Shown: positions 1 through 64,000 of the stretch, one piece after another | Position numbering within the stretch: the stretch's first letter is position 1 | How the letters are laid out: every line of letters starts with the position of its first letter | IMG/VR virus record: IMGVR_UViG_3300047444_000617 | Location: 1 to 64,000 of that record | Length of the DNA: 64,000 nt | Origin: a virus | Reading direction: 5' to 3' (one strand) | Translations under genes and position numbers: made by a program | The notes under the pieces: generated by a model | The model's database searches: none | Seen by the model: only the letters and a program-made list of their open reading frames with translations | Told to the model about the DNA's origin: nothing

Positions 1-391
1 CGGAGACGCCGCCTTGCTGGCCCATCTCCCAGAGCAACTGCTCCTTGCGGTTGTCCACCTCCCAGGCACGCTTCAAAAGCGCCGGGATGATGTGCTCGTA
101 CTGCTTCACGCTCTTGAAGTGGACGCCTCGTCCGAACGTGAAGTTGTTGATGTAGTCGGCGAACGCCTTCACGTAGTTGAACGTGATCTGCGCTTCGCCT
201 GCCTCGCGCCGGTACCCCCAGTGGTGTCCCAGGTAGTATGCAAAGTTCTGGCTGTACCGGTTGAGGCGCGGGCCGTGTACTTCGAACTCCTCGTCGGCCA
301 ATTCGACCAGGCCGAGAGGCGAGATCGACACAGTGAGGTCAGATCCCGAAGCCCGCATGCTGGGGCTTGCGAACGAAATGGCACCGCTCAT
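1..391 (-). CDS. Portal protein, N-terminal part (runs off window)
   Basis: Open frame from ATG 391 with no stop before the window edge (MSGAISFASPSMRASGSDLTVSISPLGLVELADEEFEVHGPRLNRY...). Resembles portal N-termini of Bxz1-like actinophage myoviruses as I recall them; lies downstream of terminase. Not in ORF track. Confidence 0.7.
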   Translation of the reverse strand, partial: MSGAISFASPSMRASGSDLTVSISPLGLVELADEEFEVHGPRLNRYSQNFAYYLGHHWGYRREAGEAQITFNYVKAFADYINNFTFGRGVHFKSVKQYEHIIPALLKRAWEVDNRKEQLLWEMGQQGGVS

Positions 392-408
392 GACTGAAGT
401 ACTCCGAC

Positions 409-699
409 TCAGATCTCGATGACGCGAGTCGGCTTCATCTGCCGTGTCTCACGCTTGGCCTTGGCGCGGGTCTCGAAAGGCTCTCCGCGCGGCACGACGT
501 TCCCGCTGGGCAGGACCTCGTGAAGGACGTATTGCCGCTTGCGGTCGCCTTCCTCGGTTTCCACGGGAATTCCGCGTACGAGGTAGCGGCCGTCGATGAG
601 GGCCTTCCCTACCGTGTCGCCCTTTTCGAGGGGAAGGCGGGAAAGGACCTCATCGAGGGAGGCGCGCGGAGACCTGCGGCGGTCGTTGAAGGCGACCAA
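409..699 (-). CDS. Hypothetical protein (head module)
   Basis: 96-aa ORF packed between neighbours, GC-typical codons. Confidence 0.65.
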   Translation of the reverse strand: MVAFNDRRRSPRASLDEVLSRLPLEKGDTVGKALIDGRYLVRGIPVETEEGDRKRQYVLHEVLPSGNVVPRGEPFETRAKAKRETRQMKPTRVIEI

Positions 700-704
700 G
701 GGGA

Positions 705-1103
705 TCAGTCCTCGACGACGGCCGGAGAGATGCGCTCGTACCGGCGGCCGTTGCGGTTGACCTGCTCGTAGGAGACCTCCGCGTAGTCGGCGAAGGAGCC
801 CTGGGCGAACTCGTTGAGGTAGGTCGGTGCCTCGACCCAGGATGCGGAGCCGACGTGGACGCGCTCGGCCATGGTCTCGGCCGGGGACTTCTCGTAGACG
901 TTCGCGTTGTGGTTGGGGCGGCCGGGCGCGGTCAGGTAGCCCTGCATCGCGCCCTTGGTGAACTCGTTGGGGACGTCGGTGTCGGTGGCCACGCCCTCCT
1001 CGAACCGCAGCGGCCCGCGCCGGACGGAGTTCTCGGCGAACTTGCGCTCATAGACCGTGCCGACGCGCTCCTGTGCCTGCGGGTCGGGTGCGAGATTTGC
1101 CAT
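705..1103 (-). CDS. Conserved hypothetical virion-module protein
   Basis: 132 aa, RBS upstream, between terminase and portal. Confidence 0.7.
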   Translation of the reverse strand: MANLAPDPQAQERVGTVYERKFAENSVRRGPLRFEEGVATDTDVPNEFTKGAMQGYLTAPGRPNHNANVYEKSPAETMAERVHVGSASWVEAPTYLNEFAQGSFADYAEVSYEQVNRNGRRYERISPAVVED

Positions 1104-1166
1104 TCCTGAATCCTCTTCCGGTAACCGGGTAACGGTATAAGCGTAGGAGGAAGCAAGAATTGATTG

Positions 1167-1595
1167 TTAACTAGCGATAGCCACGGGCAGCGCGAAAAGG
1201 CTGACCGGAGATACCGTGGCGGCCGGGACGGTGATGTCCCACTCGCTGCCGCCGGGGAAGCATTCCTTGACGTGCCAGGTGAATGCCGGGGTCACTCCGG
1301 CCACATCGGTGGCCAGCAGGGACACGGTCAGCAGGCCCTTGTCGATGCGCGAGTTGATCTCATGGAGCCACACCACGGTGTCCCCGTCGGCCACGCGGCG
1401 CACGGAGGGGGTGAAGCGGACCATCGACCCGTTCAGGGCGTCGTTCTGGTCGTCCACGTACTTGGCGGTGATGTCCACCGAGGTGAATCCGGGAGGCACC
1501 GTCACCGGCGCGGTGGTGTCGCCCGCCACGGTGGAGGGCTGCTGGGCCGTCCACCCGATCGAGGCCCATTCGTCGCCGTACCAGTCGTTGGCCAT
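1167..1595 (-). CDS. Hypothetical beta-rich structural protein
   Basis: ATG 1595 after AAGGAA, directly behind terminase stop. Confidence 0.6.
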   Translation of the reverse strand: MANDWYGDEWASIGWTAQQPSTVAGDTTAPVTVPPGFTSVDITAKYVDDQNDALNGSMVRFTPSVRRVADGDTVVWLHEINSRIDKGLLTVSLLATDVAGVTPAFTWHVKECFPGGSEWDITVPAATVSPVSLFALPVAIAS

Positions 1596-1603
1596 GTCGT
1601 TCC

Positions 1604-3178
1604 TTACCGATGGAATTGGGAGTTGCTGACTTCGACCTCGGGCATGGTGAACTCCTTGGTCAGGACGCACGCCAGCGCCAGCGAGTCGGCGTAGTCGTCG
1701 TGTGCGTCGGCCGCGCGGGGCGCCTGGGCCAGCACGTAGGGGCCCTCGAAGTTCTTCTCCAGGTCTTCCATCTGCTGGCGGAAGCGCTTGTAGGACTTCA
1801 GGCGGCGGGTGTACGCGTGCGCGGGCCAGGTCAGCAGGCCCCGGTCCATCAGTTCCATCAGGTGCTTCCAGCGCTTGGACTGCTCGGGGCGCTGGGAGGA
1901 CAGGGGCACGATGGTGAGGTCGGGCAGCAGGACCTTCAGGCGGGATATGACGACGTCACCGACGCCGCCCTCGTCGACCGCGATGGCCATCACGTTGTAG
2001 TTCCGCACGAACTCCACGATGCGGAAGTACTGGGCTTCCCAATCCAGTCCGCCGAGGTCGAGCCAGTTCAGGATGCGGTGCTCCATGAAGCCGTACTCGT
2101 CCGGCCGGTCCCAGCGCACCCACACCGCCGTGACGATCGTCGAGTCCTGCTTGCGGGCAGGGTCGATACCGATGACGACAGGCGTGGCGTGGTAGGCGTG
2201 GACGGCCTGCATGGACACATCGCCCAGCTCGTCCAGGCGCTCGCTGGTGGTGAACATGCCCTTGTCGAGCAGCCATATCAAGCGGTAACTCAGTTTGAAC
2301 TCGTCGGAGTCCTCACCGATGCGCAGCAGTTCCTTCTTGACGAACTTGGCGTAGTTCTCGTTCCACTTCGAGACTTCCTTCCAGTCCGCGTCGAAGTGGT
2401 TCTGCCGCGAGCCGCGCCGGGTCGCTGCGCGCTTGTTGAGTTGGATCTGGTTGTAGAAGACACCCTTCTCGTAGGTCGGGGTGCCGGTGAAGACCATGGT
2501 CGCGTTCGTCGAGGCGCCCATCGGCCCGATCGACTTGTTGACCATCTTCTCGTCGGCGCCCTGGCACTCGTCGATGAGGATCAGGTGGTAGGTGCGGCCT
2601 TCGATGGTGGCGCGGGGGTGGCAGGTCTGCTTGCGGACCAGGGAGCCGCTGCGCTTGAGGGAGATGGAGCGGCCCTTGCCCTGCACGGTGTCGTCGATCT
2701 CGGGGTCGGCCATGATTTCCAGGGCGTGTTCACTGGTCAGGCGGGCCACGATGCGGCCGTAGAGGTTGTCGGCCTGCTCCTCGACGGGAGCGAAGGCGCC
2801 GACCCACAGGCCTTCCTTGTACTTGCCCAGCAGGTCGGGGAAGATCTTCGCCAGCCGGGGGAACATGATCATGCAGGCGGCGACGGTGTTGGCCACGGTC
2901 TCGGACTTGCCGGACTGGCGGGCGAACAGCGCGGTGAGCGTGGCGCCGTCGTTGATGATCAGCGACTCGATCAGGCGGGCCGCGAAGGGGCGCTGGTATC
3001 CGTACAGCGGGTGGCCGGAGACTTCATCGACGATGAGCAGCATCTTCGAGACGATCTGGTCGACGAATGCCTGGCTGGTCTGGTCGAGCACCACTTCGGT
3101 GTCGAGCCGCGCCTGACGCTCCTCGTCGGTTTCGTCGCTGATGAAATCGTCGTACTCGACGTCCTCCGCTGCAGACAT
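1604..3178 (-). CDS. terL: Terminase large subunit
   Basis: Walker A ARQSGKS, Walker B LILIDE, nuclease motifs GIDPAR and HDDYADS. Confidence 0.92.
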   Translation of the reverse strand: MSAAEDVEYDDFISDETDEERQARLDTEVVLDQTSQAFVDQIVSKMLLIVDEVSGHPLYGYQRPFAARLIESLIINDGATLTALFARQSGKSETVANTVAACMIMFPRLAKIFPDLLGKYKEGLWVGAFAPVEEQADNLYGRIVARLTSEHALEIMADPEIDDTVQGKGRSISLKRSGSLVRKQTCHPRATIEGRTYHLILIDECQGADEKMVNKSIGPMGASTNATMVFTGTPTYEKGVFYNQIQLNKRAATRRGSRQNHFDADWKEVSKWNENYAKFVKKELLRIGEDSDEFKLSYRLIWLLDKGMFTTSERLDELGDVSMQAVHAYHATPVVIGIDPARKQDSTIVTAVWVRWDRPDEYGFMEHRILNWLDLGGLDWEAQYFRIVEFVRNYNVMAIAVDEGGVGDVVISRLKVLLPDLTIVPLSSQRPEQSKRWKHLMELMDRGLLTWPAHAYTRRLKSYKRFRQQMEDLEKNFEGPYVLAQAPRAADAHDDYADSLALACVLTKEFTMPEVEVSNSQFHR

Positions 3179-3246
3179 GAACTAACCCCGATCCCGGTTT
3201 TCTTCTCCGGAATCGAGGTTAGGTGTTATTTGCTACGTGTTTATAA

Positions 3247-3522
3247 TTACCGTTTCTTCGGCGTCTTTCTGATGTTCCGGAGGACCAGGATCTGCTGGAC
3301 CCGCTGCCGGGTCATCTGGAACATCCCGCCCACCATCTCGTGGGTGTACGCGCCCCTCTTGGACAGGTACACCGCCTCGATCAGTGCGTCCCGGGCCTCC
3401 GTGGACACCGCCGGGTAGTCGGTGGCGCACATGCCGTCGCAGTACACCTGGGTATCCCGCTTGGCCACGCCCAGGATCCTGCGGCAGCCCCTGCAGCGGA
3501 TGTCGACCAGGTCACTGCTCAT
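3247..3522 (-). CDS. Zn-finger plus sigma-region-4-like HTH protein
   Basis: CRGC...YCDGMC and THEMVGGMFQMTRQRVQQI. Confidence 0.65.
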   Translation of the reverse strand: MSSDLVDIRCRGCRRILGVAKRDTQVYCDGMCATDYPAVSTEARDALIEAVYLSKRGAYTHEMVGGMFQMTRQRVQQILVLRNIRKTPKKR

Positions 3523-3766
3523 CGCGCAACGCCTCCGCCCCGCCACCGTTCTCGTGCCAGGCGCTCTCCACACCCTGCAAGACCTCGTGCAGCAGGCCGA
3601 GCGGGAAGGTCATCCCCCGCCCGTAGTCGTCCAGGGACGGCACGTACTCCCGCAGGTCGATGAACAGCCCGTCCTGCGGACTCTGCACCGTCGAGACGTG
3701 GATCTCCTTGTCCGCCACGTACTGGACCCGTGCGTGGATCTTTCGCTGCTCCGCCAGACTGTCCAT
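3512..3766 (-). CDS. PC4/YdbC-like ssDNA-binding protein
   Basis: FIDLREY...GRGMTFPL pattern of the PC4 fold. Confidence 0.6.
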   Translation of the reverse strand: MDSLAEQRKIHARVQYVADKEIHVSTVQSPQDGLFIDLREYVPSLDDYGRGMTFPLGLLHEVLQGVESAWHENGGGAEALRDEQ

Positions 3767-3878
3767 AACTCCTCCAAGTCAACTACCCTCTACCCTACTC
3801 CCACGCAAGCGACTTGTCGAGAACGCTTGTCGAGCGTAGGGTGTGTGGACTGGCACAGCTACGTGGACGGAGAGAGTG

Positions 3879-4109
3879 ATGGATGACTGGAACCTGCAAA
3901 ACGGCGTGCAGCGCGCAACCGGCTCCGAGGAACTGGACGCCCTGCAGCAGCGGGAGTTGCGGTCCGAGCAGATGCGGTTCTACCAAAACGCCAATGCACC
4001 CGAGTCCCATGGCATCGGCGGCTGGGCGGGCCTCAAGGAGGCCGCCGCAGGGGTGCTTCTCGTGCTCGTCCTCGGGCTGTTCGTCAAATACGTGCTCGGC
4101 ATCGGCTGA
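3879..4109 (+). CDS. Small membrane protein
   Basis: GGAGAG RBS, C-terminal hydrophobic helix; promoter-like TTGTCG-N17-TAGGGT upstream. Confidence 0.6.
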   Translation: MDDWNLQNGVQRATGSEELDALQQRELRSEQMRFYQNANAPESHGIGGWAGLKEAAAGVLLVLVLGLFVKYVLGIG

Positions 4110-4150
4110 CAGCAGAGTTAGTTACGCCTGGAGGTAACTAACTCTGCTGT
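4109..4150. repeat. 17-8-17 perfect inverted repeat (bidirectional terminator or recombination site)
   Basis: ACAGCAGAGTTAGTTAC-GCCTGGAG-GTAACTAACTCTGCTGT between convergent genes. Confidence 0.85.
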
Positions 4151-4154
4151 TACC

Positions 4155-5231
4155 TCACTGCGCCCGGCGCAGCGGGACGACGTTGTCCTGCGACACCATC
4201 GCTGTCAGGAACGGCTTGCCCTTCATCGTCAGATCCCGGCGCTTGCGCTCACTGGACAGCCCCAGGTACCTCTCGGTGGTGGCCATGTTCGAGTGATGCA
4301 GCAGTGCCGATACCGTCCGCAGCGCCGCGTCGTACCCCAGCTCGGTGGACATCGAGTCGAAGTACGCGCGAGCGACCGCACGGCGCAGGGTGTGCGTCCC
4401 CTCGTAGCGCGTCGGCAGCCCCAGCGCCTCCAGCGCGGCCTTCACGATCTTCTCCGTGCGCTGCACCGGCCGGTCGGGGTGCCACACATACGGGGTGCGC
4501 TCCAGCACGCGGCGCCCCGTGGTCTCGTCCAGGTAGTTGCGCGCGATCAGGTTCCCCGACCGCGCCGGGAACAGGTGGTCCTCGTCGCGCAGCGGTCGGC
4601 CCAGGAGCTGCTGGTACTCGACCATCCACGCGCGCAGCTCCCTCTCCAGGTCAGCGGTCAGCGGCATCTCGTCCTCCTCCCGCGTCTTGATCACCGTGAC
4701 GAACAGCTCCGAGCGGGCGAAGTCGACGTCCCCGACCTTCATGCCGGTGATCTCGCTGGCACGGCAGGCGGTGTTGATCGCGGTCGCCAGGTAGGCCCGG
4801 TGCATCTGGCACTGCGCCTGGTCCAGCAGCATCAGCAGGATGGACGGCGCGGGCTGCTGCCGCTTGCGCCGGGGTTCCGGCAGCGCCTCGACACCGCTGA
4901 GGTAGTTCTCCAGGTGGGTGTATCCCTCGGCCTTGCAGAAGCCGAAGAAGCATTTCAGCCGCTTGCGGTACGCGTTGTGCGTGCCCGGCCCGACCGGCTC
5001 ACGCACCGGCTGCCCCTTGATACGGGTGGAGTGGGTGTCCATCAGACCGCCGGGGCCATAGAAGAAGTCGCGCACGTTCTGGGCCGAGAGCTGCTCGAAG
5101 CTGGGATCCCCCAGGTGCGCGGTGAACCGGGGCAGCAGGGTGCGGTCCACCCGCATGGTGTTGTCGGCCTTGCCCGAGCGCTGGCGGATGGCCAGGTACT
5201 CGGCGACAGCGCTGCTCAGTGCGATGGTCAC
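4155..5231 (-). CDS. Tyrosine recombinase/integrase
   Basis: TACRASE (R), HTLRR (H-x-x-R), LLHHS, TTERY (catalytic Y). Confidence 0.92.
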   Translation of the reverse strand: MTIALSSAVAEYLAIRQRSGKADNTMRVDRTLLPRFTAHLGDPSFEQLSAQNVRDFFYGPGGLMDTHSTRIKGQPVREPVGPGTHNAYRKRLKCFFGFCKAEGYTHLENYLSGVEALPEPRRKRQQPAPSILLMLLDQAQCQMHRAYLATAINTACRASEITGMKVGDVDFARSELFVTVIKTREEDEMPLTADLERELRAWMVEYQQLLGRPLRDEDHLFPARSGNLIARNYLDETTGRRVLERTPYVWHPDRPVQRTEKIVKAALEALGLPTRYEGTHTLRRAVARAYFDSMSTELGYDAALRTVSALLHHSNMATTERYLGLSSERKRRDLTMKGKPFLTAMVSQDNVVPLRRAQ

Positions 5232-5261
5232 GCGTCCTCCTGGAGTGGGGCTGATGGCATC

Positions 5262-5290
5262 ACACTACTCACGACAAGCGATCCCCGCAA
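5262..5290 (-). promoter_or_regulatory. Sigma70/HrdB-type promoter for the tyrosine recombinase
   Basis: TTGCGG-N17-TAGTGT followed by CCCCACTCCAGGAGG leader. Confidence 0.5.
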
Positions 5291-5346
5291 CTAGCTTGCA
5301 TGAAGAGATGTAGCGGTATCCGCGAATCGGTATTACGATGCCGGAC

Positions 5347-5502
5347 ATGACAGCAGCAACCGCCCCTCGGGCGCTTCATACCCAGGCCCCCGGGCCCATG
5401 ACCGAACAAGAGTGGCTGGACCACTACCTCAGCCAGGCCCCCTACCTACCCGACGAGGCCGTGGACCACGTCCTCGCCATCTACCAACTGGAGCGTGTAT
5501 AG
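5347..5502 (+). CDS. 51-aa micro-protein, paralogue of 7179-7283
   Basis: ...MTEQEWLDHYLSQAPYLPDEAVDHVLAIYQLERV; TACGAT just upstream suggests leaderless start; below ORF-track cutoff. Confidence 0.55.
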   Translation: MTAATAPRALHTQAPGPMTEQEWLDHYLSQAPYLPDEAVDHVLAIYQLERV

Positions 5503-5506
5503 GTAA

Positions 5507-5545
5507 GGAGTGGACCCGCCTCTCTGCATGGGGCGGGTCCACTCC
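5507..5545. terminator. Hairpin terminator between convergent genes
   Basis: GGAGTGGACCCGCC...GGCGGGTCCACTCC. Confidence 0.7.
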
Positions 5546-5555
5546 TGTGTTCCGA

Positions 5556-7049
5556 TCACGCCGCTGTGAACACCGGCTCGATCCTGCTGGGGTCGAACCT
5601 CGCACCACGGGACTTGGCCGGATGCATGAGGGCGGTCACCAGCACCGTACGCACCACGTCACGCTGCCGCTCCAGCGACAACCCCGTCCAGCCGCTCTCC
5701 AGCACCGCCTTCTCGATAGGCTGCTCGGCCGACGTGATGAACAGAGCCTTGTCCGCCCGCAGAGCGTCGCGCTCCTGCTCCAAGGACTCCAGCGTGGTGG
5801 CGTAAATGGCCGCACGGATCTCGCGCTTGGACCACTTCGCCTTCAGCTCCGCAATGTCCTTCTCCACCAGCGTCAGCTCGTTGTCACGCCCCCAGGAGAC
5901 CGTCTTCTTGACGTCCCGCGCGGCCAACGACCGCTGCAGCGAACCCCACACGAGCTTGCGGACAAGCTCGTCCGTCGGGCCGCCAGAGATGGACAGCGCA
6001 CCGCACTGGTCGGCGAATCGCTTCTCGCACACATAGGCGTACGACCTCTGCTTGCCCCTCTTCTTGTCCCACACAGGAATGCCCCGCAGCTTGTACCCGC
6101 AGCGCCCGCAGCGCGCGATCCCGGACAGCAGGTACTTCGTCGTCGTGTCCCGGGATTCCTTGCGCTGCCGCTTTGCGATGGTGGCCATGACGGCTTCCCA
6201 CTTCTCGACGGTCATGATTGCGGGCCAGTCACCCATGACGTAGTTGCCGTCGTCGTCTTTCAGGGGCTCCCCCTGGTAGACGCGAATACCCGCGTTGCGG
6301 GCGCGCATGAGGAGCTTGCGCACGTTCTGCTGGGAGAAGGGCTTGCCGTTGTTCGGGCTGACTACCCCCGCCTCTTGCCAGCGGATCTGAATGGTGCCCA
6401 TCTTGTCGCCAGCGATGAAGGCATCGGCCCCGTCGTTGAGCACCTTGGCGGCTTTCGGATCCACCTTCTTGCGGTCGTCAGGATCCCAACCGTATGCAGG
6501 CGTTCCTCCGTGGAACTCCCCGTGCTCGGCCTTGCGCTTGTTCTCCCGCTTGATACGGCGAGAGGTGTCCTCCGAGGACTTGTTCGCGATGTTCACGAAC
6601 AGGCGCGCAGAGAAGCGGCCGTCAGCGGTGGTGAGGTCGAAGTTCTGGCCGGACAGCGTGTCGAAGACCAGCGGAATCTTGGTGGTCTCGTACACGTCGA
6701 TGACGCGCTCAAGGTCCCGTGGCTGGCGGAAGATGCGGTCGATGTCGTAACCGAGTATTCCCCCCAGCCGCTTGGCCTTGAGGTCTCCGACCATGCGCTC
6801 GAAGTCCTTGCGCTTCACGGTCCGCTGGAAGGCCGAGAGGTTGTTGTCCTCGTAGAAGACGACCCTCTCGGGGACGATGCCATGCCGCTCAGCGAGTCCA
6901 AGGATGTCCTCGCGCTGCTTCAGGACGCCCTTACGCTCCCGCTCCTCCGCCTCCTCCAAGGTCATCAAGCCCAGCTTGACCGCGCGGCGGATCTCCGTGA
7001 GGTCTGCGTCCGAGATGCGCAGGTAGCCGCCAACTGGTAGCAGTTCCAT
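5556..7049 (-). CDS. Large serine recombinase (integrase type)
   Basis: YLRIS catalytic motif, DIDRIFR, recombinase domain, Zn ribbon LSGIARCGRCG, coiled coil; start chosen at ATG 7049. Confidence 0.93.
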   Translation of the reverse strand: MELLPVGGYLRISDADLTEIRRAVKLGLMTLEEAEERERKGVLKQREDILGLAERHGIVPERVVFYEDNNLSAFQRTVKRKDFERMVGDLKAKRLGGILGYDIDRIFRQPRDLERVIDVYETTKIPLVFDTLSGQNFDLTTADGRFSARLFVNIANKSSEDTSRRIKRENKRKAEHGEFHGGTPAYGWDPDDRKKVDPKAAKVLNDGADAFIAGDKMGTIQIRWQEAGVVSPNNGKPFSQQNVRKLLMRARNAGIRVYQGEPLKDDDGNYVMGDWPAIMTVEKWEAVMATIAKRQRKESRDTTTKYLLSGIARCGRCGYKLRGIPVWDKKRGKQRSYAYVCEKRFADQCGALSISGGPTDELVRKLVWGSLQRSLAARDVKKTVSWGRDNELTLVEKDIAELKAKWSKREIRAAIYATTLESLEQERDALRADKALFITSAEQPIEKAVLESGWTGLSLERQRDVVRTVLVTALMHPAKSRGARFDPSRIEPVFTAA

Positions 7050-7178
7050 GCGAGAATACCCCCCTAACCACGGCGTTGGCGGTTGATACCGCCGTGTTAG
7101 GACGATACCATCAAGTTCAACCCACCGCCCACGCGGTAGGTTGAGAATGTTAGTTCTCGACCGGAGGCCTGACCTGCG

Positions 7179-7283
7179 ATGATGACCGAAGAAGAGTGGT
7201 TGAAGCACTGGGCGTCGAAAGCTCCCGCCATCCCCGACGAGCGTCTTCGAGAGCTGCTGAACAAGATCAAGTGCGAGGAGTAG
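7179..7283 (+). CDS. 34-aa micro-protein, paralogue of 5347-5502
   Basis: GGAGG RBS; MMTEEEWLKHWASKAPAIPDERLRELLNKIKCEE. Confidence 0.55.
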   Translation: MMTEEEWLKHWASKAPAIPDERLRELLNKIKCEE

Positions 7284-7357
7284 CCGCCTCCCGCACACAC
7301 GCTGGGCACCGATTGCGCCTTCTCTCCTGCATACGGGAGGGAAGGCGCAATGTTGTT

Positions 7358-7627
7358 TCAGGCCTCGCGGCGGATGAGGACGTCGAGCACCCCGAGCAGG
7401 CTCTGCGCGCCCTGGCGTGCTTCCAGCAGGCTCTCGGGGGTCGCTTGCTTACGGTAGTCGTCCAGGGCCTTGGCCAGGCCGCTGCCGACGCTGTCGGCCC
7501 AGTCGAGTACGTCGACCGTGGGCAGCCGGTCCAGGCGCTTGGCCGCCTTGGCGCGGGTGGGGTCGACCACGTCCACTACGCCGTCGGCGCCCTGCCAGAG
7601 TCCCTTCAGAAAAGCCCAAGCGCGCAC
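7358..7627 (-). CDS. Hypothetical protein (start uncertain)
   Basis: ORF track, helical protein-like content. Confidence 0.55.
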   Translation of the reverse strand: MRAWAFLKGLWQGADGVVDVVDPTRAKAAKRLDRLPTVDVLDWADSVGSGLAKALDDYRKQATPESLLEARQGAQSLLGVLDVLIRREA

Positions 7628-7708
7628 AGGACCTCGTACTCCTCTTCCATGTCGTTCGTCTTGTCCGCCACGACCCGACGGGCCGCGTCCTTCTCTTCCT
7701 CGGTGTTC

Positions 7709-8017
7709 TCAGAGGTAGGCATCGAGCACCGAGTCCGGTACCTCGTCGAAGCGCTTGGTGTCCCGGATGACTTCGGTGGACAGAGCGTTCCCGTAGCCCT
7801 GGACGGCCACGAGGAGCGCTGCGTTTTCCGTTCGCCCGGTATGGCGCCAGCGTCCGAAGACGAGCCCCTTTCCGGGCCAGATCTTGATGATCCGGGAATT
7901 GGAACAGCGGTAGGGCGGCTCGATCTCGTCGGTGGGGGCCCTATGCATGAAGGGCGTCCCGGGTTGGAGGTTTATCGGGTGCACGAAAAAGGCCCCGATG
8001 TCATGAGTGTTCGGCAT
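7709..8017 (-). CDS. Hypothetical protein
   Basis: 102-aa ORF in gene run. Confidence 0.55.
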   Translation of the reverse strand: MPNTHDIGAFFVHPINLQPGTPFMHRAPTDEIEPPYRCSNSRIIKIWPGKGLVFGRWRHTGRTENAALLVAVQGYGNALSTEVIRDTKRFDEVPDSVLDAYL

Positions 8018-8055
8018 GACAGGAGCCTATTCGTTGGGCAGCGCGTATTGGTAAG

Positions 8056-8532
8056 TCAGTTCACGCCGGTGGGTTCGTCGAGGTCGTGCTCTGGGGCGTA
8101 GGGGAAATTGTTGAGCGTGCGGTTGATGGCCCTACCTGGGCTCTTTACGCGCTTGAAGTTCCGCCACACATTCGGGGGGACGTCGTAGTAGCCGTACACC
8201 TGGCCGTTGCGGAAGCGGACCCGAAGCGTCTGGGATTCCCTGTCGTAGCCTGCGGCGAGGGTGCGCGGGCGCGGTGGGTTGATCGAGGGTGTCGGCTGGT
8301 AGGGAAGCAGGTCGAAGTCGTCGCCGTCCTTGGCCAGTTGGATGGCGCTGGCCGTTTCCTGGGACATGACGCGGCGGGAGCCTGCTCGGGCCGGGGTGCT
8401 GGCGGGCGGCTGGGGGCGTGCTGTGGCGCCTCCGAGCATGATGCGGTCGTAGGCGTTGCCCGCGCGGCCGTTGGAGCCTGACGTGTCGATCCTGGGGATC
8501 TCGGGGCCGCCTCGGCGGCGTGAAGGGGACAT
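8056..8532 (-). CDS. KTSC domain protein
   Basis: AAGYDRESQTLRVRFRNGQVYGYYDVP...SPGRAIN matches the KTSC pattern. Confidence 0.8.
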   Translation of the reverse strand: MSPSRRRGGPEIPRIDTSGSNGRAGNAYDRIMLGGATARPQPPASTPARAGSRRVMSQETASAIQLAKDGDDFDLLPYQPTPSINPPRPRTLAAGYDRESQTLRVRFRNGQVYGYYDVPPNVWRNFKRVKSPGRAINRTLNNFPYAPEHDLDEPTGVN

Positions 8533-8670
8533 GCCGTGTTCCTGTCTGCTACAGTCCTTCTCGTAGCCCCCGGGAAGTGCCTCTGCCTAGCAAGCGCCCC
8601 GGGGGATAGCTATATACGCGAACAGCCCCATCCCGATGTCGACGGGAGTGGGGCTGTTGTCGTTCTCGCG

Positions 8671-9081
8671 TCAGGCGGGGACGTTCGCCACGGTGGAGGC
8701 GATGGCCGGGACGTTGGCGAGGCCGGGAGCGGTCGCCGTGCCCGCGTTGCGTGTGCCCTCGTAGACGGCGGTGCCGTTCAGGCGGTCGTCAGCCTCGGGG
8801 CCGCCGGGGTGCGCGGCTGCCTCCTCCGGGGTCAGTACGACCAGTCCGGCGTTGGAGGTGGCCGGGTCGATGCCGATGGCGCGCTGGGCGGCGGGGTCGG
8901 GCAACTGGGCGTGGACGAAGACCTGGCCGGGGATGCCGTCCACGTTCTCGTACTTGGTGCCGTGCTGGACGGTCCAGCCAAGGTTGGGGTGGTCCCAGTC
9001 GGACGAGCGGCCGGGGACGACGGCGGGGATGGCGGCCGGGGTCTCGCCGACCGGGGCCTCGGTGTTCTTTGCAGCAGCCAC
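8671..9081 (-). CDS. Hypothetical (possible virion) protein
   Basis: GTG with GAGGAAG RBS; terminator-like hairpin at 8621-8659 follows. Confidence 0.65.
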   Translation of the reverse strand: MAAAKNTEAPVGETPAAIPAVVPGRSSDWDHPNLGWTVQHGTKYENVDGIPGQVFVHAQLPDPAAQRAIGIDPATSNAGLVVLTPEEAAAHPGGPEADDRLNGTAVYEGTRNAGTATAPGLANVPAIASTVANVPA

Positions 9082-9242
9082 TGTGCTTCCTCTTCTGTGG
9101 GTTACCGGTTTTGCTGGACTGTCCAGCCCGGCTCTTGCACCGGACCCTCTTCGTCCTCTACACGATTATGCGGGCAGTCAGGCCCTGAATAGACATGCTG
9201 GCCGTCTTCGAATACGCAACGGGATGTGTACATGTGGGTCTC

Positions 9243-9431
9243 CTACAGGGAACTGCCTGCCTCGGTATTCGAGCCTAGCGGCATTCCGCCTGGGGTTTCC
9301 CATGGCTGCATTCCGGCGAACTGGTCGGCGGAGAGCATTGAGGTGCGCAAGGGTGCGCCGTTGATGGTGAAGGCGTAGCCGCCTGCGTAGGCGTCTCCGG
9401 TGGCGGGGATAGGTTCAGGCGTCTGGGGCAC
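9243..9431 (-). CDS. Hypothetical protein
   Basis: GAGGAGG RBS, overlaps upstream stop. Confidence 0.5.
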   Translation of the reverse strand: MPQTPEPIPATGDAYAGGYAFTINGAPLRTSMLSADQFAGMQPWETPGGMPLGSNTEAGSSL

Positions 9432-9621
9432 GGTTACCTCCTCGGGCGGCGTCGAAGCCGGAGCGCAGGCGGGTGAGCCTGGTCTGGTACGTGCGGAGTT
9501 TGGCCATGTGCTCGCAGGCGGCCTCGACGAGTTGGCCGACTTCGGTGACGCATCGGTCGAGGAGGTCTTCGATGTCAGCGATGTCGTCGTGGTCGCGCGT
9601 CTGGGGAAGCAGCGGCATCAC
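9415..9621 (-). CDS. Hypothetical coiled-coil protein
   Basis: Overlapping start/stop coupling with neighbours. Confidence 0.55.
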   Translation of the reverse strand: MMPLLPQTRDHDDIADIEDLLDRCVTEVGQLVEAACEHMAKLRTYQTRLTRLRSGFDAARGGNRAPDA

Positions 9622-9962
9622 GAACTCCTCCGTCTGCGCGGCCGGGGGGTTCCCTCGCTCTGGAAGAGGTCGAGGACGTCTTCGAGCACCTCGGTGACGG
9701 TGGCCTGGACGGTGATGCTGTCGCGGGTGGCCTGGACGAGGTCGCGGGCGGTGGTGACCATCTGCTCGGCCAGGGGTACGACGCGTTCGGTCAGTGCGCG
9801 CAGGCGTCTGTTTTCGGCTACTTCCCGGCGGTAGGCCTTGCCGGAGACGACGACTTCTGTGACGAAGACGGCGAATATGAATGCAGCAATCGGCCCCAGG
9901 ACGAGTGGACTGTCTACGGACAGGCCGCCCGACCCGGAGGCCGATGCGAGGAAAACAAACAT
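9618..9962 (-). CDS. Membrane protein with coiled-coil tail (holin-like topology)
   Basis: One TM helix PLVLGPIAAFIFAVFVTEVVV then amphipathic helix. Confidence 0.55.
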   Translation of the reverse strand: MFVFLASASGSGGLSVDSPLVLGPIAAFIFAVFVTEVVVSGKAYRREVAENRRLRALTERVVPLAEQMVTTARDLVQATRDSITVQATVTEVLEDVLDLFQSEGTPRPRRRRSS

Positions 9963-10028
9963 CCCGGGTACCGCCCGTCGCTGATTTATGCTTGCGACTT
10001 AATGGTACCCGGGATGCGGTATTCAGTT

Positions 10029-10238
10029 TTAGATATGAAGGCCAGCCTTCTTGAGCTGATTCTTGGTCTTGATCCAGCCGGGCGTTGCCCCGGTCAGACC
10101 GCAGACCGAAGCGACCTTGCCGTCAGGGGTCGTCCACTTGATGTGGTTGCCGCCAGTGATCTCCACCGTCCACTTCTGCTTCCGGGCGGCCTTGGCCACC
10201 TTCTCGATTTCCTTGTCCGCGCCCAGTCTCTGGGACAT
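10029..10238 (-). CDS. HicA-like small basic protein
   Basis: 69 aa, W-x-V-x-x-x-GGNHIKW, ends LKKAGL; own promoter TTGCGA-N18-TATTCT at 10285-10314. Confidence 0.65.
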   Translation of the reverse strand: MSQRLGADKEIEKVAKAARKQKWTVEITGGNHIKWTTPDGKVASVCGLTGATPGWIKTKNQLKKAGLHI

Positions 10239-10439
10239 CGGGTGTCGCCTTCCTGTGGGGTAGGTAGCAACTCGTTGTAGCTACAGAATATGGTGACGAG
10301 CTATCAGTTCGCAAGGGGTTCCGGCGGACCACTTGCTGTGACCCGGGACACCTACCGCCGGTAGCCTCTTGACAGGTTCGACGTTCAACTTCCGCGTAGG
10401 CCCCCTTTCGCCAGGTGGCTGGATTCATACACTGGACCC

Positions 10440-10610
10440 ATGGCTAGACGTACCGAGGGTCGCAGGGCTACCGGGTGTCTCTCCTATGACGACGCCGCGA
10501 AACGCCTGCATGAGCTACGAGACATGTTCCATGACCTCAAGCTCCCGCGTTCTGTCGCGGTAGACAAGTGGGGACAGGGGTACGCCGTGTTCGTTTTCGA
10601 CACCCCCTGA
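10440..10610 (+). CDS. 56-aa leaderless hypothetical protein
   Basis: TACACT 6 nt before ATG; ends at hairpin 10619-10657; not in ORF track. Confidence 0.45.
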   Translation: MARRTEGRRATGCLSYDDAAKRLHELRDMFHDLKLPRSVAVDKWGQGYAVFVFDTP

Positions 10611-10656
10611 GCATACGAATGAGCCCCGGCTACCTGGTGTGGTAGCCGGGGCTCGG

Positions 10657-11790
10657 TCATTTGGGCAGGTGGCGCCTGCGCAGGGGGTCGTGGCGCTGCG
10701 CGCCGACCGGAACGACCTGGGTCGGCGGGTCGACGTTCTCCGGCAGCTCCTCCAGTTTGGTCCAGTAGGGCTCGACCCATTTCGTCGTGGACTGGGTGCG
10801 CTCGTTGGTCTTTCCCGGCCCGAACCACACGGTCTTGAAGTGACCGGCGCGGTGCTGCGGGCCGTACTCGACGCCGGAGGGGATGGAGATCGCCGACCGG
10901 TCGGCGCTGTTCGCCCGGCGTCGCGCTTCGTGTAGCGCCGGGCCTACGTACCAGCCCACCCGCACCCAGAAGGGGTCGCGGTCGCGGGGCTTGCGTCCCT
11001 TGCCGGTCTTCCTGCGGCCGGTGACGTTGACCGGTGGCTCCTGAACGTCGCGGTTGTCGCAGCACAGGTAGGTGATGACGGAGAAGGCTGCCTGCAACAG
11101 CGGGCCGAACGTCTTGATGGCATCGCTGCGGTCCCTGCCGTCCTGCGGGTCTCCGTGCCACGACAGCAGGTGCGTGACGGCCTCCTTGACCGTGAAGGCA
11201 TCCCGGCCAGTCGGCAGGGGGATCAGGTCCCTCTGACCGCCGGGGACCAGCTCGCCGGTCTCCTCGTCCACATGGTCGTAGAAGAACAGCACCCCCAGGC
11301 CTTCGCGCTGCGGGTCGTTGGTGTTGCACAGTGCGCTTCCGACCCAGCCGAAGATGAAGAACCCGCGCACGTAGCTGGTGGGAGTTACTCCGCGCTTCTC
11401 CTTCACTGGCCAGGGGTCGGGGAGTACGACCATGGGGTTGATGTGCGGGAGACGGTCGAAGATGCGGCCGGGCACCTTGTCCATCTTGCTGCGGTAGAGC
11501 GCGGCGGCCAGCTCCTCGTCGAGGTCGTAGGCCACGCGGCCGTTGCGCTTCCACATGTCGCAGACGGCGATCTCGCCCATCAGATCGCCGACCTTGACGC
11601 GCGTCTCCAGGTCGTAACTGACCGCGTCCTCGTAGTCCCAGGTGAAGGAGATCCCCCGGGACAGGCTGTTGAGCTTGCGGGCGATGTTGGGCACGCTCCG
11701 CAGCTCGTTTCCCGCCTCGGTGAGCATGTCCACGTGGCGCGTGGCGAAGCGGTGCGCGCGTACCCCGCTGGTGGTCTTGCGTGATGCCAT
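10657..11790 (-). CDS. AcrVA2/FinQ-like family protein
   Basis: W-x-x-x-G-x-x-x-Y-x-LD...IFDRLP N-terminal pattern and C-terminal PQHRAGHFKTVWFGPG...KWVEPYW; promoter TTGCGT-N17-TAGCCT at 11827-11855. Confidence 0.5.
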   Translation of the reverse strand: MASRKTTSGVRAHRFATRHVDMLTEAGNELRSVPNIARKLNSLSRGISFTWDYEDAVSYDLETRVKVGDLMGEIAVCDMWKRNGRVAYDLDEELAAALYRSKMDKVPGRIFDRLPHINPMVVLPDPWPVKEKRGVTPTSYVRGFFIFGWVGSALCNTNDPQREGLGVLFFYDHVDEETGELVPGGQRDLIPLPTGRDAFTVKEAVTHLLSWHGDPQDGRDRSDAIKTFGPLLQAAFSVITYLCCDNRDVQEPPVNVTGRRKTGKGRKPRDRDPFWVRVGWYVGPALHEARRRANSADRSAISIPSGVEYGPQHRAGHFKTVWFGPGKTNERTQSTTKWVEPYWTKLEELPENVDPPTQVVPVGAQRHDPLRRRHLPK

Positions 11791-12090
11791 CGGTTCCTCC
11801 CGGACGTGCCAGATCCTACAGCCGGGAGGCTACCGCTGTGACTACTCTCACGCAAGTGGTTTTTACGAATAACTTGCTTATGTTTTCGGGAAATAAGGGA
11901 GCCCCGCCCACGCGCCACGGGGAGACGCACAGACGGGGCTCCTAGGAGGGAGTGAACCTCCTCTTCCCCTCAAGCACGTCCCCGGGACTGCGAGAGGGGG
12001 TTGGGCACCCATTCCGACCGCTCGACCTGTCCAGGGTGGGGACGGTCGGAATGGGCATCTATGGAAGTCCTTGCGGACTAGGCTTGGTTC

Positions 12091-12495
12091 ATGGCAGAGG
12101 CTTTCGTTGGGGACGACGTCCATCACCTTGCATGTGGCGTCTGCCCCTCCCGGTCCTATCCAGTTGGTGGATTCGACGTATTTGAACGTCCGTCGAAGGA
12201 CTGTCCGTTCAACCCGACCGACGGCCACCGTTACACCGCCGACGGAACGCCGGTGTGTGTGCACCCGGAGAAGGTCGGACTCCCGGCCAAGCGGTACAAG
12301 AGCGAGGGCGTACCTGTGACGGCCGAGGTGGATCTCCCCACCGAGGAGTCCGACCTCGTTCCCTACCTGCATGACTTGCTGTATGGCGCTGCGCCGGTCC
12401 TGCTCGAAGAGATCATCTCTCGGGCCTCCAGTGAGATCCGGCGAGTGTTCCCGCACCTCGACCCGGCGACGGTCCTGCGCAGCGCCTTCAACTAG
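12091..12495 (+). CDS. Hypothetical Cys/His-containing protein
   Basis: 134-aa ORF convergent with 12499-13080. Confidence 0.55.
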   Translation: MAEAFVGDDVHHLACGVCPSRSYPVGGFDVFERPSKDCPFNPTDGHRYTADGTPVCVHPEKVGLPAKRYKSEGVPVTAEVDLPTEESDLVPYLHDLLYGAAPVLLEEIISRASSEIRRVFPHLDPATVLRSAFN

Positions 12496-12498
12496 CTG

Positions 12499-13080
12499 TT
12501 ACGCGGCGACGGCGAAGTCGATGACGTGGGAGAGCCCCATGTTCAAAAACCCCGCCTGCTCGTACTTCTCCTTCAGGATCGCCAGGCGCCGCTGCGCCTC
12601 CTCGTGCCCGACCCAGTAACGCTCCGGCGGCTCGCCCCAGGCCACGGTATACGCCTGGTGGGTGTAGTCGCCCTGGCGCCAGTCGGTGTGCTCCTGGTCG
12701 GTCTGGTGGATCACGTGGACGCCGACCCGGTCCGTGATCCGGTCCAGGAGCTGCGGCTGCGCGATCATGGCGTGGGTCATCTCGTCCACCGGGATCGCTA
12801 CCGGTACCTCGGACAGCTTCTCGTCGCCGGTCATCTCGTAGACGGCCGCCTTGAGGGCGAGGGCACGCAGGCCCTCCTCCAACAGCGGGGCCTTGTCGGT
12901 GTCCTGGTCGTACCGGCTGATGATCGGCGTGCCCGAGAAGCAGGTCCAGTCGGCGTCGTACCGGAGCGTGGCCACGACGAAGGCGGGGAACTCCTTGTCG
13001 GCCTTGATGGACGCCAGGATCTCCTTGGCCCGGACCGCCACGTCCTCGACGGCGGGCATGGTATTCGTCGAATTGATCAC
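12499..13080 (-). CDS. Conserved actinobacterial hypothetical protein
   Basis: AGGAGAG RBS, strong GC3 bias. Confidence 0.7.
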   Translation of the reverse strand: MINSTNTMPAVEDVAVRAKEILASIKADKEFPAFVVATLRYDADWTCFSGTPIISRYDQDTDKAPLLEEGLRALALKAAVYEMTGDEKLSEVPVAIPVDEMTHAMIAQPQLLDRITDRVGVHVIHQTDQEHTDWRQGDYTHQAYTVAWGEPPERYWVGHEEAQRRLAILKEKYEQAGFLNMGLSHVIDFAVAA

Positions 13081-13163
13081 TGCAGCACTCTCCTAGGTCG
13101 GTTGTGTGCATCTGCTGACCCGCCCGACCGCCGCTGTCCTTCTGGTCACGGCCGGGCGGGTGG

Positions 13164-13469
13164 TCATATGAGGCGGCGGTGCCTGCCACGGGGTCGCTCG
13201 AAGGGGGCAGGAACTTCGTTGAGGTCACCGGAGATCACCGTCTCCAGCACCTGGTCGCCGAGGTCGCGCATGCAGCCCTCGCAGGCGTACATCGGGACGG
13301 AGTGCCCCGCACACGTCGCGGGTCCTATCCAGGTCACTCGGGTCCGCGTCCGGCCGCAGTACAGCCAGCACCTGCCGGTCTCCCAGTGATTCCCGTCGTC
13401 GGTACCGGCGGTCCTGGTGGGCCAGGCGAGCGCGTGCTGGACCATGTCCGGCTCGGCTCCGACTAACAC
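13164..13469 (-). CDS. Cys-rich small protein
   Basis: CWLYC...ACEGC, typical of small genes beside Streptomyces XRE loci. Confidence 0.55.
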   Translation of the reverse strand: MLVGAEPDMVQHALAWPTRTAGTDDGNHWETGRCWLYCGRTRTRVTWIGPATCAGHSVPMYACEGCMRDLGDQVLETVISGDLNEVPAPFERPRGRHRRLI

Positions 13470-13717
13470 GAGCCGGTCCCTGTGGAGCGTTGGTTGGCCA
13501 TGGACACGCGCAACCGCAGTTCTCTGCGGGCGCTGACGGGCTCCACGTTGCCCACGGTTGTGTCCCAGAGCTTTCGGGACGACAAGCCGACCACGTGCAG
13601 TACCTCCCCGTCCACACTCGTCACTTCCGCGAAGGCGGAAGCCACCTTGTCCTCGACGATGTGTCCGATCAGTGCTGCTGCTCCGTCTGCGTACTGGTCC
13701 TCGTCGGTGTTGAGCAT
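13463..13717 (-). CDS. Small hypothetical protein
   Basis: ATG after GAAGGAGG within ORF 13463-14068. Confidence 0.5.
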   Translation of the reverse strand: MLNTDEDQYADGAAALIGHIVEDKVASAFAEVTSVDGEVLHVVGLSSRKLWDTTVGNVEPVSARRELRLRVSMANQRSTGTGSC

Positions 13718-14019
13718 TCCGGAGCCTCCTTCCGGGAGTTCTCCGCGCGAAGTTCGGCCAGTTCGTCGAGGCACGCCGCCAGGTCTATGGCGACGTCCGG
13801 GCGGCAGCGGCCCAACTGGATCAGAGGGTTCTCGATGGCCGCAGACTCTCGGTCGACGGAGGGAAGCACGATCTCGACCCGTGCAAGTGCGTCCTTCAGG
13901 GCCTTGACCGCGACATCCGCGTCGGCAACGGACCACCTGCGGGGATCGGGGGTTGTCCCCGACAACGTTCTCGTACCCACCACGGTTTCTCCTTCGCCCA
14001 GCTCGCGGCCAGATACCAA
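13669..14019 (-). CDS. Small Streptomyces-type hypothetical protein
   Basis: LKDALARVEIVLPS...PLIQLGRCRPDVAIDLA, typical neighbour of XRE-DUF397 loci. Confidence 0.55.
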   Translation of the reverse strand: MVSGRELGEGETVVGTRTLSGTTPDPRRWSVADADVAVKALKDALARVEIVLPSVDRESAAIENPLIQLGRCRPDVAIDLAACLDELAELRAENSRKEAPECSTPTRTSTQTEQQH

Positions 14020-14207
14020 CAGCCGCGCAACGAACAGCGGTTGGAAAGGTGAGTGACAGCGTCACCACTCTCCGCTAGGTAGGATGCCCCCTAACGGCCC
14101 GTCATGCAAGTGCACGCGCTAGGCAAGTGCGCGATCGAGTGAAGGCTGTCCCGGACTATGAGGTGGTGGCAGACTGTGGGGAAGTACCCGCAACCAGGGA
14201 GGTCGCC

Positions 14208-15071
14208 TTGGCGGACAGTCCGACCGTGCTGAAGCGACGGCTCGGCGCCGAGCTGCGCAAGATGCGCCGTGCCCAGAACCTGACCACCGCGCAGGTTTCG
14301 AAGGCGCTGGGCTGGTCCGAGTCCAAGGTCAGCCGCATCGAGACGGGCAAGTCTCCGCTGTCTGACCAGGATGCCAAACTTCTGCTTGCGCAGTACGGGG
14401 TTGAGAAAGCCGAGGAAGTACGGCAGTTCATCTCTCTGGTGCGCAAGAGCCGACAGAACGGTTGGTGGCACTCCTTCGGGGATGCCCTGCCCGAGTGGTT
14501 CAAGCCCTACCTAGGGTTCGAGACGGACGCGGCGTCGATCTGGACGTATCAGAACGAGCTGGTGCCTGGCCTGCTGCAGACCGAGAGGTACGCCCAGGCG
14601 GTTATCCGTTCGACAGAGGTGAGCTTCTCCTCCGAAGAGGTGGAGACTCGCGCAAGTGCACGCGTACAGCGCCAGGACATCCTGACCTCCGACAACGCTC
14701 CCAAACTCTGGGCGGTCCTCAACGAGGCGGTGATCCGTCGGGTTGTTGGCTCACCTGTCATCATGCAGGAGCAGTTGAATGCCCTGGCGGACGTGGCGTA
14801 CTCGCTCCCGAACGTCACGGTCCAGGTGCTGCCATTCGACGCCGGGGCCCATGTCTCGATGGGCTACAGCTTCTCCTACCTGTCCTTCGAGGATGTACCC
14901 GGCTCCATCGTCTACTCGGAAGGGATCACGAGCGGCACGTACTTCGACAAGCCATCCGACCTGAGCCGTCACGAGGATATGTTCCAGCGGCTGGTCGCCG
15001 CGTCCGAGCGGCCCGAGAAGTCCATCACCATGATCAGAAACATCGCAGAGGAATTCAGCCATGCAGGGTAA
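14208..15071 (+). CDS. XRE HTH / DUF5753 regulator (WhiJ/Scr1 family)
   Basis: RRLGAELRKMR...SKVSRIETG; VPGLLQTERYA; TTG start after GGGAGG. Confidence 0.9.
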   Translation: MADSPTVLKRRLGAELRKMRRAQNLTTAQVSKALGWSESKVSRIETGKSPLSDQDAKLLLAQYGVEKAEEVRQFISLVRKSRQNGWWHSFGDALPEWFKPYLGFETDAASIWTYQNELVPGLLQTERYAQAVIRSTEVSFSSEEVETRASARVQRQDILTSDNAPKLWAVLNEAVIRRVVGSPVIMQEQLNALADVAYSLPNVTVQVLPFDAGAHVSMGYSFSYLSFEDVPGSIVYSEGITSGTYFDKPSDLSRHEDMFQRLVAASERPEKSITMIRNIAEEFSHAG

Positions 15072-15261
15072 GCCCGACCTCGTATTCGTCAAGAGCAGCT
15101 TCAGCAACGGAACGGCCGAGTGTGTCGAGGTCGCCAAGAAGGCCGATGGCGGCCGTGTCGTCCGCGACTCCAAGAACCCCAAGGGTGCGACGCTCGACTT
15201 CACGGAGGGCGAGTGGTCCGCGTTCATCAAGGCCGCGCAGGCCGGAGAGTTCGACAACTGA
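15061..15261 (+). CDS. DUF397 protein (BldB/Scr2 family)
   Basis: KSSFS...CVEVA...VRDSKNP...EWSAF. Confidence 0.92.
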   Translation: MQGKPDLVFVKSSFSNGTAECVEVAKKADGGRVVRDSKNPKGATLDFTEGEWSAFIKAAQAGEFDN

Positions 15262-15275
15262 GCTAGCGCATAGAG

Positions 15276-15310
15276 AAGCCCCCGGCCTCGCATTGAGGTC
15301 GGGGGCTTCT
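15276..15310. terminator. Hairpin terminator
   Basis: GAAGCCCCCGGCCTC...GAGGTCGGGGGCTTC. Confidence 0.7.
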
Positions 15311-15485
15311 GCGTGCCTACAGTCGCTCGGCGAAGAAGGCCGCGTACAGGATGTCCCGTACGGCCTCCAGGAACCGCCTCACAGCCGGGCCACCACGGCG
15401 CCGGTCAGGGCTCCGAGGACGAAGGCGGCGACCGCGATGAAGGCGATGGCGGAGGCGATCTGCTTGGCGGCGTCCTCGCGGAATC

Positions 15486-15953
15486 TCATCGCCACGATCC
15501 TGTCATCGCGCCGTGGACGTCGGCCTCCCGGTAGGTGGCGGACTTGAGGATCTTGCCGTCCGCACGCCGGAGCACCTCCCCGTCCGGGCCGATCTTGCTC
15601 ATGTTGGAGCGGTGGACCTCGGCGAAAACCGCCTCCAGGGGGATGTCGAGGAGGTCGGCGGTGCCGTAGATGACGTACAGCAGGTCGGCCAGTTCCTTGG
15701 CCAGCGCCTCCAGGCTGCTCGACTTCCCCCCGTCCAGCGACTCATCGACGATGTTGCCGATGCCGTAGGCGAGGAGTTCGGCGACCACCTCGTTCCACTC
15801 CTCCTGGATCAGGCCCGCGCGCAGGGCGATGAGGGCGTCCCTCTCCTTGCCGGACCGTTCGACGAAGCGCTTCTCTCCCACCGCCCGGTGCCACTCGCGC
15901 AGCGCCTTCATGGGGCGGTGGGGCTGGATATGAAGCAGGGTGCGGATGGTCAC
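15486..15953 (-). CDS. MazG-like nucleotide pyrophosphohydrolase
   Basis: LIQEEWNE...KELADLLYVIYG...EVHRSNMSK...DGKILK. Confidence 0.85.
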   Translation of the reverse strand: MTIRTLLHIQPHRPMKALREWHRAVGEKRFVERSGKERDALIALRAGLIQEEWNEVVAELLAYGIGNIVDESLDGGKSSSLEALAKELADLLYVIYGTADLLDIPLEAVFAEVHRSNMSKIGPDGEVLRRADGKILKSATYREADVHGAMTGSWR

Positions 15954-16648
15954 TTGCTCTCCTGGGGAGTGATGGCGCGGCGGACGTGCTCGGGCAGTTC
16001 GCTGATGACCTGCTCGGCGTGGGCCTTGTAGGGGGCCGAGGTGCTGTCGCTCTGGGTGTATTCCAGGAACCACAGGAAGGGGCGCTTCTTCCACTGCGGA
16101 AGGAACGTTCCCGCCGCCCGAAGTTTCGCGACCGTGTGGCGTAGTCCCTCGCGCGCGTCGTGGTCGCCGACCCACACACGGTTCCCGGCGTCGTAGGACG
16201 GGCCGTGGAAGGACCCGCTGCTTACGATCCGCCAGGTGTCGGTGTCTTGGTGGAACTCGATGTTGTACATGATCTTGCTGTTGTTGACCGAGCGGCCCTG
16301 GTAGGACTCCAGCGTCGCCAGGATCCCGTCGGGGTGCCACAGCAGCAGGTACTGCTCGGTGACCCTCTCACCGTCGCGTGGGCGGGACTGGAAGTGGCGG
16401 CGGTGGACCGCCTGGAAGCCCAGGTCCTCGTAGATCTCCACCGTCTGCTGGAAGCCGACACCGTAGTGGGTGTCTCCGGCCGCCTTCAGGGCGTCCGCCT
16501 TGGCCTTGTTGCCCATGACCGCCAGGGCCAGGCCGAATTCGAGGGTCTCGGGGTCGGTCTTGTAGTCCTTGCCGGTCCGTCGTTCGGCGTCGGCCAGGGC
16601 GTCGTACCCGAGGAGCTGCTCCAGGTCTGTCACTGTCTCTCCGCTCAT
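15950..16648 (-). CDS. Hypothetical protein
   Basis: GC3-biased 232-aa frame. Confidence 0.65.
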   Translation of the reverse strand: MSGETVTDLEQLLGYDALADAERRTGKDYKTDPETLEFGLALAVMGNKAKADALKAAGDTHYGVGFQQTVEIYEDLGFQAVHRRHFQSRPRDGERVTEQYLLLWHPDGILATLESYQGRSVNNSKIMYNIEFHQDTDTWRIVSSGSFHGPSYDAGNRVWVGDHDAREGLRHTVAKLRAAGTFLPQWKKRPFLWFLEYTQSDSTSAPYKAHAEQVISELPEHVRRAITPQESK

Positions 16649-16707
16649 CAGTGGTGTCGGGGGTGGTGCACGGTCCACGGGAGCCGGAGCCCCCGTGGAC
16701 CGATGGT

Positions 16708-17205
16708 TCAGTCGGCGAGGATGTCGCCGAGGTCGCCGGGGTCGACCGCCATGGGCAGGCGGCCGTCGTCGAAGAGGGTGATCCCGGCCAGGGTGTAGGC
16801 GCGGTCGACCAGTTGGGCGCACTGCAGGCGGTCCGCCCGGCTGATTCGCTTGTTGATGGTGGGGAACCACAGGCCGAAGAACCGCAGGCCCAGCGCGGCG
16901 TCGTCGACCCAGTTGTAGGGCACGCCCTTGCCGCCGTTGGCCTGGGTGAAGCCGACCGCTACGTCCCAGATCTTCTCCCGCGTGCTGAGCGGGAGGACGG
17001 TATGAAGGTTGTACTTGGCCTTCGGGTACCGCGAGACATGGCTGAAGCGGGCGCCACCGGGCTGGGCCTCGACGATGATTCCGCGCGGGCCGACGATGAA
17101 GGCGTGGTTGTAGCGGCTGAATGTCAGCAGCCGGATGGCCCAGGGGATGATCCCCTTGGTGGCGGTGACGCCGAAGGAGCCGATGGGAGGGTAGTCAGCA
17201 ACCAT
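16708..17205 (-). CDS. Permuted papain-like (YiiX/NlpC-P60) amidase
   Basis: His (YNHAFI) before Cys (LQCAQLVDRAY), GVPYNW, DPGDL. Confidence 0.75.
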   Translation of the reverse strand: MVADYPPIGSFGVTATKGIIPWAIRLLTFSRYNHAFIVGPRGIIVEAQPGGARFSHVSRYPKAKYNLHTVLPLSTREKIWDVAVGFTQANGGKGVPYNWVDDAALGLRFFGLWFPTINKRISRADRLQCAQLVDRAYTLAGITLFDDGRLPMAVDPGDLGDILAD

Positions 17206-17500
17206 CCTGGCCGTCCTTCTCCTCCGGCTCGACCGGCTCGTCGACCTTGACGGCCGGGCGGGCGCCCATGGCGTCGTACAGGCGGAAGTAGTCGCCGATC
17301 TGGCCGCCGAGGAAGCCGCTGTACCGGTTCTTGCCGTACGGGCGGCTGTTCCAGGTGGCGAACGGGTTGATCGGGCCGTAGGGGTAGCCGTCGTCGTCAC
17401 GCTCGACGACGGTGGTGACCGACTTGTCTGTCTCCTGCCAGTCCCCGTTGCTGTCCTTCTCGCTGTGAACCACGGTGGTGGTGGTCGTCTTACGCGCCAC
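17195..17500 (-). CDS. Hypothetical protein
   Basis: GGAGG RBS, overlapping neighbours. Confidence 0.55.
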   Translation of the reverse strand: MARKTTTTTVVHSEKDSNGDWQETDKSVTTVVERDDDGYPYGPINPFATWNSRPYGKNRYSGFLGGQIGDYFRLYDAMGARPAVKVDEPVEPEEKDGQDGC

Positions 17501-17690
17501 TGTCTTCCTCCAGGTTGTATTTGCCGTAGAAGTCGATGTGCAGGTTGTCGTTGTTCTCCGCGCGGTCGAGCCACCTCTTGGCGAAGACCTCCCGGGAGTA
17601 GAAGAAGGTCTTCGCGGTCCAGGTGCCGTCCTTGTTGATCAGCACCCGGACCTTCCACAGGTGGTTGTCCCTAGCGGTCTTCACCGGCAC
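17490..17690 (-). CDS. Hypothetical protein
   Basis: Packed small ORF. Confidence 0.5.
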   Translation of the reverse strand: MPVKTARDNHLWKVRVLINKDGTWTAKTFFYSREVFAKRWLDRAENNDNLHIDFYGKYNLEEDSGA

Positions 17691-17901
17691 CGCCGGGCTC
17701 GGTATGAAGGCCGCTGGGGACGTACTGCTCGATCTCCATGAACGGTGTGGCCAGAGCGGTGGCGATGCCGCCGTAGATGCTGTCCTCGCCCTCCTCGGTC
17801 AACTGGTCGTGGGTGGCGATGAACAGTGAGGTCAGGTCCCGGACGTTGACGTAGTGCTCTCCGTCGGGGCCTTGGAAGTAGCGCAGCGCTTCGGTGGTCA
17901 T
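17671..17901 (-). CDS. Hypothetical protein
   Basis: AGGAG RBS. Confidence 0.55.
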   Translation of the reverse strand: MTTEALRYFQGPDGEHYVNVRDLTSLFIATHDQLTEEGEDSIYGGIATALATPFMEIEQYVPSGLHTEPGGAGEDR

Positions 17902-17916
17902 GCAGTTCTCCTGGGG

Positions 17917-19140
17917 TCAGAGCCAGACGCGGTACTCGGAGGTGACGCGTCCCTTGTCCGGGTTGACGAAGTGCAGACGCTGGGAAGGGTCGCCGGTGGC
18001 AGCCACGAACTCGTGGGCGTAGATGTTGTCCGACTCCGGGCTGCCGGTCATGAAGACGGAACCACCGTTGGCCAACTGCAGTTGCATGGCCTGGTGGTAG
18101 TGGCCGATGTACAGATCGCGGAATTCGGGGAGCACGCCGGAGGCCCACTGGTTGGCCTTGCGCAGGATGCCGTACGCGGGGATGTTGCCGCCGAAGGACT
18201 TGATCTCGTCGCCGTGGATGGCCATCGCCTTGTAGTTGCCGATGGTGAAGTGCTGGTACCAGTCGCCGGAGGTCTGGAACTTCGTCAGCCGGGGCTCGTC
18301 GGCCAGCCGCTCGCGCACGATGTTGTAGACCATGCGGTCGACGTTGTCGGAGGCCTTGATGCCGTCGCCCTTACGTCCGAGGCGGCCGTGGTTGCCGTAC
18401 TCGGCGACGACCTCGACCTCCTCGTACATCGCAAGGGCCCGACGGATGGTGTACAGCATCAGGTCGGCGACGTCGAACATCTGCTCGTAGAGCGTGCCGT
18501 CGAGTTCCCACACCTGGCCGGGGAAGATGGACACGCCCTCGACCATGTCACCGGTGAACAGCAGGACAGCCTTGTCGACAGGGTGGTCGGCGCGCTGGAT
18601 CTCGGTGATCGAGTGCGCCTTGTCGATGTACTTCTCCACCCGGCGCCGCATGATCTGCCGGTCGTAGGTCTCGGTCTGCTTACCGCCCTGCCAGTCCGTC
18701 AGGTGCCACAGGGCAACCTCAGAGTTCTTGGGTCGGTCGAGCAGTACCGGAGGCCCCTCGTAGGGGGTCTCGCCGACATAGCGGGCCGCATCGGTGGCCG
18801 CGCGGTAGACGGCGTCGATGTACTCGTCGCCCCGCGCCTTGGCCTTCTTGTAGGCGGTGAACAAGCGGCGGTTGTCGGCCTCCAGGGCGGCGATGCGCTC
18901 CTGGGGGTCGTCGTCCTGGCCGTCGGCCACTGCCTCACGCTCGCCCTCTTCGGGCTGGGTATGAAGCGGCTGGACCCTCTTGTCCCACCCGTTGGCGTTG
19001 CGCCAGCGGCGGACGGAGGTCTCGGTGGTGGTCACACCGAGGCGGACCAGTTCGGAGGCCGCCAGGGAGTGGGGAGCGAATCCCATCAGGATCTCGCGCA
19101 CCCAATCCTTGTTCGCGGCTACCTCGGGGAGTGTGGTCAA
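17917..19140 (-). CDS. Calcineurin-like metallophosphoesterase with N-terminal HTH/coiled coil
   Basis: TDWQ, GDMVEG, GNHG, HGD, GHYH motifs; TTG start after GAGGAA; promoter TTGCGC-N18-TAGCGT at 19200-19229. Confidence 0.8.
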   Translation of the reverse strand: MTTLPEVAANKDWVREILMGFAPHSLAASELVRLGVTTTETSVRRWRNANGWDKRVQPLHTQPEEGEREAVADGQDDDPQERIAALEADNRRLFTAYKKAKARGDEYIDAVYRAATDAARYVGETPYEGPPVLLDRPKNSEVALWHLTDWQGGKQTETYDRQIMRRRVEKYIDKAHSITEIQRADHPVDKAVLLFTGDMVEGVSIFPGQVWELDGTLYEQMFDVADLMLYTIRRALAMYEEVEVVAEYGNHGRLGRKGDGIKASDNVDRMVYNIVRERLADEPRLTKFQTSGDWYQHFTIGNYKAMAIHGDEIKSFGGNIPAYGILRKANQWASGVLPEFRDLYIGHYHQAMQLQLANGGSVFMTGSPESDNIYAHEFVAATGDPSQRLHFVNPDKGRVTSEYRVWL

Positions 19141-19346
19141 GGGGTGTTCCTCTCGGGTGGGGCTGTGACAGGCAGGCCGTCTCCGGCCCGACCTTGGGTA
19201 CGCTATCAGGGTTACCGTATCTTGCGCAACCCTCACTTCTGTAGTGAGATACCGTCACCCCAGGAGTGAGGACGGACAATACGGCTACCGTATCAGGGAT
19301 AGCTACACTGGTTACTGGATCCGATCCAATACCAAGGAGTTACCCC

Positions 19347-19775
19347 ATGAGTGGTCTCGGTGGCGGCACGTTCGTGCTCACCAACGCCGACCTGGCGAAC
19401 GCGCTGCCCATCCCGGCGGCTGCGGAACTGGTCGCGGTATACGTCAACCTGGGCACGGCGGGCTCGACCGCGTCCACGGTGCAGGTCAACAAGAACGGTT
19501 CGGCCGTCTCCGGCGCCCTGGTCACCCTCGCGGCTGCCGCGACCAAGGGCAACAAGACCGTCACCAACCCGTACGTCGGCGTCAACGCTGCGGCCGGTGC
19601 CTGGACCGACCAGCCGGTGGGCGGTGTCGTGGCTCCGTACCCGAACTCGACCGGCGGCGTGAACAACGTCGCGGCGCTCGGCACCTACGCGGCCGGTGAC
19701 ACGGTCTCGCTGTCGACCGCGCTCGGCACCTCGGCGGCCAACCCCGGCATCGTCCTGGTCTTCAACACCCTCTGA
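19347..19775 (+). CDS. Ala/Gly/Val/Thr-rich beta protein (possible virion decoration)
   Basis: AAGGAG RBS, very strong GC3 bias, terminator-like hairpin 19786-19825. Confidence 0.7.
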   Translation: MSGLGGGTFVLTNADLANALPIPAAAELVAVYVNLGTAGSTASTVQVNKNGSAVSGALVTLAAAATKGNKTVTNPYVGVNAAAGAWTDQPVGGVVAPYPNSTGGVNNVAALGTYAAGDTVSLSTALGTSAANPGIVLVFNTL

Positions 19776-19847
19776 TCCCCATAGCAAAGCCCCCGGATCA
19801 CCTGATCGGTGGTTCGGGGGCTTTGTGCTACCTACGGAGCGCACGAG

Positions 19848-20165
19848 ATGTACTGGTCCTGCGACCACTGCAACCACTGGGGCAGCGCCGAGACCGAGGT
19901 GGAGGCGGCCGTGGAGCGGATCAACCACACCGCCACACACCGCGAGGCCGCCGAGGTCCTGGACGTAGAGACGACAGAGCCCCAGCAGGAGTCCGTGGAT
20001 TCCGAGGACACTGTCCTGGACGCCAAATACCTGGCTTGGGGTATCACGGCTCTGCTGGGGCTACTGTCTGCTCACTGGCCGGTGCTGTCGGGGGTGGTCC
20101 CCTTCGCAGCACTGCTGGCATGGATCCTCACCCACAAGAGTTCAGGCGAGGACGACTACGAGTAG
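19848..20165 (+). CDS. Zn-ribbon membrane protein
   Basis: CDHC...H motif plus two C-terminal TM helices. Confidence 0.55.
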   Translation: MYWSCDHCNHWGSAETEVEAAVERINHTATHREAAEVLDVETTEPQQESVDSEDTVLDAKYLAWGITALLGLLSAHWPVLSGVVPFAALLAWILTHKSSGEDDYE

Positions 20166-20246
20166 ATTTCCGGTTGTTCACGCAACACCGGAAAATGCGG
20201 GCGGGATGAGTTTAGACGAAGGTCTACAACCGCCATTTAGACCTTG

Positions 20247-20319
20247 CTCCCCGACCTGGGTTCGAACCAGGAACCTACGGATTAACAGTCCGTTGCTCTG
20301 CCAGTTGAGCTATCGGGGA
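20247..20319 (-). tRNA. tRNA-Asn(GTT)
   Basis: TCCCCGATAGCTCAACTGGCAGAGCAACGGACTGTTAATCCGTAGGTTCCTGGTTCGAACCCAGGTCGGGGAG cloverleaf. Confidence 0.95.
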
Positions 20320-20324
20320 TTGCG

Positions 20325-20405
20325 TACCCAAGGTGGGACTTGAACCCACACGCCTTTCGGCGCCGCTTTTGAGGCGGCTGACTGTGCCAATTCGTCTACT
20401 CGGGC
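20325..20405 (-). tRNA. tRNA-Leu(CAA)
   Basis: Anticodon arm GCCGC-CTCAAAA-GCGGC, long variable arm, GGTTCAAGTCC T arm. Confidence 0.9.
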
Positions 20406-20466
20406 GGGGCCGCGCGAACCCCTCGGTCGGATCGGGTCGATCCGCGCGGCGTTTCCTTCGTGAATC

Positions 20467-21129
20467 CTACTTCACCGTGTAGCGCCCGTAGTAAACGGAG
20501 TGGGTCCAGGGCTTGTAGAGGTTGACTCCCCTGCCCGGCTTTTCTGCCTCAAGCCAGGTGTGGGAATTGACGTAGATCCCGACGTGGTAGACGTACCCAC
20601 GCGCGTCGTGGACGAAGAAGAGGTCCCCGGGCTGCGGGGTCCTCACGTGCTGGCTGTGCCGGTACTGGTCCTCGGCGACGCGGGAGACGGACTTCCCCAG
20701 ACGCGCGAGCGTGTACTGGGTGAATCCCGAGCAGTCGAAGCCCCTGGACGGCGAGGTGCCGCCCCACACATAGCGAACGCCCCGGTAGGCCTCGCCCCTG
20801 GCCACGATCTTCTGGCCGGAGGTCTGCCTGTGCTTGGGCTTGGTGACCGGCTTGTGCTTGGTTACCGGCTTGGGCACGGTCTTGGTCGGGGCGGAGCGGG
20901 TTATGTAGATCCGCTCGCCCGGGTAGATGCGGTTGGGGTTGGCCAGGTGGTTGAGGGCAGCCAGGTGCTGCCAGGAGGTGTGGTGCCTGTAGGCGATGCC
21001 ACCGAGGGTGTCCTCGGCGTGAACGGTGACGTACGTGGACTGGGGTACTTGCGCCTGCGCGCTGGACGTCGCGAGCGGGGAAAGCACCAGTGTTGCGGCG
21101 ATCAGAAGTCCGGTGATCGTCTTCTTCAT
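20467..21129 (-). CDS. Secreted LysM-NlpC/P60 peptidoglycan endopeptidase
   Basis: Signal peptide, LysM (DTLGGIA...NRIYPGERI), YVWGG...FDCSG...HVGIY. Confidence 0.92.
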   Translation of the reverse strand: MKKTITGLLIAATLVLSPLATSSAQAQVPQSTYVTVHAEDTLGGIAYRHHTSWQHLAALNHLANPNRIYPGERIYITRSAPTKTVPKPVTKHKPVTKPKHRQTSGQKIVARGEAYRGVRYVWGGTSPSRGFDCSGFTQYTLARLGKSVSRVAEDQYRHSQHVRTPQPGDLFFVHDARGYVYHVGIYVNSHTWLEAEKPGRGVNLYKPWTHSVYYGRYTVK

Positions 21130-21140
21130 AACAGCACTCC

Positions 21141-21290
21141 GTACGCCTGCGAGATTAGGTGACGGACTCGGGATAAGTGCCTTTCCCTACCACAAATGAG
21201 ATTGCGGATTCGCCCCAGTGAAGCGTTTCGGTCTCCCGCCCCTGTTCAGAGGTTGAGTACAGTGTTCGTCCAGGAACAGGGTTAAGCGTC
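21141..21290 (-). ncRNA. c-di-AMP (ydaO/yuaA) riboswitch
   Basis: CGCTTAACC...GGGGCGGGAGACC...TGGGGCGAATC...GTAGGG...CCCGAGTCCGTCACCTAATCTCGCAGGCG follows the ydaO consensus order; directly upstream of a cell-wall hydrolase RBS. Confidence 0.85.
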
Positions 21291-21299
21291 TGGACAAAG

Positions 21300-21372
21300 T
21301 GGCCCCCTCTGGAATCGCACCAGAATCTCCCGCTTTTCAGGCGGGCGCATTAACTGCCTCTGCCAAAGGGCC
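21300..21372 (-). tRNA. tRNA-Phe(GAA), atypical D arm and T loop
   Basis: GGCCCTT/GGGGGCC acceptor, CCCGC-CTGAAAA-GCGGG, T loop TGCGATT. Confidence 0.8.
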
Positions 21373-21377
21373 GTGAG

Positions 21378-21451
21378 TCTGGACGGCAGGATTTGAACCT
21401 GCGACCCCCTGAATCCAAATCAGGCGCGCTACCAGGCTGCGCTACGTCCAG
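21378..21451 (-). tRNA. tRNA-Pro(TGG)
   Basis: CTGGACG/CGTCCAG acceptor, CCTGA-TTTGGAT-TCAGG, GGTTCAAATCC. Confidence 0.92.
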
Positions 21452-21540
21452 AAGTTGTTGCTCGAACTCTGTTCAGGTGTGAAGGAACGATCCGTCCGGC
21501 GCTCCGGCCTCTCGGCTGGCGCCCCGTCGGCGTGATATTG

Positions 21541-21571
21541 ACGTTACCGTATCCCTAGGTGCCCTTGTCAA
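21541..21571 (-). promoter_or_regulatory. Probable promoter of the tRNA array
   Basis: TTGACA-N19-TAACGT with GATACGGTAAC box; spacer is long. Confidence 0.5.
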
Positions 21572-21882
21572 GCAAATCTGCGGATCGCTTGCAAGGGGGA
21601 TGCTGGGTTCCCCGCCCGGGACTTACGCGCAGACGCACTCAGATGGCGTCGGCAGCCCTGTCAGGCGGCGGGGAACGGGAAGCGGCCGAGGCGAGGCGCC
21701 TTCGAGGCCGGGTTGACGTGCGCGGGCATGCTGGCGGCCGGGGTAGACCCGGTGCCCTGCCGTCGCTCGCTCGTCGTCTTCATAGATCTTTTGTACCGTA
21801 TCGGGGATACGGGTTTGTAATGGCGGCCACTGCCTGGATCCCTCGGGCTCGCGGCGGGGTAGGACACTGTTCCAGGGCAGCG

Positions 21883-21918
21883 AAAAGGGGCCGGGGGATG
21901 TTCTCCCTCGGCCCCTTG
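21883..21918 (-). terminator. Intrinsic terminator after lsr2
   Basis: AAGGGGCCG...CGGCCCCTT hairpin with U-tract on minus strand. Confidence 0.7.
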
Positions 21919-21930
21919 AGTGGGTGATCT

Positions 21931-22296
21931 TTAGCTGTGCGCCTGCTCGTACTCGCGCAGGATGTCCTCGGGGAGACGTCCCCGGGCGGGCACCTCGCGG
22001 CCCTCGCTGGCCAGCCACTCACGCACGTCCTTGGTGGTGAAGGGCTTACCCCCACGCCCCTGAAGGGCCTTGCGAACATGAGTACCGGTGCGCATCTGGG
22101 CATCGCTGGCAACGTCCAGATACGGCTGCAGAGACTTGGTCAGGGTCTCCTGGTGCTCTGCGCACAGGTCAATCCCGTAGCGCGTGGTGCCGAAGGTGAC
22201 GTATGTCGGCTGGTCGTCAGGAACAGGCTGTCCGCAAGCTACTTTGTCGCGCCTGCGTGTCACCTTCAGGTCGCAGAACTTGCTTACCTTGTCCAT
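21931..22296 (-). CDS. lsr2: Lsr2-like nucleoid-associated protein
   Basis: YGIDLC N-domain and VREWLASEGREVPARGRLP DNA-binding motif. Confidence 0.85.
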   Translation of the reverse strand: MDKVSKFCDLKVTRRRDKVACGQPVPDDQPTYVTFGTTRYGIDLCAEHQETLTKSLQPYLDVASDAQMRTGTHVRKALQGRGGKPFTTKDVREWLASEGREVPARGRLPEDILREYEQAHS

Positions 22297-22421
22297 GATC
22301 CTCCTTAGCACCCAACGGTGTGGGGCCGTCCGGCGTGCTTCCAACGACATCCTCATACTGCAAGTACGTTACCGATTCTGTCAAGCAATTCTGAGGTGTC
22401 TGTTACGCCACGTGAGATGGA

Positions 22422-22916
22422 TCACGGAGTGTGACGCTCGGTGCTGCGTGCGTACCAGTCCACCTGCTTCGGACGGACCACATCGCTGAACACCGACGCA
22501 TCGGTGTTCGTCTCTGGAGTTACGACGTGGGAACTTGTGTGGCTGTCCTCCACCGCCCTCGCGCCAAGCACGCCCGCCAGTAGCGGCGTTGCTACCACGG
22601 CCGCGATGCCGACGATCATGCGCTGGAGGGCCATTGTGCGCTTGCGGCGGTGACTCGCGGGTCTCTGGGGTACCTGCAGCGGGTGCTTGGCGGGCTCCTC
22701 GGGGAACCAGAAGCCGAACTCCTGCCGGTCCTCGATCCAGCCGAAGATCAGCTCCCCGGCCTCTACCATCACCAGCAGCTCGTGCTCGATCTCTGCTTCG
22801 GTGATGTCGTGCTGCTCTTCGCGCTCGGGCTGCATCGCTCCGAATCGGGCCCGCAACTCACGGACGTCCGTCTCCCCCGTGTCTTCCGCGTCTTCGCGAA
22901 ACAGCCTGTTTGCCAT
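22422..22916 (-). CDS. Single-pass membrane protein
   Basis: GAGGGAGG RBS; basic stretch then TM helix. Confidence 0.6.
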   Translation of the reverse strand: MANRLFREDAEDTGETDVRELRARFGAMQPEREEQHDITEAEIEHELLVMVEAGELIFGWIEDRQEFGFWFPEEPAKHPLQVPQRPASHRRKRTMALQRMIVGIAAVVATPLLAGVLGARAVEDSHTSSHVVTPETNTDASVFSDVVRPKQVDWYARSTERHTP

Positions 22917-23042
22917 GTGCGTGGTACCCCTCCCTCGTTCGGTCCGCTGACCTGGCGGACCGCCTGTGTCATTTGGTACGGCCTGGCGGTGGCGTAAACA
23001 TCGACTACCGCCGGGCTAGTTCTTCGGGTGGCGCGATTCCGC

Positions 23043-23228
23043 CTACCAGGTGGAGTCCATGGTGGTGATCTGAACCGGCTCCTGTACCGCCCAGGTGGAG
23101 TCGGCCACTGTCACGGAGCTGCTGGCGGGGTGGTCGGTGGTCGAGCTGGCAGACGCGGCGCCCACGGCCAGAACGACCGACGCGGCGAGTGTGATGACCG
23201 TGATGGTGATGCGGCGAGTGATCTTCAC
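23043..23228 (-). CDS. 61-aa secreted peptide precursor with two DSTW motifs
   Basis: GTG after GAAGGAAG; MKITRRITITVITLAASVVLAVGAASA|SSTTDHPASSSVTVADSTWAVQEPVQITTMDSTW. Confidence 0.75.
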   Translation of the reverse strand: MKITRRITITVITLAASVVLAVGAASASSTTDHPASSSVTVADSTWAVQEPVQITTMDSTW

Positions 23229-23403
23229 AAGACTTCCTTCATTGGGGAGATGCAGTCGAGAAGCGGATGACAAGTGGTTTCCCCTAGACGCTGGCGTTGT
23301 CTACTGGGGTCCAGTGGTTGATACATTGACCGTCTCCGCACCCCCACAGCAAGCGGAGTGGCCTTCAGAATCACGCACCTTCCGGAATACGCAGGCCCCT
23401 CAC

Positions 23404-24402
23404 ATGTCCCACACACAACCGTCACATCCCTGTAACCACGAGCTTCCACCGCAGGCCAGAGACCTGTACCGCAAGGCACTTCTCCGCCAACAAGTCGACA
23501 TGAGCGCTCCCGGACTCGATCAGGCAGTGCACCTGGGGGTGTTGGTCCCCGACGCCAACGGCGACGGTGGGTTCCGTCCGGCCGAGCCCGGACAGGTCAT
23601 CGCGCGGCTGATCGGCGACGCCACGCACAAGTTGGTGGAGATCAGCGACTTCATCGCCACCCTCCCGGCGATGCGCGAGGCGCTGACAGAAATCTACCGC
23701 GAGACCCGAACACCCGTTCGGTCTGGAGCGGTGGAGCACCTGCACGGCAACGATCTGATCAACGAACGGATCGAGGAGACCATCGGCCAGGCCCAGCAGG
23801 AGCTGATCACCGCTCAGCCCGGCGGGCCTCGAACCAGGCAGGTGCTGGAGAGATCCATCGGCCGCGACTCCGAGGCGCTGGAGCGCGGGGTGAAGATGCG
23901 CACCCTGTACCACGCGACCGCCCGCCACAGCCCCCTCACGCAGGAGTGGGCACGGGTGATGGCGGAGAAGGGCGGCGAGGTCAGGACCCTGGACGCCCCC
24001 TTCCTGCGCCTGATACTCGTCGACCGCAAGTCGGCCTTCATCCAGGACTGCCTGGACCGCGACAGCGACGAGCCGGACAACGCCTGGGCTCACCTGATCA
24101 AGGATCCGGCCGTCTGCGCCTTCCTCGCGGAGATCTTCGACCGGGACTGGAACCGTGCCGACTACTGGCACGGCTCGGAGACGGAGGAGCCTGTGGGTGG
24201 TGTCACCACCAGGATGCAGCGCTCCATCCTCCGGCAACTGTCCTCCGGCCGGACCCAGGAGCAGACGGCCCGCGACCTCGGCCTGAGCACCCGGACACTG
24301 CAAAAGCACCTCACGGCTCTGCGTATGAAGGTGCCTCACCTTCATTCGGTGCCGCAAATGACGTACTGGTGGGCAACGTGCCCGGATCGGGTCCTGGACT
24401 AA
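23404..24402 (+). CDS. TrmB-like sensor domain + LuxR-type HTH regulator
   Basis: RGVKMRTLY...RLILVDRKSAFI central domain; C-terminal ILRQLSSGRTQEQTARDLGLSTRTLQKHL; start uncertain. Confidence 0.85.
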   Translation: MSHTQPSHPCNHELPPQARDLYRKALLRQQVDMSAPGLDQAVHLGVLVPDANGDGGFRPAEPGQVIARLIGDATHKLVEISDFIATLPAMREALTEIYRETRTPVRSGAVEHLHGNDLINERIEETIGQAQQELITAQPGGPRTRQVLERSIGRDSEALERGVKMRTLYHATARHSPLTQEWARVMAEKGGEVRTLDAPFLRLILVDRKSAFIQDCLDRDSDEPDNAWAHLIKDPAVCAFLAEIFDRDWNRADYWHGSETEEPVGGVTTRMQRSILRQLSSGRTQEQTARDLGLSTRTLQKHLTALRMKVPHLHSVPQMTYWWATCPDRVLD

Positions 24403-24406
24403 ACAG

Positions 24407-24449
24407 CGAAAAGCCCCCACCACGGATTATCCGCAATGGGGGCTTTTCG
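24407..24449. terminator. Bidirectional terminator
   Basis: CGAAAAGCCCCC...GGGGGCTTTTCG. Confidence 0.75.
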
Positions 24450-24457
24450 ATTCAGGT

Positions 24458-25390
24458 CTAGAAGTTGCCGGGCGCTACCTGCAGGCACCGCAGGCCGAGC
24501 AGCCGCCACGCGTCCACGACCTGGTTGCGGTCGTCGAGGACCAGCCAGACGTTGTACTTGCCGAGGATGTCCCGGCGGTAGATCTCCGTCTTCACGATCG
24601 AGTCCTTGCGCGCGTCCATGGTCATGCGGGTCAGCAACGGCGCCGACCTCGTCCAGGACCCGACGTGGATGTCCAGCCACTCCCGCGTAGGTTCGTAGGC
24701 CCGCCGGTCACGGCCGGAGACGAAGATGATCTCCGACCCGGCATCCCGCAGGGTGTTCACGAGGTCGACGATGTCGTGGTGCACGTCGTCCTCGCCGACG
24801 CGGGCCCAGTCGAACGGGCTGCGGTCGGCCATCTTGGCCAGCGTGCCGTCCAGGTCCACCAGGACCGCGTCCGGAAGGCCCTCCACGTACTCCGGAGCCG
24901 GTGCGGGCTTGGGCGCCAGGTACTGGTCGTACATCTTGCGGATGACGGCCTCTCCGACGCTTCTCGCCCGCTTCAGGTCGCGGTTGATGCAGGTATGAAG
25001 CGGGACGTCGGTGAAGTCCTTCACGACGAACTCGGCGTCGTGCTCCTTGGCCATCGCACGCAGCCGCTGCTCGTGGGCCGGGTTGAAGTTGGTGTCGTCC
25101 ACGATCACCGAGACACCCTTGGACAGGTACCCGGCCGCCAGGAAGTCACGGGCCTGGACAGTGCGTCGCTCGTTGGGCCCCTTGAACACGCCGTCGTTCA
25201 GCATCGCCCGCAGGTCGTCCTTGTTGACGCGCACCATGGTGCCCGGCTGGGCCTTGCGGACGGTCTCCTTGGCCCAGGTGGACTTACCCGAGCCCGGCAG
25301 GCCCTTGGTCATCGTCAGCGTCTTCACGGGCTTCTCCGGGGGAGGTGTGGGCTTGGGTCGGCAGCACACGCACTTGACGGTCTCGGTCAT
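24458..25390 (-). CDS. Polynucleotide 5'-kinase/3'-phosphatase (T4 PseT-like)
   Basis: GLPGSGKST, DDLR, DLDGTLA, SGR, DDRNQVV. Confidence 0.93.
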   Translation of the reverse strand: MTETVKCVCCRPKPTPPPEKPVKTLTMTKGLPGSGKSTWAKETVRKAQPGTMVRVNKDDLRAMLNDGVFKGPNERRTVQARDFLAAGYLSKGVSVIVDDTNFNPAHEQRLRAMAKEHDAEFVVKDFTDVPLHTCINRDLKRARSVGEAVIRKMYDQYLAPKPAPAPEYVEGLPDAVLVDLDGTLAKMADRSPFDWARVGEDDVHHDIVDLVNTLRDAGSEIIFVSGRDRRAYEPTREWLDIHVGSWTRSAPLLTRMTMDARKDSIVKTEIYRRDILGKYNVWLVLDDRNQVVDAWRLLGLRCLQVAPGNF

Positions 25391-25566
25391 GCGTTGCCTT
25401 TCAGGTAGGCGTCGTGGACGCGCTTGGTGTACCGGGGCATGATGATCGGGGCGGAGTAGTCCGGTTGCAGGCGCAACTGGCCACCCCCGCGCAACCACAG
25501 GTAGGGCTTGCCGAACAGCACGACTTCGTGCACTCGAAAGGCGGGCCTCCTCATGCGGTGTCCCAT
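25387..25566 (-). CDS. Hypothetical protein
   Basis: Coupled overlap with neighbours. Confidence 0.45.
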   Translation of the reverse strand: MGHRMRRPAFRVHEVVLFGKPYLWLRGGGQLRLQPDYSAPIIMPRYTKRVHDAYLKGNA

Positions 25567-25802
25567 CAGGTGATCACCGGCTCTAGCCGGAAGATCCGGC
25601 TGGGCGGGAGTAGAACTTCGTCTCCCTCCTTCGGCCGGAATCCTCCAGAGCCGTGGCGAAGGCGCACCCTGGCCGACCCGGTGGGAGTGATCCTCTCGAC
25701 GAAGCCCCACACGGTGTCCGGATACCTGCCGAACACCGCTCCGCCTACGGTGTCTCCGACCCGCACGATCCGTCCCACAGCGTCCTTGGTTTCGGTCCGC
25801 AT
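25566..25802 (-). CDS. Hypothetical SH3-like protein
   Basis: DAVGRIVRVGDTV pattern. Confidence 0.5.
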   Translation of the reverse strand: MRTETKDAVGRIVRVGDTVGGAVFGRYPDTVWGFVERITPTGSARVRLRHGSGGFRPKEGDEVLLPPSRIFRLEPVIT

Positions 25803-26929
25803 CAGGCGGTGTCCTCGTTGGCGTTCGAGAACGGCTTGTCGTAGTCCGGCCGAACTGCCTTCCACAGCCGCTCGGAGACGTCCTTGCCGTCGTACATCCC
25901 GAACAGCACGTCCTTGTACGGCGAGTGCAGGGCCAGCAGCGCGAACTCCTTGCGCCGCTTGGCTGCGTCCTCCTCCGGGCGCCGGACACGCCGCATGATC
26001 CACTCGAACGCTTCGTTCGCCTCGTTCTTCCTGTCCTCGAAGGCGCGCTCCAGGGCCTGGGCCTGCTTGTGCACCCAGTCGTAGAACTCGTCCGGCACGT
26101 GGTCGATGAACGCCGCGATGCCCTGTCCGTGAGCCAGGGCGTCCCACACCGAGATGCTGCTGACGTTGGTCAGGATGCGGTGCAGCCGCACGTACTCGTC
26201 GAACTTGATCTTCACCCGCATGTCGCTGCCGAGGAAGCGGACGACGAACCCCTCCTCGTTGGCCTGCTGGGCGGCGGCCAGCACGTCGGCGAGGGTCTCG
26301 AACCGCCGGATGTGGGTGTTGACCGGGCCGGGGAAGTCATAGGTGTTGAAGATGCCGAAGTGGTCGTCCACGAAGGGCAGCGTCCGGCCGGTCTCGGTGT
26401 CGAGGACGGCGATCAGGACCAGGTCGTCCATGTCCTTGTAGTCGACGACGATGCGGTTGCCCGGATAGACGATCTCGAAGAGGTACGTCAGTCCGCCGAT
26501 CGGCTCGAACTCGGGGTACCGGGTGCGCAGCACTTCCGTGGCGTGTAGCGCCTGCGGGGAGGTGAAGGAGCCACGCGTGGCTATCGCGGACTCCCCGGTA
26601 TGAAGCGAGTACAGGACGCCGAGTGACCCGTCCCACTTGATCGCTGCCTCCACCGGCACGCTCATCAGCCGCGCCTGCTCGTCGGAGGGGATCTGCGACC
26701 AGTTGAAGAACTTCTCGAACGGCCGCGAGACGATCTCGTCGGTGACCGCGTTGACGATCAGCCCCCGGGTCTTCTTGGTGACCTCGTTCCACGCGCTGTC
26801 GTACTGCGCCTTGTTGGTGTAGTTGAGGATCACCAGCGGTTCGGTGGGATGGTTCTGGATGCGCACGTATCCGGCGTTGACGTTGTCGTAGAGCGCGGAC
26901 TTGTCGATGACGTCATACAGGTTGGTCAT
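25802..26929 (-). CDS. RNA ligase (Rnl1-like)
   Basis: RPFEKFFN, KWDGSLG, ATRGSF, FEIV, EGFVV, KIKFDEY. Confidence 0.9.
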   Translation of the reverse strand: MTNLYDVIDKSALYDNVNAGYVRIQNHPTEPLVILNYTNKAQYDSAWNEVTKKTRGLIVNAVTDEIVSRPFEKFFNWSQIPSDEQARLMSVPVEAAIKWDGSLGVLYSLHTGESAIATRGSFTSPQALHATEVLRTRYPEFEPIGGLTYLFEIVYPGNRIVVDYKDMDDLVLIAVLDTETGRTLPFVDDHFGIFNTYDFPGPVNTHIRRFETLADVLAAAQQANEEGFVVRFLGSDMRVKIKFDEYVRLHRILTNVSSISVWDALAHGQGIAAFIDHVPDEFYDWVHKQAQALERAFEDRKNEANEAFEWIMRRVRRPEEDAAKRRKEFALLALHSPYKDVLFGMYDGKDVSERLWKAVRPDYDKPFSNANEDTA

Positions 26930-26949
26930 GCAGTTCTCCTGGTGGTGGG

Positions 26950-27195
26950 TTACAGGCGCTGGTCGAGGGCCGTGACGACCCGGTCGGCGAACATCTCGAA
27001 GAACAGGTCGGGGAGGTGGGAGAAGTCGCCGCCGAGCCACGCCCGAGCGGTCTCCTCGACGATCTTCTGGGCCTTCTCGCGGTCGTCGGCCTGCCGCTTC
27101 AGCCAGGTGCCCCCGACGCTGTCCTTGGGGAGCGCCGCGTGGCTGAGGTTGGTCCACGTCTTACCGGCGCGCGTCTCGGCGGGGATGGTGTTCAT
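26950..27195 (-). CDS. Hypothetical protein
   Basis: Packed ORF with RBS. Confidence 0.55.
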   Translation of the reverse strand: MNTIPAETRAGKTWTNLSHAALPKDSVGGTWLKRQADDREKAQKIVEETARAWLGGDFSHLPDLFFEMFADRVVTALDQRL

Positions 27196-27198
27196 GGG

Positions 27199-27612
27199 TC
27201 AGCCTTCCTGCTGCGTCTTCTTGGCGGCCTTCTTGGCCTTCTTCACGCGGGCCTGGTGGTCGCGGGCGTCCAGGTCGTTCTCGACCTCGTCCAGCGCCTC
27301 CCCCAGCAGCTCGACGAAGCGGTACACCGCGCCCTTGAGAACCTCCGCCTTGTGGCGGGCGTTCTGCGCGTCGGCGCGCAGGGTGTCACGCTCCTTCTGG
27401 GTGTCGGTCTTGCCGAAGACACCGAAGTCGAGCGTCACCTTTCGGGAGCAGTCCTGGATCTCGAACGTTGCGCCGAAGTCCAGGTAGTCGTCGCTGTCGT
27501 CTCCGTCGTTGATCTCCGCGAGGACCGCGCCCAGCGAGTGGTGGCCCGGGTTGTTCAGGAACTCGCGGATGTACAGGCGGCGGTCGTCGCTGGCGGCGGG
27601 CTCGTTGCTCAT
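27199..27612 (-). CDS. Hypothetical protein
   Basis: AGGAG RBS; promoter TTGCGA-N17-TAGATT at 27676-27704. Confidence 0.65.
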   Translation of the reverse strand: MSNEPAASDDRRLYIREFLNNPGHHSLGAVLAEINDGDDSDDYLDFGATFEIQDCSRKVTLDFGVFGKTDTQKERDTLRADAQNARHKAEVLKGAVYRFVELLGEALDEVENDLDARDHQARVKKAKKAAKKTQQEG

Positions 27613-27819
27613 ATGTGCTGTGCTCCTAGCGAGGTCTCTCCGGGGACCGGCTTCCCGGCCCTCCCGACACGCATGAATCTATAACCTCGATACGGTAATC
27701 GCAAGTGCTTCCGAAAGACTTCTTGCGATTACCGCATGGCGTGGATCACACAAGAAGACCCCCACCAGGAGGGGTTTCCCGGTGGGGGTCTTCGAGGGGT
27801 CAGAGCAGAGAGGTGCCCG

Positions 27820-28494
27820 TCAGACCTTCCGCAGGTAGTTGATGAAGTCCTGCAGCCGGTCGGTGCGCGGGCGCGGTGGAAGGATGCCTGTGCGGTCGTT
27901 GAAGGTGTCGAAGGCCTTCCAGAACTCCTTCTCGATCTGCTCGCCGGTCATCTCGTCGAACGCCCAGTAGAACTCCGGGTCCGGAACCTTGACCGTCAGC
28001 GTGCCGAACTCCAGCAGTTGCTGGCCCTGGCGCAGCAGCCGGAAGCAGTGCCGGGCGTGCTTGGCCACCCTCTTCTGCCGGGCCTCGTTGGCCAGCTCCT
28101 GCTTGATGCGCTTGATCTGGCCCATGGCGTAGCCGCCGTAGGCGGAGCGAACGTACGGCTCGGACAGGAAGTCCTGGCGGATGTCGACCAACCACTCCCC
28201 CTCCCAGGACGTTTGCTCGTACTCCGCCAGGTACATCAGGTCCATGATCGTGGGGTTGCACTTCAGGGCCAGGTCGATGTACTTGCCGACCTCGTGCATC
28301 GTGCTGTCGGGGGCCGTGGTGACCACCGAGTCCGTGTGCTTGGCCCCGATGGTGAAGAAGTCCGCAGTGGGGCGGGCGAAGATGCCCAGCCGGTCGACGT
28401 CCGACCCCTCCCGGGCGAGGCCGAAGGCAGTACTGCCCACGACACCGGTCAGCAGGATGTTGCGCGGCTGGAGTTCGCGCGGTCCGAGAGCCAT
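27820..28494 (-). CDS. Pol-beta superfamily nucleotidyltransferase (RlaP/YcgL-like)
   Basis: GSTAFGLAREGSDVDRLGIF, NPTIMDL, KHARHCFRLL. Confidence 0.85.
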   Translation of the reverse strand: MALGPRELQPRNILLTGVVGSTAFGLAREGSDVDRLGIFARPTADFFTIGAKHTDSVVTTAPDSTMHEVGKYIDLALKCNPTIMDLMYLAEYEQTSWEGEWLVDIRQDFLSEPYVRSAYGGYAMGQIKRIKQELANEARQKRVAKHARHCFRLLRQGQQLLEFGTLTVKVPDPEFYWAFDEMTGEQIEKEFWKAFDTFNDRTGILPPRPRTDRLQDFINYLRKV

Positions 28495-28955
28495 CAGAGG
28501 TAGTAGTCCTGGCTGAGGTCGTAGTCCTCAGCATCCTCCGCCGCGTACTCGGCGGCCTCCTCGTACCCCTCCAACGCCGTCTTGAGTGCCCGGCCCCAGG
28601 TGCTCCCCTCGTCCTGATTGGACTGCGCGAGGGTCAGCAGATACTGCGTCTCCACGTCAACCTCGATGACCAGTCCGGACACCAGATCGGCCACGTCGGT
28701 GGTGTTGCTGACCTCCCCGAGTTCCAGGGCCTTCAGCGTGATGCCCTTGTAGGAGAGCACGTGGCCGACCATGCAGGACGGGCAACCCGTCGCCGGGTCG
28801 AAGTACACACACTCGCCATCGACAGTGGTGTAGGTGTAGTTCTCGCCCTTCTCCTTCACCGTCCGCGCGAGCAGGTCCTTGGCATCCTGCAGCGTGATCT
28901 CGACGGGAAGGGAGGGCGGGGCCTCCGGGGTATGAAGCGTGGCGTTGTCGGTCAC
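28494..28955 (-). CDS. Hypothetical protein
   Basis: CVYF...PSCMVGHVL...AQSNQD; promoter TTGACA-N18-TAACTT at 28991-29020. Confidence 0.65.
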   Translation of the reverse strand: MTDNATLHTPEAPPSLPVEITLQDAKDLLARTVKEKGENYTYTTVDGECVYFDPATGCPSCMVGHVLSYKGITLKALELGEVSNTTDVADLVSGLVIEVDVETQYLLTLAQSNQDEGSTWGRALKTALEGYEEAAEYAAEDAEDYDLSQDYYL

Positions 28956-29027
28956 TGAGGCTCCTCGTGGTGGTGATTAACAGTGATTTGAAGTTACCTA
29001 TTCACAGTTACCGTTGTCAAGGGGTCT

Positions 29028-29276
29028 CTACGACGGCTCGACGCTCTCCAGCAGGGCCTTCAGGCGCTCGCCGAACTCGTTGACGGTCTTCTCCCGCAGC
29101 CGCTCCTCGGTGGCCATGTAGTCGACGTCGTCGTTGGTGGCGCGCTCCATGAGCACGACGTCTCCGACGGAGATGGTGCACGTGAACTCGCGGAAGCCGG
29201 TCCATCCGGCACTGCGCCAGGACTCCGTCGTGACAACGCGGATGATCGGGGTGGGGATCTCGATGGAGTCGGGCAT
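29028..29276 (-). CDS. Hypothetical protein
   Basis: GGAGG RBS. Confidence 0.55.
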   Translation of the reverse strand: MPDSIEIPTPIIRVVTTESWRSAGWTGFREFTCTISVGDVVLMERATNDDVDYMATEERLREKTVNEFGERLKALLESVEPS

Positions 29277-29325
29277 GTTTCCTCCGGGGATGGGGCGGGG
29301 CCCGGTCTCCCAGGCCCCGCGATTT

Positions 29326-30012
29326 CTACAGCGACTCGGGGTGGAACAGGTTCCGCCCCTTCTCGTCCTTGGCGGCCGGAGTGAGCTTGCCCCGGTCGAC
29401 CCATGTGCTGATCGTGCTCGGGCTCACCTCAAGCAGCTCGGCCATCTGTCTCGCGGTGAGCAGGGCAGGCTCAGGGCTGTCTCGCCGGTCCGCCAGGACT
29501 CCGCTCAGCCGCTGGAAGGTCAGCGCGGCCAGGTGCGTGCCGAGGGCGATACAGACGGTCGGCGCGGCCGACGCGAGGATCACGTGTCCCCACGTCGTAG
29601 CGTCCGACTGCCCGGTCACTCCCGCGTACGCGGAGCCGTGGGCGACGTTGAGCACGAGCGAGATGGCCGTGAGACCGACCACCGTGCCGATCGCCCACCG
29701 GTATCCCGGGGATCCGATCAGCGCCAGCGAGGCCACCACCGCCAGCCCGTCCAGCCCGTCGATGACCAGGGGGTAGAACTCCCGGACCTCGTGCAGGCCG
29801 ATCCCGTCGGCGGTGTCTCGAAGGGGCACCCAGCTCACCCTCATGCCGACCAGCGCCACGAACGCCAGCGCCACCAGGATCGTGGAGAACCCGATGACCA
29901 GACCGGTCGCGTGCAGGCCGCCAAGCGGGCGAGACGGGGGTGAGACAGGCTGTGTCTCAGACTTGCTCGCGCGGTGCTCGCGCCAGCTCCGGATAGGGTT
30001 GGGGAGTCCCAT
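29326..30012 (-). CDS. DUF2637-like membrane protein with C-terminal MerR/excisionase-like HTH
   Basis: TM helices with YPLVIDG, SLVLNVAH; LLTARQMAELLEVSPSTISTWVDRGKL. Confidence 0.7.
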   Translation of the reverse strand: MGLPNPIRSWREHRASKSETQPVSPPSRPLGGLHATGLVIGFSTILVALAFVALVGMRVSWVPLRDTADGIGLHEVREFYPLVIDGLDGLAVVASLALIGSPGYRWAIGTVVGLTAISLVLNVAHGSAYAGVTGQSDATTWGHVILASAAPTVCIALGTHLAALTFQRLSGVLADRRDSPEPALLTARQMAELLEVSPSTISTWVDRGKLTPAAKDEKGRNLFHPESL

Positions 30013-30089
30013 GAGGTGTGCACAACCTCCCGTTGTTGGGACAGGGCCCCGGTCGACCTGCCAGTCGGCCGGGTGCCCGCATACCTCTC

Positions 30090-31708
30090 CTAGGTATGAA
30101 GCCTGGCCGACTGCAGGTACTCGTCAACCCCGCCGTCCCAGTAGGGCTGGAAGACGTAGCCGGTGAGCGTGTTGTACAGCGCGCTGCTGGCGACCCCGCC
30201 ACCGGCGGGCATCACCTTCTCGGCCGTGACGCTGGACTGCTGGCCGGTGAACTTGGCGATGAAGGCGGCCTCCTCCACCGACATGCGCAGCGTCACCGAC
30301 TCAGGCTCTCCAGCGTCGTTGAACTCGATTCCCTTGATCGTTGCCATCTACCTGTCCTCCAGGCTGATCTCGATGCTGTTGCCAGACTGCGGCTTGACGA
30401 CCAGGCCGCCGCTGGCGTGGACGGTCAGTTCCCGATCCCGGAGGGTCACGTGGAAGTAGGACCAGTAGTCCGGGTGCTTCTTGCCCTTGAACCGGAACTC
30501 GATCGGGGTGTACGCGTCGATTTCCAGAAGGCGACGGTTGACGCTGAACGGGTCGACGACGACCGGGCTGTCCTCGGAGACGTCCTCGTTGAGCAGGGCC
30601 CGGACGGCGGCCAACTCGTCCTCCAGGCGCTGGATCCGCTCGTCCCTCGCACGCAGGCGGTCCTTGACCCACTTCGGCAGGCGCTCGAACCTCGGGTCTT
30701 CCGTGACGGGAGCGTTCATCGCTTCTTCAACTCCGATATCCGATTCAGCGTGTACTCGATGGAGTTGCCGCCGATACCGGCGTTGGCCACGACCAGTTGC
30801 AGGACGGACAGTTCGAAGGCGTCGATCGCTTCGTGCACCTCGTCACCACCTACTCCGAAGTCGGTGCTGCCGACCCCGTGCAGGTGCTCGCGGGCGTCGT
30901 CGCGCTCCTTCTGGCGGTCGATGCGAGCCATTACCAGGTCCCTCCCTTCTTGGCCGTCTCCCAGGACGACTTGGACACGCACACGCTGCCGGTCTTCTTG
31001 CCGTCCCGCAGGTCCAGCCGCCAGCAGGCGTCGTGGTGGTCGGTGACCGGGATGTACGCGCTGACCACCTGCATGCAGACCTGCGTGGTACCTGACCCGC
31101 TGCACTGCGAGGTGTAGATCGGCATCATCCACGAGTCGTCGTGGGCGGGGTCGTAGTGCTTGCCGGTGACCGTTCCGTGCGTAAGCGGCGGCTCGGCGCT
31201 GCAGCCGGTGAGGACAAGTGCCCCCGCGAGCGCGGCCGTAGCCGCGTAGATATGAAGCCGCTTCATGCGGCCCTCCCTTTCAGTCCTTGTACGGGTGCCA
31301 GTGCGAGGCATCCCGATGTTCCAGTTCCTTGGCCACGATCGTGGGCCAGTCGGTCTTCTGGTGCGTCAGCGGAGTGTTCGGCTCCCGCTCCCAGTCCGGC
31401 GCTCCCCGCCGCTCGCACAGCAGCGCCTCCCGAAGGCACTCGCCGCACACGTCGGCAGTGGTCGGCTGGTAGCGGTCCTTCGGCGCGACACCCTCGTGGA
31501 GGTCCGAGTGCCGCCAGTAGGCCTCCATCAGGAGGCGGTCCCAGTCGACGGCCATTGCCACGCGCTCCAGGACCGCCATCATCGCGTCCTCGACCTGGTC
31601 GTAGTCGTCGGTCGGCATGTTCACCGTCTCGCCGGTCAAGCCGTTCCACTGCTGGTTCCCGAGAACGTCCTGGGTCAGCACCTTCACGACCGCCATACGG
31701 TTCGGCAT
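30090..31708 (-). CDS. Run of small hypothetical genes (30090-30347, 30348-30719, 30716-~30930, lipoprotein 30931-31266, 31280-~31696)
   Basis: Tightly coupled ORFs; 30931-31266 has lipobox LTGC. Confidence 0.55.
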
Positions 31709-31781
31709 GGTTCCTCCGTTGATCCGGGAGCTAGGAGGCCCGGCCCGCAGGCGATAAGCCCACGGGCCAGGCGAGGGACTG

Positions 31782-32297
31782 CTAGTGCTTCATCACCTGC
31801 AGCAGGTCGAGGTTCGTGACCTCCCACGGGGCGTCGTCGTAGCCCTTCAGCCGACGAATCGCCGTCTTGCGCAGAGACGCGCAGAAACTGTGCGCCTCCG
31901 ACGTCTCCCAGCCGGGGTGCTCGCAGGACTGGTACTCGAAGCCGTCGAGCGCCTTCAGCACCGCGACGGGGTTCGGGACACCGGGGAGGCGGCGGAAGAG
32001 GTATGGCTGCTCCCACTCCTCCTCGTTGTAGCGGTGGTTGACCGACCGGGCGTTCTCGGCCCACAGCATCGCGCCGACCCAGCCGGTGTTCTTGTCGGTC
32101 AACTCCCGGCGCAGCTCGCCGTAGACGGACATCGCTCCCGGACCCCATGCCTCACCCGGGCGGTAGGCGACGTCCTTCTCCTCATCCGTCAGCGGACGGA
32201 CGAACCAGCGCAGCTTGCTGTCCAAGCGGCTGGTGAGCGACAACCCGGCATTTACCAGGAAGTGGATGTGCGCCTCGTCGACAACGTAGGCAGACAC
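31782..32297 (-). CDS. Conserved phage hypothetical protein
   Basis: ENARSVNHRY and YQSCEH motifs. Confidence 0.65.
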   Translation of the reverse strand: MSAYVVDEAHIHFLVNAGLSLTSRLDSKLRWFVRPLTDEEKDVAYRPGEAWGPGAMSVYGELRRELTDKNTGWVGAMLWAENARSVNHRYNEEEWEQPYLFRRLPGVPNPVAVLKALDGFEYQSCEHPGWETSEAHSFCASLRKTAIRRLKGYDDAPWEVTNLDLLQVMKH

Positions 32298-32475
32298 ATA
32301 ACCCCTCGCACTTTCTGTCAGTTGATCTTGTCGGCGCACCGCGCGCCATTCGGGCATTCCTTGCGCGGGAAGCCATCCCCGCAGAGGTTCGGGTCGATAC
32401 CGATACCGGCGCCCAGGTCGCCGACCTCCAGTGGGCCCTCGTCGTGTGCCCCTCGGTCGACCGCGTTCTCGTACA

Positions 32476-34485
32476 TCAGCCAGTCGCCTTCTCCAGGCGC
32501 TCCCAGACGGGGCCCCAGGCGGTGAGACTGACCTCCTGCATCGCCGACTCCTTCAGGACGAAGTCCGAGTGCAGGAGGCAGTTCTCCAGGACGCCGTCGG
32601 AGGTCCGGACGTCTCCCCGCCAGTTGCCGGTGGGCGCCTGCGTCAGCGTGAGGATGATCCCCGGCACCAGGCTGTGGCCGTTGGGCATGATCGCGATCCG
32701 GTCCCCGACCTTGTGCGGCGACTTGTTCGCCATTTCAGCCTCCCCATTCAGTGTTACCGCTTCGAACAAGTAAGACTCTATGGGTAGCAACTACTTATGT
32801 CAAGCACCTAGTTGAGATGACTAGCTTGGACTGGGGCATGAAGATGCCCCCCACCAGAAACTGCAGGTGAGGGGCTTGTAGGTGTGGACAATCAGGCGCT
32901 ACGACGGATCCTCCGAGCACCTTCGTCGGAGAGCATCACGGTGTCGGCCGCGCCCCCTCCGTACGCGAGGATCACCTTCTCCTCGCCCAGCTCCCCGCAC
33001 GCGGCGTCCAGCAGCACACGCACGGCGTCCGTCGGCTTGTTGACCTCGACGGCCAGGTCCTGCAGAGAAATCATGTCAGTGCTCCTTCGTTGTCAGGCGG
33101 GGACTCTCGTGATGGTGACGCGAGGCTGGCCGACCTTGTACGCCACCTCGCAGGTGTATCCGCGTGTCTGCAGGACGGACTGGATCCCCTCCAGCCGCTC
33201 CATGCGCAGATGGTGGTCGTCTATGTCCCGCTGCACACCGGCCTCAGCGTTCTCGCGGTCGTCCGGACGACCCCACATAATCGCGGCCTCGCCGAGCCCC
33301 TGGAACAGGAAGACCTTCCATCCTGCCAGCCCGCTGCCAGTCGGCGAGAACGGGTACCCCTCCGGCTCCAGGACGGCCGCCAGCCGGGCCTCCAGGTCCT
33401 GCTGCTCGATCACGTCAGTCCTCCCTCGCGGCCTGCTCGGCCGCCTTCGCGCGGATCCGTGCCAGACCCTCCTGGGGGTCGTAGTCCTTGAACTGGTCAG
33501 GCATCCGCACCGTCGTCAGCAGCGCGTCCACCGCCGCCAACCCGAACAACTGCCAGGGGACATCCCGGTTCAGTACCTCAGCCAGCCAGTCCGGGCCCTC
33601 GAAGTCCTCGTCGTTGACCGGGCCGCTGTACAGGCGCTCAGCCCACCGCGTGCCCAACCTGTCGTCCTTGCGGTACAGGCGCCCCTTCACGGAGAACGTG
33701 TCCACCACCCACTCGGCATCCACGCGGTTCACGTGTACCCACACCTGCTCGGGGAGGATCTCCTGCGCGAGGTTGATACGCAGGCGCTCGCCCTCCTCCG
33801 GTTGCAGAGGGAGCCACATGCGGACTGTGCCCTCGACCTGGAAATCGCCGTCCGTCTTCAGCCGTGCCATGACCTAACCCTCCACTCCGGCCAGCTTCTC
33901 CAGCCGCGCTACGCGAGCCTCCAGGGACATGTCCGCCTTCTTCGGCGGCTCAGGCAGGACCCATCCGTTGGCGCGGTCGGCCCACTCCTGGCAGATGTCC
34001 AACAACCACTCCGGGGCGGCGTTGACCTCGTTCATCATGTCCGAGAACAGGGTGGAGTACTCACGGGTCGTGGTTACCTTCCCGTCCTTGACCTTCGGAC
34101 CCCACACAGCAGCGCTCGACACGCACCAGACGCCTGCCCTGTTGGGCGTGAGGTCGATCGTCACGGACTTCGGACGCACCATCGGATACCCCCGGGCCTG
34201 GGCGTCCGGAGCAGGGTCGACCAACTCGACAGGGATCTGCCACCGAGCGTTCCCGGAGACCCGATACCTGATACCGCCGGGTGACACAGGAGCCTCCTGC
34301 GTGCCCAGCTCCCACCCCTTATCCGTAAGTTGGTAGGCGACTTCATCGACCTCCTGGTACGCGATGCCCGCCTCGACGAGCCGCGCCAACACGGCCTCTG
34401 GTACGCCATGGAAGAACCCCCACGACGTTCGAACCGCGCTCCCGAACGCCTCACGCATCTCTGCGTCCATCTCGACAGCCATCAA
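32476..34485 (-). CDS. Run of small hypothetical genes (32476-~32733, 32892-33074, 33093-33413, 33415-33870, 33874-34485)
   Basis: Coupled ORFs with RBSs; promoter TTGACA-N17-TAGAGT at 32775-32803. Confidence 0.55.
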
Positions 34486-34519
34486 AGCCTCCCCGCCGTA
34501 GTTAAATCGCAGAAATTGG

Positions 34520-35005
34520 CTAGTGCTCCGCAGGTACCTCGCGCTGGCACCAGCCGCGTACGGCCTCGACGTCGCTCACGCACGAGAGCAGGTTCAGCGA
34601 CAGCGGGGTCCACGCGAACACCGCATCCTGCTCGAAGCGACGGCCGATCTCCACCGCCTTCGCGTCGCTCAGCCCGACCACGGCGACGCTGCGCTCGCTG
34701 TGCGTCCCGTCGGGATCTCCTCCGACAGCGGGGAACGTGAGGTCGACGTTCAGCAGCCGCAGTTCCCGGAGCAGCGCGCGGTGGGTGCGTTCGTTGTCCT
34801 CGTCCGACGCCGGTCGTCCGTAGGGGTTCGCGGCCGTGATCACGTGGATGGTCCGGCCGGAAGGCTCCGGGAAGTCGCCGCTCACCTGACCGACCTCGTC
34901 GGGGAGCACCCGAAGGGTGCGCCCGCCCATCTGGATGTCGACGGCGGCCTGCAGGTATGCGCCCCACTGATCCGGGACGGGACTATCACTCACGCCAAAC
35001 CCCAT
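34520..35005 (-). CDS. DUF3293-like protein
   Basis: VITAANPYG...N...L, E-x-S, GRRFEQDAVF. Confidence 0.7.
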   Translation of the reverse strand: MGFGVSDSPVPDQWGAYLQAAVDIQMGGRTLRVLPDEVGQVSGDFPEPSGRTIHVITAANPYGRPASDEDNERTHRALLRELRLLNVDLTFPAVGGDPDGTHSERSVAVVGLSDAKAVEIGRRFEQDAVFAWTPLSLNLLSCVSDVEAVRGWCQREVPAEH

Positions 35006-35021
35006 TATTGGTGAACTGTCC

Positions 35022-36928
35022 CTACAGGATACGCGGCTCGACCCGCTCCACCCTCGGGAAATGCATCGGCGGATGCCACACGACCAGGCGGCCCGATACT
35101 GGCAACACCGGTGCGCGCTCCGCGCTTCCCCCGCCGTACAACTCGCGGAAGTAATCGGCCTTGGCCATCCGGCGCAGCACCTTGTCTTCGACCTCGCGGT
35201 AGTCAATCTCCATCACGTCATCACCTTCTCGAAGTGCCACCACATGTCGTTGTAGTAGATCTGTACGCCCTTGAAGCGGTCGCGGTGGTACACGCCCCAG
35301 TCCATGAACGGGTCCACATGCTCCATGTGCGATTGGCCGATCTCGTCGGCTAGCTGGTCGCGGCAGACCCCGAAGAGGCTGCTGTACGCCGACCCCTTGA
35401 AGTTGTCCAGCGCCCGCTCGAACTCGGCGGCCGACCACGCTCGATCGGCGTTGTTCTCGAACTCCAGGTACGAGCAGAGCACGAGCGCGAAACCCTCCGT
35501 CTCACGCTCGCTCTTCTCCAGGGCCGTCCGCCATTGCGGGTCGTCAATGCCGAGCAGGCCGTTGTAGGCCAGCCGGATCTGCGCGGGCGTGTAGTTCACC
35601 GAGTCGATCATCCCTGCTCCCACGGCTCCTCGATCCCCAGCGTGCGCATCAGTTCGTCGCTCTCGGCTTTCGCTTTCACCGGGTCCGCCTCGTCCTCACG
35701 GAGCAATTCCAGGTACCCGGCGGCGTCCTCGTCACCGGCCTCCGCCGCGCGCTCCCACCATGGCTGCGCCTTCTCCACTGTGTACAGCAGCTCGGTGAGT
35801 TCGGCGATCGTCCGCAGTTGGGCAGGATCGTACGGTTCCCCCTGCTCCAGCAGCGCGGTGAGCGCGCTCCGCGCGTCCTCCTGGTTCTCGCTCACCCCTG
35901 GGTTCTCCATTTCCGGATCTCGCGCTTGATCTTCTTGATTGCCGGGGAGCCCAGGTCCTCACCCATGTCGATGCCCCGGCCGTCGTCCAGGACCCGCTTC
36001 TCCAGGCGGTCCCAGACGTCCTCCCAGTCGATCGGGCCGTCGTCATACCAACCCCCAACGATGTCCTGCACAGCCTCCAGCACCTCGTCGGTGACGTCCT
36101 CCGCCTCAACGATCCGATGGTCCTCGCTCACTTGATCTCCCCGCGCACGGCCCGCTCCATCACGTCGAGCAGGGCCTCCAGAACCGCGATCGGCTTCTTG
36201 CCCCCGCGCCACGCCTCGATACCGTGCAGCCGCAAAGCCGCCTCCAGTCCTTCCCGTGACTGCTCGGCCGCCCAGTCCTCCGGCTTCCACAGTTCGGAGT
36301 GGCCGTAGTTGTCGTTGAAGACGCCGCTCTCGATCCGGTAGGCGTCCGTACCACGCGACGGGATCTCCTCCCACCGCAGGATATGAACCAGCGTGCGGCC
36401 GACCTTGTGCACCTTCACCGTGCGGGGCTCCTGCTCCTTCTCGCGCCTGCCCCCGTACTTCGTGACGAGCAGCAGCTCGTCGCCCGCTTTCACGCCGTCC
36501 AGATTGCCCATCTCAGTACTCCAGACTCTTGAAGGTGTTCAGCGTCGCGGCCACGCTGTCGGCGGTGGCTACGTCCTTGTACGTGGTCACCATTTGCGCG
36601 CCGCTCTTCCCCCGGTAGCGGTGCTCCCTTATCACCGCATAGATCGGCTTGCCGTCGTCCCCGACGCGCGACTCGACCGTGTACCCGGTGGTGATCCTCT
36701 TGTCGACCGGCACTGCTAGCGCTCCCCGTCGTCCAGGACCGTCTGGCCGTCGAGGCTGGTCACGATCCAGGCCGTACCCGGCCGACTGGCCCATCCGCCA
36801 GTCACCCACTTCTGCTTCGCCTTCGACCAGCGTGCCTCGACCGCGATGCCACGCAGTTCCTTGGCCCGCTTCCTCGCCTCGCCCTGCTCCATGCCCTTAG
36901 CCATGACCAGCTCCTCCGCCGTCCTCAA
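35022..36928 (-). CDS. Run of small hypothetical genes (35022-~35216, 35213-35623, 35608-35910, 35892-36131, 36128-36511, 36513-~36713, 36716-36928)
   Basis: Coupled ORFs behind promoter TTGACG-N17-TACGGT at 36939-36967. Confidence 0.55.
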
Positions 36929-36929
36929 T

Positions 36930-37940
36930 TACGAGATAACCGTATCGTGGTTACCCATACTCGTCAAGCGATTCATGAGCACCACTTGCACAGGCTCGCG
37001 AGCCCTGCCTGCCCCCAGGTTACGCACTCCCCCAACCCCCCGATCCCCCAATTCCCCGAATCCCCCGGCCACTGTGACACTGTCCGGTTCCTACAACCGG
37101 TGCGCTGCGCGGCTGTCCAGGCCCCTATTCTCTGGCAATTCGCATTTAAGGGTCGGGGGGTCCGTATATTTATTCATTGGGCTTACACTATTGACAGACC
37201 ACATGTCAACCCCTCTAGCCCTTGACTTTCAAGCCGCGCACTTCCCATCGGTATCTGCACCCTTGATCTGCGTGTGAGCTGCACCACACTGAGCAGCGAT
37301 GCACACCGGGCGCTCCCTGTCAACACTATGCACGCATGAATATTATGCAGCCAATTCGCCTTTATTCACGGTTAGGCCACTGCCCAATTCGCCTAATTGA
37401 AAGCCTGACAATAGGCCCCGGACTTTGGTGATGTTGCACGCTTTGTAGCAACTCGACAGATGGTGGCCGATCAATTCGCAGTATTGACATGAGGGTGAGT
37501 GTGTGCAGTCGCATGGCTGGCGTGCCCGTGGCAGTGGTGTGTCTGTCTGTGTAGTGGCTAGCAGTGGGGAGCCTTCCCCCGGCCCGAAATGGTGACCAGG
37601 GTGGGAGGCTGGATGCATGGGTGTGGGCATGTCGTGGGGCGCGCTAGGGCACGGGCAGGGGTGGGCAGAGTTCGCGTCCGTGGATGAGTGTGCGCGTGCC
37701 CTATGTGCCTCCGTACGGCGTGCGTATCGCCGGATGGATCCCTCGCAGCGAGGCTGTCTTCTCAAGTACTCCGCTCACGTGCTGCGGGTGGACATGTGCA
37801 CGGAGGGACTGCACGCGGTGAGCCGTGGCCAGGTGTGGCACGCACGCCACGGGACGGCATGGGTGTCTCTGTATCCCCGTGGGGGAGGCAAACACGAGAA
37901 AGCCCCTCACCGGCCCGAGAATGGGCGGTGAGAGGCTTTG
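36930..37940. other. About 1-kb non-coding island with CAATTCGC repeats and C/G strand-skew switch
   Basis: Lower GC; CAATTCGC at 37136, 37352, 37385, 37472; five C-runs at 37029-37066; G-rich after ~37490. Confidence 0.6.
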
Positions 37941-37956
37941 TAGGGGAGTGCTGGCG

Positions 37957-38445
37957 TTACCGGACGTCTACGGGGTGCGCGGCGTTGTACGCGTCGCGTA
38001 GGGCCTTGAACGCGGCCCACACTTCGTGCCCGTTGGTCTGCGGGCCGATCCCGTGGCCGAAGCTGGCGGAGTTCGCCACGGTGCACAGGAACGACTCCCC
38101 GCGTCCGTGTGCCCGGTGCGCTTCCATATCGGCCGCGCTGATCACGTAGCCGCAGGATCCCCGGTCGCCCGGAAGCGACTCCCGGCACTCCCATGAGGTG
38201 ATTTCGTCGTTCTCCACCACCGGCCGGAGAACGGTGGACGTCGTCCACGTGTGGGCAGGGTCAAGGCCGTTCGCCTCACACTGCGCGGCCGAGTAGCTGT
38301 GTCGGTGCGCGTGCAGTCCGGCGGAAGGCTGCACGCCGCAACGGTCGCAGGTGGAGAAGTACCCGGGGGTGGGCGGCTCACTGTCGTACGTGCACTCACG
38401 GGTGCAACCGGTGTTGACGCACTGCGGGGCGGTGGTGGTGATCAT
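37957..38445 (-). CDS. Cys-rich hypothetical protein
   Basis: ATG after CCCCACACCAGGAGG leader. Confidence 0.6.
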   Translation of the reverse strand: MITTTAPQCVNTGCTRECTYDSEPPTPGYFSTCDRCGVQPSAGLHAHRHSYSAAQCEANGLDPAHTWTTSTVLRPVVENDEITSWECRESLPGDRGSCGYVISAADMEAHRAHGRGESFLCTVANSASFGHGIGPQTNGHEVWAAFKALRDAYNAAHPVDVR

Positions 38446-38492
38446 GTTCTGTGTCCTCCTGGTGTGGGGTCGGTTGTTGGGGAGTGTACGGG

Positions 38493-39111
38493 TCAGTTGG
38501 CGGTGGAGTCGTACAGGGAGCATCCGGGGGCGTGGTGCTTGTTGGCCAGGCTGCCCCCGTCGACACCCGGGATATCCTCCCCGCATTCCTCGCACGTGTC
38601 GTCGTCGTCGGGGCGGAAATCGTCGGCAATGGTTGCGACCACTTCCGGCATGGTCGAGTGGGGCAGGGATTCCGCGATACGCGCGACCTGCTCATCGGTC
38701 AGGGTGAAACCGGCCCACGCGTTGAGTTGATTGCGGGTGATCATGATTCCGGACACGGGTACCTCCTGATGGGTTGGTTGGTCAGCCGATGCGGAGCACA
38801 AGCGCACGGACGGCGGAGACGTCGTCCAGGGTGGGCACGGGCGTACCGGGCACGGCGGTGCAGTAGGCGACTACGGCGAGTTGAACGGTGGTGCTCACGC
38901 TGCGGGGGTTCTCCCCGGCGCGCAGCCATGCGGACTTGAGAGCGTCGCGCGCCTTAGCGGCCCGCATGGCGTGCGCCTCCTCCTCGGTCATGCCGTAGCA
39001 GTAGACGTGACCGCTACGGGACGACCACACGTGCTCTGCGTGCGCGTACGAGGGACCGGAGAAGAAACAGCCGAGCTTAGGCAGGGTCTGCGCGGGGGTG
39101 CTTGTGATCAT
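38493..39111 (-). CDS. Two small hypothetical genes (38493-~38756, 38782-39111)
   Basis: AGGAGG/AGGAAGG RBSs. Confidence 0.5.
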
Positions 39112-39174
39112 GGTGTGTGTCCTTCCTGGGGAAGGGGCCGGAGGACGCTCCCCCGGCCCCGGGGTGTGCGAGCG

Positions 39175-39921
39175 TCAGACGGCGAGACCCTGCGCGGTGT
39201 GGAACTTCGCGGCCTGCTTGAACGCGGCGCGGAAGGTGGCGAGGGACGTGGGGGCGACCGTGCGGAAGTCGCGCGCCCAGTGGGGAAGGATGGCGACCTT
39301 CTGATCCTGGAACACTCCACCGGCCGCGATCATCGCGTGATTCTGGCCGCGAGTCTCAGTGGCCAGCGCCTTACGGGCCAGCGGGGAGAACATGCCGGAG
39401 TGCTTGCGGTACGCCGCTTCCTCCCCGTGGCGGTCGACACCGCGACCGGTGCCCGCGTGACCGAAGATGTCGTGCGCGGCGCGGAACATGTCGTTGACGT
39501 CGTCGGAGAAGAAGAAGTGAGACCCGGTCGCGGCGGTCGACATCACGCGCATACGGCCGTTGGCGACGTCGTCGAAGAACAGCCGGGTTCCGCCGGGGGC
39601 GGTGGTGTCGTACGGGTCGGTGTCCTCAACCGAGACCGTGATGCCGAGACCGCCGCGCGACATGGGGGCGGTGATCAGGTCGAACTGACGCTTGGTCTCT
39701 TCCGCCATCGCGCGCCATGCGGCGGGGGCGTTGTTGTCGATGAACGGCAGCGCCATGTACGCCGCGCCGATCTTGGCCACCGCTTCCGGGGCGACGATCA
39801 CGCGGGAGTAGTCCCAGTGGTCACGGGTGTTGAGACCGTTCTGCGCGTTGTAGCGGCGGGCGCCTTCCACCACGGCGGGGACGGGAGAGACGGACAGTGC
39901 GGGGATGTTGGCGGTACGCAT
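39175..39921 (-). CDS. Putative metal-dependent protein with FRAAHDIFGH / GEE / ETRGQN motifs
   Basis: Conserved-looking motif set; leader CCCCACACCAGGAGG. Confidence 0.65.
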   Translation of the reverse strand: MRTANIPALSVSPVPAVVEGARRYNAQNGLNTRDHWDYSRVIVAPEAVAKIGAAYMALPFIDNNAPAAWRAMAEETKRQFDLITAPMSRGGLGITVSVEDTDPYDTTAPGGTRLFFDDVANGRMRVMSTAATGSHFFFSDDVNDMFRAAHDIFGHAGTGRGVDRHGEEAAYRKHSGMFSPLARKALATETRGQNHAMIAAGGVFQDQKVAILPHWARDFRTVAPTSLATFRAAFKQAAKFHTAQGLAV

Positions 39922-40045
39922 TTCGGGGGCCTCCTGGTGTGGGGCGCTGGTGTGCTGACAGAGAGAACATTACCCGTGTGGGTAACGGTGAAACGGTAAC
40001 CCCGATATATTTTACCGAGATTTGGTGAGCGGCTGTACGGGTGGC

Positions 40046-41026
40046 CTAGCGGGCCAGCACGGCGCGTAGGGCGTCCGCGTAGGTGGTGGGGTGCAGGATG
40101 TCCCCCGCACCCGTGCGGACGTTGTAGAAGCGCGCGGAGTGCCATTCCTCGCCCTTGGGGAAGTCGATGCCGAACGCGCGACTGTCGCTCACGCGGACCA
40201 GTAGCACGCCCCACTCGTTCGGGTGGTCGTACGTGATCGCGTCGGACGCACGGACGTCGTACCCCTCCCCGTCAATGGCCACGTGCGTGACCGTGCGCAC
40301 GTCGGTCCAGTTGCGGCCGGTCGTCTGAAAGTTCGACGGGCGGCGGTCGATGCGGATAACCTCCCCGGCGCCGGTCGTGTCGACGATGCCCCGGCAGTAC
40401 CGTTCGGCGTTCCCGTCCGTGTGAGCAAACTCCTTGTCGGAGTACGGTCCCCACACGTGCCCGGCGTGGTCGCGGTACGACCAAAGGGTGCGGTACTCAG
40501 CGGCCCACACGTACCCGATGGCGTACTGACGCACCCAGGTGTGTACGTCCCCGTTGCCCTGGATCCCGCCAGGCATGTCCCCGTCGTAAATCGTCTCGGT
40601 GCCGAGATACACGTAAAGGTCCCGTCCACCGTTCGCCACGACAGCAGAGACGCGGCGGCCGTCCAGCCAAAGCGGGGAAGCCTCACGCCACGTGCGGGCA
40701 TGCTCCGCACTCGGGTAGTACGTGCCATCGGTCGGGCGGTTCTCCTCCCCCGCGTTGGCGACGTAGTAGGCAACGGTGTCCAGGGGAACAAGCTCCCCGC
40801 CGTGCGTGAGCGTCACGGCCACCAGCTCCCCCGCGCGGGTCAGCACGGTCTGCCCCTGGACCTCCTCGGCGACGCCGAGCCGTACCAGCACCGCGCACGT
40901 GTTGGCGCGGGCGTCGACCACGGACCGGCCGCGCAGAGCGTCTACGGGGGACAGCAGTTCCTCCCCGAACGGTGCGGCGTTGCGCAGCGCTTCGTACTGC
41001 GGGCGGGTGATCGTCTTGCTTGCCAT
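40046..41026 (-). CDS. Hypothetical protein
   Basis: 326 aa, GAGGGAG RBS, promoter-like TTGCCA-N16-TAGGCT upstream. Confidence 0.65.
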   Translation of the reverse strand: MASKTITRPQYEALRNAAPFGEELLSPVDALRGRSVVDARANTCAVLVRLGVAEEVQGQTVLTRAGELVAVTLTHGGELVPLDTVAYYVANAGEENRPTDGTYYPSAEHARTWREASPLWLDGRRVSAVVANGGRDLYVYLGTETIYDGDMPGGIQGNGDVHTWVRQYAIGYVWAAEYRTLWSYRDHAGHVWGPYSDKEFAHTDGNAERYCRGIVDTTGAGEVIRIDRRPSNFQTTGRNWTDVRTVTHVAIDGEGYDVRASDAITYDHPNEWGVLLVRVSDSRAFGIDFPKGEEWHSARFYNVRTGAGDILHPTTYADALRAVLAR

Positions 41027-41374
41027 GGTGTCTCCCTCGGTCGCCGTCCCCGCTGTCTTGCGGGCGGAGCCCTGAGCCTAGCGGCTGATTACCGTTTGGC
41101 AAGGGGTTTTCGCAGATGGCTTTCTGGACGTTACGCAATCGTGACGTGCGCCCCGGGGCCGGGCGTGGTTCCATGGCACACCTAGGCCCCCACCGGCCAG
41201 CAGCACTCGGCGGGGGCCTTAGTCATGTCCGGGGTCAATGGAGGGGAGGTGAGGGGGATGCAGGCGACACGCCAGCAGGCCAGACGGGGCGAACGCCGGG
41301 AAGGGGTAGGACAACCGGCGGGGACGACCGGCAGGGGGCAGGTGGCCAGAGGGTGCGGGAGGAGGGGAGATCCG

Positions 41375-41504
41375 CCCGCGCGCGAGGGAGTTGAGGCTGT
41401 TGCATCTCCCCGCGCGCGAGGGTTCAAAAATCCGACTGTGACGGCGGATAAAATCCGCTTCCGTCCTGGAGAAGAATCCGACTTCCGATCGGCCAGAAAA
41501 TCCG
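41375..41504. repeat. Phased direct repeats
   Basis: CCCGCGCGCGAGGG at 41375 and 41409; A(A/G)AATCCG at 41427, 41450, 41473, 41497. Confidence 0.75.
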
Positions 41505-41505
41505 A

Positions 41506-44500
41506 TCAACGGCGGACGAGCGACAGGTGCCGCTTCCGCTTCGGAATCTTCCCGGCGGGCACCAGGAGATATCTGGCTCCGGGGTCCAGCGGGTGCAGGC
41601 GGGCGTAGACGTTGCCGTCCTTGTCGCGCCAGGCGGTGGCGTGCGGGTGCCTGTCGCTCAGCACCCATCGCAGGATTCCCGTGACGATCGTCCGGGCTAC
41701 CGGGCTGCCAGTCGGTTCGTAGACGCCGTGTCCCTTGCCGTTCTGGATGGCGTACCGACCCTCCTTGACCACGGAATCCACCGTGTCCGGCGTGATGTAC
41801 GCGGCGTCAGTTCCGGCCGGTACTTCCACAGCGAAGCAGATGAACTCCGGATCGGAAACCTGGGTGCGCTCCCGGATGTCCTGCCGGGGAAAATCCGGTG
41901 CGTAGACCACGCGGGTCCAGTGGGTGTGCGGGTAGGTATTTCCACGCCAGGTATGGACACCCTCCAACACCCGAAGTCCGGTTCCGGTGTGGACGAGCAT
42001 TCCGGGCCTGAGTGCGTGTGCGACGACCGGGCGGGCGCCCTCGGGTCGGTAGTCCTCGATCCAGTACTCGTCGGTGTTCATGCGGGCCTCCTGGTGTGGG
42101 GCATGGTGTGGTGTGCCGACATTACTAATCCCCGGAACCGTATGTCAAATGGTTCCGGGGATTTGCTTGCAATGGACTACTGGAGAGGTCGGAGGGAGCC
42201 CGCGATGTTCCGGCGCAGCAGGCGCCACAGGTGCGAGCGGCTGGCCTTCTTCAGCGCGGGCTCTGGGATCCCGTGGCGGGCCTCCCAGCACTCCTGAACA
42301 CGGCGGTGGAGACCAGTCCAGGCATTTCGCTCGATCAACTCAGCGCAGGCCGCGCAGGCCGCCCAATCCCCCTCGAACGCCTGATCCTTGCCGGTGCGGG
42401 GATCCTTACCGGCGATGAAGTCGTGGACCGGCAGGACGAACGCGGGGGCGTCGGTGTTACAGAAGTCGCAGCGGCCTCGAACCTCGTTGTCATCAGCAAC
42501 CACGGGGACGGCCTTGTGGCCTTGCAGACGGTCCTGCTCGTGGTGGTCCCACGACAGGTTTCCCGTGCCGCGCTCCTCCAGTTTCTCCAGGGGGCGCCGA
42601 CACTCCTTGCAGACCATGGGCGGGGTGCTCACTTGGTCACCTTCTGGCCCGGGGAGATGATACGGAAGAGCGAGCCGTCCTCGGCGGTCAGCGTCTCGCC
42701 CTTCTCCATGTCCTTGATGTGCTCAGCCAGCTCTCCGGAGCGCAGGCCCTTGCGCTGCATCTCATCGGTGAGCTGCCCCCAGGCCGCGTCGCGGGCGCTC
42801 TCCTCGGACCGGCCCATCGTGATCCACGGGCTGTCCTCGTGCTTCCCCCGCGTCTGGGCCAGGAACTGGCGGGCGGTGCTGTCGCGGTTGGCCTTCCACC
42901 AGTTGTTCATGTCGGCGAAGAAGGTGGCCGTCTCGTCGGCGCTATCCAGGCTGGGGAAACTCTCCTCCTGGCCGTCGCGAAGGATGGCCAGAACCTGCTC
43001 GCGGGTGAGTCGGACGTCGAACGTCGGCTCCTCCTGCTTCTCCTCCACGGTGACGCGGAAGGTGCGGGTGGCGTCGGTGCCAGTGCTGTCGTTGACCAGC
43101 ACATCGAGAGCCCACGGCCCCGGCTTCTCCAGGGGGTTGACGAAGTCGACGTTCAGCACGTCCTCGGTGTGCAGGGTCGGCCGGGCCGGGCTCGACAGCA
43201 TGTCGCCGATCAGCTTGCGAAGGCCGAGGAGGTTCATCGTGTGCTCCTTGTCAGGGCGCCGTAGTGGTTACAGGGACGAACCTAGTGGCGCCCTTAACGC
43301 TTGTCAAGTGGTCTGTTCAAACTACTTGCTTGTCGTGTACTTGCGCTGGACGACACGACCCCGGGGAGGCTGCTCAACCTCGACGGTCTCCCCCGGCTTG
43401 ACACTGACGGCCTCGACGTCGGTGGCTCCCTCGGCCCGCAGCCTGGCCATACGGTGCTCGGCGCTGCCCCTGTCGTACGCCACGGCGGACACCTTGCGTC
43501 GGCCGCCTTCTGTCCACACGACCCTCAAGTTCTCCATGGTGCTCCTCACGGGTTATCGCGCCAGCGGTCGGCCTTGGGCAGGGTCTCGTTGGCCAACCGG
43601 CACACGGTCCAGGTGGCGTCCTCCAGACCGACCCCCTGCGTCCGCGCACCCTCGAACATCTCGACGGCCTTGCGGGCGACACCCTGATCGCGGTAGCGCC
43701 ACCCCAACGAGCCGAAGGTGTGGTCATAGTCGGGGTCCATCACGCGGGCACCCCAGGTGGTGATCGGGACTTCCTTGCCCTCGACGTAGGTGCGCTCTTC
43801 GGTGTAGCGCATGACCTGGACGCGGTCGCCGGTGCTCAGGGTCAGCGTCTCGACGACCTCCTCACCCTTGTGCTCGCGGGCGGGTTCCTCGCCAGGCGCG
43901 TATCCGAACATCGAGTAGAAGGGCGGCAGCTCCTTCTCCAGGCCGCGCTTCCACCGCTCGCGCATGATGTCGCCCAGGGAGTACCAGTTCCCCAACAGCT
44001 CCAGCAGCTCGGGGGTGATGTCGTAGTGGCCGAGGCGGACGATGCGATTGTCGACGACCTTGCCCTTGCGCTTGAGGGTGAGTGCCGCGCGGCCGTCCTG
44101 CCCGTTGTCGGTGCGGAACACGGCCGACTTGTCGGTGACCTTGGTGACGATCTTGCGGCGACTCCAGGTGGCGTATCGCTCCTCCACGATGTCGCCGACG
44201 ACGAGATCCTTCACCAGCACCTCGCCCGGCTTGAGTGCGGGCCGCTTCTTCGCATCCTCGGCCTGCTGGCGGATGCGCGGGGCCAGGAAGTTGAACCACA
44301 AGGACGCCTGTACGTCCGCCTTGGGGCGGCTCCACCCGAGGTCGTTCATGTGGTCGGCGAGTTCCTTGATGATCTCTTCATCGGTTGGCATGTCGTGCTC
44401 CTGATCAGTGAGTGTGAATGGGTGTGGCCGTCCAGTAAGTGTGTGTGGTCCCGGGCTCAGCATCATGGGGCTCCCAGTCACTGACGTGCAGTCCGTAGAA

Positions 44501-44942
44501 GCCACGCACCTCACCCATGCCCCAAGCCTTCGCACCATCCGGGTCGTCGGCAGAGATTTCGCTGTTGGCGCCTTTAGGCAAGCCCTTGAGTCCCTGGCCG
44601 AATAGGAGTAGCCAGGTCGCGAGGTCCGTACCTTCGTCCACGTAGGCCAGCGTCCAGTACGGATGGCCGGGGGGAGGCAATGGCATCGGAGGCTCCTGAT
44701 CAGACGAGGGTGGTGGCGTTGGCGACGCGCGGGCAGCCCTGCGCAATGTAGTCCTGCCAACTGACAATGTTGTTTCGCGTGGCCTGGATGCGGGTCATGA
44801 CCAGCCGCTGTCGCTTGACTGTCCGCTCCCCCTTCCAGCGCCTCTCCAGGGCGCACAGCTCACGCTCGCGCTGCATCAGGAGCTTGTCGGCGGCGGCCTG
44901 GCGCTCGTCCTTCTGGTACGACCGGAACGGGCTGACAGCCAT
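41506..44942 (-). CDS. Run of hypothetical early-type genes (41506-42081, 42177-42632, 42629-43237, 43322-43549, 43546-44391, 44405-44686, 44700-44942)
   Basis: RBS-bearing ORFs behind TTGACA promoters at 42119-42148, 43279-43307, 44983-45012. Confidence 0.6.
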
Positions 44943-45270
44943 CTCGCGCTCCTCCTGGTGTGGGGTGCTGCTTGCAAGAGAAAAACTACAGGGACCGCTC
45001 GACTCATGTCAAGCGATCCCTGTGAAGTGCTTGCTTGTGGCGGTCTCCTGGTCCATGGTGACTACTCCTGGTCTCGTATCGCGGCGTGCTTGACGGTCTT
45101 GCGGGTGCGCTGCTTGCGGGGGCGGGAATCGTGTCCTCCGGCCGCTCCGCTGCGCCGACGCTCCTGGACGGCGCGGACGTACTCGGGGACGTTCTGCTGG
45201 GCGTTCACGGTCACTCCTGGGCGCAGTAGGGGAGATTCCAGGTTATTGAATCTCCCCTACCGGTTACCAA

Positions 45271-46128
45271 CTACTTGCGCTTGGCCGCGCGCTTCTTCGC
45301 CTCTTCGATCACATCCGCCCAGGTCTTGCCCTCCTTCAGAGCAATGGCCAGGGCGACACGCTCGACGTCCTCGGCACGCTTGTCGCTGTTGCGCCACGGC
45401 TCGAAGTGGTCGGCGAGCCAGCTCCTGGCTGCTGCGAGGGTCTTGATGGTCTCGAACGTGTCGTGTGCGGGCTGGGTGACCATCCGGCCGCCTCGCCGGA
45501 CTTGCCGCTCCGGTACGTGCCAGTCGAAGACCTCCAGCGGGCTGCCGTCAGGGTTGGCGATGGCCTTGGCGGCCTTCTTCGCCTCGCGCTCAGCCTTCTT
45601 CGCCTCGCGTTCCAGCCGGGCAGCCTTGCGCTCCGGCGCCTCCAGCCGTGTCTTCTGCTTGAGGACGTCGACCGGGGCCCACGAAAAGCAGACCGTGCAC
45701 GCCTTCTCGCCCGCGAGGTCGACCAACTCCTCGGCCGTGAGGCCGGACTGCTCGACGAGCCACGCGTAGCGGGTGTCGGGGAAGCACGTGGTGCAGTCCT
45801 GGTCCTTGTGGACGTGTCCGTTGGTGTTGTCGACGAGGTAGTACCGGGTCCAGCGGCGATCGTTGTACTGCGCCTCGCGGGGGTAGACCTCGGTACCGAG
45901 GATTTCCCAGATGCGCTCCTGGAGCGCCTTGTGCTCATCGACCAGCTTGGCGCGGTTCTCCGGCGAGTTGTCCGGGAGCAGGGAGGCGTAGGAACCGGGC
46001 TCGACCTCGTCGATGTGGGACACCCTGGCGTTGATGCGGTGCTGCTGGTTGGTCAGTTCGGCGATCTTGCCGTAGGCGTCGGCCAACTTGGTGTCGATCT
46101 CGACGGGGGTGGCGGTGCTGAAGTCCAT
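45271..46128 (-). CDS. Hypothetical Zn-binding protein
   Basis: GHVH...CTTC...CTVC; promoter TTGACA-N17-TAACGT at 46169-46197. Confidence 0.7.
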   Translation of the reverse strand: MDFSTATPVEIDTKLADAYGKIAELTNQQHRINARVSHIDEVEPGSYASLLPDNSPENRAKLVDEHKALQERIWEILGTEVYPREAQYNDRRWTRYYLVDNTNGHVHKDQDCTTCFPDTRYAWLVEQSGLTAEELVDLAGEKACTVCFSWAPVDVLKQKTRLEAPERKAARLEREAKKAEREAKKAAKAIANPDGSPLEVFDWHVPERQVRRGGRMVTQPAHDTFETIKTLAAARSWLADHFEPWRNSDKRAEDVERVALAIALKEGKTWADVIEEAKKRAAKRK

Positions 46129-46218
46129 CCGTTGCCTCCTGGTGTGGGGCGTCTTGCTGACATGGGAGACGTTACGGGCTCACGTCTCCCATGTCAAGCG
46201 AGTTCACAGAATCACTTG

Positions 46219-46509
46219 TCAGTACTTCTCCAGGTGGTTGCCCGTGCGCTCCTCGTAGACGCGGCGCTTGCGTGCGATGGCCTGCACGCGCAACTCCAGG
46301 CGCTTGGTCCACTCCGCCACTTCGGCGGGAGCGACTACGCCGATCTCGCACTGGCGTAGCCACAGCACAGGGTCGAATCGCTCGCTGGTACCGGTGAGTG
46401 CGTCGGCGATGTCGAAGGCGAGGGCGCGGCGGGCGTCCCTGTCCACATCAGAGTCGGCGATGGCTGCCGACAAGGTCTCGTAGTCGCCTCGGTTCATACC
46501 GCTGGCCAT
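46219..46509 (-). CDS. Hypothetical protein
   Basis: Leader CCCCACACCAGGAGG; RFDPVLWLRQC motif. Confidence 0.6.
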   Translation of the reverse strand: MASGMNRGDYETLSAAIADSDVDRDARRALAFDIADALTGTSERFDPVLWLRQCEIGVVAPAEVAEWTKRLELRVQAIARKRRVYEERTGNHLEKY

Positions 46510-46608
46510 GATCTACCTCCTGGTGTGGGGTGCGTTTGCGTGGAGAGTACTACGGGCCACCTGACCGTGTTGCAGTGGTCAGGTGGCCCGCTGGGGGTGC
46601 TGGAAGGG

Positions 46609-47466
46609 TCAGGCGGCGATGCCCGTGCGCTGGCCGCCGATGGCCTTGTTGCTGCCCAGACGGGCGGAGCGGGCAGCGTCGTCACCGGCGGAGCGCGCGC
46701 TGTAACTGGTCGACGACGTCGGCTTGTAGCCCTTCCAAGAACCCCTGGCGGTGGAGTGCTCGGTGTAGTAGCCGTTGATCTCCGCCTTCTTGTCCATCAG
46801 GACCAGCTCGGCGGACACCTTGACCTCCTGGGCGGTGCCGTCGGCCGCCTCCTCGTGGATGGTGACGGTGGAGTTCTTGGCCGCCTTCAGTGCCTCCTCG
46901 CGGGCCTCGCGCAGCCGGTAGGCGATGCGCTGGGTGAAGGAGTCGTAGAAGTTGGCGCGGGCGGTGCGTCCGTCCACCGGCCGCTCCTCGTAATCCGTGT
47001 AGACGTCGCCCCAGTAGTCGCGCTTCTTCACCGCGCGGCTGACCGTCTCCTTCTTGTACTCGCCCTTCTTCAGCCACGCGGTGGCGGCCTCGGTCATCTG
47101 GAAGAGCAGGGAGGCGTACAGCACCTCGACGACCTCGATGTCGGAGGGCATGCCGAACGCGATGACGTAGGTGGAGTTCTGGGCGATGTTGATCGTCAGG
47201 TCGTTGTTGCGTGAGACGGCGTGGAAGAGGTTGACGAGCCGGGCGTTGTTGTTCTTGCGGACCTGCCCGATGGTGATCGTCTTGTGGGTAGGCTGCTCGC
47301 GCTGCTCCTTCTTCGCCGTGTGGCGCCGGGCAACGGCCAGGTCGATGCTGGTCTGCGTGGCGAGGGCCTGCGCCTTCCTCATGGCCGCGTCGGCTTCCTC
47401 GGGGGTGCCCGCGTTCTCGGCCTGGTTGAGGATCTTGGCCAGCTTGTCGAGCATGCGGTCGCTCAT
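46609..47466 (-). CDS. DUF2786 domain protein
   Basis: LDKLAKILNQAENAGTPEEADAAMRKAQAL N-terminus. Confidence 0.85.
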   Translation of the reverse strand: MSDRMLDKLAKILNQAENAGTPEEADAAMRKAQALATQTSIDLAVARRHTAKKEQREQPTHKTITIGQVRKNNNARLVNLFHAVSRNNDLTINIAQNSTYVIAFGMPSDIEVVEVLYASLLFQMTEAATAWLKKGEYKKETVSRAVKKRDYWGDVYTDYEERPVDGRTARANFYDSFTQRIAYRLREAREEALKAAKNSTVTIHEEAADGTAQEVKVSAELVLMDKKAEINGYYTEHSTARGSWKGYKPTSSTSYSARSAGDDAARSARLGSNKAIGGQRTGIAA

Positions 47467-47506
47467 TGGGTGCTCCTCCTGGTGTGGGGGCTTAGTGGTG
47501 AGTGGA

Positions 47507-48633
47507 TCAGGCTTCGACGTGCTCGTGGATGTCGAGCAGGTTCTCCGGGAGGGTCTCGGTGTACTTCACCCTCGGCGCACCCTTCCTGGCGTCGTCCCAG
47601 TTGCTGGAAGCGGTGGAGAACGACCTGCGCTCGAAGAGGGTCACCAGGCGCTCGCGGAGGACTTTGGTGCCCGCCGCGCCCTCGTTGCGACTGACGAGTT
47701 TCTGGGCCTCGTAGTAGTCCATGTGGCGGGCCAGCTCGGCGATGACGTCCACCCGGTTCATGGCCTGCACGCGAGCCCGGTAGCCCGGGGCCTTCTCGGT
47801 CTGCATGTCCTTGAGGGCGTTGCGTACTGCGCGCGTGTGGGCGTTGCCGAGCTGCTGCTGCGTGCGCTTGCCCTGCTCGGTTCGGATGACCCGCTCTTCG
47901 CCACATACGCGGATCGTGGTCTCGCGGTAGTTCCTGTCCACGGGGACCGCTCCTCCTGGTGTGGGGGCTGGCTGATGAGGACGAATCTACGGGTCACTCT
48001 TACCGATTGTCAAGCGGTATCGCCAAATTACTTTCTGGGCTGTCCACCGCTGGGGATGCTGATCACGCGCTTGCCCCGGCGGTGGTCGAACCGCATCTCC
48101 TTGGCCCGGTCGGCAGCGATCTCGTCGTAGATCTCGTTCACCGCCTTGACGGCGTCATTGATGGTGGTGAACGGCCCGCCGGTGCGCTCGGTCAGCCGAG
48201 GGGTGTGCAGGTCGAAGTACCAGCCGACGTCCTCGGCCGTGATGTCATCCTCGGTGGGGTTCTCGACGACCTGGTCGGCAGTGACGCGCCAGATGGCCCC
48301 GAGGCGCCCGAACTCATCGGTGGGGTAGATGATGCCTTCGCCGCCGACCTTGAGGGTGAGCATGGGGTGTTCTCCTGTCCAGAGGGTGGTAAGCGGTACT
48401 TGCGGTCAGCCGTGGTGCTTCAGTGCGTCCATGGCGGCCTGGGCGTCCTTGAACGCGCTGTTTCGGATGGTCTTGATGACCTCCCACACGAAGAGGTCGT
48501 CGGGGTCGACGGGGAACATATCGTCGGTGACTGCCTTATCCCGCAGGCCCGCATTGATCAGGCGCGCGACGGCGTTGCGCAGCCGGGCCTCGCGGTTCGG
48601 ATCCATGGGTGCGGTCATGGTGCGGCCTTTCAT
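47507..48633 (-). CDS. Three small hypothetical genes (47507-47941, 48028-48363, 48406-48633)
   Basis: ORFs with RBS; promoter TTGACA-N18-TAGATT at 47984-48013. Confidence 0.55.
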
Positions 48634-49148
48634 ATGTTGGCGAGGGCGCCGAACGAGACACCGTGGCGGGTGAAGGAGTCGGTCAGTAGCAGACCGATCT
48701 CCGGCCCCATGACCTCGCGCACCATGTGCAGGAAGGTGCTGGCGAACACGGCGTCGTGATGCTCTCCGCGCGGCGCGAGGTGGTGGCTCAACTCGTGCAG
48801 GATTACCAGTTCCCGCATAGCCCAGGATGACTCACCCGGCTTGTGGTCGGGGATGGCGAACACCTGGCCCAGCGACTCGTAGTGGGCGAACCGGTCGCCC
48901 TTGCGCTGGCGGACGCGGACAGGCAGGACAGTGCGCTCCGGCCAGGTACTGCGGACCCAGTTCAGGGCCAGCACGGCGTCGATGTAGCGCTGGATGCTGT
49001 CCAGGTCGCCGAACTTGCGCTCCCGGGGAACGAGGAGGCTGGATCCGTAGAAGTCGAAGGTGGGGACGTCGACACCGGCGAGGGAGTCGAGCGTGCGGCG
49101 GACCATCTTCTCGGCCTCGTAGACCTTGGACTTCTGGTTGTCGCGCAC
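48630..49148 (-). CDS. HEXXH metallohydrolase (TIGR04338/Rv0185-like)
   Basis: RDNQKSKVYEAE, ERKFG, WAMRELVILHELSHHL...HDAVF. Confidence 0.85.
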   Translation of the reverse strand: MRDNQKSKVYEAEKMVRRTLDSLAGVDVPTFDFYGSSLLVPRERKFGDLDSIQRYIDAVLALNWVRSTWPERTVLPVRVRQRKGDRFAHYESLGQVFAIPDHKPGESSWAMRELVILHELSHHLAPRGEHHDAVFASTFLHMVREVMGPEIGLLLTDSFTRHGVSFGALANI

Positions 49149-49150
49149 CG

Positions 49151-49501
49151 TCAGGACTCCTTGCCAGTGAGAGCAAAGATGACCTTGCGCTTGGCCTCGG
49201 CGTAACCGAGCTTGAAGCCCTGCTCCTTGGCCGCGTTGACCAGGTTCTCGGTGTGGGAGCGGGCGCCGCGCTCGGAGGTGCCACTACCCATGATCAGGAC
49301 GATGTTGTCGGAGATCTCGTACTCCAGTGGACGGCGAGGGTGCTCGATGACGGGGCCCTTGTCGCGGCCCGCGTTGTAGATGCCGTCCAGGGCGCGGCGC
49401 AGGTCGTCAATGTTCAGGTCCGCTCCCTGGCCGACCAGCTCGATGACGGCCGCGTACTTCTTCTCAAGGGCAAGGTAGTCGCGGACGCTGTTATCGGTCA
49501 T
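49151..49501 (-). CDS. Hypothetical protein
   Basis: Leader CCCCACACCAGGAGG. Confidence 0.6.
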   Translation of the reverse strand: MTDNSVRDYLALEKKYAAVIELVGQGADLNIDDLRRALDGIYNAGRDKGPVIEHPRRPLEYEISDNIVLIMGSGTSERGARSHTENLVNAAKEQGFKLGYAEAKRKVIFALTGKES

Positions 49502-49643
49502 GGTGTGCTCCTCCTGGTGTGGGGGCTGGTCTTGGTGACGAGAGATACGGTACTCAGGAATCGGTAGCTGTCAAGCCGTATCCCAAAGAGACAGGCCGCG
49601 AGCCGCTGACATGCGACTCACGGCCTGGGGGAGGCTGCAGGAA

Positions 49644-50033
49644 TTACTTCGTGGCGGTCGGAGTTACGTCCGTCGTGTCCTTCGGGCACGGAATGGTCAC
49701 GTGCGCGGAGTGGGTGTACTTGAGTCCGTTCACGACCGCGTAAGGCGTGTCCGTGGATGTGGGCGCCGGGGACGGACCGACCACGAAAGTCACCTTGCAC
49801 AATCCGCCGGGATTCTGCGTCGCAGGTGCCTTTACGTACTTGATGACCGTGCGCGTAGGTTCCGGCGAGACGTCCGAAGAGAAATCCGATACGGATCTGG
49901 TGGTCTCCTGTACAGAAATTCCGATATGAAGTCCGCCAGAAGTCTGGTTCGGAATGCTAGCGATTCCGACTGCGGGAATGGCGACGAGAACTGCTGCGGC
50001 TGCTGCGGCCTTCAGGCCGTGGGGTATGGGCAT
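49644..50033 (-). CDS. Secreted hypothetical protein
   Basis: N-terminal hydrophobic signal, Thr/Pro-rich. Confidence 0.5.
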   Translation of the reverse strand: MPIPHGLKAAAAAAVLVAIPAVGIASIPNQTSGGLHIGISVQETTRSVSDFSSDVSPEPTRTVIKYVKAPATQNPGGLCKVTFVVGPSPAPTSTDTPYAVVNGLKYTHSAHVTIPCPKDTTDVTPTATK

Positions 50034-50083
50034 AATCCGACTCCAATATCCTGCGGAAGAGTGAGAGGTACCTGCGGTATTTT

Positions 50084-50239
50084 CTACCCGCCGAGAAGCA
50101 CCGTACCGAAGCCGTCGCAGTGCACGCAGTCGGCCCTGTCGCGGTCCTCCCCCGTGCCGTGGCACCGCTTGCACTCGACCTCGACGTCAGCGTCCTCGTC
50201 GCTGTCGGCGGAAGACACTGCATTCACGTACGTGCTCAT
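50084..50239 (-). CDS. DnaJ-type CxxCxGxG zinc-finger micro-protein
   Basis: CKRCHGTG...CVHCDGFG; 51 aa, not in ORF track in this frame. Confidence 0.55.
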   Translation of the reverse strand: MSTYVNAVSSADSDEDADVEVECKRCHGTGEDRDRADCVHCDGFGTVLLGG

Positions 50240-50248
50240 GAGAAGTAC

Positions 50249-51790
50249 TTACTCTCCCTGTTCGTTGAAGAAAGTTGGTACATCGACGACCTCAGCGTCG
50301 ATGAATCCGCTCGACTGCTCGATCATCCGGTCCGCTGACATCGGACGGTCGAGCGTTGTCATCTGCTCCCCCGCGTCCCGCCCGAAGATCCGGCTGATCA
50401 TCCCCGCCTGGGCGCCGTTCCCCTTGGCTTCCAGTTTCACGGAGAAGCCCTCCTGCTCCAGTTCGGTCTTGACCTTGACCAGTTTCTGAAGCCGGTCGAT
50501 CTCGCCGGACAGGTTCGGATCCGCGTATCCGCCGGTCATGTCCTCGACCATCTTCATGAAGAGCACCCGCTGCGCCTGCATCTCGATGAGCGAGTTCTGC
50601 AGCGACTGCATCTGCTGCTTGCTCTTCACCTGTACCGGGATGTCGTACGCGCAGTTGCTGTGCTGGTCGTACGCCGGGCACTTCGAGGACAGGAAGCAGG
50701 AGGAGCACTGCCGCATGGACTGGCTGCGCACCGTGACCAGGGGGACGTCACGTTCCTTGTTGAGCCCGTCCTCGGGGTCGGTGTAGGTCTCCTTCTCCTG
50801 CACCAGGCCGATGACCGGCAAGTTGGTACGCGGCCGGTCCTTCCTGGGCATGGGAGTTGATACGCCGTTGAGCGGTTCGGAGTCCGCCGTACCAACTTCA
50901 CCCCCCTGCAATTGAGCGAAACCGGAAAGTAGCCCGGAGGGGGAGGTAGTAACTGCTTCGGGTGAGTTCGGGCGGTGCTGCTCGATGGAGGCCGCCAACT
51001 GCTGCCACGACCAGATGGTGAAGCGCAGGACCTCGTCGTTGTCGCCGTCCTCGATCTTGTCGGCGTCGAAGCCCGCTTCTATGAATAGCGTGCGGTGCCT
51101 CTTTCGTGCCTGCTCCTTGTACTTCTTCGGGTAGCGCTTCAATTCCCGGCCGGTCCACACAATGGTGTCCCCGTATTGGCTGGGGGAAAGCCAGGAGGTC
51201 GACGCCACGCTGTCCCAGGTGACGGCTGCCATTTCCGCTGGCTTCGTCATGGCGACGCCGTGGAGCAGCGTGCCGTATTTCCTGGTGATCTCGTTGAGGA
51301 CCGGTGTGAGATTCCGTCCGTCGAGATCCGTCTGGGTAACTCCGACGCGCTTGTATCGCTGGGCGAGGCGGTCGAGTTCTTCGACTCCCCATTCCGCGTG
51401 CCATATGGGAAGGAATTTGTCTTCCGGGATGTCCTCCCAGAAGTCCTCCCGCATTGCGGCTATCCATTCGCGTCCGAGAACGACCGCGTCGAACTCGGAC
51501 ACCATATGAAGCGAGTCGATGTTCTGCTGGACGAACGCCATGTAGTGCGCGGCGATTTCCTTCAGTTCAGCGACGGAGTACTTGTCGTCCTCGGCCTTGT
51601 TCACCGTGTAGGCGCCGGAGTCCAGGAACACCTTCTGGTTGGGCAGGTAGTGGTCCTGGATCAGCCAGGGCCTGGAGAACTTGGTGCGTCGCCGCAGCCC
51701 CATGTACGACAAGGAGACGTTCTCCACGCCTTCCTCGGCCAGCATCTTCCGCCAGCCTGGAATCTCAGAGCCTCCCAGAAAGAGGTGCAC
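50249..51790 (-). CDS. TGT/DpdA-like barrel fused to Cys4 C-terminal domain
   Basis: FLDSGAYT, PIWH, LHGVAMT, DSVASTSW...YG; CSSC...CP...C. Confidence 0.6.
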   Translation of the reverse strand: MHLFLGGSEIPGWRKMLAEEGVENVSLSYMGLRRRTKFSRPWLIQDHYLPNQKVFLDSGAYTVNKAEDDKYSVAELKEIAAHYMAFVQQNIDSLHMVSEFDAVVLGREWIAAMREDFWEDIPEDKFLPIWHAEWGVEELDRLAQRYKRVGVTQTDLDGRNLTPVLNEITRKYGTLLHGVAMTKPAEMAAVTWDSVASTSWLSPSQYGDTIVWTGRELKRYPKKYKEQARKRHRTLFIEAGFDADKIEDGDNDEVLRFTIWSWQQLAASIEQHRPNSPEAVTTSPSGLLSGFAQLQGGEVGTADSEPLNGVSTPMPRKDRPRTNLPVIGLVQEKETYTDPEDGLNKERDVPLVTVRSQSMRQCSSCFLSSKCPAYDQHSNCAYDIPVQVKSKQQMQSLQNSLIEMQAQRVLFMKMVEDMTGGYADPNLSGEIDRLQKLVKVKTELEQEGFSVKLEAKGNGAQAGMISRIFGRDAGEQMTTLDRPMSADRMIEQSSGFIDAEVVDVPTFFNEQGE

Positions 51791-51853
51791 GGTTGGTTTC
51801 TCCGAATCTTGTTCGTTGGTCCGGCAAGCCTATCCATTCAAGGCCTTTGCCTA

Positions 51854-52534
51854 TTACTTCTTGAGCGGCTTGACGGCGCTCGCGGGGAACAGGCCGGGCT
51901 GGGTGACGCGCGGCTTGCGGGCGGCCGTCGACTTCGGCTTGACCGCCTTGGGGCCCTCGCTGGCGGCCAGACCGAACTGCTGTGGGGCGCGGACCTGGCT
52001 CGGGCCGAACAGACCCTTCTGCACGGCGCGCTGCGGCGCCTTGGGAGCAGCCGGTGCCGGAGCCGACGGCTTGGCGGGGGCGGAGTACGGCTTGTCGAAC
52101 TCGCGCAGGTCCTGCACCTGCGAGGGGTGCGGGGCGGCCATCGGTGCGCTGGTGTGGGTGCTCGGCCGGTTGAAGGCGTTGTGGAAGTCCTCCCACGCGC
52201 CGCCCGACGGCTTGCTCTGCGCCTGGATGGAGTCCATCCGGGCGTTGAAAGTATGAAGGAGGTCGGAGGCTGCGGCGCTGTGCTTGGCCTGCCAGGTGTC
52301 GGCGGAGCGGCTGAACGACTTGCCGACCTTCTGCACGTCGCCGCTGGGGGTCGAGGAGGGGGCCTGGGTGGGCGCCGGGGAACCCTTCGGGCCCGGTCGG
52401 CGGCTGGGGGTCCTGGCAGGGTTCTCCAGGGCGCTCAGGCGGTCCTCGACGGAGCGCTTGCCGTGGAACTGCAGCGGGTGCAGGTAGCGGTCGCGGAACT
52501 GGGTGGCTATGGAGTGGAAAGCGAAGGCGCTCAT
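51854..52534 (-). CDS. Basic Pro/Ala/Ser-rich hypothetical protein
   Basis: Low-complexity 226 aa with repeated Q(K/P)GLF. Confidence 0.55.
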   Translation of the reverse strand: MSAFAFHSIATQFRDRYLHPLQFHGKRSVEDRLSALENPARTPSRRPGPKGSPAPTQAPSSTPSGDVQKVGKSFSRSADTWQAKHSAAASDLLHTFNARMDSIQAQSKPSGGAWEDFHNAFNRPSTHTSAPMAAPHPSQVQDLREFDKPYSAPAKPSAPAPAAPKAPQRAVQKGLFGPSQVRAPQQFGLAASEGPKAVKPKSTAARKPRVTQPGLFPASAVKPLKK

Positions 52535-52830
52535 GGTCGGGTGTCCCTCCGGACGAAGTAGAGGTAGCGGTGTCCGGCCAGGAAGGAGGCGAGGAAACCG
52601 ACGTTGATCAGTGACCGCGCCGAGGTGGCTGAGGTCAGGAAGACCGCCGTGAAGGCGACGACGTTGGCGCTGTAGACGAACAAGGTGGCGGCCAGCCACT
52701 TCTCCGCCCGGCCCAGCCGGTACCAGACGGGGAGGTTCGCGCGCAGCAGCAGTGCCGCGAAGGACGCGCCGGTCAGGACGGCGAGGATGCGTGCGATGGC
52801 GATGACGACGAGGTATCCGTAGGTGCTCAA
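52531..52830 (-). CDS. Three-TM membrane protein
   Basis: TTG start overlapping upstream stop; hydrophobic helices. Confidence 0.55.
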   Translation of the reverse strand: MSTYGYLVVIAIARILAVLTGASFAALLLRANLPVWYRLGRAEKWLAATLFVYSANVVAFTAVFLTSATSARSLINVGFLASFLAGHRYLYFVRRDTRP

Positions 52831-53321
52831 AGGATCTCCATGTGTGGGCGCTGGTCTTCTTCGCGCAGTGCTTGCTGACGCTCCACCTCCTCGCGCAGTA
52901 CCGACCAGGGGGTGACGGTTTCCTTGTAGTCGGGCCGGAACCTGGGGGATGCGTAGTTGGGGTGGAGGTAGTTCAGGACCGCTACGCCGTGGGCCATCAC
53001 GTGCGCGGCGATGGTGGGGTCCGGCTCGATCAGCAGCTCGACGCTGCACCCGGCCTGGCGGAGACGGGAGATCTGCTGCATCCGGCGCTCTCCGGGGTCT
53101 TCGGGGTCGCGGAGTTTCGCAGGGGTGATGTAGGGGTGCTTGTTGAAGCCGTTGACCCGCAGCCAGTAGTTGACCGGCTCGATGTCGGTGTCGTCGGTGA
53201 TCAGGGCGACCTTGTAGGTCTCCATCAGGCCCCAGTACAGGCGCTGGCCCTGGTGGATGACGGCCTGTCCGACCTCCTTGGCCAGTACCCCCTCGACGAC
53301 AATGGCGACGGTGGCGGTCAC
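52827..53321 (-). CDS. Degenerate HAD-fold protein
   Basis: AIVVEGVL at motif-I position, LITD, LLIEPD. Confidence 0.5.
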   Translation of the reverse strand: MTATVAIVVEGVLAKEVGQAVIHQGQRLYWGLMETYKVALITDDTDIEPVNYWLRVNGFNKHPYITPAKLRDPEDPGERRMQQISRLRQAGCSVELLIEPDPTIAAHVMAHGVAVLNYLHPNYASPRFRPDYKETVTPWSVLREEVERQQALREEDQRPHMEIL

Positions 53322-54313
53322 TGGCCACCCCGGTAGGGGGTGTTCCACAGGGCGGCCTTGGCAAGGGCGGTGGCTGCGTCCTCCAGGGGAGCGCCGTACA
53401 GGTCGATCTCCTGGGCGCTGCGGGCTTCGACGTCCATGCTGGCCAGCGTGTCCAGGGCCTGTACGGTCCCGGCCTCCTTGTGCGACTGCCACCGGAAGTT
53501 GGCGTAGTCGCCGTATCCCTCGCCGGTGGCGGTGAACGCCGCGCGTCGGCCGAGGTGTATGTCGTCGAACATGGCCTTGGCCTGCTGTACGACGATCTTC
53601 TGCGAGGACAGGGCGTTCTTCCAGCCCGGGGAGTTGTGGGTGAACGTGGCCGCCTGGGAGCGCAGCCGCTTGTACCGCTCGACCATGCGCCGCACGTCGA
53701 GGCGTTCGGCCTCGATGGCGTCCCGCCATTCCTTCGGGTACAGGCTGCGCGGGTCGTCCGGCAGCTCGGGCGGCCGGATGTCCCAGCGGTTGGCAGTGAG
53801 GTTGTAGGCGGCATAGGGGTGGATCGCCGCGATCGAGGACGCCGTGGTGCCGGGGTTGAGGTAGTAGGTGACCTCGTACGTCTGGCCGTGGAAGTCTGTT
53901 TGGGCGGTGTGGGGCCAGAGGTTCTTCTTGAGGTCGGAGTTGAGCAGGTCTGCGAATTCGCTCTCCGGCATCCCCTGGTAGGCCGGATTGGCCTGGCAGA
54001 ACTTCGGGTAGTCGACGCCGAAGAGAACGTCGAGATCACCGTTTCCGCGATCTCCGGCCCACTGGTAGGAGATGCCGGATCCGGCCAGCCACACTCCGAG
54101 CCAGGAATTGCGCGCTCTGTACCGGGTGTCGAGGAATCCGCTCAGCACGCCGAGTATGTGGTCGCGGACGTCGGGCTTGATCTGCTGCCCGTTGAAGATG
54201 TGCGGGTCCAGTCCGTGCTGGGGTGCGCTGAAATACCCGGAGGCGCCCGTATGAATGTCGGGCTGCTCTCTCTGGGCCACCGCGCGATTGAGATAGAACT
54301 CGTATCCGGCCAT
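53318..54313 (-). CDS. Pol-beta superfamily nucleotidyltransferase
   Basis: LAGSGISYQW...GDLDVL and YEVTYY third acidic position. Confidence 0.75.
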   Translation of the reverse strand: MAGYEFYLNRAVAQREQPDIHTGASGYFSAPQHGLDPHIFNGQQIKPDVRDHILGVLSGFLDTRYRARNSWLGVWLAGSGISYQWAGDRGNGDLDVLFGVDYPKFCQANPAYQGMPESEFADLLNSDLKKNLWPHTAQTDFHGQTYEVTYYLNPGTTASSIAAIHPYAAYNLTANRWDIRPPELPDDPRSLYPKEWRDAIEAERLDVRRMVERYKRLRSQAATFTHNSPGWKNALSSQKIVVQQAKAMFDDIHLGRRAAFTATGEGYGDYANFRWQSHKEAGTVQALDTLASMDVEARSAQEIDLYGAPLEDAATALAKAALWNTPYRGGQ

Positions 54314-54391
54314 GACAACGATTCTAGCCGGAAATGGTAATCCCCCCGATTCCGAGTGGGGAATCGAGGGGATTTCTAGTTGGTATTTCTC

Positions 54392-54778
54392 TTACATCTT
54401 GAGGGCGGCGCGGAGCCGGGCCTCCTCGGCCTGCCGCTGCATGGCGGCGCCCGCCATGATCATCTGCTGCTGGGTGCGCTGGGCGGTCTCCATGGCCTGG
54501 ATGTCCTTCTGCACCACGGAGGCCGCACCGTAGATGTCGTCGAAGGTGGCGCCTCGGTCCAGCACCAGGTCGAGGGCGATGGCGAGGTTGGCGTCCGCCA
54601 CGACGGCGCCGTCCTTGCCGACGACGACGAGGAACGCGGTGGTGACGCGGGTGCCCGTCTCCTCGGCGGTGGGCGGGTTGTCCTCGGCCATCTTGGCCAG
54701 GGCCTGCTTCTGCTCGTCGGTGAGGTCGGTATGAAGCGGGGTGCTGGTGGTCTGGCCGAGGATCGGGATGTCAGTCAT
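54392..54778 (-). CDS. Hypothetical protein
   Basis: GGAG RBS, terminator-like hairpin 54335-54376. Confidence 0.65.
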   Translation of the reverse strand: MTDIPILGQTTSTPLHTDLTDEQKQALAKMAEDNPPTAEETGTRVTTAFLVVVGKDGAVVADANLAIALDLVLDRGATFDDIYGAASVVQKDIQAMETAQRTQQQMIMAGAAMQRQAEEARLRAALKM

Positions 54779-54812
54779 GTGATGCTCCAGGTTGGGTTCG
54801 GGTGGTACCGGG

Positions 54813-55298
54813 TTACTTGTAGAGACCGGCCTTCGCGCGGGCGGCGGTCACGACCAGCGAGTGGACGGGGCAGAACTCGCACAGGTAGCGGTCCTGGGCG
54901 CTGCGGTACTTCGGCAGGCCTGCCGCCTTGCGCTCGGCGGCCGTGTCGGGGGTGAGCCGCTTGGAGCCGGTCTTGTAGTCCGAGCAGGCGGGGTTGCGGT
55001 TGTGCGACTTCCAGCAGGAGTGCGCGTCTTCCTGGAAGGTGTTCTTGGCGTTGTAGAACGCCGGGTCCAGGCCGGTGTGCCCCGTCTTCTCGCGTATCTG
55101 CGCGATGATCGACTTGCGGGTGCTCTCACTGTCCCAGTGCTTCTTCTCCACCCGCATCAGGGGGTGGGCGATGTGCTCGGGGTGCTTTTGCACCAGGGCT
55201 TCGAGGAGGAAGTCGTTCTCGGGCCTGCCCTCGTAGTCGGGCAGTTCCTCCAGCGACCCGCAGGTCTTGCAGAGGAGCAGTCGTACGTGCTCGGCCAT
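54813..55298 (-). CDS. Cys-rich hypothetical protein
   Basis: CKTC, C...H...C, LCEFCPVH. Confidence 0.65.
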   Translation of the reverse strand: MAEHVRLLLCKTCGSLEELPDYEGRPENDFLLEALVQKHPEHIAHPLMRVEKKHWDSESTRKSIIAQIREKTGHTGLDPAFYNAKNTFQEDAHSCWKSHNRNPACSDYKTGSKRLTPDTAAERKAAGLPKYRSAQDRYLCEFCPVHSLVVTAARAKAGLYK

Positions 55299-55395
55299 GG
55301 TGTCCTTCCGAATCAATGCCAGGTGGCGTACAACATAGCATCCCTGTTACCGCATTGGAAACGGTAACAGGGATGCGTTTACTGAGGGATGAGGG

Positions 55396-56394
55396 TTACT
55401 TGCCGGTGGCCAGGTAGCGGCCGAGCAGGACGTAGGAGTCCCCGCCCGTCGCGCCCTGGATCGCGACCTGCTTGCCGTTGATGACGACCTGGCCCGCCTT
55501 GGCGTGCGTGTAGCCCAGGGCGGCGTTGGCCGGACCGCCGACCGCGACGACGACGTCACCGGCAGCCAGAGCCGCCTTGGCCACGTCCACACGGCCGGTC
55601 GAGACGGCACCCTTGGGCTGGAAGGCGTCGGTTGCCGCCGCTGCCGTCAGGGTGTCGACAGCCTCGCCGAAGATGACCATGGTGTACGCCTTCGTGGGAG
55701 CAGGGGTAGGTGCGGGAACGGGCTTGGGGGTCACGGGGATGACCACCGGCGGCTTGTTGATGACCGGGACCGGGACGGGCTTCGGCTTGGGAGCCGGAAT
55801 GGCCAGGGCGGCCCAGGTATGAAGGTCACCGTTGAACATGTCGTTGTCCAGGCCGCCGACGATGCCGTACTGGTGCAGCGTCCACACCTTCCACGGCCCG
55901 ATCCTGGGGTGGCCCGCCGGGTTGGCCGGGTCGGCGATCCACAGCGGGTAGGACGTCAGGACGGCCTTGTTGGCCGCCGAGCACGCGGCGTAGACGTTGG
56001 TCATCCAGTACTCGTTGACGTACAGGATGGGAGAGGCACCGGTCTTGGCCTTCACGTGCGCCAGCCACCGCAGTGCGTACTCCGCCCGCTGGGTCCACGA
56101 GCCCTGATCCCACTCCAGGTCCAGCACCAGCACATCGCCGATGACGGCCTTGGCCTTGGACAGGAAGTAGTCGGCTTCCTTGATCGGGTCGTTGGCGGGG
56201 TGCGCGAAGTGGTAGTGCCCGATCGCCTTCTTCGCCTTGCGCGCCGCAGCCACGAACGTGTCGTGGTCCGGGTCGTGGAAGGTCAGGCCCTCGGTCGCCT
56301 TGGCGACGACGAAGGCGTTGCTGCTGCTGGCCACCGCAGCGAGCACCGTCTTGGAAGCGTTGACGTTCGCGACGTCGACACCGTGGAGAGACAT
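55396..56394 (-). CDS. GH25 muramidase (endolysin)
   Basis: HGVDV, KATEG, GHYHFA, LDLE, LWIA, HQY, LDNDMF; Pro-rich linker and C-terminal domain. Confidence 0.9.
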   Translation of the reverse strand: MSLHGVDVANVNASKTVLAAVASSSNAFVVAKATEGLTFHDPDHDTFVAAARKAKKAIGHYHFAHPANDPIKEADYFLSKAKAVIGDVLVLDLEWDQGSWTQRAEYALRWLAHVKAKTGASPILYVNEYWMTNVYAACSAANKAVLTSYPLWIADPANPAGHPRIGPWKVWTLHQYGIVGGLDNDMFNGDLHTWAALAIPAPKPKPVPVPVINKPPVVIPVTPKPVPAPTPAPTKAYTMVIFGEAVDTLTAAAATDAFQPKGAVSTGRVDVAKAALAAGDVVVAVGGPANAALGYTHAKAGQVVINGKQVAIQGATGGDSYVLLGRYLATGK

Positions 56395-56399
56395 CTGAT

Positions 56400-57108
56400 T
56401 CAGAATCCTGCCTGCGCTGGAGGGGTCGGGACGTAGTTGGGGGTGTGCACCGGCTTGCCGTCGGGGCGAACCTTGATCTCCTCCTCATGCCTCCCGTACC
56501 AGACGTCGTTGAGGTCGACGCGGGTCCGGGAGGTCAGGGAGTCGGTCACGCCGATACCACCGCGCTCGGCGATGATCTTCTTGTACTTGCCGTCGGTCAT
56601 TCCCTCCGACAATTCGGCGTTCATGCTCCGGGATGGGGCGTATGCCATTACTTCGCTCGCTTTCCGCTACCGTTCGACCCGACGCGCCGGTCGTTGAAGA
56701 TCGCCAGCGGCTTGGCCGACCCGGTGGAGCCGTGCCGGGCAACGTGGACGACGTTGTCGCCGAATCCGGGACCGCGCTTGTCGTCGGCGCGGCGTGCCTT
56801 CTTGTGCTTGGACATCAGAACCCCCCAATCGTCGGCCTTGAGGTTCCAGAATATCCTCCAAGGCTGCCTGTTCCGTTAGTCGGCCCAGGGTAGTAACGGT
56901 TTATGTTGAGCACGGCCTGAATACTCAGGGCCGTGGTCTTGTATCCGAACCTCGGAGGGAACAGAGGGCGGACAACCTGGGGTGGCGGGCTCTGGAGTGC
57001 AAGCACGTCACCTGGAACATCTGCAATGCCGAGCGCGTCCGTGAGAATCCGCTCAGGAAGAGAGGCCCACGGACGCGTGCGGTCGTACACGGAATCCGGC
57101 TGCTGCAT
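56400..57108 (-). CDS. Small probable virion genes (56400-56648, ~56648-56815, 56815-57108)
   Basis: Coupled small ORFs. Confidence 0.5.
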
Positions 57109-57110
57109 GA

Positions 57111-58364
57111 TCAGAACAACCTCTGCTGGCCCGGGTGGACCTCGGTATGAAGCCCGTTGCCCTTTCCGTAGGAGTTCAGGGAGGAGTCGTGGTTGTCTCC
57201 CCGTCGGCGCTTTTCCTCGCTCCACTGCGCGGACTGCATGTTGGTCAGCGAATTGAGGCCGCGCTCCGTCATCACCTTGCGGGCGACGTGGTCGTGGAAG
57301 GCGTGGATTCCCTTGATGCCCATGTAGGCCTCCTGGGACTCGCTACCCTTCTTGCTCTCCAGGTGCGGGGCGAAAGCGCCACCGCCGGAGTGCGTGTCGG
57401 ATACCCAGAACTGCGACGAGCCGTGGGGGTCGACCCACGAGTTGTGATAGGCGGAGACCTTCTCACCGGCTGTCGGCTTCCACGCGTCGGACAACTTCTC
57501 GCCGCCCAGGACCTTGTGCGTGACGTCGATGGCCAGCGCGTGGTTTCGCGGGTAGCCGTTGGCCGGGTACGCGCGGGTGTCCCCTTCCTTCTTCTCCAGT
57601 TTCGTGAACTGCTTGCCGCTGCGGGCGGTGACGGTCTTCTCGACCTTGTCCTCGCGCGGGACGTAGTAGTCGGGGTGGTAGTGGTACTCCTCGCCGGTGC
57701 GGCCCGACTTCGCCCACTGAATCGCGTGGGTGGCTGCCTCGTCGTTGGGGTAGACCGCCCTGCCCGTCTCCTTGTCCGGCCGCACGAACACGTTCTGCGG
57801 GGACGTGATGGCGTTGGCGGCGGCCTGCACACCGAACGGGACGCCGTTGTTCTTCGCCGACGTCTTCAGCCGCGCACGCGGGCTCAGGGAGCCGTTGCGG
57901 GTGTGGTCCTCGGCCGGGCTGTAGAAGGAGTCGTGGTGCCCGCCCTCGTGGTCGTACGCGCGGTCGACCTGGGCACCCAGAGCGCGGTGAGCCGACTCGG
58001 GGGTGACGCCGAACTTCGCGGCCGAGCGCAGCACGCGGGCCTGCTCGTGCGGCGCGAAGTCCTCCCACCGGCGATTGACCGGCATCATGTCGCGCGTGGG
58101 GTTCATGGTGTGCTGGCCGTGCCACACGTCCGACCCCTCCGGCCCGGCCAGTTCCATCTGGCCGTGCAGGTTGGGAGCCTTGTCGGTGTTGCCCATGAGC
58201 CGGTACGACTGCCGTGGGCTGGCGGCGGCCCCCGGCTTGTCCTGGATGGTCTGGAAGCGCTCGGGGTGCGCGCCCTCGAAGGACACGCGCTTGACGGTGG
58301 CGTCCTTGACCGTCTTGTTGTAGACGCGGGTCTCGGCCGCCTTCTCCGCTGGGGTCTTGGCCAT
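57111..58364 (-). CDS. Hypothetical protein with DUF7178/HhH-glycosylase-like motifs
   Basis: AITSPQN, KVSAYHN...P...VSDTH, MQSAQW. Confidence 0.5.
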   Translation of the reverse strand: MAKTPAEKAAETRVYNKTVKDATVKRVSFEGAHPERFQTIQDKPGAAASPRQSYRLMGNTDKAPNLHGQMELAGPEGSDVWHGQHTMNPTRDMMPVNRRWEDFAPHEQARVLRSAAKFGVTPESAHRALGAQVDRAYDHEGGHHDSFYSPAEDHTRNGSLSPRARLKTSAKNNGVPFGVQAAANAITSPQNVFVRPDKETGRAVYPNDEAATHAIQWAKSGRTGEEYHYHPDYYVPREDKVEKTVTARSGKQFTKLEKKEGDTRAYPANGYPRNHALAIDVTHKVLGGEKLSDAWKPTAGEKVSAYHNSWVDPHGSSQFWVSDTHSGGGAFAPHLESKKGSESQEAYMGIKGIHAFHDHVARKVMTERGLNSLTNMQSAQWSEEKRRRGDNHDSSLNSYGKGNGLHTEVHPGQQRLF

Positions 58365-58476
58365 CAGCCGCCCACTCCCTGAGTCTTCTTGGCAGCCTGC
58401 ATGGACTGCACGGGGTTCTTCGGTGAGGCCTTCTTGATGGCGTCGAGCTGGCCCCGGAACTCCTGGGTGCGCACGG

Positions 58477-59659
58477 CTATCTCCACTGGTCCGGTGAGTT
58501 GCGAGGGGAGGCGGAAGGAAGCAGCTTCTTCAGCCGCTCGGAGCGCACCGGGTCGATGTCCGCCATGACCTCGGCCACGCCGTACTTCTCCTGCAAGGCG
58601 CCCATCTCCGCCGGGGACAGGGCTGCGTTCTTGCCCATATGCGCCAGGCGCTCGGTGACGTCACCCTTCTGCGTCCACTTCAGGCCCCGGGCCTGGTAGA
58701 CCAGCCCGGCCTGTGGGTTGACCCCGCCGACGTCCGGCCACTCGTAGTCCGAGTTGTCGATCTTGTCGCCCTTGTGGACGCCCCTTTGGTAACTCCGCTC
58801 GGTCAGGCGCTTTTGCACGCCCTGCAGGACTCGGTCCTGCCTGCGGTCGTTGATCGTTCCGAGGTAGCCGTCGGGGTACTCCGCCGAGGGGACGCGTGCC
58901 CCCATGCCAGCGCGCCGGGCGTCCAGTGAGTCGCGGAAGTTCAGGGCGTCGGTTCCCGCCCCGCCGTTCGCGCGCACTATGGAGCCCGGCTGTCCATCGG
59001 CCAAGTACTGCCAGTTGCTGGACACTGCTGCCTACTTACTGGGTTACGCGCCCTGGCCGTACTGGCGCTTGAGCCAGAAGTCCCGGTTGCCGACGGCGGA
59101 GGGGACGGTCACGGTGTTGCGCTGGACGTCGTTCGCGCAGGCCGCGTTCGCCTCGTACAGGACGGCGGTCGGGTGCAGGGAGGCGCCGTTGCGCTCCAGG
59201 ATGTTCGGGCGGTGGGCGGCCGTGGCCGACTCCAGGAAGCCGCCCTTGGCCTGGTTCTTCTTCGGCACCGACCGGCCCTTGATCGGCTTGGCCACGTTGC
59301 CGACGTTGGACGCCGAGGTGCCCATGGTCGGACGCAGCGACGGGTTGTCCGTCGTCACGTTGCTGTTCTTGTTCTTCGCCACTGCAGGCTCCTTAGCCGC
59401 CGATGGTTCGGTACGGGTTCTTGTCGATCCACAGCCGCTGGTCGTAGGTGTTCGACGAGGAGCCGTTCTGCGAAGGGGCGGAGCCGCCACCGATGCGCTT
59501 GCGTTCGTAGTCGTCGCTCGACAGACCGTTGCTGGATCCGCGCACCTGCGTCTCATCGAAAACCGAGGTCGGCGTGAAGTGGGTCTGCGCCGTCGGGTAC
59601 TTCGTTTCCATTGCTCCGGAAGAAAAGGACCCATTTCGTCCGCTCGACACGCCGTTCAT
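58477..59659 (-). CDS. Probable virion-associated hypothetical genes (58477-59025, 59044-~59382, 59393-59659)
   Basis: Coupled ORFs; PSAEYPDGYLGT...RSYQRGVHKG motif in 58477-59025. Confidence 0.55.
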
Positions 59660-59717
59660 TTTCCCTCCACAGGATCATTCCAAGTGTAAAGACGGGAGCG
59701 CAGCGGATTGGAACTGA

Positions 59718-60017
59718 TCAGTGGACGAGGATCCGCAGAAGCAGGGCGCTGATTTCCCCCGCGTCCGGTGTGGTCACCGTGGTGAAACCGGGTCGGCAGT
59801 CGAGGACGATTCCCCTCGGAGCCACGAAACTGTTCGCGATGGCGATAGCCTTCATGGCCTGGTTTACCGCGCCTGCACCGATGGCCCGCAGGGTCACCCG
59901 CTTACCGTCGTAGACGGCGTGCGAGATGGCGCTGGCCAGGCTGGCGGCGGACGACGAACTCTTCACCCGGAGGATAGCCTCGTTACTGGCTACCTCGTCG
60001 TCGAACTGAACTCCCAT
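59718..60017 (-). CDS. spoVS: SpoVS-family (Alba-like) protein
   Basis: LRVKSSS...RAIGAGAVNQAMKAIAIANSFVAPRGIVLDCRPGF closely follows SpoVS QAIGAGALNQAVKAVAIARGFVAPSG. Confidence 0.88.
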   Translation of the reverse strand: MGVQFDDEVASNEAILRVKSSSSAASLASAISHAVYDGKRVTLRAIGAGAVNQAMKAIAIANSFVAPRGIVLDCRPGFTTVTTPDAGEISALLLRILVH

Positions 60018-60140
60018 TGGTGTCTCCTGTTGCTCCGATTTGCGTCACAAATCGAGAATACGGAGCAGCAGGATTCTTGTGTTAATGACAGCAGGCCCCG
60101 GGGCTCTATCCCCACCCGGGGCCTGCTGCGTATTTAGTTG

Positions 60141-60488
60141 TTACTCTTCAGGAGCCTTGGGGTATACGAGGTCGAGGAACGTGCCGACCTTCATGGTCGC
60201 GTACTGCTCGCGGGGGTCTGTGACCCCGCGCTTCTTGTGGAAGACCACCCCGTGAGGCACGCCCGCGTTCTCGGCCTCGACGGTGGCCTCCTTCAACCAG
60301 CCGGACAGGCTCATGGCCTTCTCGTTCTTCGCCTCGATGACGAAGCGGCCCTCGCCGGGGACGTAGAAGTCGCCCTTGTCGGCCGCGCCGTTCAGCACCC
60401 GGCGCTCGGCCAGGGGCTGCTTGGCCTTGATGGCCGGGAGCAGGCTGGTCTCGAACGAGGTGCCCTTCTGCTTGGACTTGTTCGTCAC
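60141..60488 (-). CDS. Holliday junction resolvase (PD-(D/E)xK)
   Basis: NKSKQKGTSFE...DKGD...IEAKN. Confidence 0.8.
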   Translation of the reverse strand: MTNKSKQKGTSFETSLLPAIKAKQPLAERRVLNGAADKGDFYVPGEGRFVIEAKNEKAMSLSGWLKEATVEAENAGVPHGVVFHKKRGVTDPREQYATMKVGTFLDLVYPKAPEE

Positions 60489-60835
60489 CGGTCGTACTCC
60501 CGATCACCGTAGAGAGGCATGCGGACACCCTCGGGGATGAGTCCGTGCTCGGGCTTGTCCACCAGAACCCCTCGCACCGACCAGTAGCAGTTGTCCATCG
60601 GGGCGAAGGTCCGGCTGTGGAAATCGCGCAGCACCACGGTGTCGACGTGGTGGTAGTGGATGGTCGGCGGGATGAGCCAGTCCGTGGTGTCATTCCCGTG
60701 CCGGTCCAGCATCTCGTTCAGCGCCGCGATCTTCTCCTCGGGAGCGGGGTGGCCCTTGTGGACCCAACCCACTGCGTACCCCTTGGTGGATCCGCCGTTG
60801 GCGATGCCCTTGTACGCGGTCATGTATCCGTCCAC
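60485..60835 (-). CDS. Hypothetical protein
   Basis: Coupled ORF. Confidence 0.5.
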   Translation of the reverse strand: MDGYMTAYKGIANGGSTKGYAVGWVHKGHPAPEEKIAALNEMLDRHGNDTTDWLIPPTIHYHHVDTVVLRDFHSRTFAPMDNCYWSVRGVLVDKPEHGLIPEGVRMPLYGDREYDR

Positions 60836-60838
60836 CGC

Positions 60839-61441
60839 TCAGGCCTGGGCCAGGATCTCGTGCACCTTGGTATGAAGGTCCTGGAGGTCCCCGTCGTTGA
60901 CCAGGTGGGAGTCGAACCACTTGTCGGGCAGTTCCTTCTCCGACTTGTGGTCGTTGACGGCGCCGTAGCCGGGCCGGGTGATCTTGATTAGCAAGCCCAA
61001 GCGAGAGTCGATGGCCTGGTGCTCGTTCTCGAACCGCAGGTCGGTGAAGACGTAGCGCTTGCTCTTGTCCAGGCCCTTAAATGCGGCCTCGACCCACACG
61101 TCCTGGCTGATCATCTCCCGGCCGACCTCGGTGCCCAGCACCTGCAGCATGCGGCGGATCTCGTCGTAGGTGCGCTTGGCGTCCTCCCAGCCGATCTCGT
61201 CCACGATCTCCTGCAGCCGGAAGTCCCGGCCGTAGGAGTCGGACAGGATGACGGGGTTGAGGACGTACAGGGCCTCGCGGAGGGTATCGGCGAAGGCGAC
61301 TCGCTCGTACCCGTACTCGGTCAGGATCCGGGCGACGGCGTCCTTGCCGGTTCCGGGGTATCCGTGGAGGCCGATGAAGCCGGGCAGCCACTCCAGGATG
61401 ACCTGGGGAAGCCTGTCGGTGGGGGAAAGCGTGGTGCTCAC
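60839..61441 (-). CDS. Deoxynucleoside monophosphate kinase
   Basis: GYPGTGKD, FADTLRE, RRMLQVLGTEVGR, TDLRFENE. Confidence 0.88.
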   Translation of the reverse strand: MSTTLSPTDRLPQVILEWLPGFIGLHGYPGTGKDAVARILTEYGYERVAFADTLREALYVLNPVILSDSYGRDFRLQEIVDEIGWEDAKRTYDEIRRMLQVLGTEVGREMISQDVWVEAAFKGLDKSKRYVFTDLRFENEHQAIDSRLGLLIKITRPGYGAVNDHKSEKELPDKWFDSHLVNDGDLQDLHTKVHEILAQA

Positions 61442-61994
61442 TTGGTCTGGTCCTCTACTTCGATGGTGGTTGCGAGGGTGTTGTCCCTGATGTACTCGAC
61501 CATCAAGGGGATGGTCCACAGAGCCCGCCGGGCGGCGACGACCTGCTCGTTGCGCCGCTTCTCCATGCGCTGCAGGGTTTCGAACTGGCCCTTCCAGCGG
61601 CCGGTCATCCAGTCCGTCTGGGCGATCAGCGGGGTGACCTTGTCGATGAGGTTCCGGGCCTGGTCCTCCGTACTCCACCGCCGCTTCCGCTCGGCGATGA
61701 GTTCGTCGGTGGTGCGGTCGAGTTCGGCGCGCACGGCGATCAGCGCGTGGGCGGTGTACAGGAGGAGCCCGACGAATACGGCGGCGATCACCAGCGCGGT
61801 GATGGTTCCGGCGCTCATCGGTGCATCAGGCACCGCGCGGGCACATCCTTGACGGGCTGCCAGGACCACCAGGAGCAGGGGGCGGAGGTGCGTATCCACA
61901 CGCCCCCCACGAGGAGCGCACCGAGCGCGAGGCCCACCAGCGCACACGTTACGTAGAAGGGCAGTTCTCGGCGGAGTCTGCGGAAGCGGTTCAC
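61438..61994 (-). CDS. Two membrane proteins (61438-61818, 61815-61994)
   Basis: N-terminal TM helices, overlapping start/stop. Confidence 0.55.
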
Positions 61995-62695
61995 GGGGCG
62001 ACCCTTCCCCAGCCCACGAAGGCCTGGTATGTCAGCGGGAAGTACTCGGCGAAGGCGGCTTCCATCTCCAGCGCCACCTTCTCGATCTCGTACTGCGGGA
62101 AAGAGGCGAAATGGGCGCCGGGGTTCTTGGTGCGCAGGGACAGGAAGTGCATCAGCGAGCGCGGGTTGCAGGTGGCGTAGAACGCGGTGTAGGTGCCGAC
62201 CGGCAGTACGTTGCGTGCGACCTCCTTGGCCACGCCCGCCTTCAGCATGCGTTGGTAGGAGGACCACGCGGCGCGGTAGACGCTCTCGTGCTCCCAGCGC
62301 GTGATGCCGAAGTGCTCGTGGGTGCCGGGGACGAACGTGTACTGGCCTGGCTTGCCCTCCTGCACCAGCGGGCGGTCGTGCGTCGGGACGTAGAAGTGAG
62401 GCTCCAGTTCCCGGTACCTGCCGGAGGTCTCGTTGTAAGACCACCCGGCCCTGTGCCTCATGAACTCCCGAGCCACGAAGATCGGGGCCTCGATGAGGAA
62501 CGACAGCGAGCCGTGCTCGAAGGGGCTGCCGTGCCGGTTCTCCATGAGGTAGTTGATCAGGCCCCCGGCCTCCCCCGACTCCGCCGCAGCGGAGCCGAGG
62601 GTGGACACGCGAGCCGCCTGGCAGATCTTCGCGTCGGACCCGGCCAGGTTGTCCAGGTCGAGCGTCGCGGAGAGGTCTGAGCGGAGGGTGGTCAC
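61991..62695 (-). CDS. thyX: Flavin-dependent thymidylate synthase
   Basis: AARVS, HGSPFEH, REFMRHR...SYNETSGRY, ARNVLP. Confidence 0.95.
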   Translation of the reverse strand: MTTLRSDLSATLDLDNLAGSDAKICQAARVSTLGSAAAESGEAGGLINYLMENRHGSPFEHGSLSFLIEAPIFVAREFMRHRAGWSYNETSGRYRELEPHFYVPTHDRPLVQEGKPGQYTFVPGTHEHFGITRWEHESVYRAAWSSYQRMLKAGVAKEVARNVLPVGTYTAFYATCNPRSLMHFLSLRTKNPGAHFASFPQYEIEKVALEMEAAFAEYFPLTYQAFVGWGRVAP

Positions 62696-63402
62696 TTGGA
62701 CTTCACCACCGACTTCGGCGACTCGTCGTTCTTGAGGGTGGCCTTGAAGTAGGTACCGGCCGCGTCGTGGTAGACGACGACACCCTCGGGGTCCATGAAG
62801 CCCGGCGCGATCAGGGAGCCCTCGGACTCCAACGTATGAAGCGCCTCGTCGACTGCTTCGTTCAGCCACTTGCCGTCGATGACGGAAATGACCGGCACCA
62901 CGGTGACGATATCCGGGGCGGGCTTGGCCTTGGGGAAGGTCTGCAGGTAGTGCTCGGTGATCTCCGGGTCGTTCGAGTCGTACCAGCGCTGGGTGTTGAA
63001 CAGGGCGAAGCGCTTCTCGTCGAGCCCGTAGCCGGACTGGATGCCCTGGCCGAACCACTCGCCGTAGTGCTTGCCCTCGCCGAGCCCGGCCAAAGCGACG
63101 GCGTTCTCCCACACCCACGCAGCGAACTGGAAGTTGTCGTTGCCGGGGGTGAGCCAGCGGTTCCGGCTGCCCGCCCGGACGATGAAGCGCTCGTAGCGGT
63201 TGTCGGTCTCGTTGAACAGCGTGACACCGACTCCGGTCGTACCCTCCAGGTACTGGGGGTCCATCAGGGGGACGGCGTCGGGGAGCCGGGTGACCTCGAT
63301 CAGGCCGTTGGTGCCGTTGATCTTCTCGGTGATGACCACACGGCGGTGCAGTCGCGGGATGGGCCGGAACTTCGGGTAGTCGCTCGCCTTGAGGACGGTC
63401 AT
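62692..63402 (-). CDS. RNA ligase family protein (Rnl2-like adenylation domain)
   Basis: TEKINGTN, SRNR, YGEWFG, FALF, PEGVVV, K. Confidence 0.75.
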   Translation of the reverse strand: MTVLKASDYPKFRPIPRLHRRVVITEKINGTNGLIEVTRLPDAVPLMDPQYLEGTTGVGVTLFNETDNRYERFIVRAGSRNRWLTPGNDNFQFAAWVWENAVALAGLGEGKHYGEWFGQGIQSGYGLDEKRFALFNTQRWYDSNDPEITEHYLQTFPKAKPAPDIVTVVPVISVIDGKWLNEAVDEALHTLESEGSLIAPGFMDPEGVVVYHDAAGTYFKATLKNDESPKSVVKSK

Positions 63403-63408
63403 GTGGTG

Positions 63409-63831
63409 TTAGTCCCTTTCGTGGGCCGAGTATGCGCTGAGTGGGATGCCGTAGCGGGGGCCGTCGTCCGTCTCGATGAGTCGTACTGTAGTTACCGCTT
63501 CTTTCTTACCGATACGAAACACTATCTCGCGGCGGTTGTCAACGTATTCGAACCACTCCGCAATGTGACCCACGGCCTCCCACTCGAAGGCGTCGTACAT
63601 CACCAGCCCGTCCTGGACGGCCGACTGCTCGCTGATGCCCGTGTGCTGGTAGAGCCGCAGCATGTAGTCCAGCCGCCCCGCCAGGAAGCCGCGACCGCGC
63701 CGGTCGACGTACACCGGCACCTTGTGGTTGCTCAGGCAGGTGCGAGGAGCCCCGGTGGACCACTCCTCGCGCCACGTCCATGGCGGGCGGGGCTGCATGA
63801 GACGGGTCACCTTGCGCTGTACGAGCCTCAT
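63409..63831 (-). CDS. Hypothetical protein
   Basis: ATG after GGAGG. Confidence 0.5.
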   Translation of the reverse strand: MRLVQRKVTRLMQPRPPWTWREEWSTGAPRTCLSNHKVPVYVDRRGRGFLAGRLDYMLRLYQHTGISEQSAVQDGLVMYDAFEWEAVGHIAEWFEYVDNRREIVFRIGKKEAVTTVRLIETDDGPRYGIPLSAYSAHERD

Positions 63832-64000
63832 GAGCCCTCCGAACGAAGAAGGACGACGACGGGGCCGTAGTTTCCAGCGACCTTCGTCCAGGACTTTGGG
63901 CCACCATGACCATCCATGCGCACCCAGTAGCAACCGAGGTTGGCCCACTGGACACCGTTACAGGTGCTCTGTACTACCGAGCCCGCCGGGGGTGCTGGGT

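Follow-up and report, generated by a model that had tools for sequence, protein, structure and literature searches.

A family of temperate Streptomyces phages carries one exact 8-letter word, with few exceptions in the same reading frame and written with rare codons, in about 40 of its own genes. The word differs between close relatives and tracks a small phage gene for a HicA-like protein, a putative RNA-cutting enzyme, which points to an undescribed way for a phage to control its own messages. We analysed a window of 64,000 nucleotides, positions 1 to 64,000 of the 110,248-bp virus contig IMGVR_UViG_3300047444_000617 (G000 below), together with the whole contig and related genomes.

The word, its frame and its distribution

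The sequence-only reading had reported 19 copies of RTATGAAG on the + strand of the window and one on the - strand, and this observation is confirmed, as all 20 copies were found at exactly the positions given. Dinucleotide shuffles gave a mean of 0.78 and a maximum of 4 copies. The whole genome has 41 copies on + and 1 on -, and similar ratios were seen in eight relatives. Nearly all genes lie on the - strand (152 of 162 in our GC3/codon-based calls), so the sense word is CTTCATAY. Two details needed correction. The - strand copy at 5374 lies in a small + strand ORF (5338-5502, 54 aa), in frame 9-12 codons after its ATG, so its mRNA also reads CUUCAUAC. The one copy that does not fit gene orientation is instead that at 24323. 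The gap without any copy that had been noticed in the window is real, and a second gap runs from 84.6 to 93.8 kb. Copies are dispersed at about 1.5-2.7 kb, with fairly regular spacing near 1.5 kb in the replication region; no two copies are closer than 182 nt in G000 and none closer than 394 nt in the 50-85 kb region. All features are listed in the table.

Table. Copies of the word and associated features in the window (strand as that of the sense word or gene).
Position	Strand	Feature	Remarks
5374..5381	+	sense copy CTTCATAC in the small divergent ORF 5338-5502	Leu-His-Thr near the N-terminus; every related genome has exactly one such reverse-strand copy, about 2.2-2.7 kb before the terminase gene
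10033..10040	-	sense copy CTTCATAT	last codons (Gly-Leu-His-Ile-stop) of the HicA-like gene
10029..10238	-	69-aa HicA-like protein	candidate reader of the word; largest dialect-linked divergence of the genes testable
15928..15935	-	sense copy	Leu codon 7 of gene 15486-15953 (PRA-PH/MazG-like)
17000..17007	-	sense copy	codon 67 of gene 16708-17205
17490..17684	-	64-aa protein of unknown family	second most dialect-linked gene
17702..17709	-	sense copy	codon 65 of 76 of gene 17671-17901
18959..18966	-	sense copy	codon 59 of the exonuclease-like gene 17917-19140
24323..24330	-	copy in main orientation, antisense inside the + strand LuxR/TrmB-like regulator gene 23527-24402	the only copy not in a confirmed sense ORF
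24993..25000	-	sense copy	codon 110 of the polynucleotide kinase-phosphatase gene 24458-25327
26598..26605	-	sense copy	codon 109 of the T4 Rnl1-like RNA ligase gene 25802-26929
28930..28937	-	sense copy	codon 7 of gene 28494-28955
30094..30101	-	sense copy	last codons (Leu-His-Thr-stop) of gene 30090-30347
31250..31257	-	sense copy	codon 4 of gene 30931-31266
31258..49923	-	18.6-kb block of small - strand genes with no copy of the word	carries its own extended ribosome-binding word; corresponding gaps appear in the site lists of G001 and G003
49924..49931	-	sense copy	phase 0 of an uncalled - strand ORF with a signal-peptide-like start
51504..51511	-	sense copy (Leu-His-Met)	codon 73 of gene 50249-51727
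52251..52258	-	sense copy	codon 93 of gene 51854-52534
54729..54736	-	sense copy	codon 15 of gene 54392-54778
55817..55824	-	sense copy	codon 191 of the GH25 lysozyme gene 55396-56394; G003 keeps Leu-His-Thr here but with CTC-CAC-ACC
57145..57152	-	sense copy	codon 405 of 417 of gene 57111-58364
60870..60877	-	sense copy	codon 189 of 200 of the dNMP kinase gene 60839-61441
62834..62841	-	sense copy	codon 188 of 236 of gene 62692-63402

To separate selection on the word from codon usage, we used codon-aware nulls, a check that had been proposed beforehand. Permuting codons within genes gave 0.30 copies and shuffling synonymous codons gave 1.6, against 35 observed in called CDS. Leu-His-Thr occurs 32 times against 3.9 expected, and 30 of the 32 use the rare codons CTT-CAT. 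One-mismatch variants are almost absent. The word is exact in the relatives G001 and G003 at orthologous sites whose flanks are 70-89% identical, and it can be lost by synonymous change while Leu-His-Thr is kept. Beyond the 8-nt core with its pyrimidine at position 8, weak extra information of about 2 bits at -2, -1 and +8 to +12 extends the site to about 13-15 bp.

The word is read as CTT-CAT-AYN. Over the CDS of seven related genomes we counted 210 copies in phase 0, none in phase 1 and one in phase 2, the last in G003. Rarity of codons does not explain this, as phase 2 needs only one rare codon and is the commonest phase under the codon-permutation null. In G000, none of the 15 sites in phases 1 and 2 that could become the word by synonymous changes alone carries it, while 35 of the 41 Leu-His-Thr/Ile/Met sites (phase 0) do. 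Of 33 copies outside called CDS, 14 lie in phase 0 of small ORFs that have a start and a stop abutting the start of the next gene, and none of the 33 does so in either other phase. These leader ORFs recur in relatives, upstream of recA and of the initiator. The copies outside called CDS mostly lie in small ORFs or gene extensions, and we found none that is clearly in non-coding DNA and none in a promoter. The single reverse-strand copy in each genome is in frame near the start of a reverse-strand ORF. In G000 all 35 CDS copies lie in different genes (P about 1e-4 to 1.5e-3), but one copy per gene is not a strict rule, as relatives have a few genes with two copies. In predicted mRNA folds the word is more accessible than its neighbours, with an unpaired probability of 0.56 against 0.36.

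Dialects and dialect-linked genes

In a sister clade, at least 23 of the orthologous sites read CTTAATAY in G002 (A type) instead of CTTCATAY (C type), and the reverse-strand copy switched dialect together with the rest. The four A-type genomes form a clade nested among the C types. Sites with a naturally conserved His carry the word only in C types. The phage G015, at 69% terminase identity, uses its own in-frame polar word, CTTCTAGVC: CTTCTAG occurs 32 times against 7, with 26 copies in phase 0 and a null of 1.4. Three relatives at 60-65%, G004, G005 and BRock, have no such word. The frame lock could have been inherited from an A-type ancestor, as in the A dialect phase 1 gives TAA and phase 2 needs TTA. 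However, genome identities place the A clade inside the C types, so this explanation is weakened, and G015 is frame-locked with a different word. In the A and G015 dialects stop codons or TTA exclude one or both of the other phases, so part of the frame lock there is forced by coding.

Of the genes with orthologues in both G001 and G003, the HicA-like gene is the most dialect-linked, with C alleles 69-75% and A alleles 40-42% identical. Allele and dialect agree in all 25 loci or genomes where dialect and both linked genes could be typed, although the A-type genomes are one clade and this agreement amounts to few independent events. G015 has a homologue at 41-47% identity, while a profile search did not find the gene in G004, G005 and BRock. 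Among isolated phages no homologue was found in 50,697 phage records, and none was found in 401 sampled Streptomyces genomes. The 64-aa gene is dialect-linked as well, but it matches no family and was not found in G015. A predicted complex of the two proteins gave no verdict. Primase and helicase-loader genes rank third and fourth, but fewer A-type genomes cover the replication block, which inflates its fixed-difference counts.

The assignment of the 69-aa protein to the HicA toxin family rests on weak sequence similarity and on a predicted fold. Its own match to Pfam HicA_toxin (PF07927) has E=0.052 and 14.1 bits against a cut-off of 27. Of 14 homologues, 12 match at E<=0.01, the best with 26.7 bits; one database homologue carries a precomputed PF07927 hit, and JGI names several homologues HicA-like. 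The AlphaFold2 model (pLDDT 81.9) has the dsRBD-like alpha1-beta1-beta2-beta3-alpha2 fold (H9-20, E24-29, E32-36, E43-47, H53-65). Structural comparison with VIA-align gave HicA 5yrz_D as the top hit (Z 5.4, rmsd 2.5 over 55 residues), and also 6g26_E (Z 5.1), 1whz_A (Z 4.3), 4p78_D (Z 4.2) and 6hpb_C (Z 3.2), values that are modest for so small a fold. A Gly-Gly-Asn-His stretch is present with His32 invariant in 22 homologues; in the model His32 starts the second strand, and its equivalence to the catalytic His of solved HicA would be by analogy. No HicB antitoxin was found: with PF15919, the one HicB-type model searched, there was no match anywhere in the genome at E<=0.1, whereas the same search gave hits in 6 of the 14 control genomes, and the flanking gene 9618-9962 has no HicB-like hit.

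What may read the word

The interpretation given by the sequence-only reading is partly supported. Its core inference, that selection acts on the nucleotide word and not on the peptide or on codon usage, is strongly supported. Of the three mechanisms it offered, RNA binding or cleavage fits best, a stoperator-like DNA site accounts for part of the data, and a Chi-like or packaging signal fits poorly, as the word follows gene orientation and reading frame, is missing from 18.6 kb and is not enriched in Streptomyces genomes. It had not recognised the frame lock as absolute, the sister dialects or the linked HicA-like gene.

Our preferred, though tentative, explanation is that CUU-CAU-AY (CUU-AAU-AY or CUU-CUA-GVC in relatives) is a cis signal on the phage's own mRNAs, read in frame while the message is being translated. 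The most likely reader would be the orphan HicA-family protein, a putative endoribonuclease that would cut, or at least engage, ribosome-bound mRNA at the word. One copy in an ORF, or in a tiny leader ORF translationally coupled to the next gene, would then put that cistron under the control of the RNase. About 40 replication, nucleotide-metabolism, lysis and structural genes carry the word and the 18.6-kb block of small genes is exempt; the purpose would be post-transcriptional control of middle and late genes, by silencing in the lysogen or timed shut-off. Because word and reader must match, they would co-evolve, which would produce discrete dialects and could also give dialect-specific immunity between phages. 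E. coli HicA is reported to cut at codon boundaries, which the authors find hard to reconcile with ribosome independence (PMC8546651); this is the one known property that would make a target frame-dependent. The analysis itself demonstrates strong selection on the exact word, the frame lock, the restriction to ORFs, the dialect switch at orthologous sites, and the co-distribution and co-variation with the HicA-like gene, whereas the activity of the protein as an RNase, its role as the reader, the cutting and the purpose of the circuit are our inference, made from correlation and without biochemical evidence. Known HicA toxins have poorly defined, loose specificity (PMC8546651), and exact 8-9-nt recognition by a 69-aa protein would be unprecedented. 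Why a phage should make 40 of its own genes cleavable is explained only by analogy.

If the reading holds, this is a new layer of phage gene control, in which the cis code is hidden inside coding sequence, is read only in frame and can be re-tuned by evolution. It would give HicA-type proteins a defined function in a phage, would explain how a tiny RNase can be harmless to the host, as Streptomyces chromosomes carry very few such words, and would offer a compact, programmable, frame-dependent RNA tool. A more far-reaching reading, which we consider unlikely but not excluded, is an RNA-level immunity and kin-recognition code, in which a prophage-encoded RNase reads the frame on the ribosome and in-frame barcodes in the lytic genes keep lytic messages silent in the lysogen and destroy messages of superinfecting phages of the same dialect. 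A one-base change of reader plus barcodes would create a new immunity type. This would be the translational counterpart of repressor/stoperator immunity and the first HicA-family enzyme with 8-9-nt, codon-register specificity. Independently of mechanism, the data are a clean natural experiment in co-evolution: about 40 dispersed sites, at least 23 of them read at orthologous positions, switched one base in concert, and sites with a functionally needed histidine were abandoned.

Other explanations appear less likely. The word could be read on translated mRNA by another factor, such as the 64-aa protein, another small phage protein or a host factor recruited by one of them, and act as a translational pause, block or licensing signal. 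All the evidence for frame, ORF restriction, coupling and orientation applies equally to this possibility, and in the two search tables the 64-aa gene often sits on contigs of the same length as HicA-like homologues, but the absence of this gene from the search of G015 speaks against it, and no known class of protein reads 8 nt in frame apart from ribosome-associated nucleases. A stoperator-like system, in which a repressor binds the asymmetric word in double-stranded DNA, blocks RNA polymerase travelling in one direction and silences lytic genes in the lysogen, is somewhat less likely still. It would explain the single orientation relative to transcription, including the reversed gene, the dispersed spacing, the extended site and the dialects among close temperate relatives as immunity specificities; Cluster A stoperators have exactly these properties, and similar systems are said to exist in Streptomyces phages (PMC6550527; PMC9283540). 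However, a DNA roadblock has no reason to be frame-locked or to sit only in ORFs and coupled leader ORFs, and a repressor's operator should be in a promoter or non-coding region. The divergent HTH genes (14208-15071, XRE/DUF5753, and 23527-24402, LuxR/TrmB) are not dialect-linked or lack orthologues, in comparisons that did not include an L5 gp71-like model. We consider doubtful a polar signal for replication or recombination on the lagging-strand template, such as a primase start site (the 3' pyrimidine would template a purine first nucleotide) or a phage-specific Chi-like site. The polarity, the regular spacing in the replication region, the rank of the primase and helicase-loader genes and the one syntenic reverse copy per genome agree with it, but frame lock and ORF restriction remain unexplained, stretches of 18.6 kb and 9 kb have no copy, and the reverse copy is in frame in a reverse gene. 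Four Streptomyces genomes (the true host strain being unknown) hold 10-45 copies per strand in 7-12 Mb, about one per 150-300 kb, against 8-24 for the backwards-read control, no more than about twice that control, so the word is not a host Chi.

Nucleation sites for Lsr2-type silencers, of the host or the phage's own Lsr2-like protein (21931-22296), are very unlikely. The word is one of the most AT-rich patches in 65% GC DNA, but Lsr2 binding is not strand-, frame- or sequence-exact and a one-base dialect switch at 23 or more orthologous sites would be pointless. A by-product of codon usage, of a favoured tripeptide or of mutation bias, for which only the shared strand of the genes speaks, is refuted by the codon-aware nulls, by the change of the peptide to Leu-Asn-Thr in the sister clade while the nucleotides otherwise stay the same, and by the unrelated residues at the same positions in motif-less relatives. 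Those residues are varied and mostly polar or charged, which also rules out recoding or editing to a fixed residue. We looked for a guide RNA as a sense- or antisense-strand 8-mer complementary to the word (G-U pairs allowed) that changes with the dialect, and none was found. There is no covariation between the flanks that would suggest a hairpin or an anticodon-loop mimic. The same phage tRNAs (Pro-TGG, Phe-GAA, Leu-CAA, Asn-GTT) occur in both dialects with no dialect-specific change, and a search for known RNA families found only four tRNAs and a c-di-AMP riboswitch.

Relation to known systems

Literature searches for the words themselves returned only unrelated hits. The uptake sequence dialects of Neisseriaceae, Chi, KOPS, AIMS (PMC5993296) and HIP1 of cyanobacteria, for which selection is documented (PMC5861425), are likewise hyper-abundant short words written into coding DNA at a cost in rare codons or amino acids. 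Those are genome-wide DNA signals of the cell, enriched in the host chromosome and not locked to one reading frame or to gene orientation, whereas here the word is confined to the phage. The T4 RegB endoribonuclease is a phage-encoded sequence-specific RNase whose GGAG targets are embedded in one class of the phage's own mRNAs, its own message included, and which serves temporal control. RegB, however, reads 4 nt in Shine-Dalgarno regions, is unrelated to HicA and is not frame-dependent, and no dialects are known.

The HicA toxins of HicAB toxin-antitoxin systems share with the 69-aa protein the size, the predicted alpha-beta3-alpha fold, a weak HMM match and, by analogy only, a conserved His. 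The protein described here differs in being phage-borne and without a detected HicB partner, the proposed specificity of 8-9 nt is far higher than that of any described HicA, and the proposed targets are the element's own genes. The stoperators of Cluster A mycobacteriophages (L5/Bxb1-type repressor sites) are also asymmetric words dispersed in some tens of copies over a temperate actinophage genome, in one orientation relative to transcription, and their sequence differs between related phages and co-evolves with a phage-encoded reader (PMC6550527; PMC9283540). Stoperators are 13-14-bp DNA sites bound by an HTH repressor and include an operator at the early promoter, whereas here the core is 8 nt, the copies, apart from the exceptions given above, lie inside translated ORFs in one reading frame with none in a promoter, and the linked gene encodes a putative RNase-family protein rather than a repressor.

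Abundance, reading frame and placement of the word

The window is the first 64 kb of a virus record of 110,248 bp that IMG/VR classes as having direct terminal repeats, and its GC content is about 65 %. Its relatives by terminase are Streptomyces phages and prophages. A gene call based on GC3/codon log-odds placed 152 of 162 genes on the - strand, and therefore the word RTATGAAG, which the sequence-only reading had listed on the + strand, is CTTCATAY on the coding strand. The observation held, as all 20 listed positions are exact, while dinucleotide shuffles give 0.78 copies. The whole genome (G000) contains 41 copies on one strand and 1 on the other, and CTTCATA is its most over-represented 7-mer. 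To see whether the word is more than a consequence of coding, we permuted codons within genes, which gives 0.30 copies, and shuffled synonymous codons, which gives 1.6, against 35 observed in the called CDS. Leu-His-Thr occurs 32 times against 3.9 expected and 30 of the 32 are CTT-CAT-ACN, although CAT is otherwise rare (80 against 632 CAC). One-mismatch variants are almost absent, so the word is all-or-none. The sequence-only reading had proposed selection on the nucleotide motif itself, as a stoperator-like repressor site, an RNA-binding or cleavage site, or a Chi-like or packaging signal, and this interpretation was partly supported, with strong support for its core inference of selection on the nucleotide word.

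All 35 CDS copies in G000 are in phase 0, while the null expects phase 2 (xxC-TTC-ATA-Yxx) to be the commonest. In the same genome, nine phase-1 and six phase-2 sites could become the word through synonymous changes alone and none carries it, whereas 35 of the 41 Leu-His-Thr/Ile/Met sites (phase 0) do. Over seven related genomes the CDS copies split 210 : 0 : 1 for phases 0 : 1 : 2, and the single exception is a Phe-Ile-Arg site at a gene end in G003, a relative by terminase. Of 33 copies outside called genes, 14 lie in phase 0 of small ORFs that have a start codon and a stop abutting or overlapping the start of the next gene, and in each of the other two phases the count is 0 of 33. Examples are leaders of 10-28 codons before recA, the replication initiator and a tail gene, and they recur in relatives. 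In the orthologues of the A type, in which the word reads CTTAATAY, the word itself puts TAA in the frame of the downstream gene, which therefore cannot extend over it.

Each of the nine genomes or large fragments examined has exactly one reverse-strand copy. In the seven whose context we read, it sits about 2.2-2.7 kb before the terminase gene, in frame, a few codons after the start of a small reverse-strand ORF, and these ORFs belong to two unrelated families. In G000 this ORF lies between a tyrosine integrase and a large serine recombinase. The only misfit is one main-orientation copy in G000, at 24323, which lies antisense inside a real reverse-strand regulator gene.

Copies favour gene termini, with 9 within the first 15 codons and 8 within the last 15. 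At the same positions, motif-less relatives have Leu followed by varied, mostly polar residues such as Leu-Arg-Thr, Leu-Lys-Thr and Leu-Glu-Glu, and the word was therefore written in behind an existing Leu at tolerant sites. Where a lineage lost it, Leu-His-Thr can persist with common codons (CTC-CAC-ACC in G003, CTG-CAC-ACG in the relative G001). The peptide is not what is selected. The flanks add only about 2 bits, at -2, -1 and +8 to +12, and there is no enclosing stem. In G000 all 35 CDS copies are in different genes (P about 1e-4 to 1.5e-3), but relatives have a few genes with two. No two copies in G000 lie closer than 182 nt, and the smallest gap within the 50-85 kb region is 394 nt. Two stretches have no copy. 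Several genes of the first one, which consists of small genes with their own extended ribosome-binding word, are shared with G001 and the relative G002 at 60-82 % identity, and youth alone therefore does not explain the absence.

Relatives and dialects

IMG/VR holds 72 loci with a related terminase. Of these, G001 (91 % terminase identity) has CTTCATAY at 46:1 and G003 (88 %) at 33:1, and we refer to genomes with this word as C types. G002 (89 %) has none, but de novo k-mer ranking finds CTTAATA there at 40:1, and four further records are pure CTTAATAY apart from at most one stray CTTCATAY. Mapping the sites of G000 through their flanks (70-89 % identical) gives at least 28 exact matches in G001 and 24 in G003. 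In G002 at least 23 orthologous sites read CTTAATAY, which makes His into Asn in that many different proteins. In four genes where His is naturally conserved, also in motif-less phages, the word exists only in C types, and G002 has TTG-CAC-ACC and the like at those sites. Genome-wide identities place the four A-type genomes as one clade (81-87 %), which lies closer to G001 than G001 is to G000, with G003 outermost. C is therefore ancestral here and A is derived.

The proviruses G004 and G005 (61-65 % terminase identity) and Streptomyces phage BRock (60 %) have no comparable word. Four Streptomyces genomes carry about one copy per 150-300 kb, no more than about twice the backwards-read control.

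Coordinates of features in the phage genome and in two relatives
Location	Strand	Feature
4155-5231	-	Tyrosine integrase, side by side with the serine recombinase
5556-7049	-	Large serine recombinase, not shared with G001 or G002
10029-10238		69-aa HicA-like protein; identity to G000 69-75 % in C types against 40-42 % in A types
14208-15261	+	Divergent XRE-HTH/DUF5753 gene followed by a DUF397 gene, the WhiJ/BldB-like pair typical of Streptomyces, on the minority strand of the phage
17490-17684		64-aa protein; identity to G000 74-89 % in C types against 52-56 % in A types
20246-20405 and 21299-21451		tRNAs of a four-tRNA array (Pro-TGG, Phe-GAA, Leu-CAA, Asn-GTT)
20467-21129	-	Secreted cell-wall-hydrolase-like gene inside the tRNA array
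21130-21269	-	c-di-AMP (ydaO-type) riboswitch (62.7 bits) directly upstream of the hydrolase-like gene, inside the tRNA array
21931-22296	-	Lsr2-like protein (DNA-binding domain E 1.5e-9), mildly dialect-linked (57-63 % against 49-50 %)
24458-25327	-	Polynucleotide kinase-phosphatase (HAD_PNKP, E 4e-47), one copy of the word
25802-26929	-	Rnl1-type RNA ligase (E 1e-16), one copy of the word
31.3-49.9 kb		First stretch without a copy
about 38400-49600	-	Extended ribosome-binding word CCCCACACCAGGAGG, 9-10 times on the coding strand and only in the block that lacks the octamer
84.6-93.8 kb		Second stretch without a copy
G015:C1:63926-66568	-	Terminase large-subunit match split into two pieces about 1 kb apart within one open frame of 905 aa
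G001, coding-orientation 5259-5344		86-nt tRNA-His(GTG) predicted by ARAGORN, with an unusually long extra arm, found only in this C-type genome

Search for a reader of the word

Searches for an RNA that could read the word recovered no complementary guide, no dialect-specific tRNA change and no known RNA family. The tRNA set of the array is kept in all motif-bearing relatives except G003, which lacks tRNA-Phe, and is absent from G004 and G005. We then ranked genes by how much better the C-type orthologues (including the outlying G003) match G000 than the A-type ones do. Two small genes stand out, encoding proteins of 69 aa and 64 aa, while the next genes, the helicase loader, primase and dNMP kinase, show gaps of only 8-11 points. 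Allele type and dialect agree in all 25 loci or genomes where dialect and both linked genes could be typed. However, these are not independent, because the A types form one clade.

The 69-aa protein is HicA-like. Its own Pfam hit is weak, but 12 of 14 homologues hit HicA_toxin and JGI names several homologues HicA-like. Streptomyces sp. BK022 and NPDC002088 encode homologues. The predicted model has an alpha-beta3-alpha fold at pLDDT 82, and solved HicA toxins are among the best structural matches, although with modest Z of 5.4-3.2; the best Foldseek hit is 1whz. Gly-Gly-Asn-His is invariant, and no HicB was found in a search of the genome with one of the HicB-type models (PF15919). A profile of the homologues pulled out one further phage, G015 (100 kb, 60 % GC, terminase 69 % identical), whose split terminase match suggests an intein or another in-frame insertion. 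G015 has its own polar word, CTTCTAG followed by V-C. CTTCTAG occurs 32 times forward and 7 times reverse, and none of the seven reverse copies has the full 9-mer. Of the copies, 26 are in phase 0 as CTT-CTA-GVC (Leu-Leu-Ala/Asp/Gly), where codon permutation expects 1.4. By profile search, the HicA-like gene is absent from G004, G005 and BRock and from five fragments of the 58-65 % GC relatives. The 64-aa protein was not found in G015.

Possible reading of the word on translated mRNA

Among known mechanisms, we can think only of decoding as one that distinguishes reading frames. The word must also be nucleotide-exact, with CTT never CTC, NAT never NAC and position 8 a pyrimidine whichever amino acid results, which argues for a nucleic-acid reader working in register with the ribosome. 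E. coli HicA is reported to cut at codon boundaries, which the authors call hard to reconcile with ribosome independence (PMC8546651). A HicA-family RNase of high specificity would explain the frame lock, the restriction to ORFs, the sense orientation, the near one-per-cistron pattern, the exempt gene block and the co-evolution of dialects. It would also explain the coupled leader ORFs, which would control genes whose proteins cannot carry the tripeptide, the copy at the stop of its own gene (feedback), and harmlessness to a host that carries few such words. If the word is an RNase site, the T4-like RNA repair pair of kinase-phosphatase and ligase, a healing-and-sealing system in the same phage, deserves attention.

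The enrichment, frame, orientation and dialects of the word are read directly from the sequences, whereas everything about the reader is correlation, and both RNase action at the word and its purpose are inferred. Exact recognition of 8-9 nt by such a small protein is unprecedented. The 64-aa protein is an equally linked candidate within the C and A clades, and in the A and G015 dialects coding constraints alone exclude one or two phases. The alternative of a DNA-level stoperator explains orientation, spacing and dialects, and it fails only on frame, ORF restriction and the lack of promoter copies. We regard the HicA reading as tentative, somewhat less likely than not, while the broader claim that the word is read on translated mRNA seems rather more likely than not.

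The biological purpose is inferred by analogy with T4 RegB and with stoperator immunity (PMC6550527), and it could be silencing in the lysogen, timed shut-off, or dialect-specific immunity.

Follow-up and report, generated by a model that had tools for sequence, protein, structure and literature searches.

The window analysed here, a stretch of 64,000 nucleotides from a 110-kb phage genome of Streptomyces type, encodes a small exported peptide with a repeated DSTW motif and, divergently from it, a transcriptional regulator. We cautiously lean towards regarding these two genes as a peptide-signalling cassette of a temperate Streptomyces-type phage, a reading in which processing of the peptide, its re-import and its binding to the regulator are inferred. 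Seen together with its relatives, and in the absence of any experiment or expression data, the conserved pair probably represents an undescribed kind of peptide cell-to-cell signalling. The phage carries both a tyrosine and a serine integrase, and a DNA comparison of the window with isolated phages gave no match. The peptide gene has the following parts:

23043–23228, minus strand: propeptide gene, 61 aa plus stop, GTG start (ORF and translation)
23233–23239, minus strand: Shine-Dalgarno sequence AAGGAAG, 4 nt before the GTG, identical in the related IMG/VR locus L003
23148–23228, minus strand: export signal, residues 1–27, with MKITRR, a hydrophobic core and A-S-A (sequence features; cleavage inferred)
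23091–23102, minus strand: internal DSTW copy, residues 43–46, preceded by A; kept in L003 with a VQEPVQ spacer
23046–23057, minus strand: C-terminal DSTW copy, residues 58–61, preceded by M; stop codon (23043–23045) directly after it

The 61-aa ORF is a called gene in the source record, and its GC3 of 0.87 is as in real genes of this phage genome (65% GC). Its n-region MKITRR has a charge of +3 and is followed by a hydrophobic core of 20–25 aa and by A-S-A preceding S28; from the residues alone, T-R-R could be read as a Tat motif, and Tat export could be considered too. Beyond the core the peptide is acidic and devoid of K and R, with ADSTW at residues 42–46 and MDSTW at 57–61. Tabulated relatives measure 59–85 aa and share an n-region of +2 or +3, a core of 14–26 aa and a small-x-small site, again as sequence features only. 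Database searches were of little help: tblastn against phages gave no match, the sole match in the protein database was the peptide itself, and PHROGs returned a weak match to phrog_16415, a family of unknown function. A sorting signal of the LPXTG, PEP-CTERM or GlyGly-CTERM type was considered and rejected because the motif lies at the very end, is not followed by a membrane span and also occurs internally.

The regulator is encoded on the opposite strand:

23404–24402, plus strand: regulator, 332 aa, with a TrmB/TrmBL2-like N-terminal part and a C-terminal LuxR/NarL helix-turn-helix (HTH)
23731–24171, plus strand: PLD-fold domain, putative ligand domain, residues about 110–256 (AF2 model, Foldseek)
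24205–24393, plus strand: LuxR/NarL-type HTH, residues about 268–330 (Pfam GerE, PDB profile matches)

Its start codon is backed by alignment with homologues of 54–74% identity. Judged from sequence and structural model, the protein is TrmB/TrmBL2-like, with a truncated winged helix, a long helix, a PLD-fold ligand domain and a fused NarL/LuxR HTH. Profile comparison with the PDB retrieved TrmBL2 (E 2.2e-10, positions 36–250), and Foldseek matched the model to TrmBL2 (5bpd, E 7e-14), to 3qph (E 2.6e-8) and to the PLD-fold Nuc (TM 0.74), pLDDT being mostly 82–94 over the PLD-fold stretch of the AF2 model. The TrmB-family trait of an effector-domain N-subdomain with PLD-like fold following a coiled-coil helix is present; the Pfam match to the TrmB effector domain (PF11495) is weak (E 1.5e-3, 18.2 bits, below the cut-off of 22.2). 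A complete N-terminal winged helix (PF01978) was not matched by Pfam. In the model, residues 16–59 form only two helices and a hairpin, and by alignment the window's clade lacks about 20–30 N-terminal residues kept by distant relatives. The C-terminal sugar-binding beta subdomain of TrmB is likewise absent, residues 268–330 being the LuxR/NarL HTH instead, which is supported by Pfam GerE/LuxR (PF00196; residues 269–309, E 4.1e-5, 23.6 bits versus a cut-off of 23.5) and by PDB profile matches to NarL, GerE, DevR and RhlR. PHROGs, NCBIfam and PADLOC gave nothing beyond the HTH for the regulator family, NCBIfam matches covering the HTH only. Invariant in the family alignment are Q138, P139, G141, R166, T167, Y169, G190, R194, D207 and W249. 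These columns include no H-x-K of the phospholipase D catalytic motif HxK(x)4D (HKD); the fold is retained and the PLD-fold domain, as inferred from sequence, is catalytically dead.

Between and beside the two genes the following features were located:

23229–23403, no strand: divergent control region, 175 bp, 89% identical to L003
23271–23279, plus strand: CAAGTGGTT, direct repeat copy 1, candidate operator half-site, kept in L003
23311–23319, plus strand: CCAGTGGTT, direct repeat copy 2, between the two boxes of a weak candidate for a rightward promoter; function inferred
24407–24449, no strand: long hairpin where the regulator and PNKP genes converge, likely a bidirectional terminator
22422–22916, minus strand: 164-aa protein with a single hydrophobic stretch, immediate downstream neighbour of the peptide gene; homologue at the same position in L003
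21931–22356, minus strand: Lsr2-like nucleoid-associated protein, next downstream (Pfam Lsr2_DNA-bd, E 2e-9; phrog_1223, E 8e-17)

The direct repeat (CAAGTGGTT/CCAGTGGTT) occurs five times in the window, with 0.71 copies expected. The weak rightward promoter candidate consists of TTGTCT at 23297 and, after 19 nt, TACATT at 23322. Neither a leftward sigma-70-like promoter nor a palindromic LuxR-type operator was found in the 175 bp, and the latter result counts against signalling; the intergenic alignment of the clade with DTTW peptides has conserved blocks without a clear repeat. No terminator was found in the 126-bp gap separating the peptide gene from that of the 164-aa protein, which is possibly co-transcribed as an output; this protein has no family match in Pfam, PHROGs, NCBIfam or PADLOC. 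Four tRNAs and a c-di-AMP riboswitch lie further downstream.

The arrangement set out in the original prediction was thus recovered as described: a 61-aa gene with export-signal features and ASA (cleavage itself remaining inferred), DSTW present twice with the second copy exactly C-terminal, a divergent regulator exactly 175 bp away with a LuxR-type HTH, and a membrane protein (the 164-aa one-span protein), Lsr2 and the tRNA/riboswitch array downstream. What had been called a TrmB-like ligand domain is borne out by profile and fold, and corresponds more precisely to the PLD-fold subdomain of TrmB/TrmBL2. The predicted non-RRNPP nature of the receptor also stands, with no TPR seen by Pfam, fold or PDB profile.

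Support for a functional unit comes from comparison with relatives. A small, divergently oriented signal-peptide ORF with a repeated C-terminal motif was present in all six viral/phage loci having upstream DNA (phage Chymera gp30/gp29 and IMG/VR loci L003, L004, L005, L007 and L008), in eight of nine Streptomyces genome loci of a first scan and in metagenome locus L018. In a tree of 68 regulators the window's clade comprises 36 members (support 100); an exported D-x-x-W(G) peptide is adjacent in 28 of its 35 assessable loci, with 2–6 motif copies in 25. In at least 28 other loci, which otherwise have little in common, a counterpart of the peptide gene occupies the position next to a regulator homologue, and the related phages, prophages, plasmids and chromosomes that carry the pair number in the dozens. 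In the sister clade the peptide is mostly missing, as it is for paralogous regulators of the same genomes, exceptions being L074 (DSQWG twice) and one subclade with a single C-terminal D[ST][GS]WGG. A screen of 5177 stop-to-stop ORFs from 258 kb (the window and related loci) for the ending D-x-x-W(G)(G) gave 23, each of them a small signal-peptide ORF beside a regulator homologue; endings of the D..W(G)(G) type away from regulators numbered zero. The motif type, moreover, follows the regulator clade (DSTW, DSTWG, DTTW, DPGWG/D, DSHW, DSDWG and D-x-G-W(G) types). The expectation that D-x-x-W signal-peptide ORFs co-occur and co-vary with regulator homologues was hence met with a clearly positive result.

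These comparisons effectively refute the notion that the small ORF is a chance, unexpressed frame. Spurious ORFs are many in high-GC genomes, and repeated C-terminal 4-mers were seen in 61 of 4701 ORFs, in wrong-frame, Arg/Pro-rich sequence. The peptide gene, however, has a Shine-Dalgarno sequence, the GC3 of a real gene, a canonical signal peptide, a position and motif conserved in at least 28 loci and an ending that, among the ORFs screened, did not occur away from regulators, and its motif copies differ only synonymously. These codon changes (ACA/ACC/ACG/ACT, GAC/GAT, TCC/TCG, CCG/CCC) are the only ones within the copies; leaders drift, and spacers are free in length and sequence. Comparing the window with L003 gave dN/dS values of 0.21 over the final 20 residues of the peptide, about 0.8 over its full length and 0.22 over the regulator. 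Purifying selection at the level of the motif is thereby documented.

Whether the regulator is the receptor of the peptide is less certain. It is conceivable, if rather unlikely, that the regulator merely controls the peptide gene and senses some other small ligand, the exported repeat peptide having an extracellular role, be it towards a membrane sensor of the host, as a surface decoy or blocker (e.g. in superinfection exclusion) or against competitors. Since peptide and regulator genes are linked, the match of motif and clade could reflect common descent alone. Most regulators of the wider family, paralogues in the same genomes included, have no adjacent peptide, and the PLD fold there must therefore sense other ligands. 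The known ligands of the TrmB family are sugars, which also fits this alternative. In TrmB itself most contacts to the sugar are made by the PLD-like subdomain, in line with a sensor-type domain in the regulator. We know of no TrmB/PLD-fold member that binds a peptide, which counts against signalling. So do the loss of the motif in L013 and the lack of a peptide within 5.5 kb of five close regulator homologues of the window's clade, the latter also favouring the non-receptor alternative. That alternative is at odds with the peptide–regulator pairing being the sole feature retained across clades while the remaining neighbours vary, and with the absence of a conserved membrane sensor gene near the pair. 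Selection on a unit of 4–5 residues with variable spacing and an exact C-terminal position is, furthermore, the pattern of a processed small ligand and not that of a folded surface protein. When the regulator (with alignment) was co-folded with the mature propeptide (residues 28–61), the score was 0.01, without controls, and carries no weight in either direction.

In related elements such as phage Chymera and prophages the pair sits in the lysogeny region, close to integrase and repressor-like genes. It adjoins a tyrosine integrase and a Cro/CI-type HTH gene in Chymera and L017, with an annotated immunity repressor also adjacent in Chymera; in the DTTW clade its neighbours are an integrase gene and two genes that resemble ParB and a recombinase. 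No component beyond the pair, for instance an output gene resembling AimX, is shared by the clades, which counts against signalling; what lies downstream of the peptide gene differs from clade to clade. Another, improbable explanation is that the small protein gives rise to a modified peptide (RiPP-like or Trp-modified), or is itself a repeat peptide with antimicrobial or adhesive activity, and that the LuxR-type gene is a conventional regulator of the pathway. In actinobacteria, loci for peptide natural products often contain LuxR-type regulators and precursors with several cores, and the invariant Trp could serve as a modification site. No modifying enzyme, dedicated transporter or immunity gene, however, is conserved beside the pair in any clade, and RiPP precursors usually lack the Sec-type signal-peptide features that the tabulated peptides do carry.

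Returning to the signalling cassette, the genes, their domains and fold, the conserved pairing and the lysogeny-region position in relatives are established, and on them we build the following model. The 61-aa product would be exported and, as predicted from its sequence, its signal peptide removed after A-S-A. Extracellular proteases would then cut the acidic pro-region to yield two short Trp-ending peptides, either DSTW or ADSTW plus MDSTW, which upon accumulation might be imported by oligopeptide permeases of the host. Inside the cell their target would be the PLD-fold domain of the cytoplasmic TrmB-like/LuxR regulator encoded next to them, whose DNA binding at the shared 175-bp control region would be altered, changing transcription of the peptide, membrane-protein and Lsr2 genes to the left and of the regulator gene itself. 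A phage or prophage could in this way gauge the number of related active genomes nearby, following the logic of arbitrium or Rap-Phr with unrelated parts. A signal of 4–5 residues is at the short end of known peptide pheromones, a further point against signalling.

Arbitrium (AimP-AimR-AimX of Bacillus SPbeta-like phages) resembles the proposed system in being phage-borne, with a small propeptide (Sec-exported in arbitrium, predicted from sequence features to be exported here) whose active unit, a putative one here, is exactly C-terminal, a peptide gene adjoining that of a cytoplasmic transcription factor that is the receptor (here the candidate receptor), a location in the lysogeny region (here in relatives such as Chymera) and peptide variants that track receptor clades. 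By contrast, AimR is a TPR protein, whereas the candidate receptor combines a TrmB/PLD fold with a LuxR HTH and has no similarity to AimR by Pfam, Foldseek, PHROGs or PDB profile. No Pfam TPR family was found in it at E up to 0.1, the PDB profile retrieving only TrmBL2 and HTH proteins. The arbitrium genes are in tandem and those of the window divergent; the DxxW system further differs in its 2–6 motif copies, the lack of a conserved aimX-like output, its host phylum (Actinomycetota) and its untested function. For phage Rap-Phr systems, propeptides holding several pheromone copies are well established (PMC11343458). The cassettes of Bacillus phages with tandemly duplicated pheromones also share with the window's pair carriage by phages and other mobile elements and extracellular proteolysis, the latter being inferred here (PMC11343458). 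Rap receptors, however, contain TPRs and target response regulators, and the sequences of Phr units bear no relation to the peptide here; the candidate receptor of the window has a different fold and its own DNA-binding domain.

The order of parts in the regulator is that of the archaeal TrmB/TrmBL2 proteins (PDB 3qph, 2f5t, 5bpd): first a winged-helix region, then a long helix for dimerisation, then a PLD-like domain. In the regulator, however, the winged helix is truncated and a LuxR/NarL HTH replaces the sugar-binding beta subdomain. TrmB binds sugars, TrmBL2 is a protein of chromatin, and no secreted peptide accompanies either of them. With LuxR-type AHL receptors and LuxR solos the regulator shares the C-terminal GerE/LuxR HTH and the scheme of a ligand-gated regulator beside a signal-making gene. 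Pfam, however, did not find the AHL autoinducer-binding domain (PF03472) in it, and the signal proposed here would be made by ribosomes, not by an enzyme. The gamma-butyrolactone systems of Streptomyces (A-factor/ArpA type) likewise serve density signalling in the same host genus but use small molecules made by AfsA-type enzymes and TetR-family receptors, parts that are unrelated.

To our knowledge, peptide communication of phages is known solely from Bacillota, with TPR (RRNPP-type) receptors. No paper describing a DxxW peptide–regulator system was found in the searchable literature, in keeping with the initial statement that no characterised example was known to its author. Signals of Actinomycetota are typically enzyme-made small molecules (PMC10075063). 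RRNPP systems are defined by a propeptide of 10–100 aa, Sec export, an adjacent receptor of 250–500 aa and TPR binding (PMC10075063). The size and adjacency criteria are satisfied by the 61-aa propeptide and the 332-aa receptor candidate 175 bp away; the TPR criterion is failed by the regulator (Pfam; AF2 and Foldseek giving a TrmBL2/PLD fold). Searches for peptide systems that require TPRs are therefore blind to the system of the window (PMC10075063).

A broader interpretation can be offered only tentatively and as a whole. The pairs might constitute the first gene-encoded quorum-sensing family of unmodified linear peptides in Actinomycetota, with TrmB/PLD plus LuxR receptors by which phages set lysis–lysogeny or induction, carried by temperate phages, prophages, phage-plasmids and Streptomyces chromosomes in many orthogonal dialects (DSTW, DTTW, DPGWG, DTAWG and others). 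This would amount to an independent invention of arbitrium-like communication, with a receptor fold never before linked to peptide sensing. If true, a ribosomal peptide system would alter the small-molecule view of Streptomyces signalling, suggest which signal may lie behind the long-known need for oligopeptide import in Streptomyces development and yield orthogonal components for peptide switches in a genus of industrial importance. Tractable for testing are phage Chymera on S. venezuelae ATCC 10712 and pSAM1 of S. ambofaciens ATCC 23877, on which a 75-aa gene with three DTAWG copies is already annotated.

The peptide gene and the regulator gene diverge from a short control region:

23043-23228, minus strand: peptide gene (61 aa, two DSTW copies)
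23229-23403: control region (175 bp)
23404-24402, plus strand: regulator gene (332 aa)

That the peptide ORF is a chance reading frame is essentially excluded. It starts with GTG, preceded at a distance of 4 nt by AAGGAAG, has a GC3 value of 0.87 resembling that of other genes in the window, and is annotated as a gene in the source record. Its product has a positively charged n-region (MKITRR) followed by a hydrophobic core, and A-S-A is the predicted cleavage site. The part past A-S-A comprises 34 residues, is acidic and contains neither lysine nor arginine. ADSTW occupies peptide residues 42–46 and MDSTW residues 57–61, with the stop codon immediately after. The regulator gene, one of the region's few plus-strand genes, starts 175 bp away on the opposite strand; it terminates at a long hairpin shared with a convergent polynucleotide kinase-phosphatase gene.

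Exported D-x-x-W peptides and homologues of the regulator are found together well beyond the window. We compared loci from IMG/VR (n = 6), from genomes chosen at one per species (n = 9), from metagenomes (n = 16), from three complete Streptomyces genomes, and the 29 best new loci of a 301-genome Streptomyces sample, with flanks extended to 5.5 kb for eight loci of the last set. A maximum-likelihood tree of 68 regulators places the window in a 36-member clade (support 100). The original prediction that divergent signal-peptide ORFs with D-x-x-W accompany regulator homologues was borne out in this clade, where such an exported peptide is present at 28 of 35 assessable loci. Two to six motif copies occur at 25 loci, the motifs including DSDWG, DSSWN, DSVW, DTGWG, DPGWD (three copies), DMGW[GD] (four), DSGWG (three) and DIGW (six); the other three have one C-terminal copy, or one clear copy and a variant. 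At five loci of the clade no such peptide was found within 5.5 kb. One Streptomyces genome assembled from a metagenome, in the DTTW clade (L013:3300-4000), has a peptide gene that retains a signal-like start and has lost every DTTW unit; either the cassette has decayed or the assembly is at fault. All viral loci with upstream DNA share the arrangement of the window, each with its own motif:

L003 (regulator 74% identical to that of the window): DSTW, two copies
L004: DSTWG, two copies
L005: DTTW, four copies
L007: DSTWG, three copies
L008: DSHW, two copies

The motif is also highly specific as an ORF ending. A rule requiring the ORF to close on D-x-x-W and zero to two glycines selected 23 of 5177 ORFs in 258 kb, and all 23 are small signal-peptide ORFs adjoining a regulator homologue.

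Regulators of the sister clade (n = 32), including paralogues from cassette-carrying genomes, mostly lack such a neighbouring peptide. Exceptions are L074 (DSQWG, two copies) and one subclade whose peptides carry D[ST][GS]WGG once, at the C-terminus. The latter peptides are exported and paired with a distant regulator subclade (L020–L031, metagenome contigs); in three of them a cysteine pair directly precedes the motif, and at L020 and L021 the peptide gene lies downstream of the regulator, convergent rather than divergent. On three Streptomyces chromosomes or contigs (L075, L076, L082) a regulator of one main clade stands in tandem with a paralogue from the other, and divergent from them is the gene of an exported peptide with three to six D-x-G-W copies (DMGWG/D, DSGWG, DIGW). 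These peptides continue in a short tail past the last copy, so that the motif is not at the C-terminal end.

The only isolated phage with a regulator homologue is Streptomyces phage Chymera (gp29, 38% identity). Divergent from gp29, gp30 encodes a 59-aa signal peptide protein with AQA followed by DPGWG, a 19-residue spacer and DPGWG-stop. In Chymera, one flank of the pair holds a tyrosine integrase and an immunity repressor, and the opposite flank a small HTH gene; locus L017 has the same layout, its small gene being of the Cro/CI type (Pfam). In the DTTW clade the neighbours of the pair are a ParB-like gene on one side and, on the other, a recombinase-like gene and then a tyrosine integrase. 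Downstream of the peptide gene, the window and L003 encode a 164-aa single-span protein and then Lsr2, Chymera and L017 an 87–89-aa two-span protein, and the DTTW clade a small soluble protein. As the downstream gene changes with the clade, the peptide–regulator pair alone is constant. Plasmid pSAM1 of S. ambofaciens ATCC 23877 (L083) carries WP_053143246.1 (75 aa, 1986-2213; annotated as hypothetical protein), a signal peptide followed by three DTAWG copies, divergent from a regulator homologue; this cassette offers a tractable laboratory system. The regulator family comprises 538 cluster representatives at E ≤ 1e-30, with homologues in 108 of the 301 sampled Streptomyces genomes (E ≤ 1e-50) and on 90 Streptomyces-group plasmids.

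Motif and regulator had been expected to co-vary. Regulator clades and motif types correspond cleanly in the 68-regulator tree, and to this extent motif type follows clade; because the genes are linked, the match fits co-evolution without proving it. Motif copies, within and between genes, differ only by synonymous codon changes, and variation is found in the residue preceding Asp, the residues past Trp, and spacer length and sequence. In many internal copies the next two residues are x-Val. Comparison of the window with L003 gives dN/dS values of 0.21 for the last 20 peptide residues, about 0.8 for the entire peptide and 0.22 for the regulator, and 89% identity in the intergenic region. Judged from sequence, this pattern is as expected for a precursor whose functional units would be short Trp-ended peptides. 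We think it improbable that the peptide is instead RiPP-like or antimicrobial.

The regulator was predicted to lie outside the RRNPP family of receptors, and it does. No TPR was found in it (Pfam); Pfam places a GerE/LuxR HTH at residues 269–309 and a below-threshold TrmB effector-domain match at 110–268. Modelling with AF2 on the basis of 17 homologues (mean pLDDT 81) gives a short winged-helix remnant (residues 16–59), a 40-residue helix (62–101), an alpha/beta domain (110–256) and a four-helix HTH (270–330). The first three parts match TrmBL2 (5bpd, E 7e-14) and TrmB (3qph) in Foldseek, and the alpha/beta domain matches PLD-fold proteins, among them Nuc (1byr, TM 0.74 on target); a profile search of the PDB returned TrmBL2 (E 2e-10) and NarL/GerE HTHs. 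The regulator belongs to the TrmB lineage as a divergent member, in which the winged helix has been partly lost and a LuxR HTH acquired. No HxK motif is present among the invariant residues of the family, and its PLD fold is therefore inferred to be non-catalytic. Measured against five RRNPP criteria (PMC10075063), the cassette meets those of propeptide size, receptor size and adjacency, likely also that of export, and clearly not that of TPRs. It would work like arbitrium and Rap-Phr but belongs to neither. A search that did not extend to subscription-only papers found no literature on this pairing, D-x-x-W motifs or peptide quorum sensing in Streptomyces phages.

We lean, only slightly, towards peptide signalling through the regulator, every step of which is inferred. 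The peptide would be exported and its signal peptide removed, as its sequence suggests. Extracellular cleavage into D-x-x-W(G) units is inferred from the repeat architecture and by analogy with phage Phr propeptides, which contain several pheromone copies (PMC11343458). Oligopeptide permeases may then take up the products. Binding to the PLD-fold domain is suggested by the conserved pairing and by TrmB, in which this domain has a sensor role. In the main rival explanation, unlikely in our view though to be taken seriously, the regulator would merely control the peptide, whose action would lie outside the cell. If the peptide does signal through the regulator, DNA binding by the LuxR HTH would finally be changed.

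Neither a palindrome nor a sigma-70-like leftward promoter was found in the control region of the window. It does contain a direct repeat, CAAGTGGTT ... CCAGTGGTT, 40 bp apart and kept in L003; that this is an operator is speculation. The repeated 9-mer, CMAGTGGTT, occurs five times in the window (0.71 expected; 0 of 100 shuffles reach five), at 11853, 19872, 23271, 23311 and 60915, two of these copies being in the control region. Gene 10657-11790 has a further copy 63 bp upstream of its start.

The source record, from IMG/VR, measures 110,248 bp and has direct terminal repeats; its first 64 kb make up the window. Besides a large terminase and an endolysin it encodes two integrases, one tyrosine and one serine, together with four tRNAs and a tRNA-repair set, a gene content that suggests a temperate actinophage. 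The host is probably a Streptomyces, since all relatives found belong to this genus. The window has 65% GC and nearly all its genes on the minus strand:

1604-3178: large terminase gene, adjoining the two integrases
4155-5231: tyrosine integrase, beside the serine integrase
5556-7298: large serine integrase
14127-15071, plus strand (among few others): candidate immunity repressor, matching phage DNA-binding and repressor families (phrog_9908, E 3e-78; phrog_3)
20467-21129, minus strand: LysM-NlpC/P60 hydrolase gene
21130-21269, minus strand: c-di-AMP (ydaO-type) riboswitch, 62.7 bits
24458-25498, minus strand: polynucleotide kinase-phosphatase
25802-27157, minus strand: RNA ligase
27820-28494, minus strand: nucleotidyltransferase
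50249-51790: queuine tRNA-ribosyltransferase-like gene

The minus-strand stretch 24458-28494 forms a tRNA/RNA-repair set. On the same strand, 20247-21451 holds tRNA-Pro, tRNA-Phe, the riboswitch, the hydrolase gene, and then tRNA-Leu and tRNA-Asn; the phage tRNA array thus has a riboswitch of host type within it.
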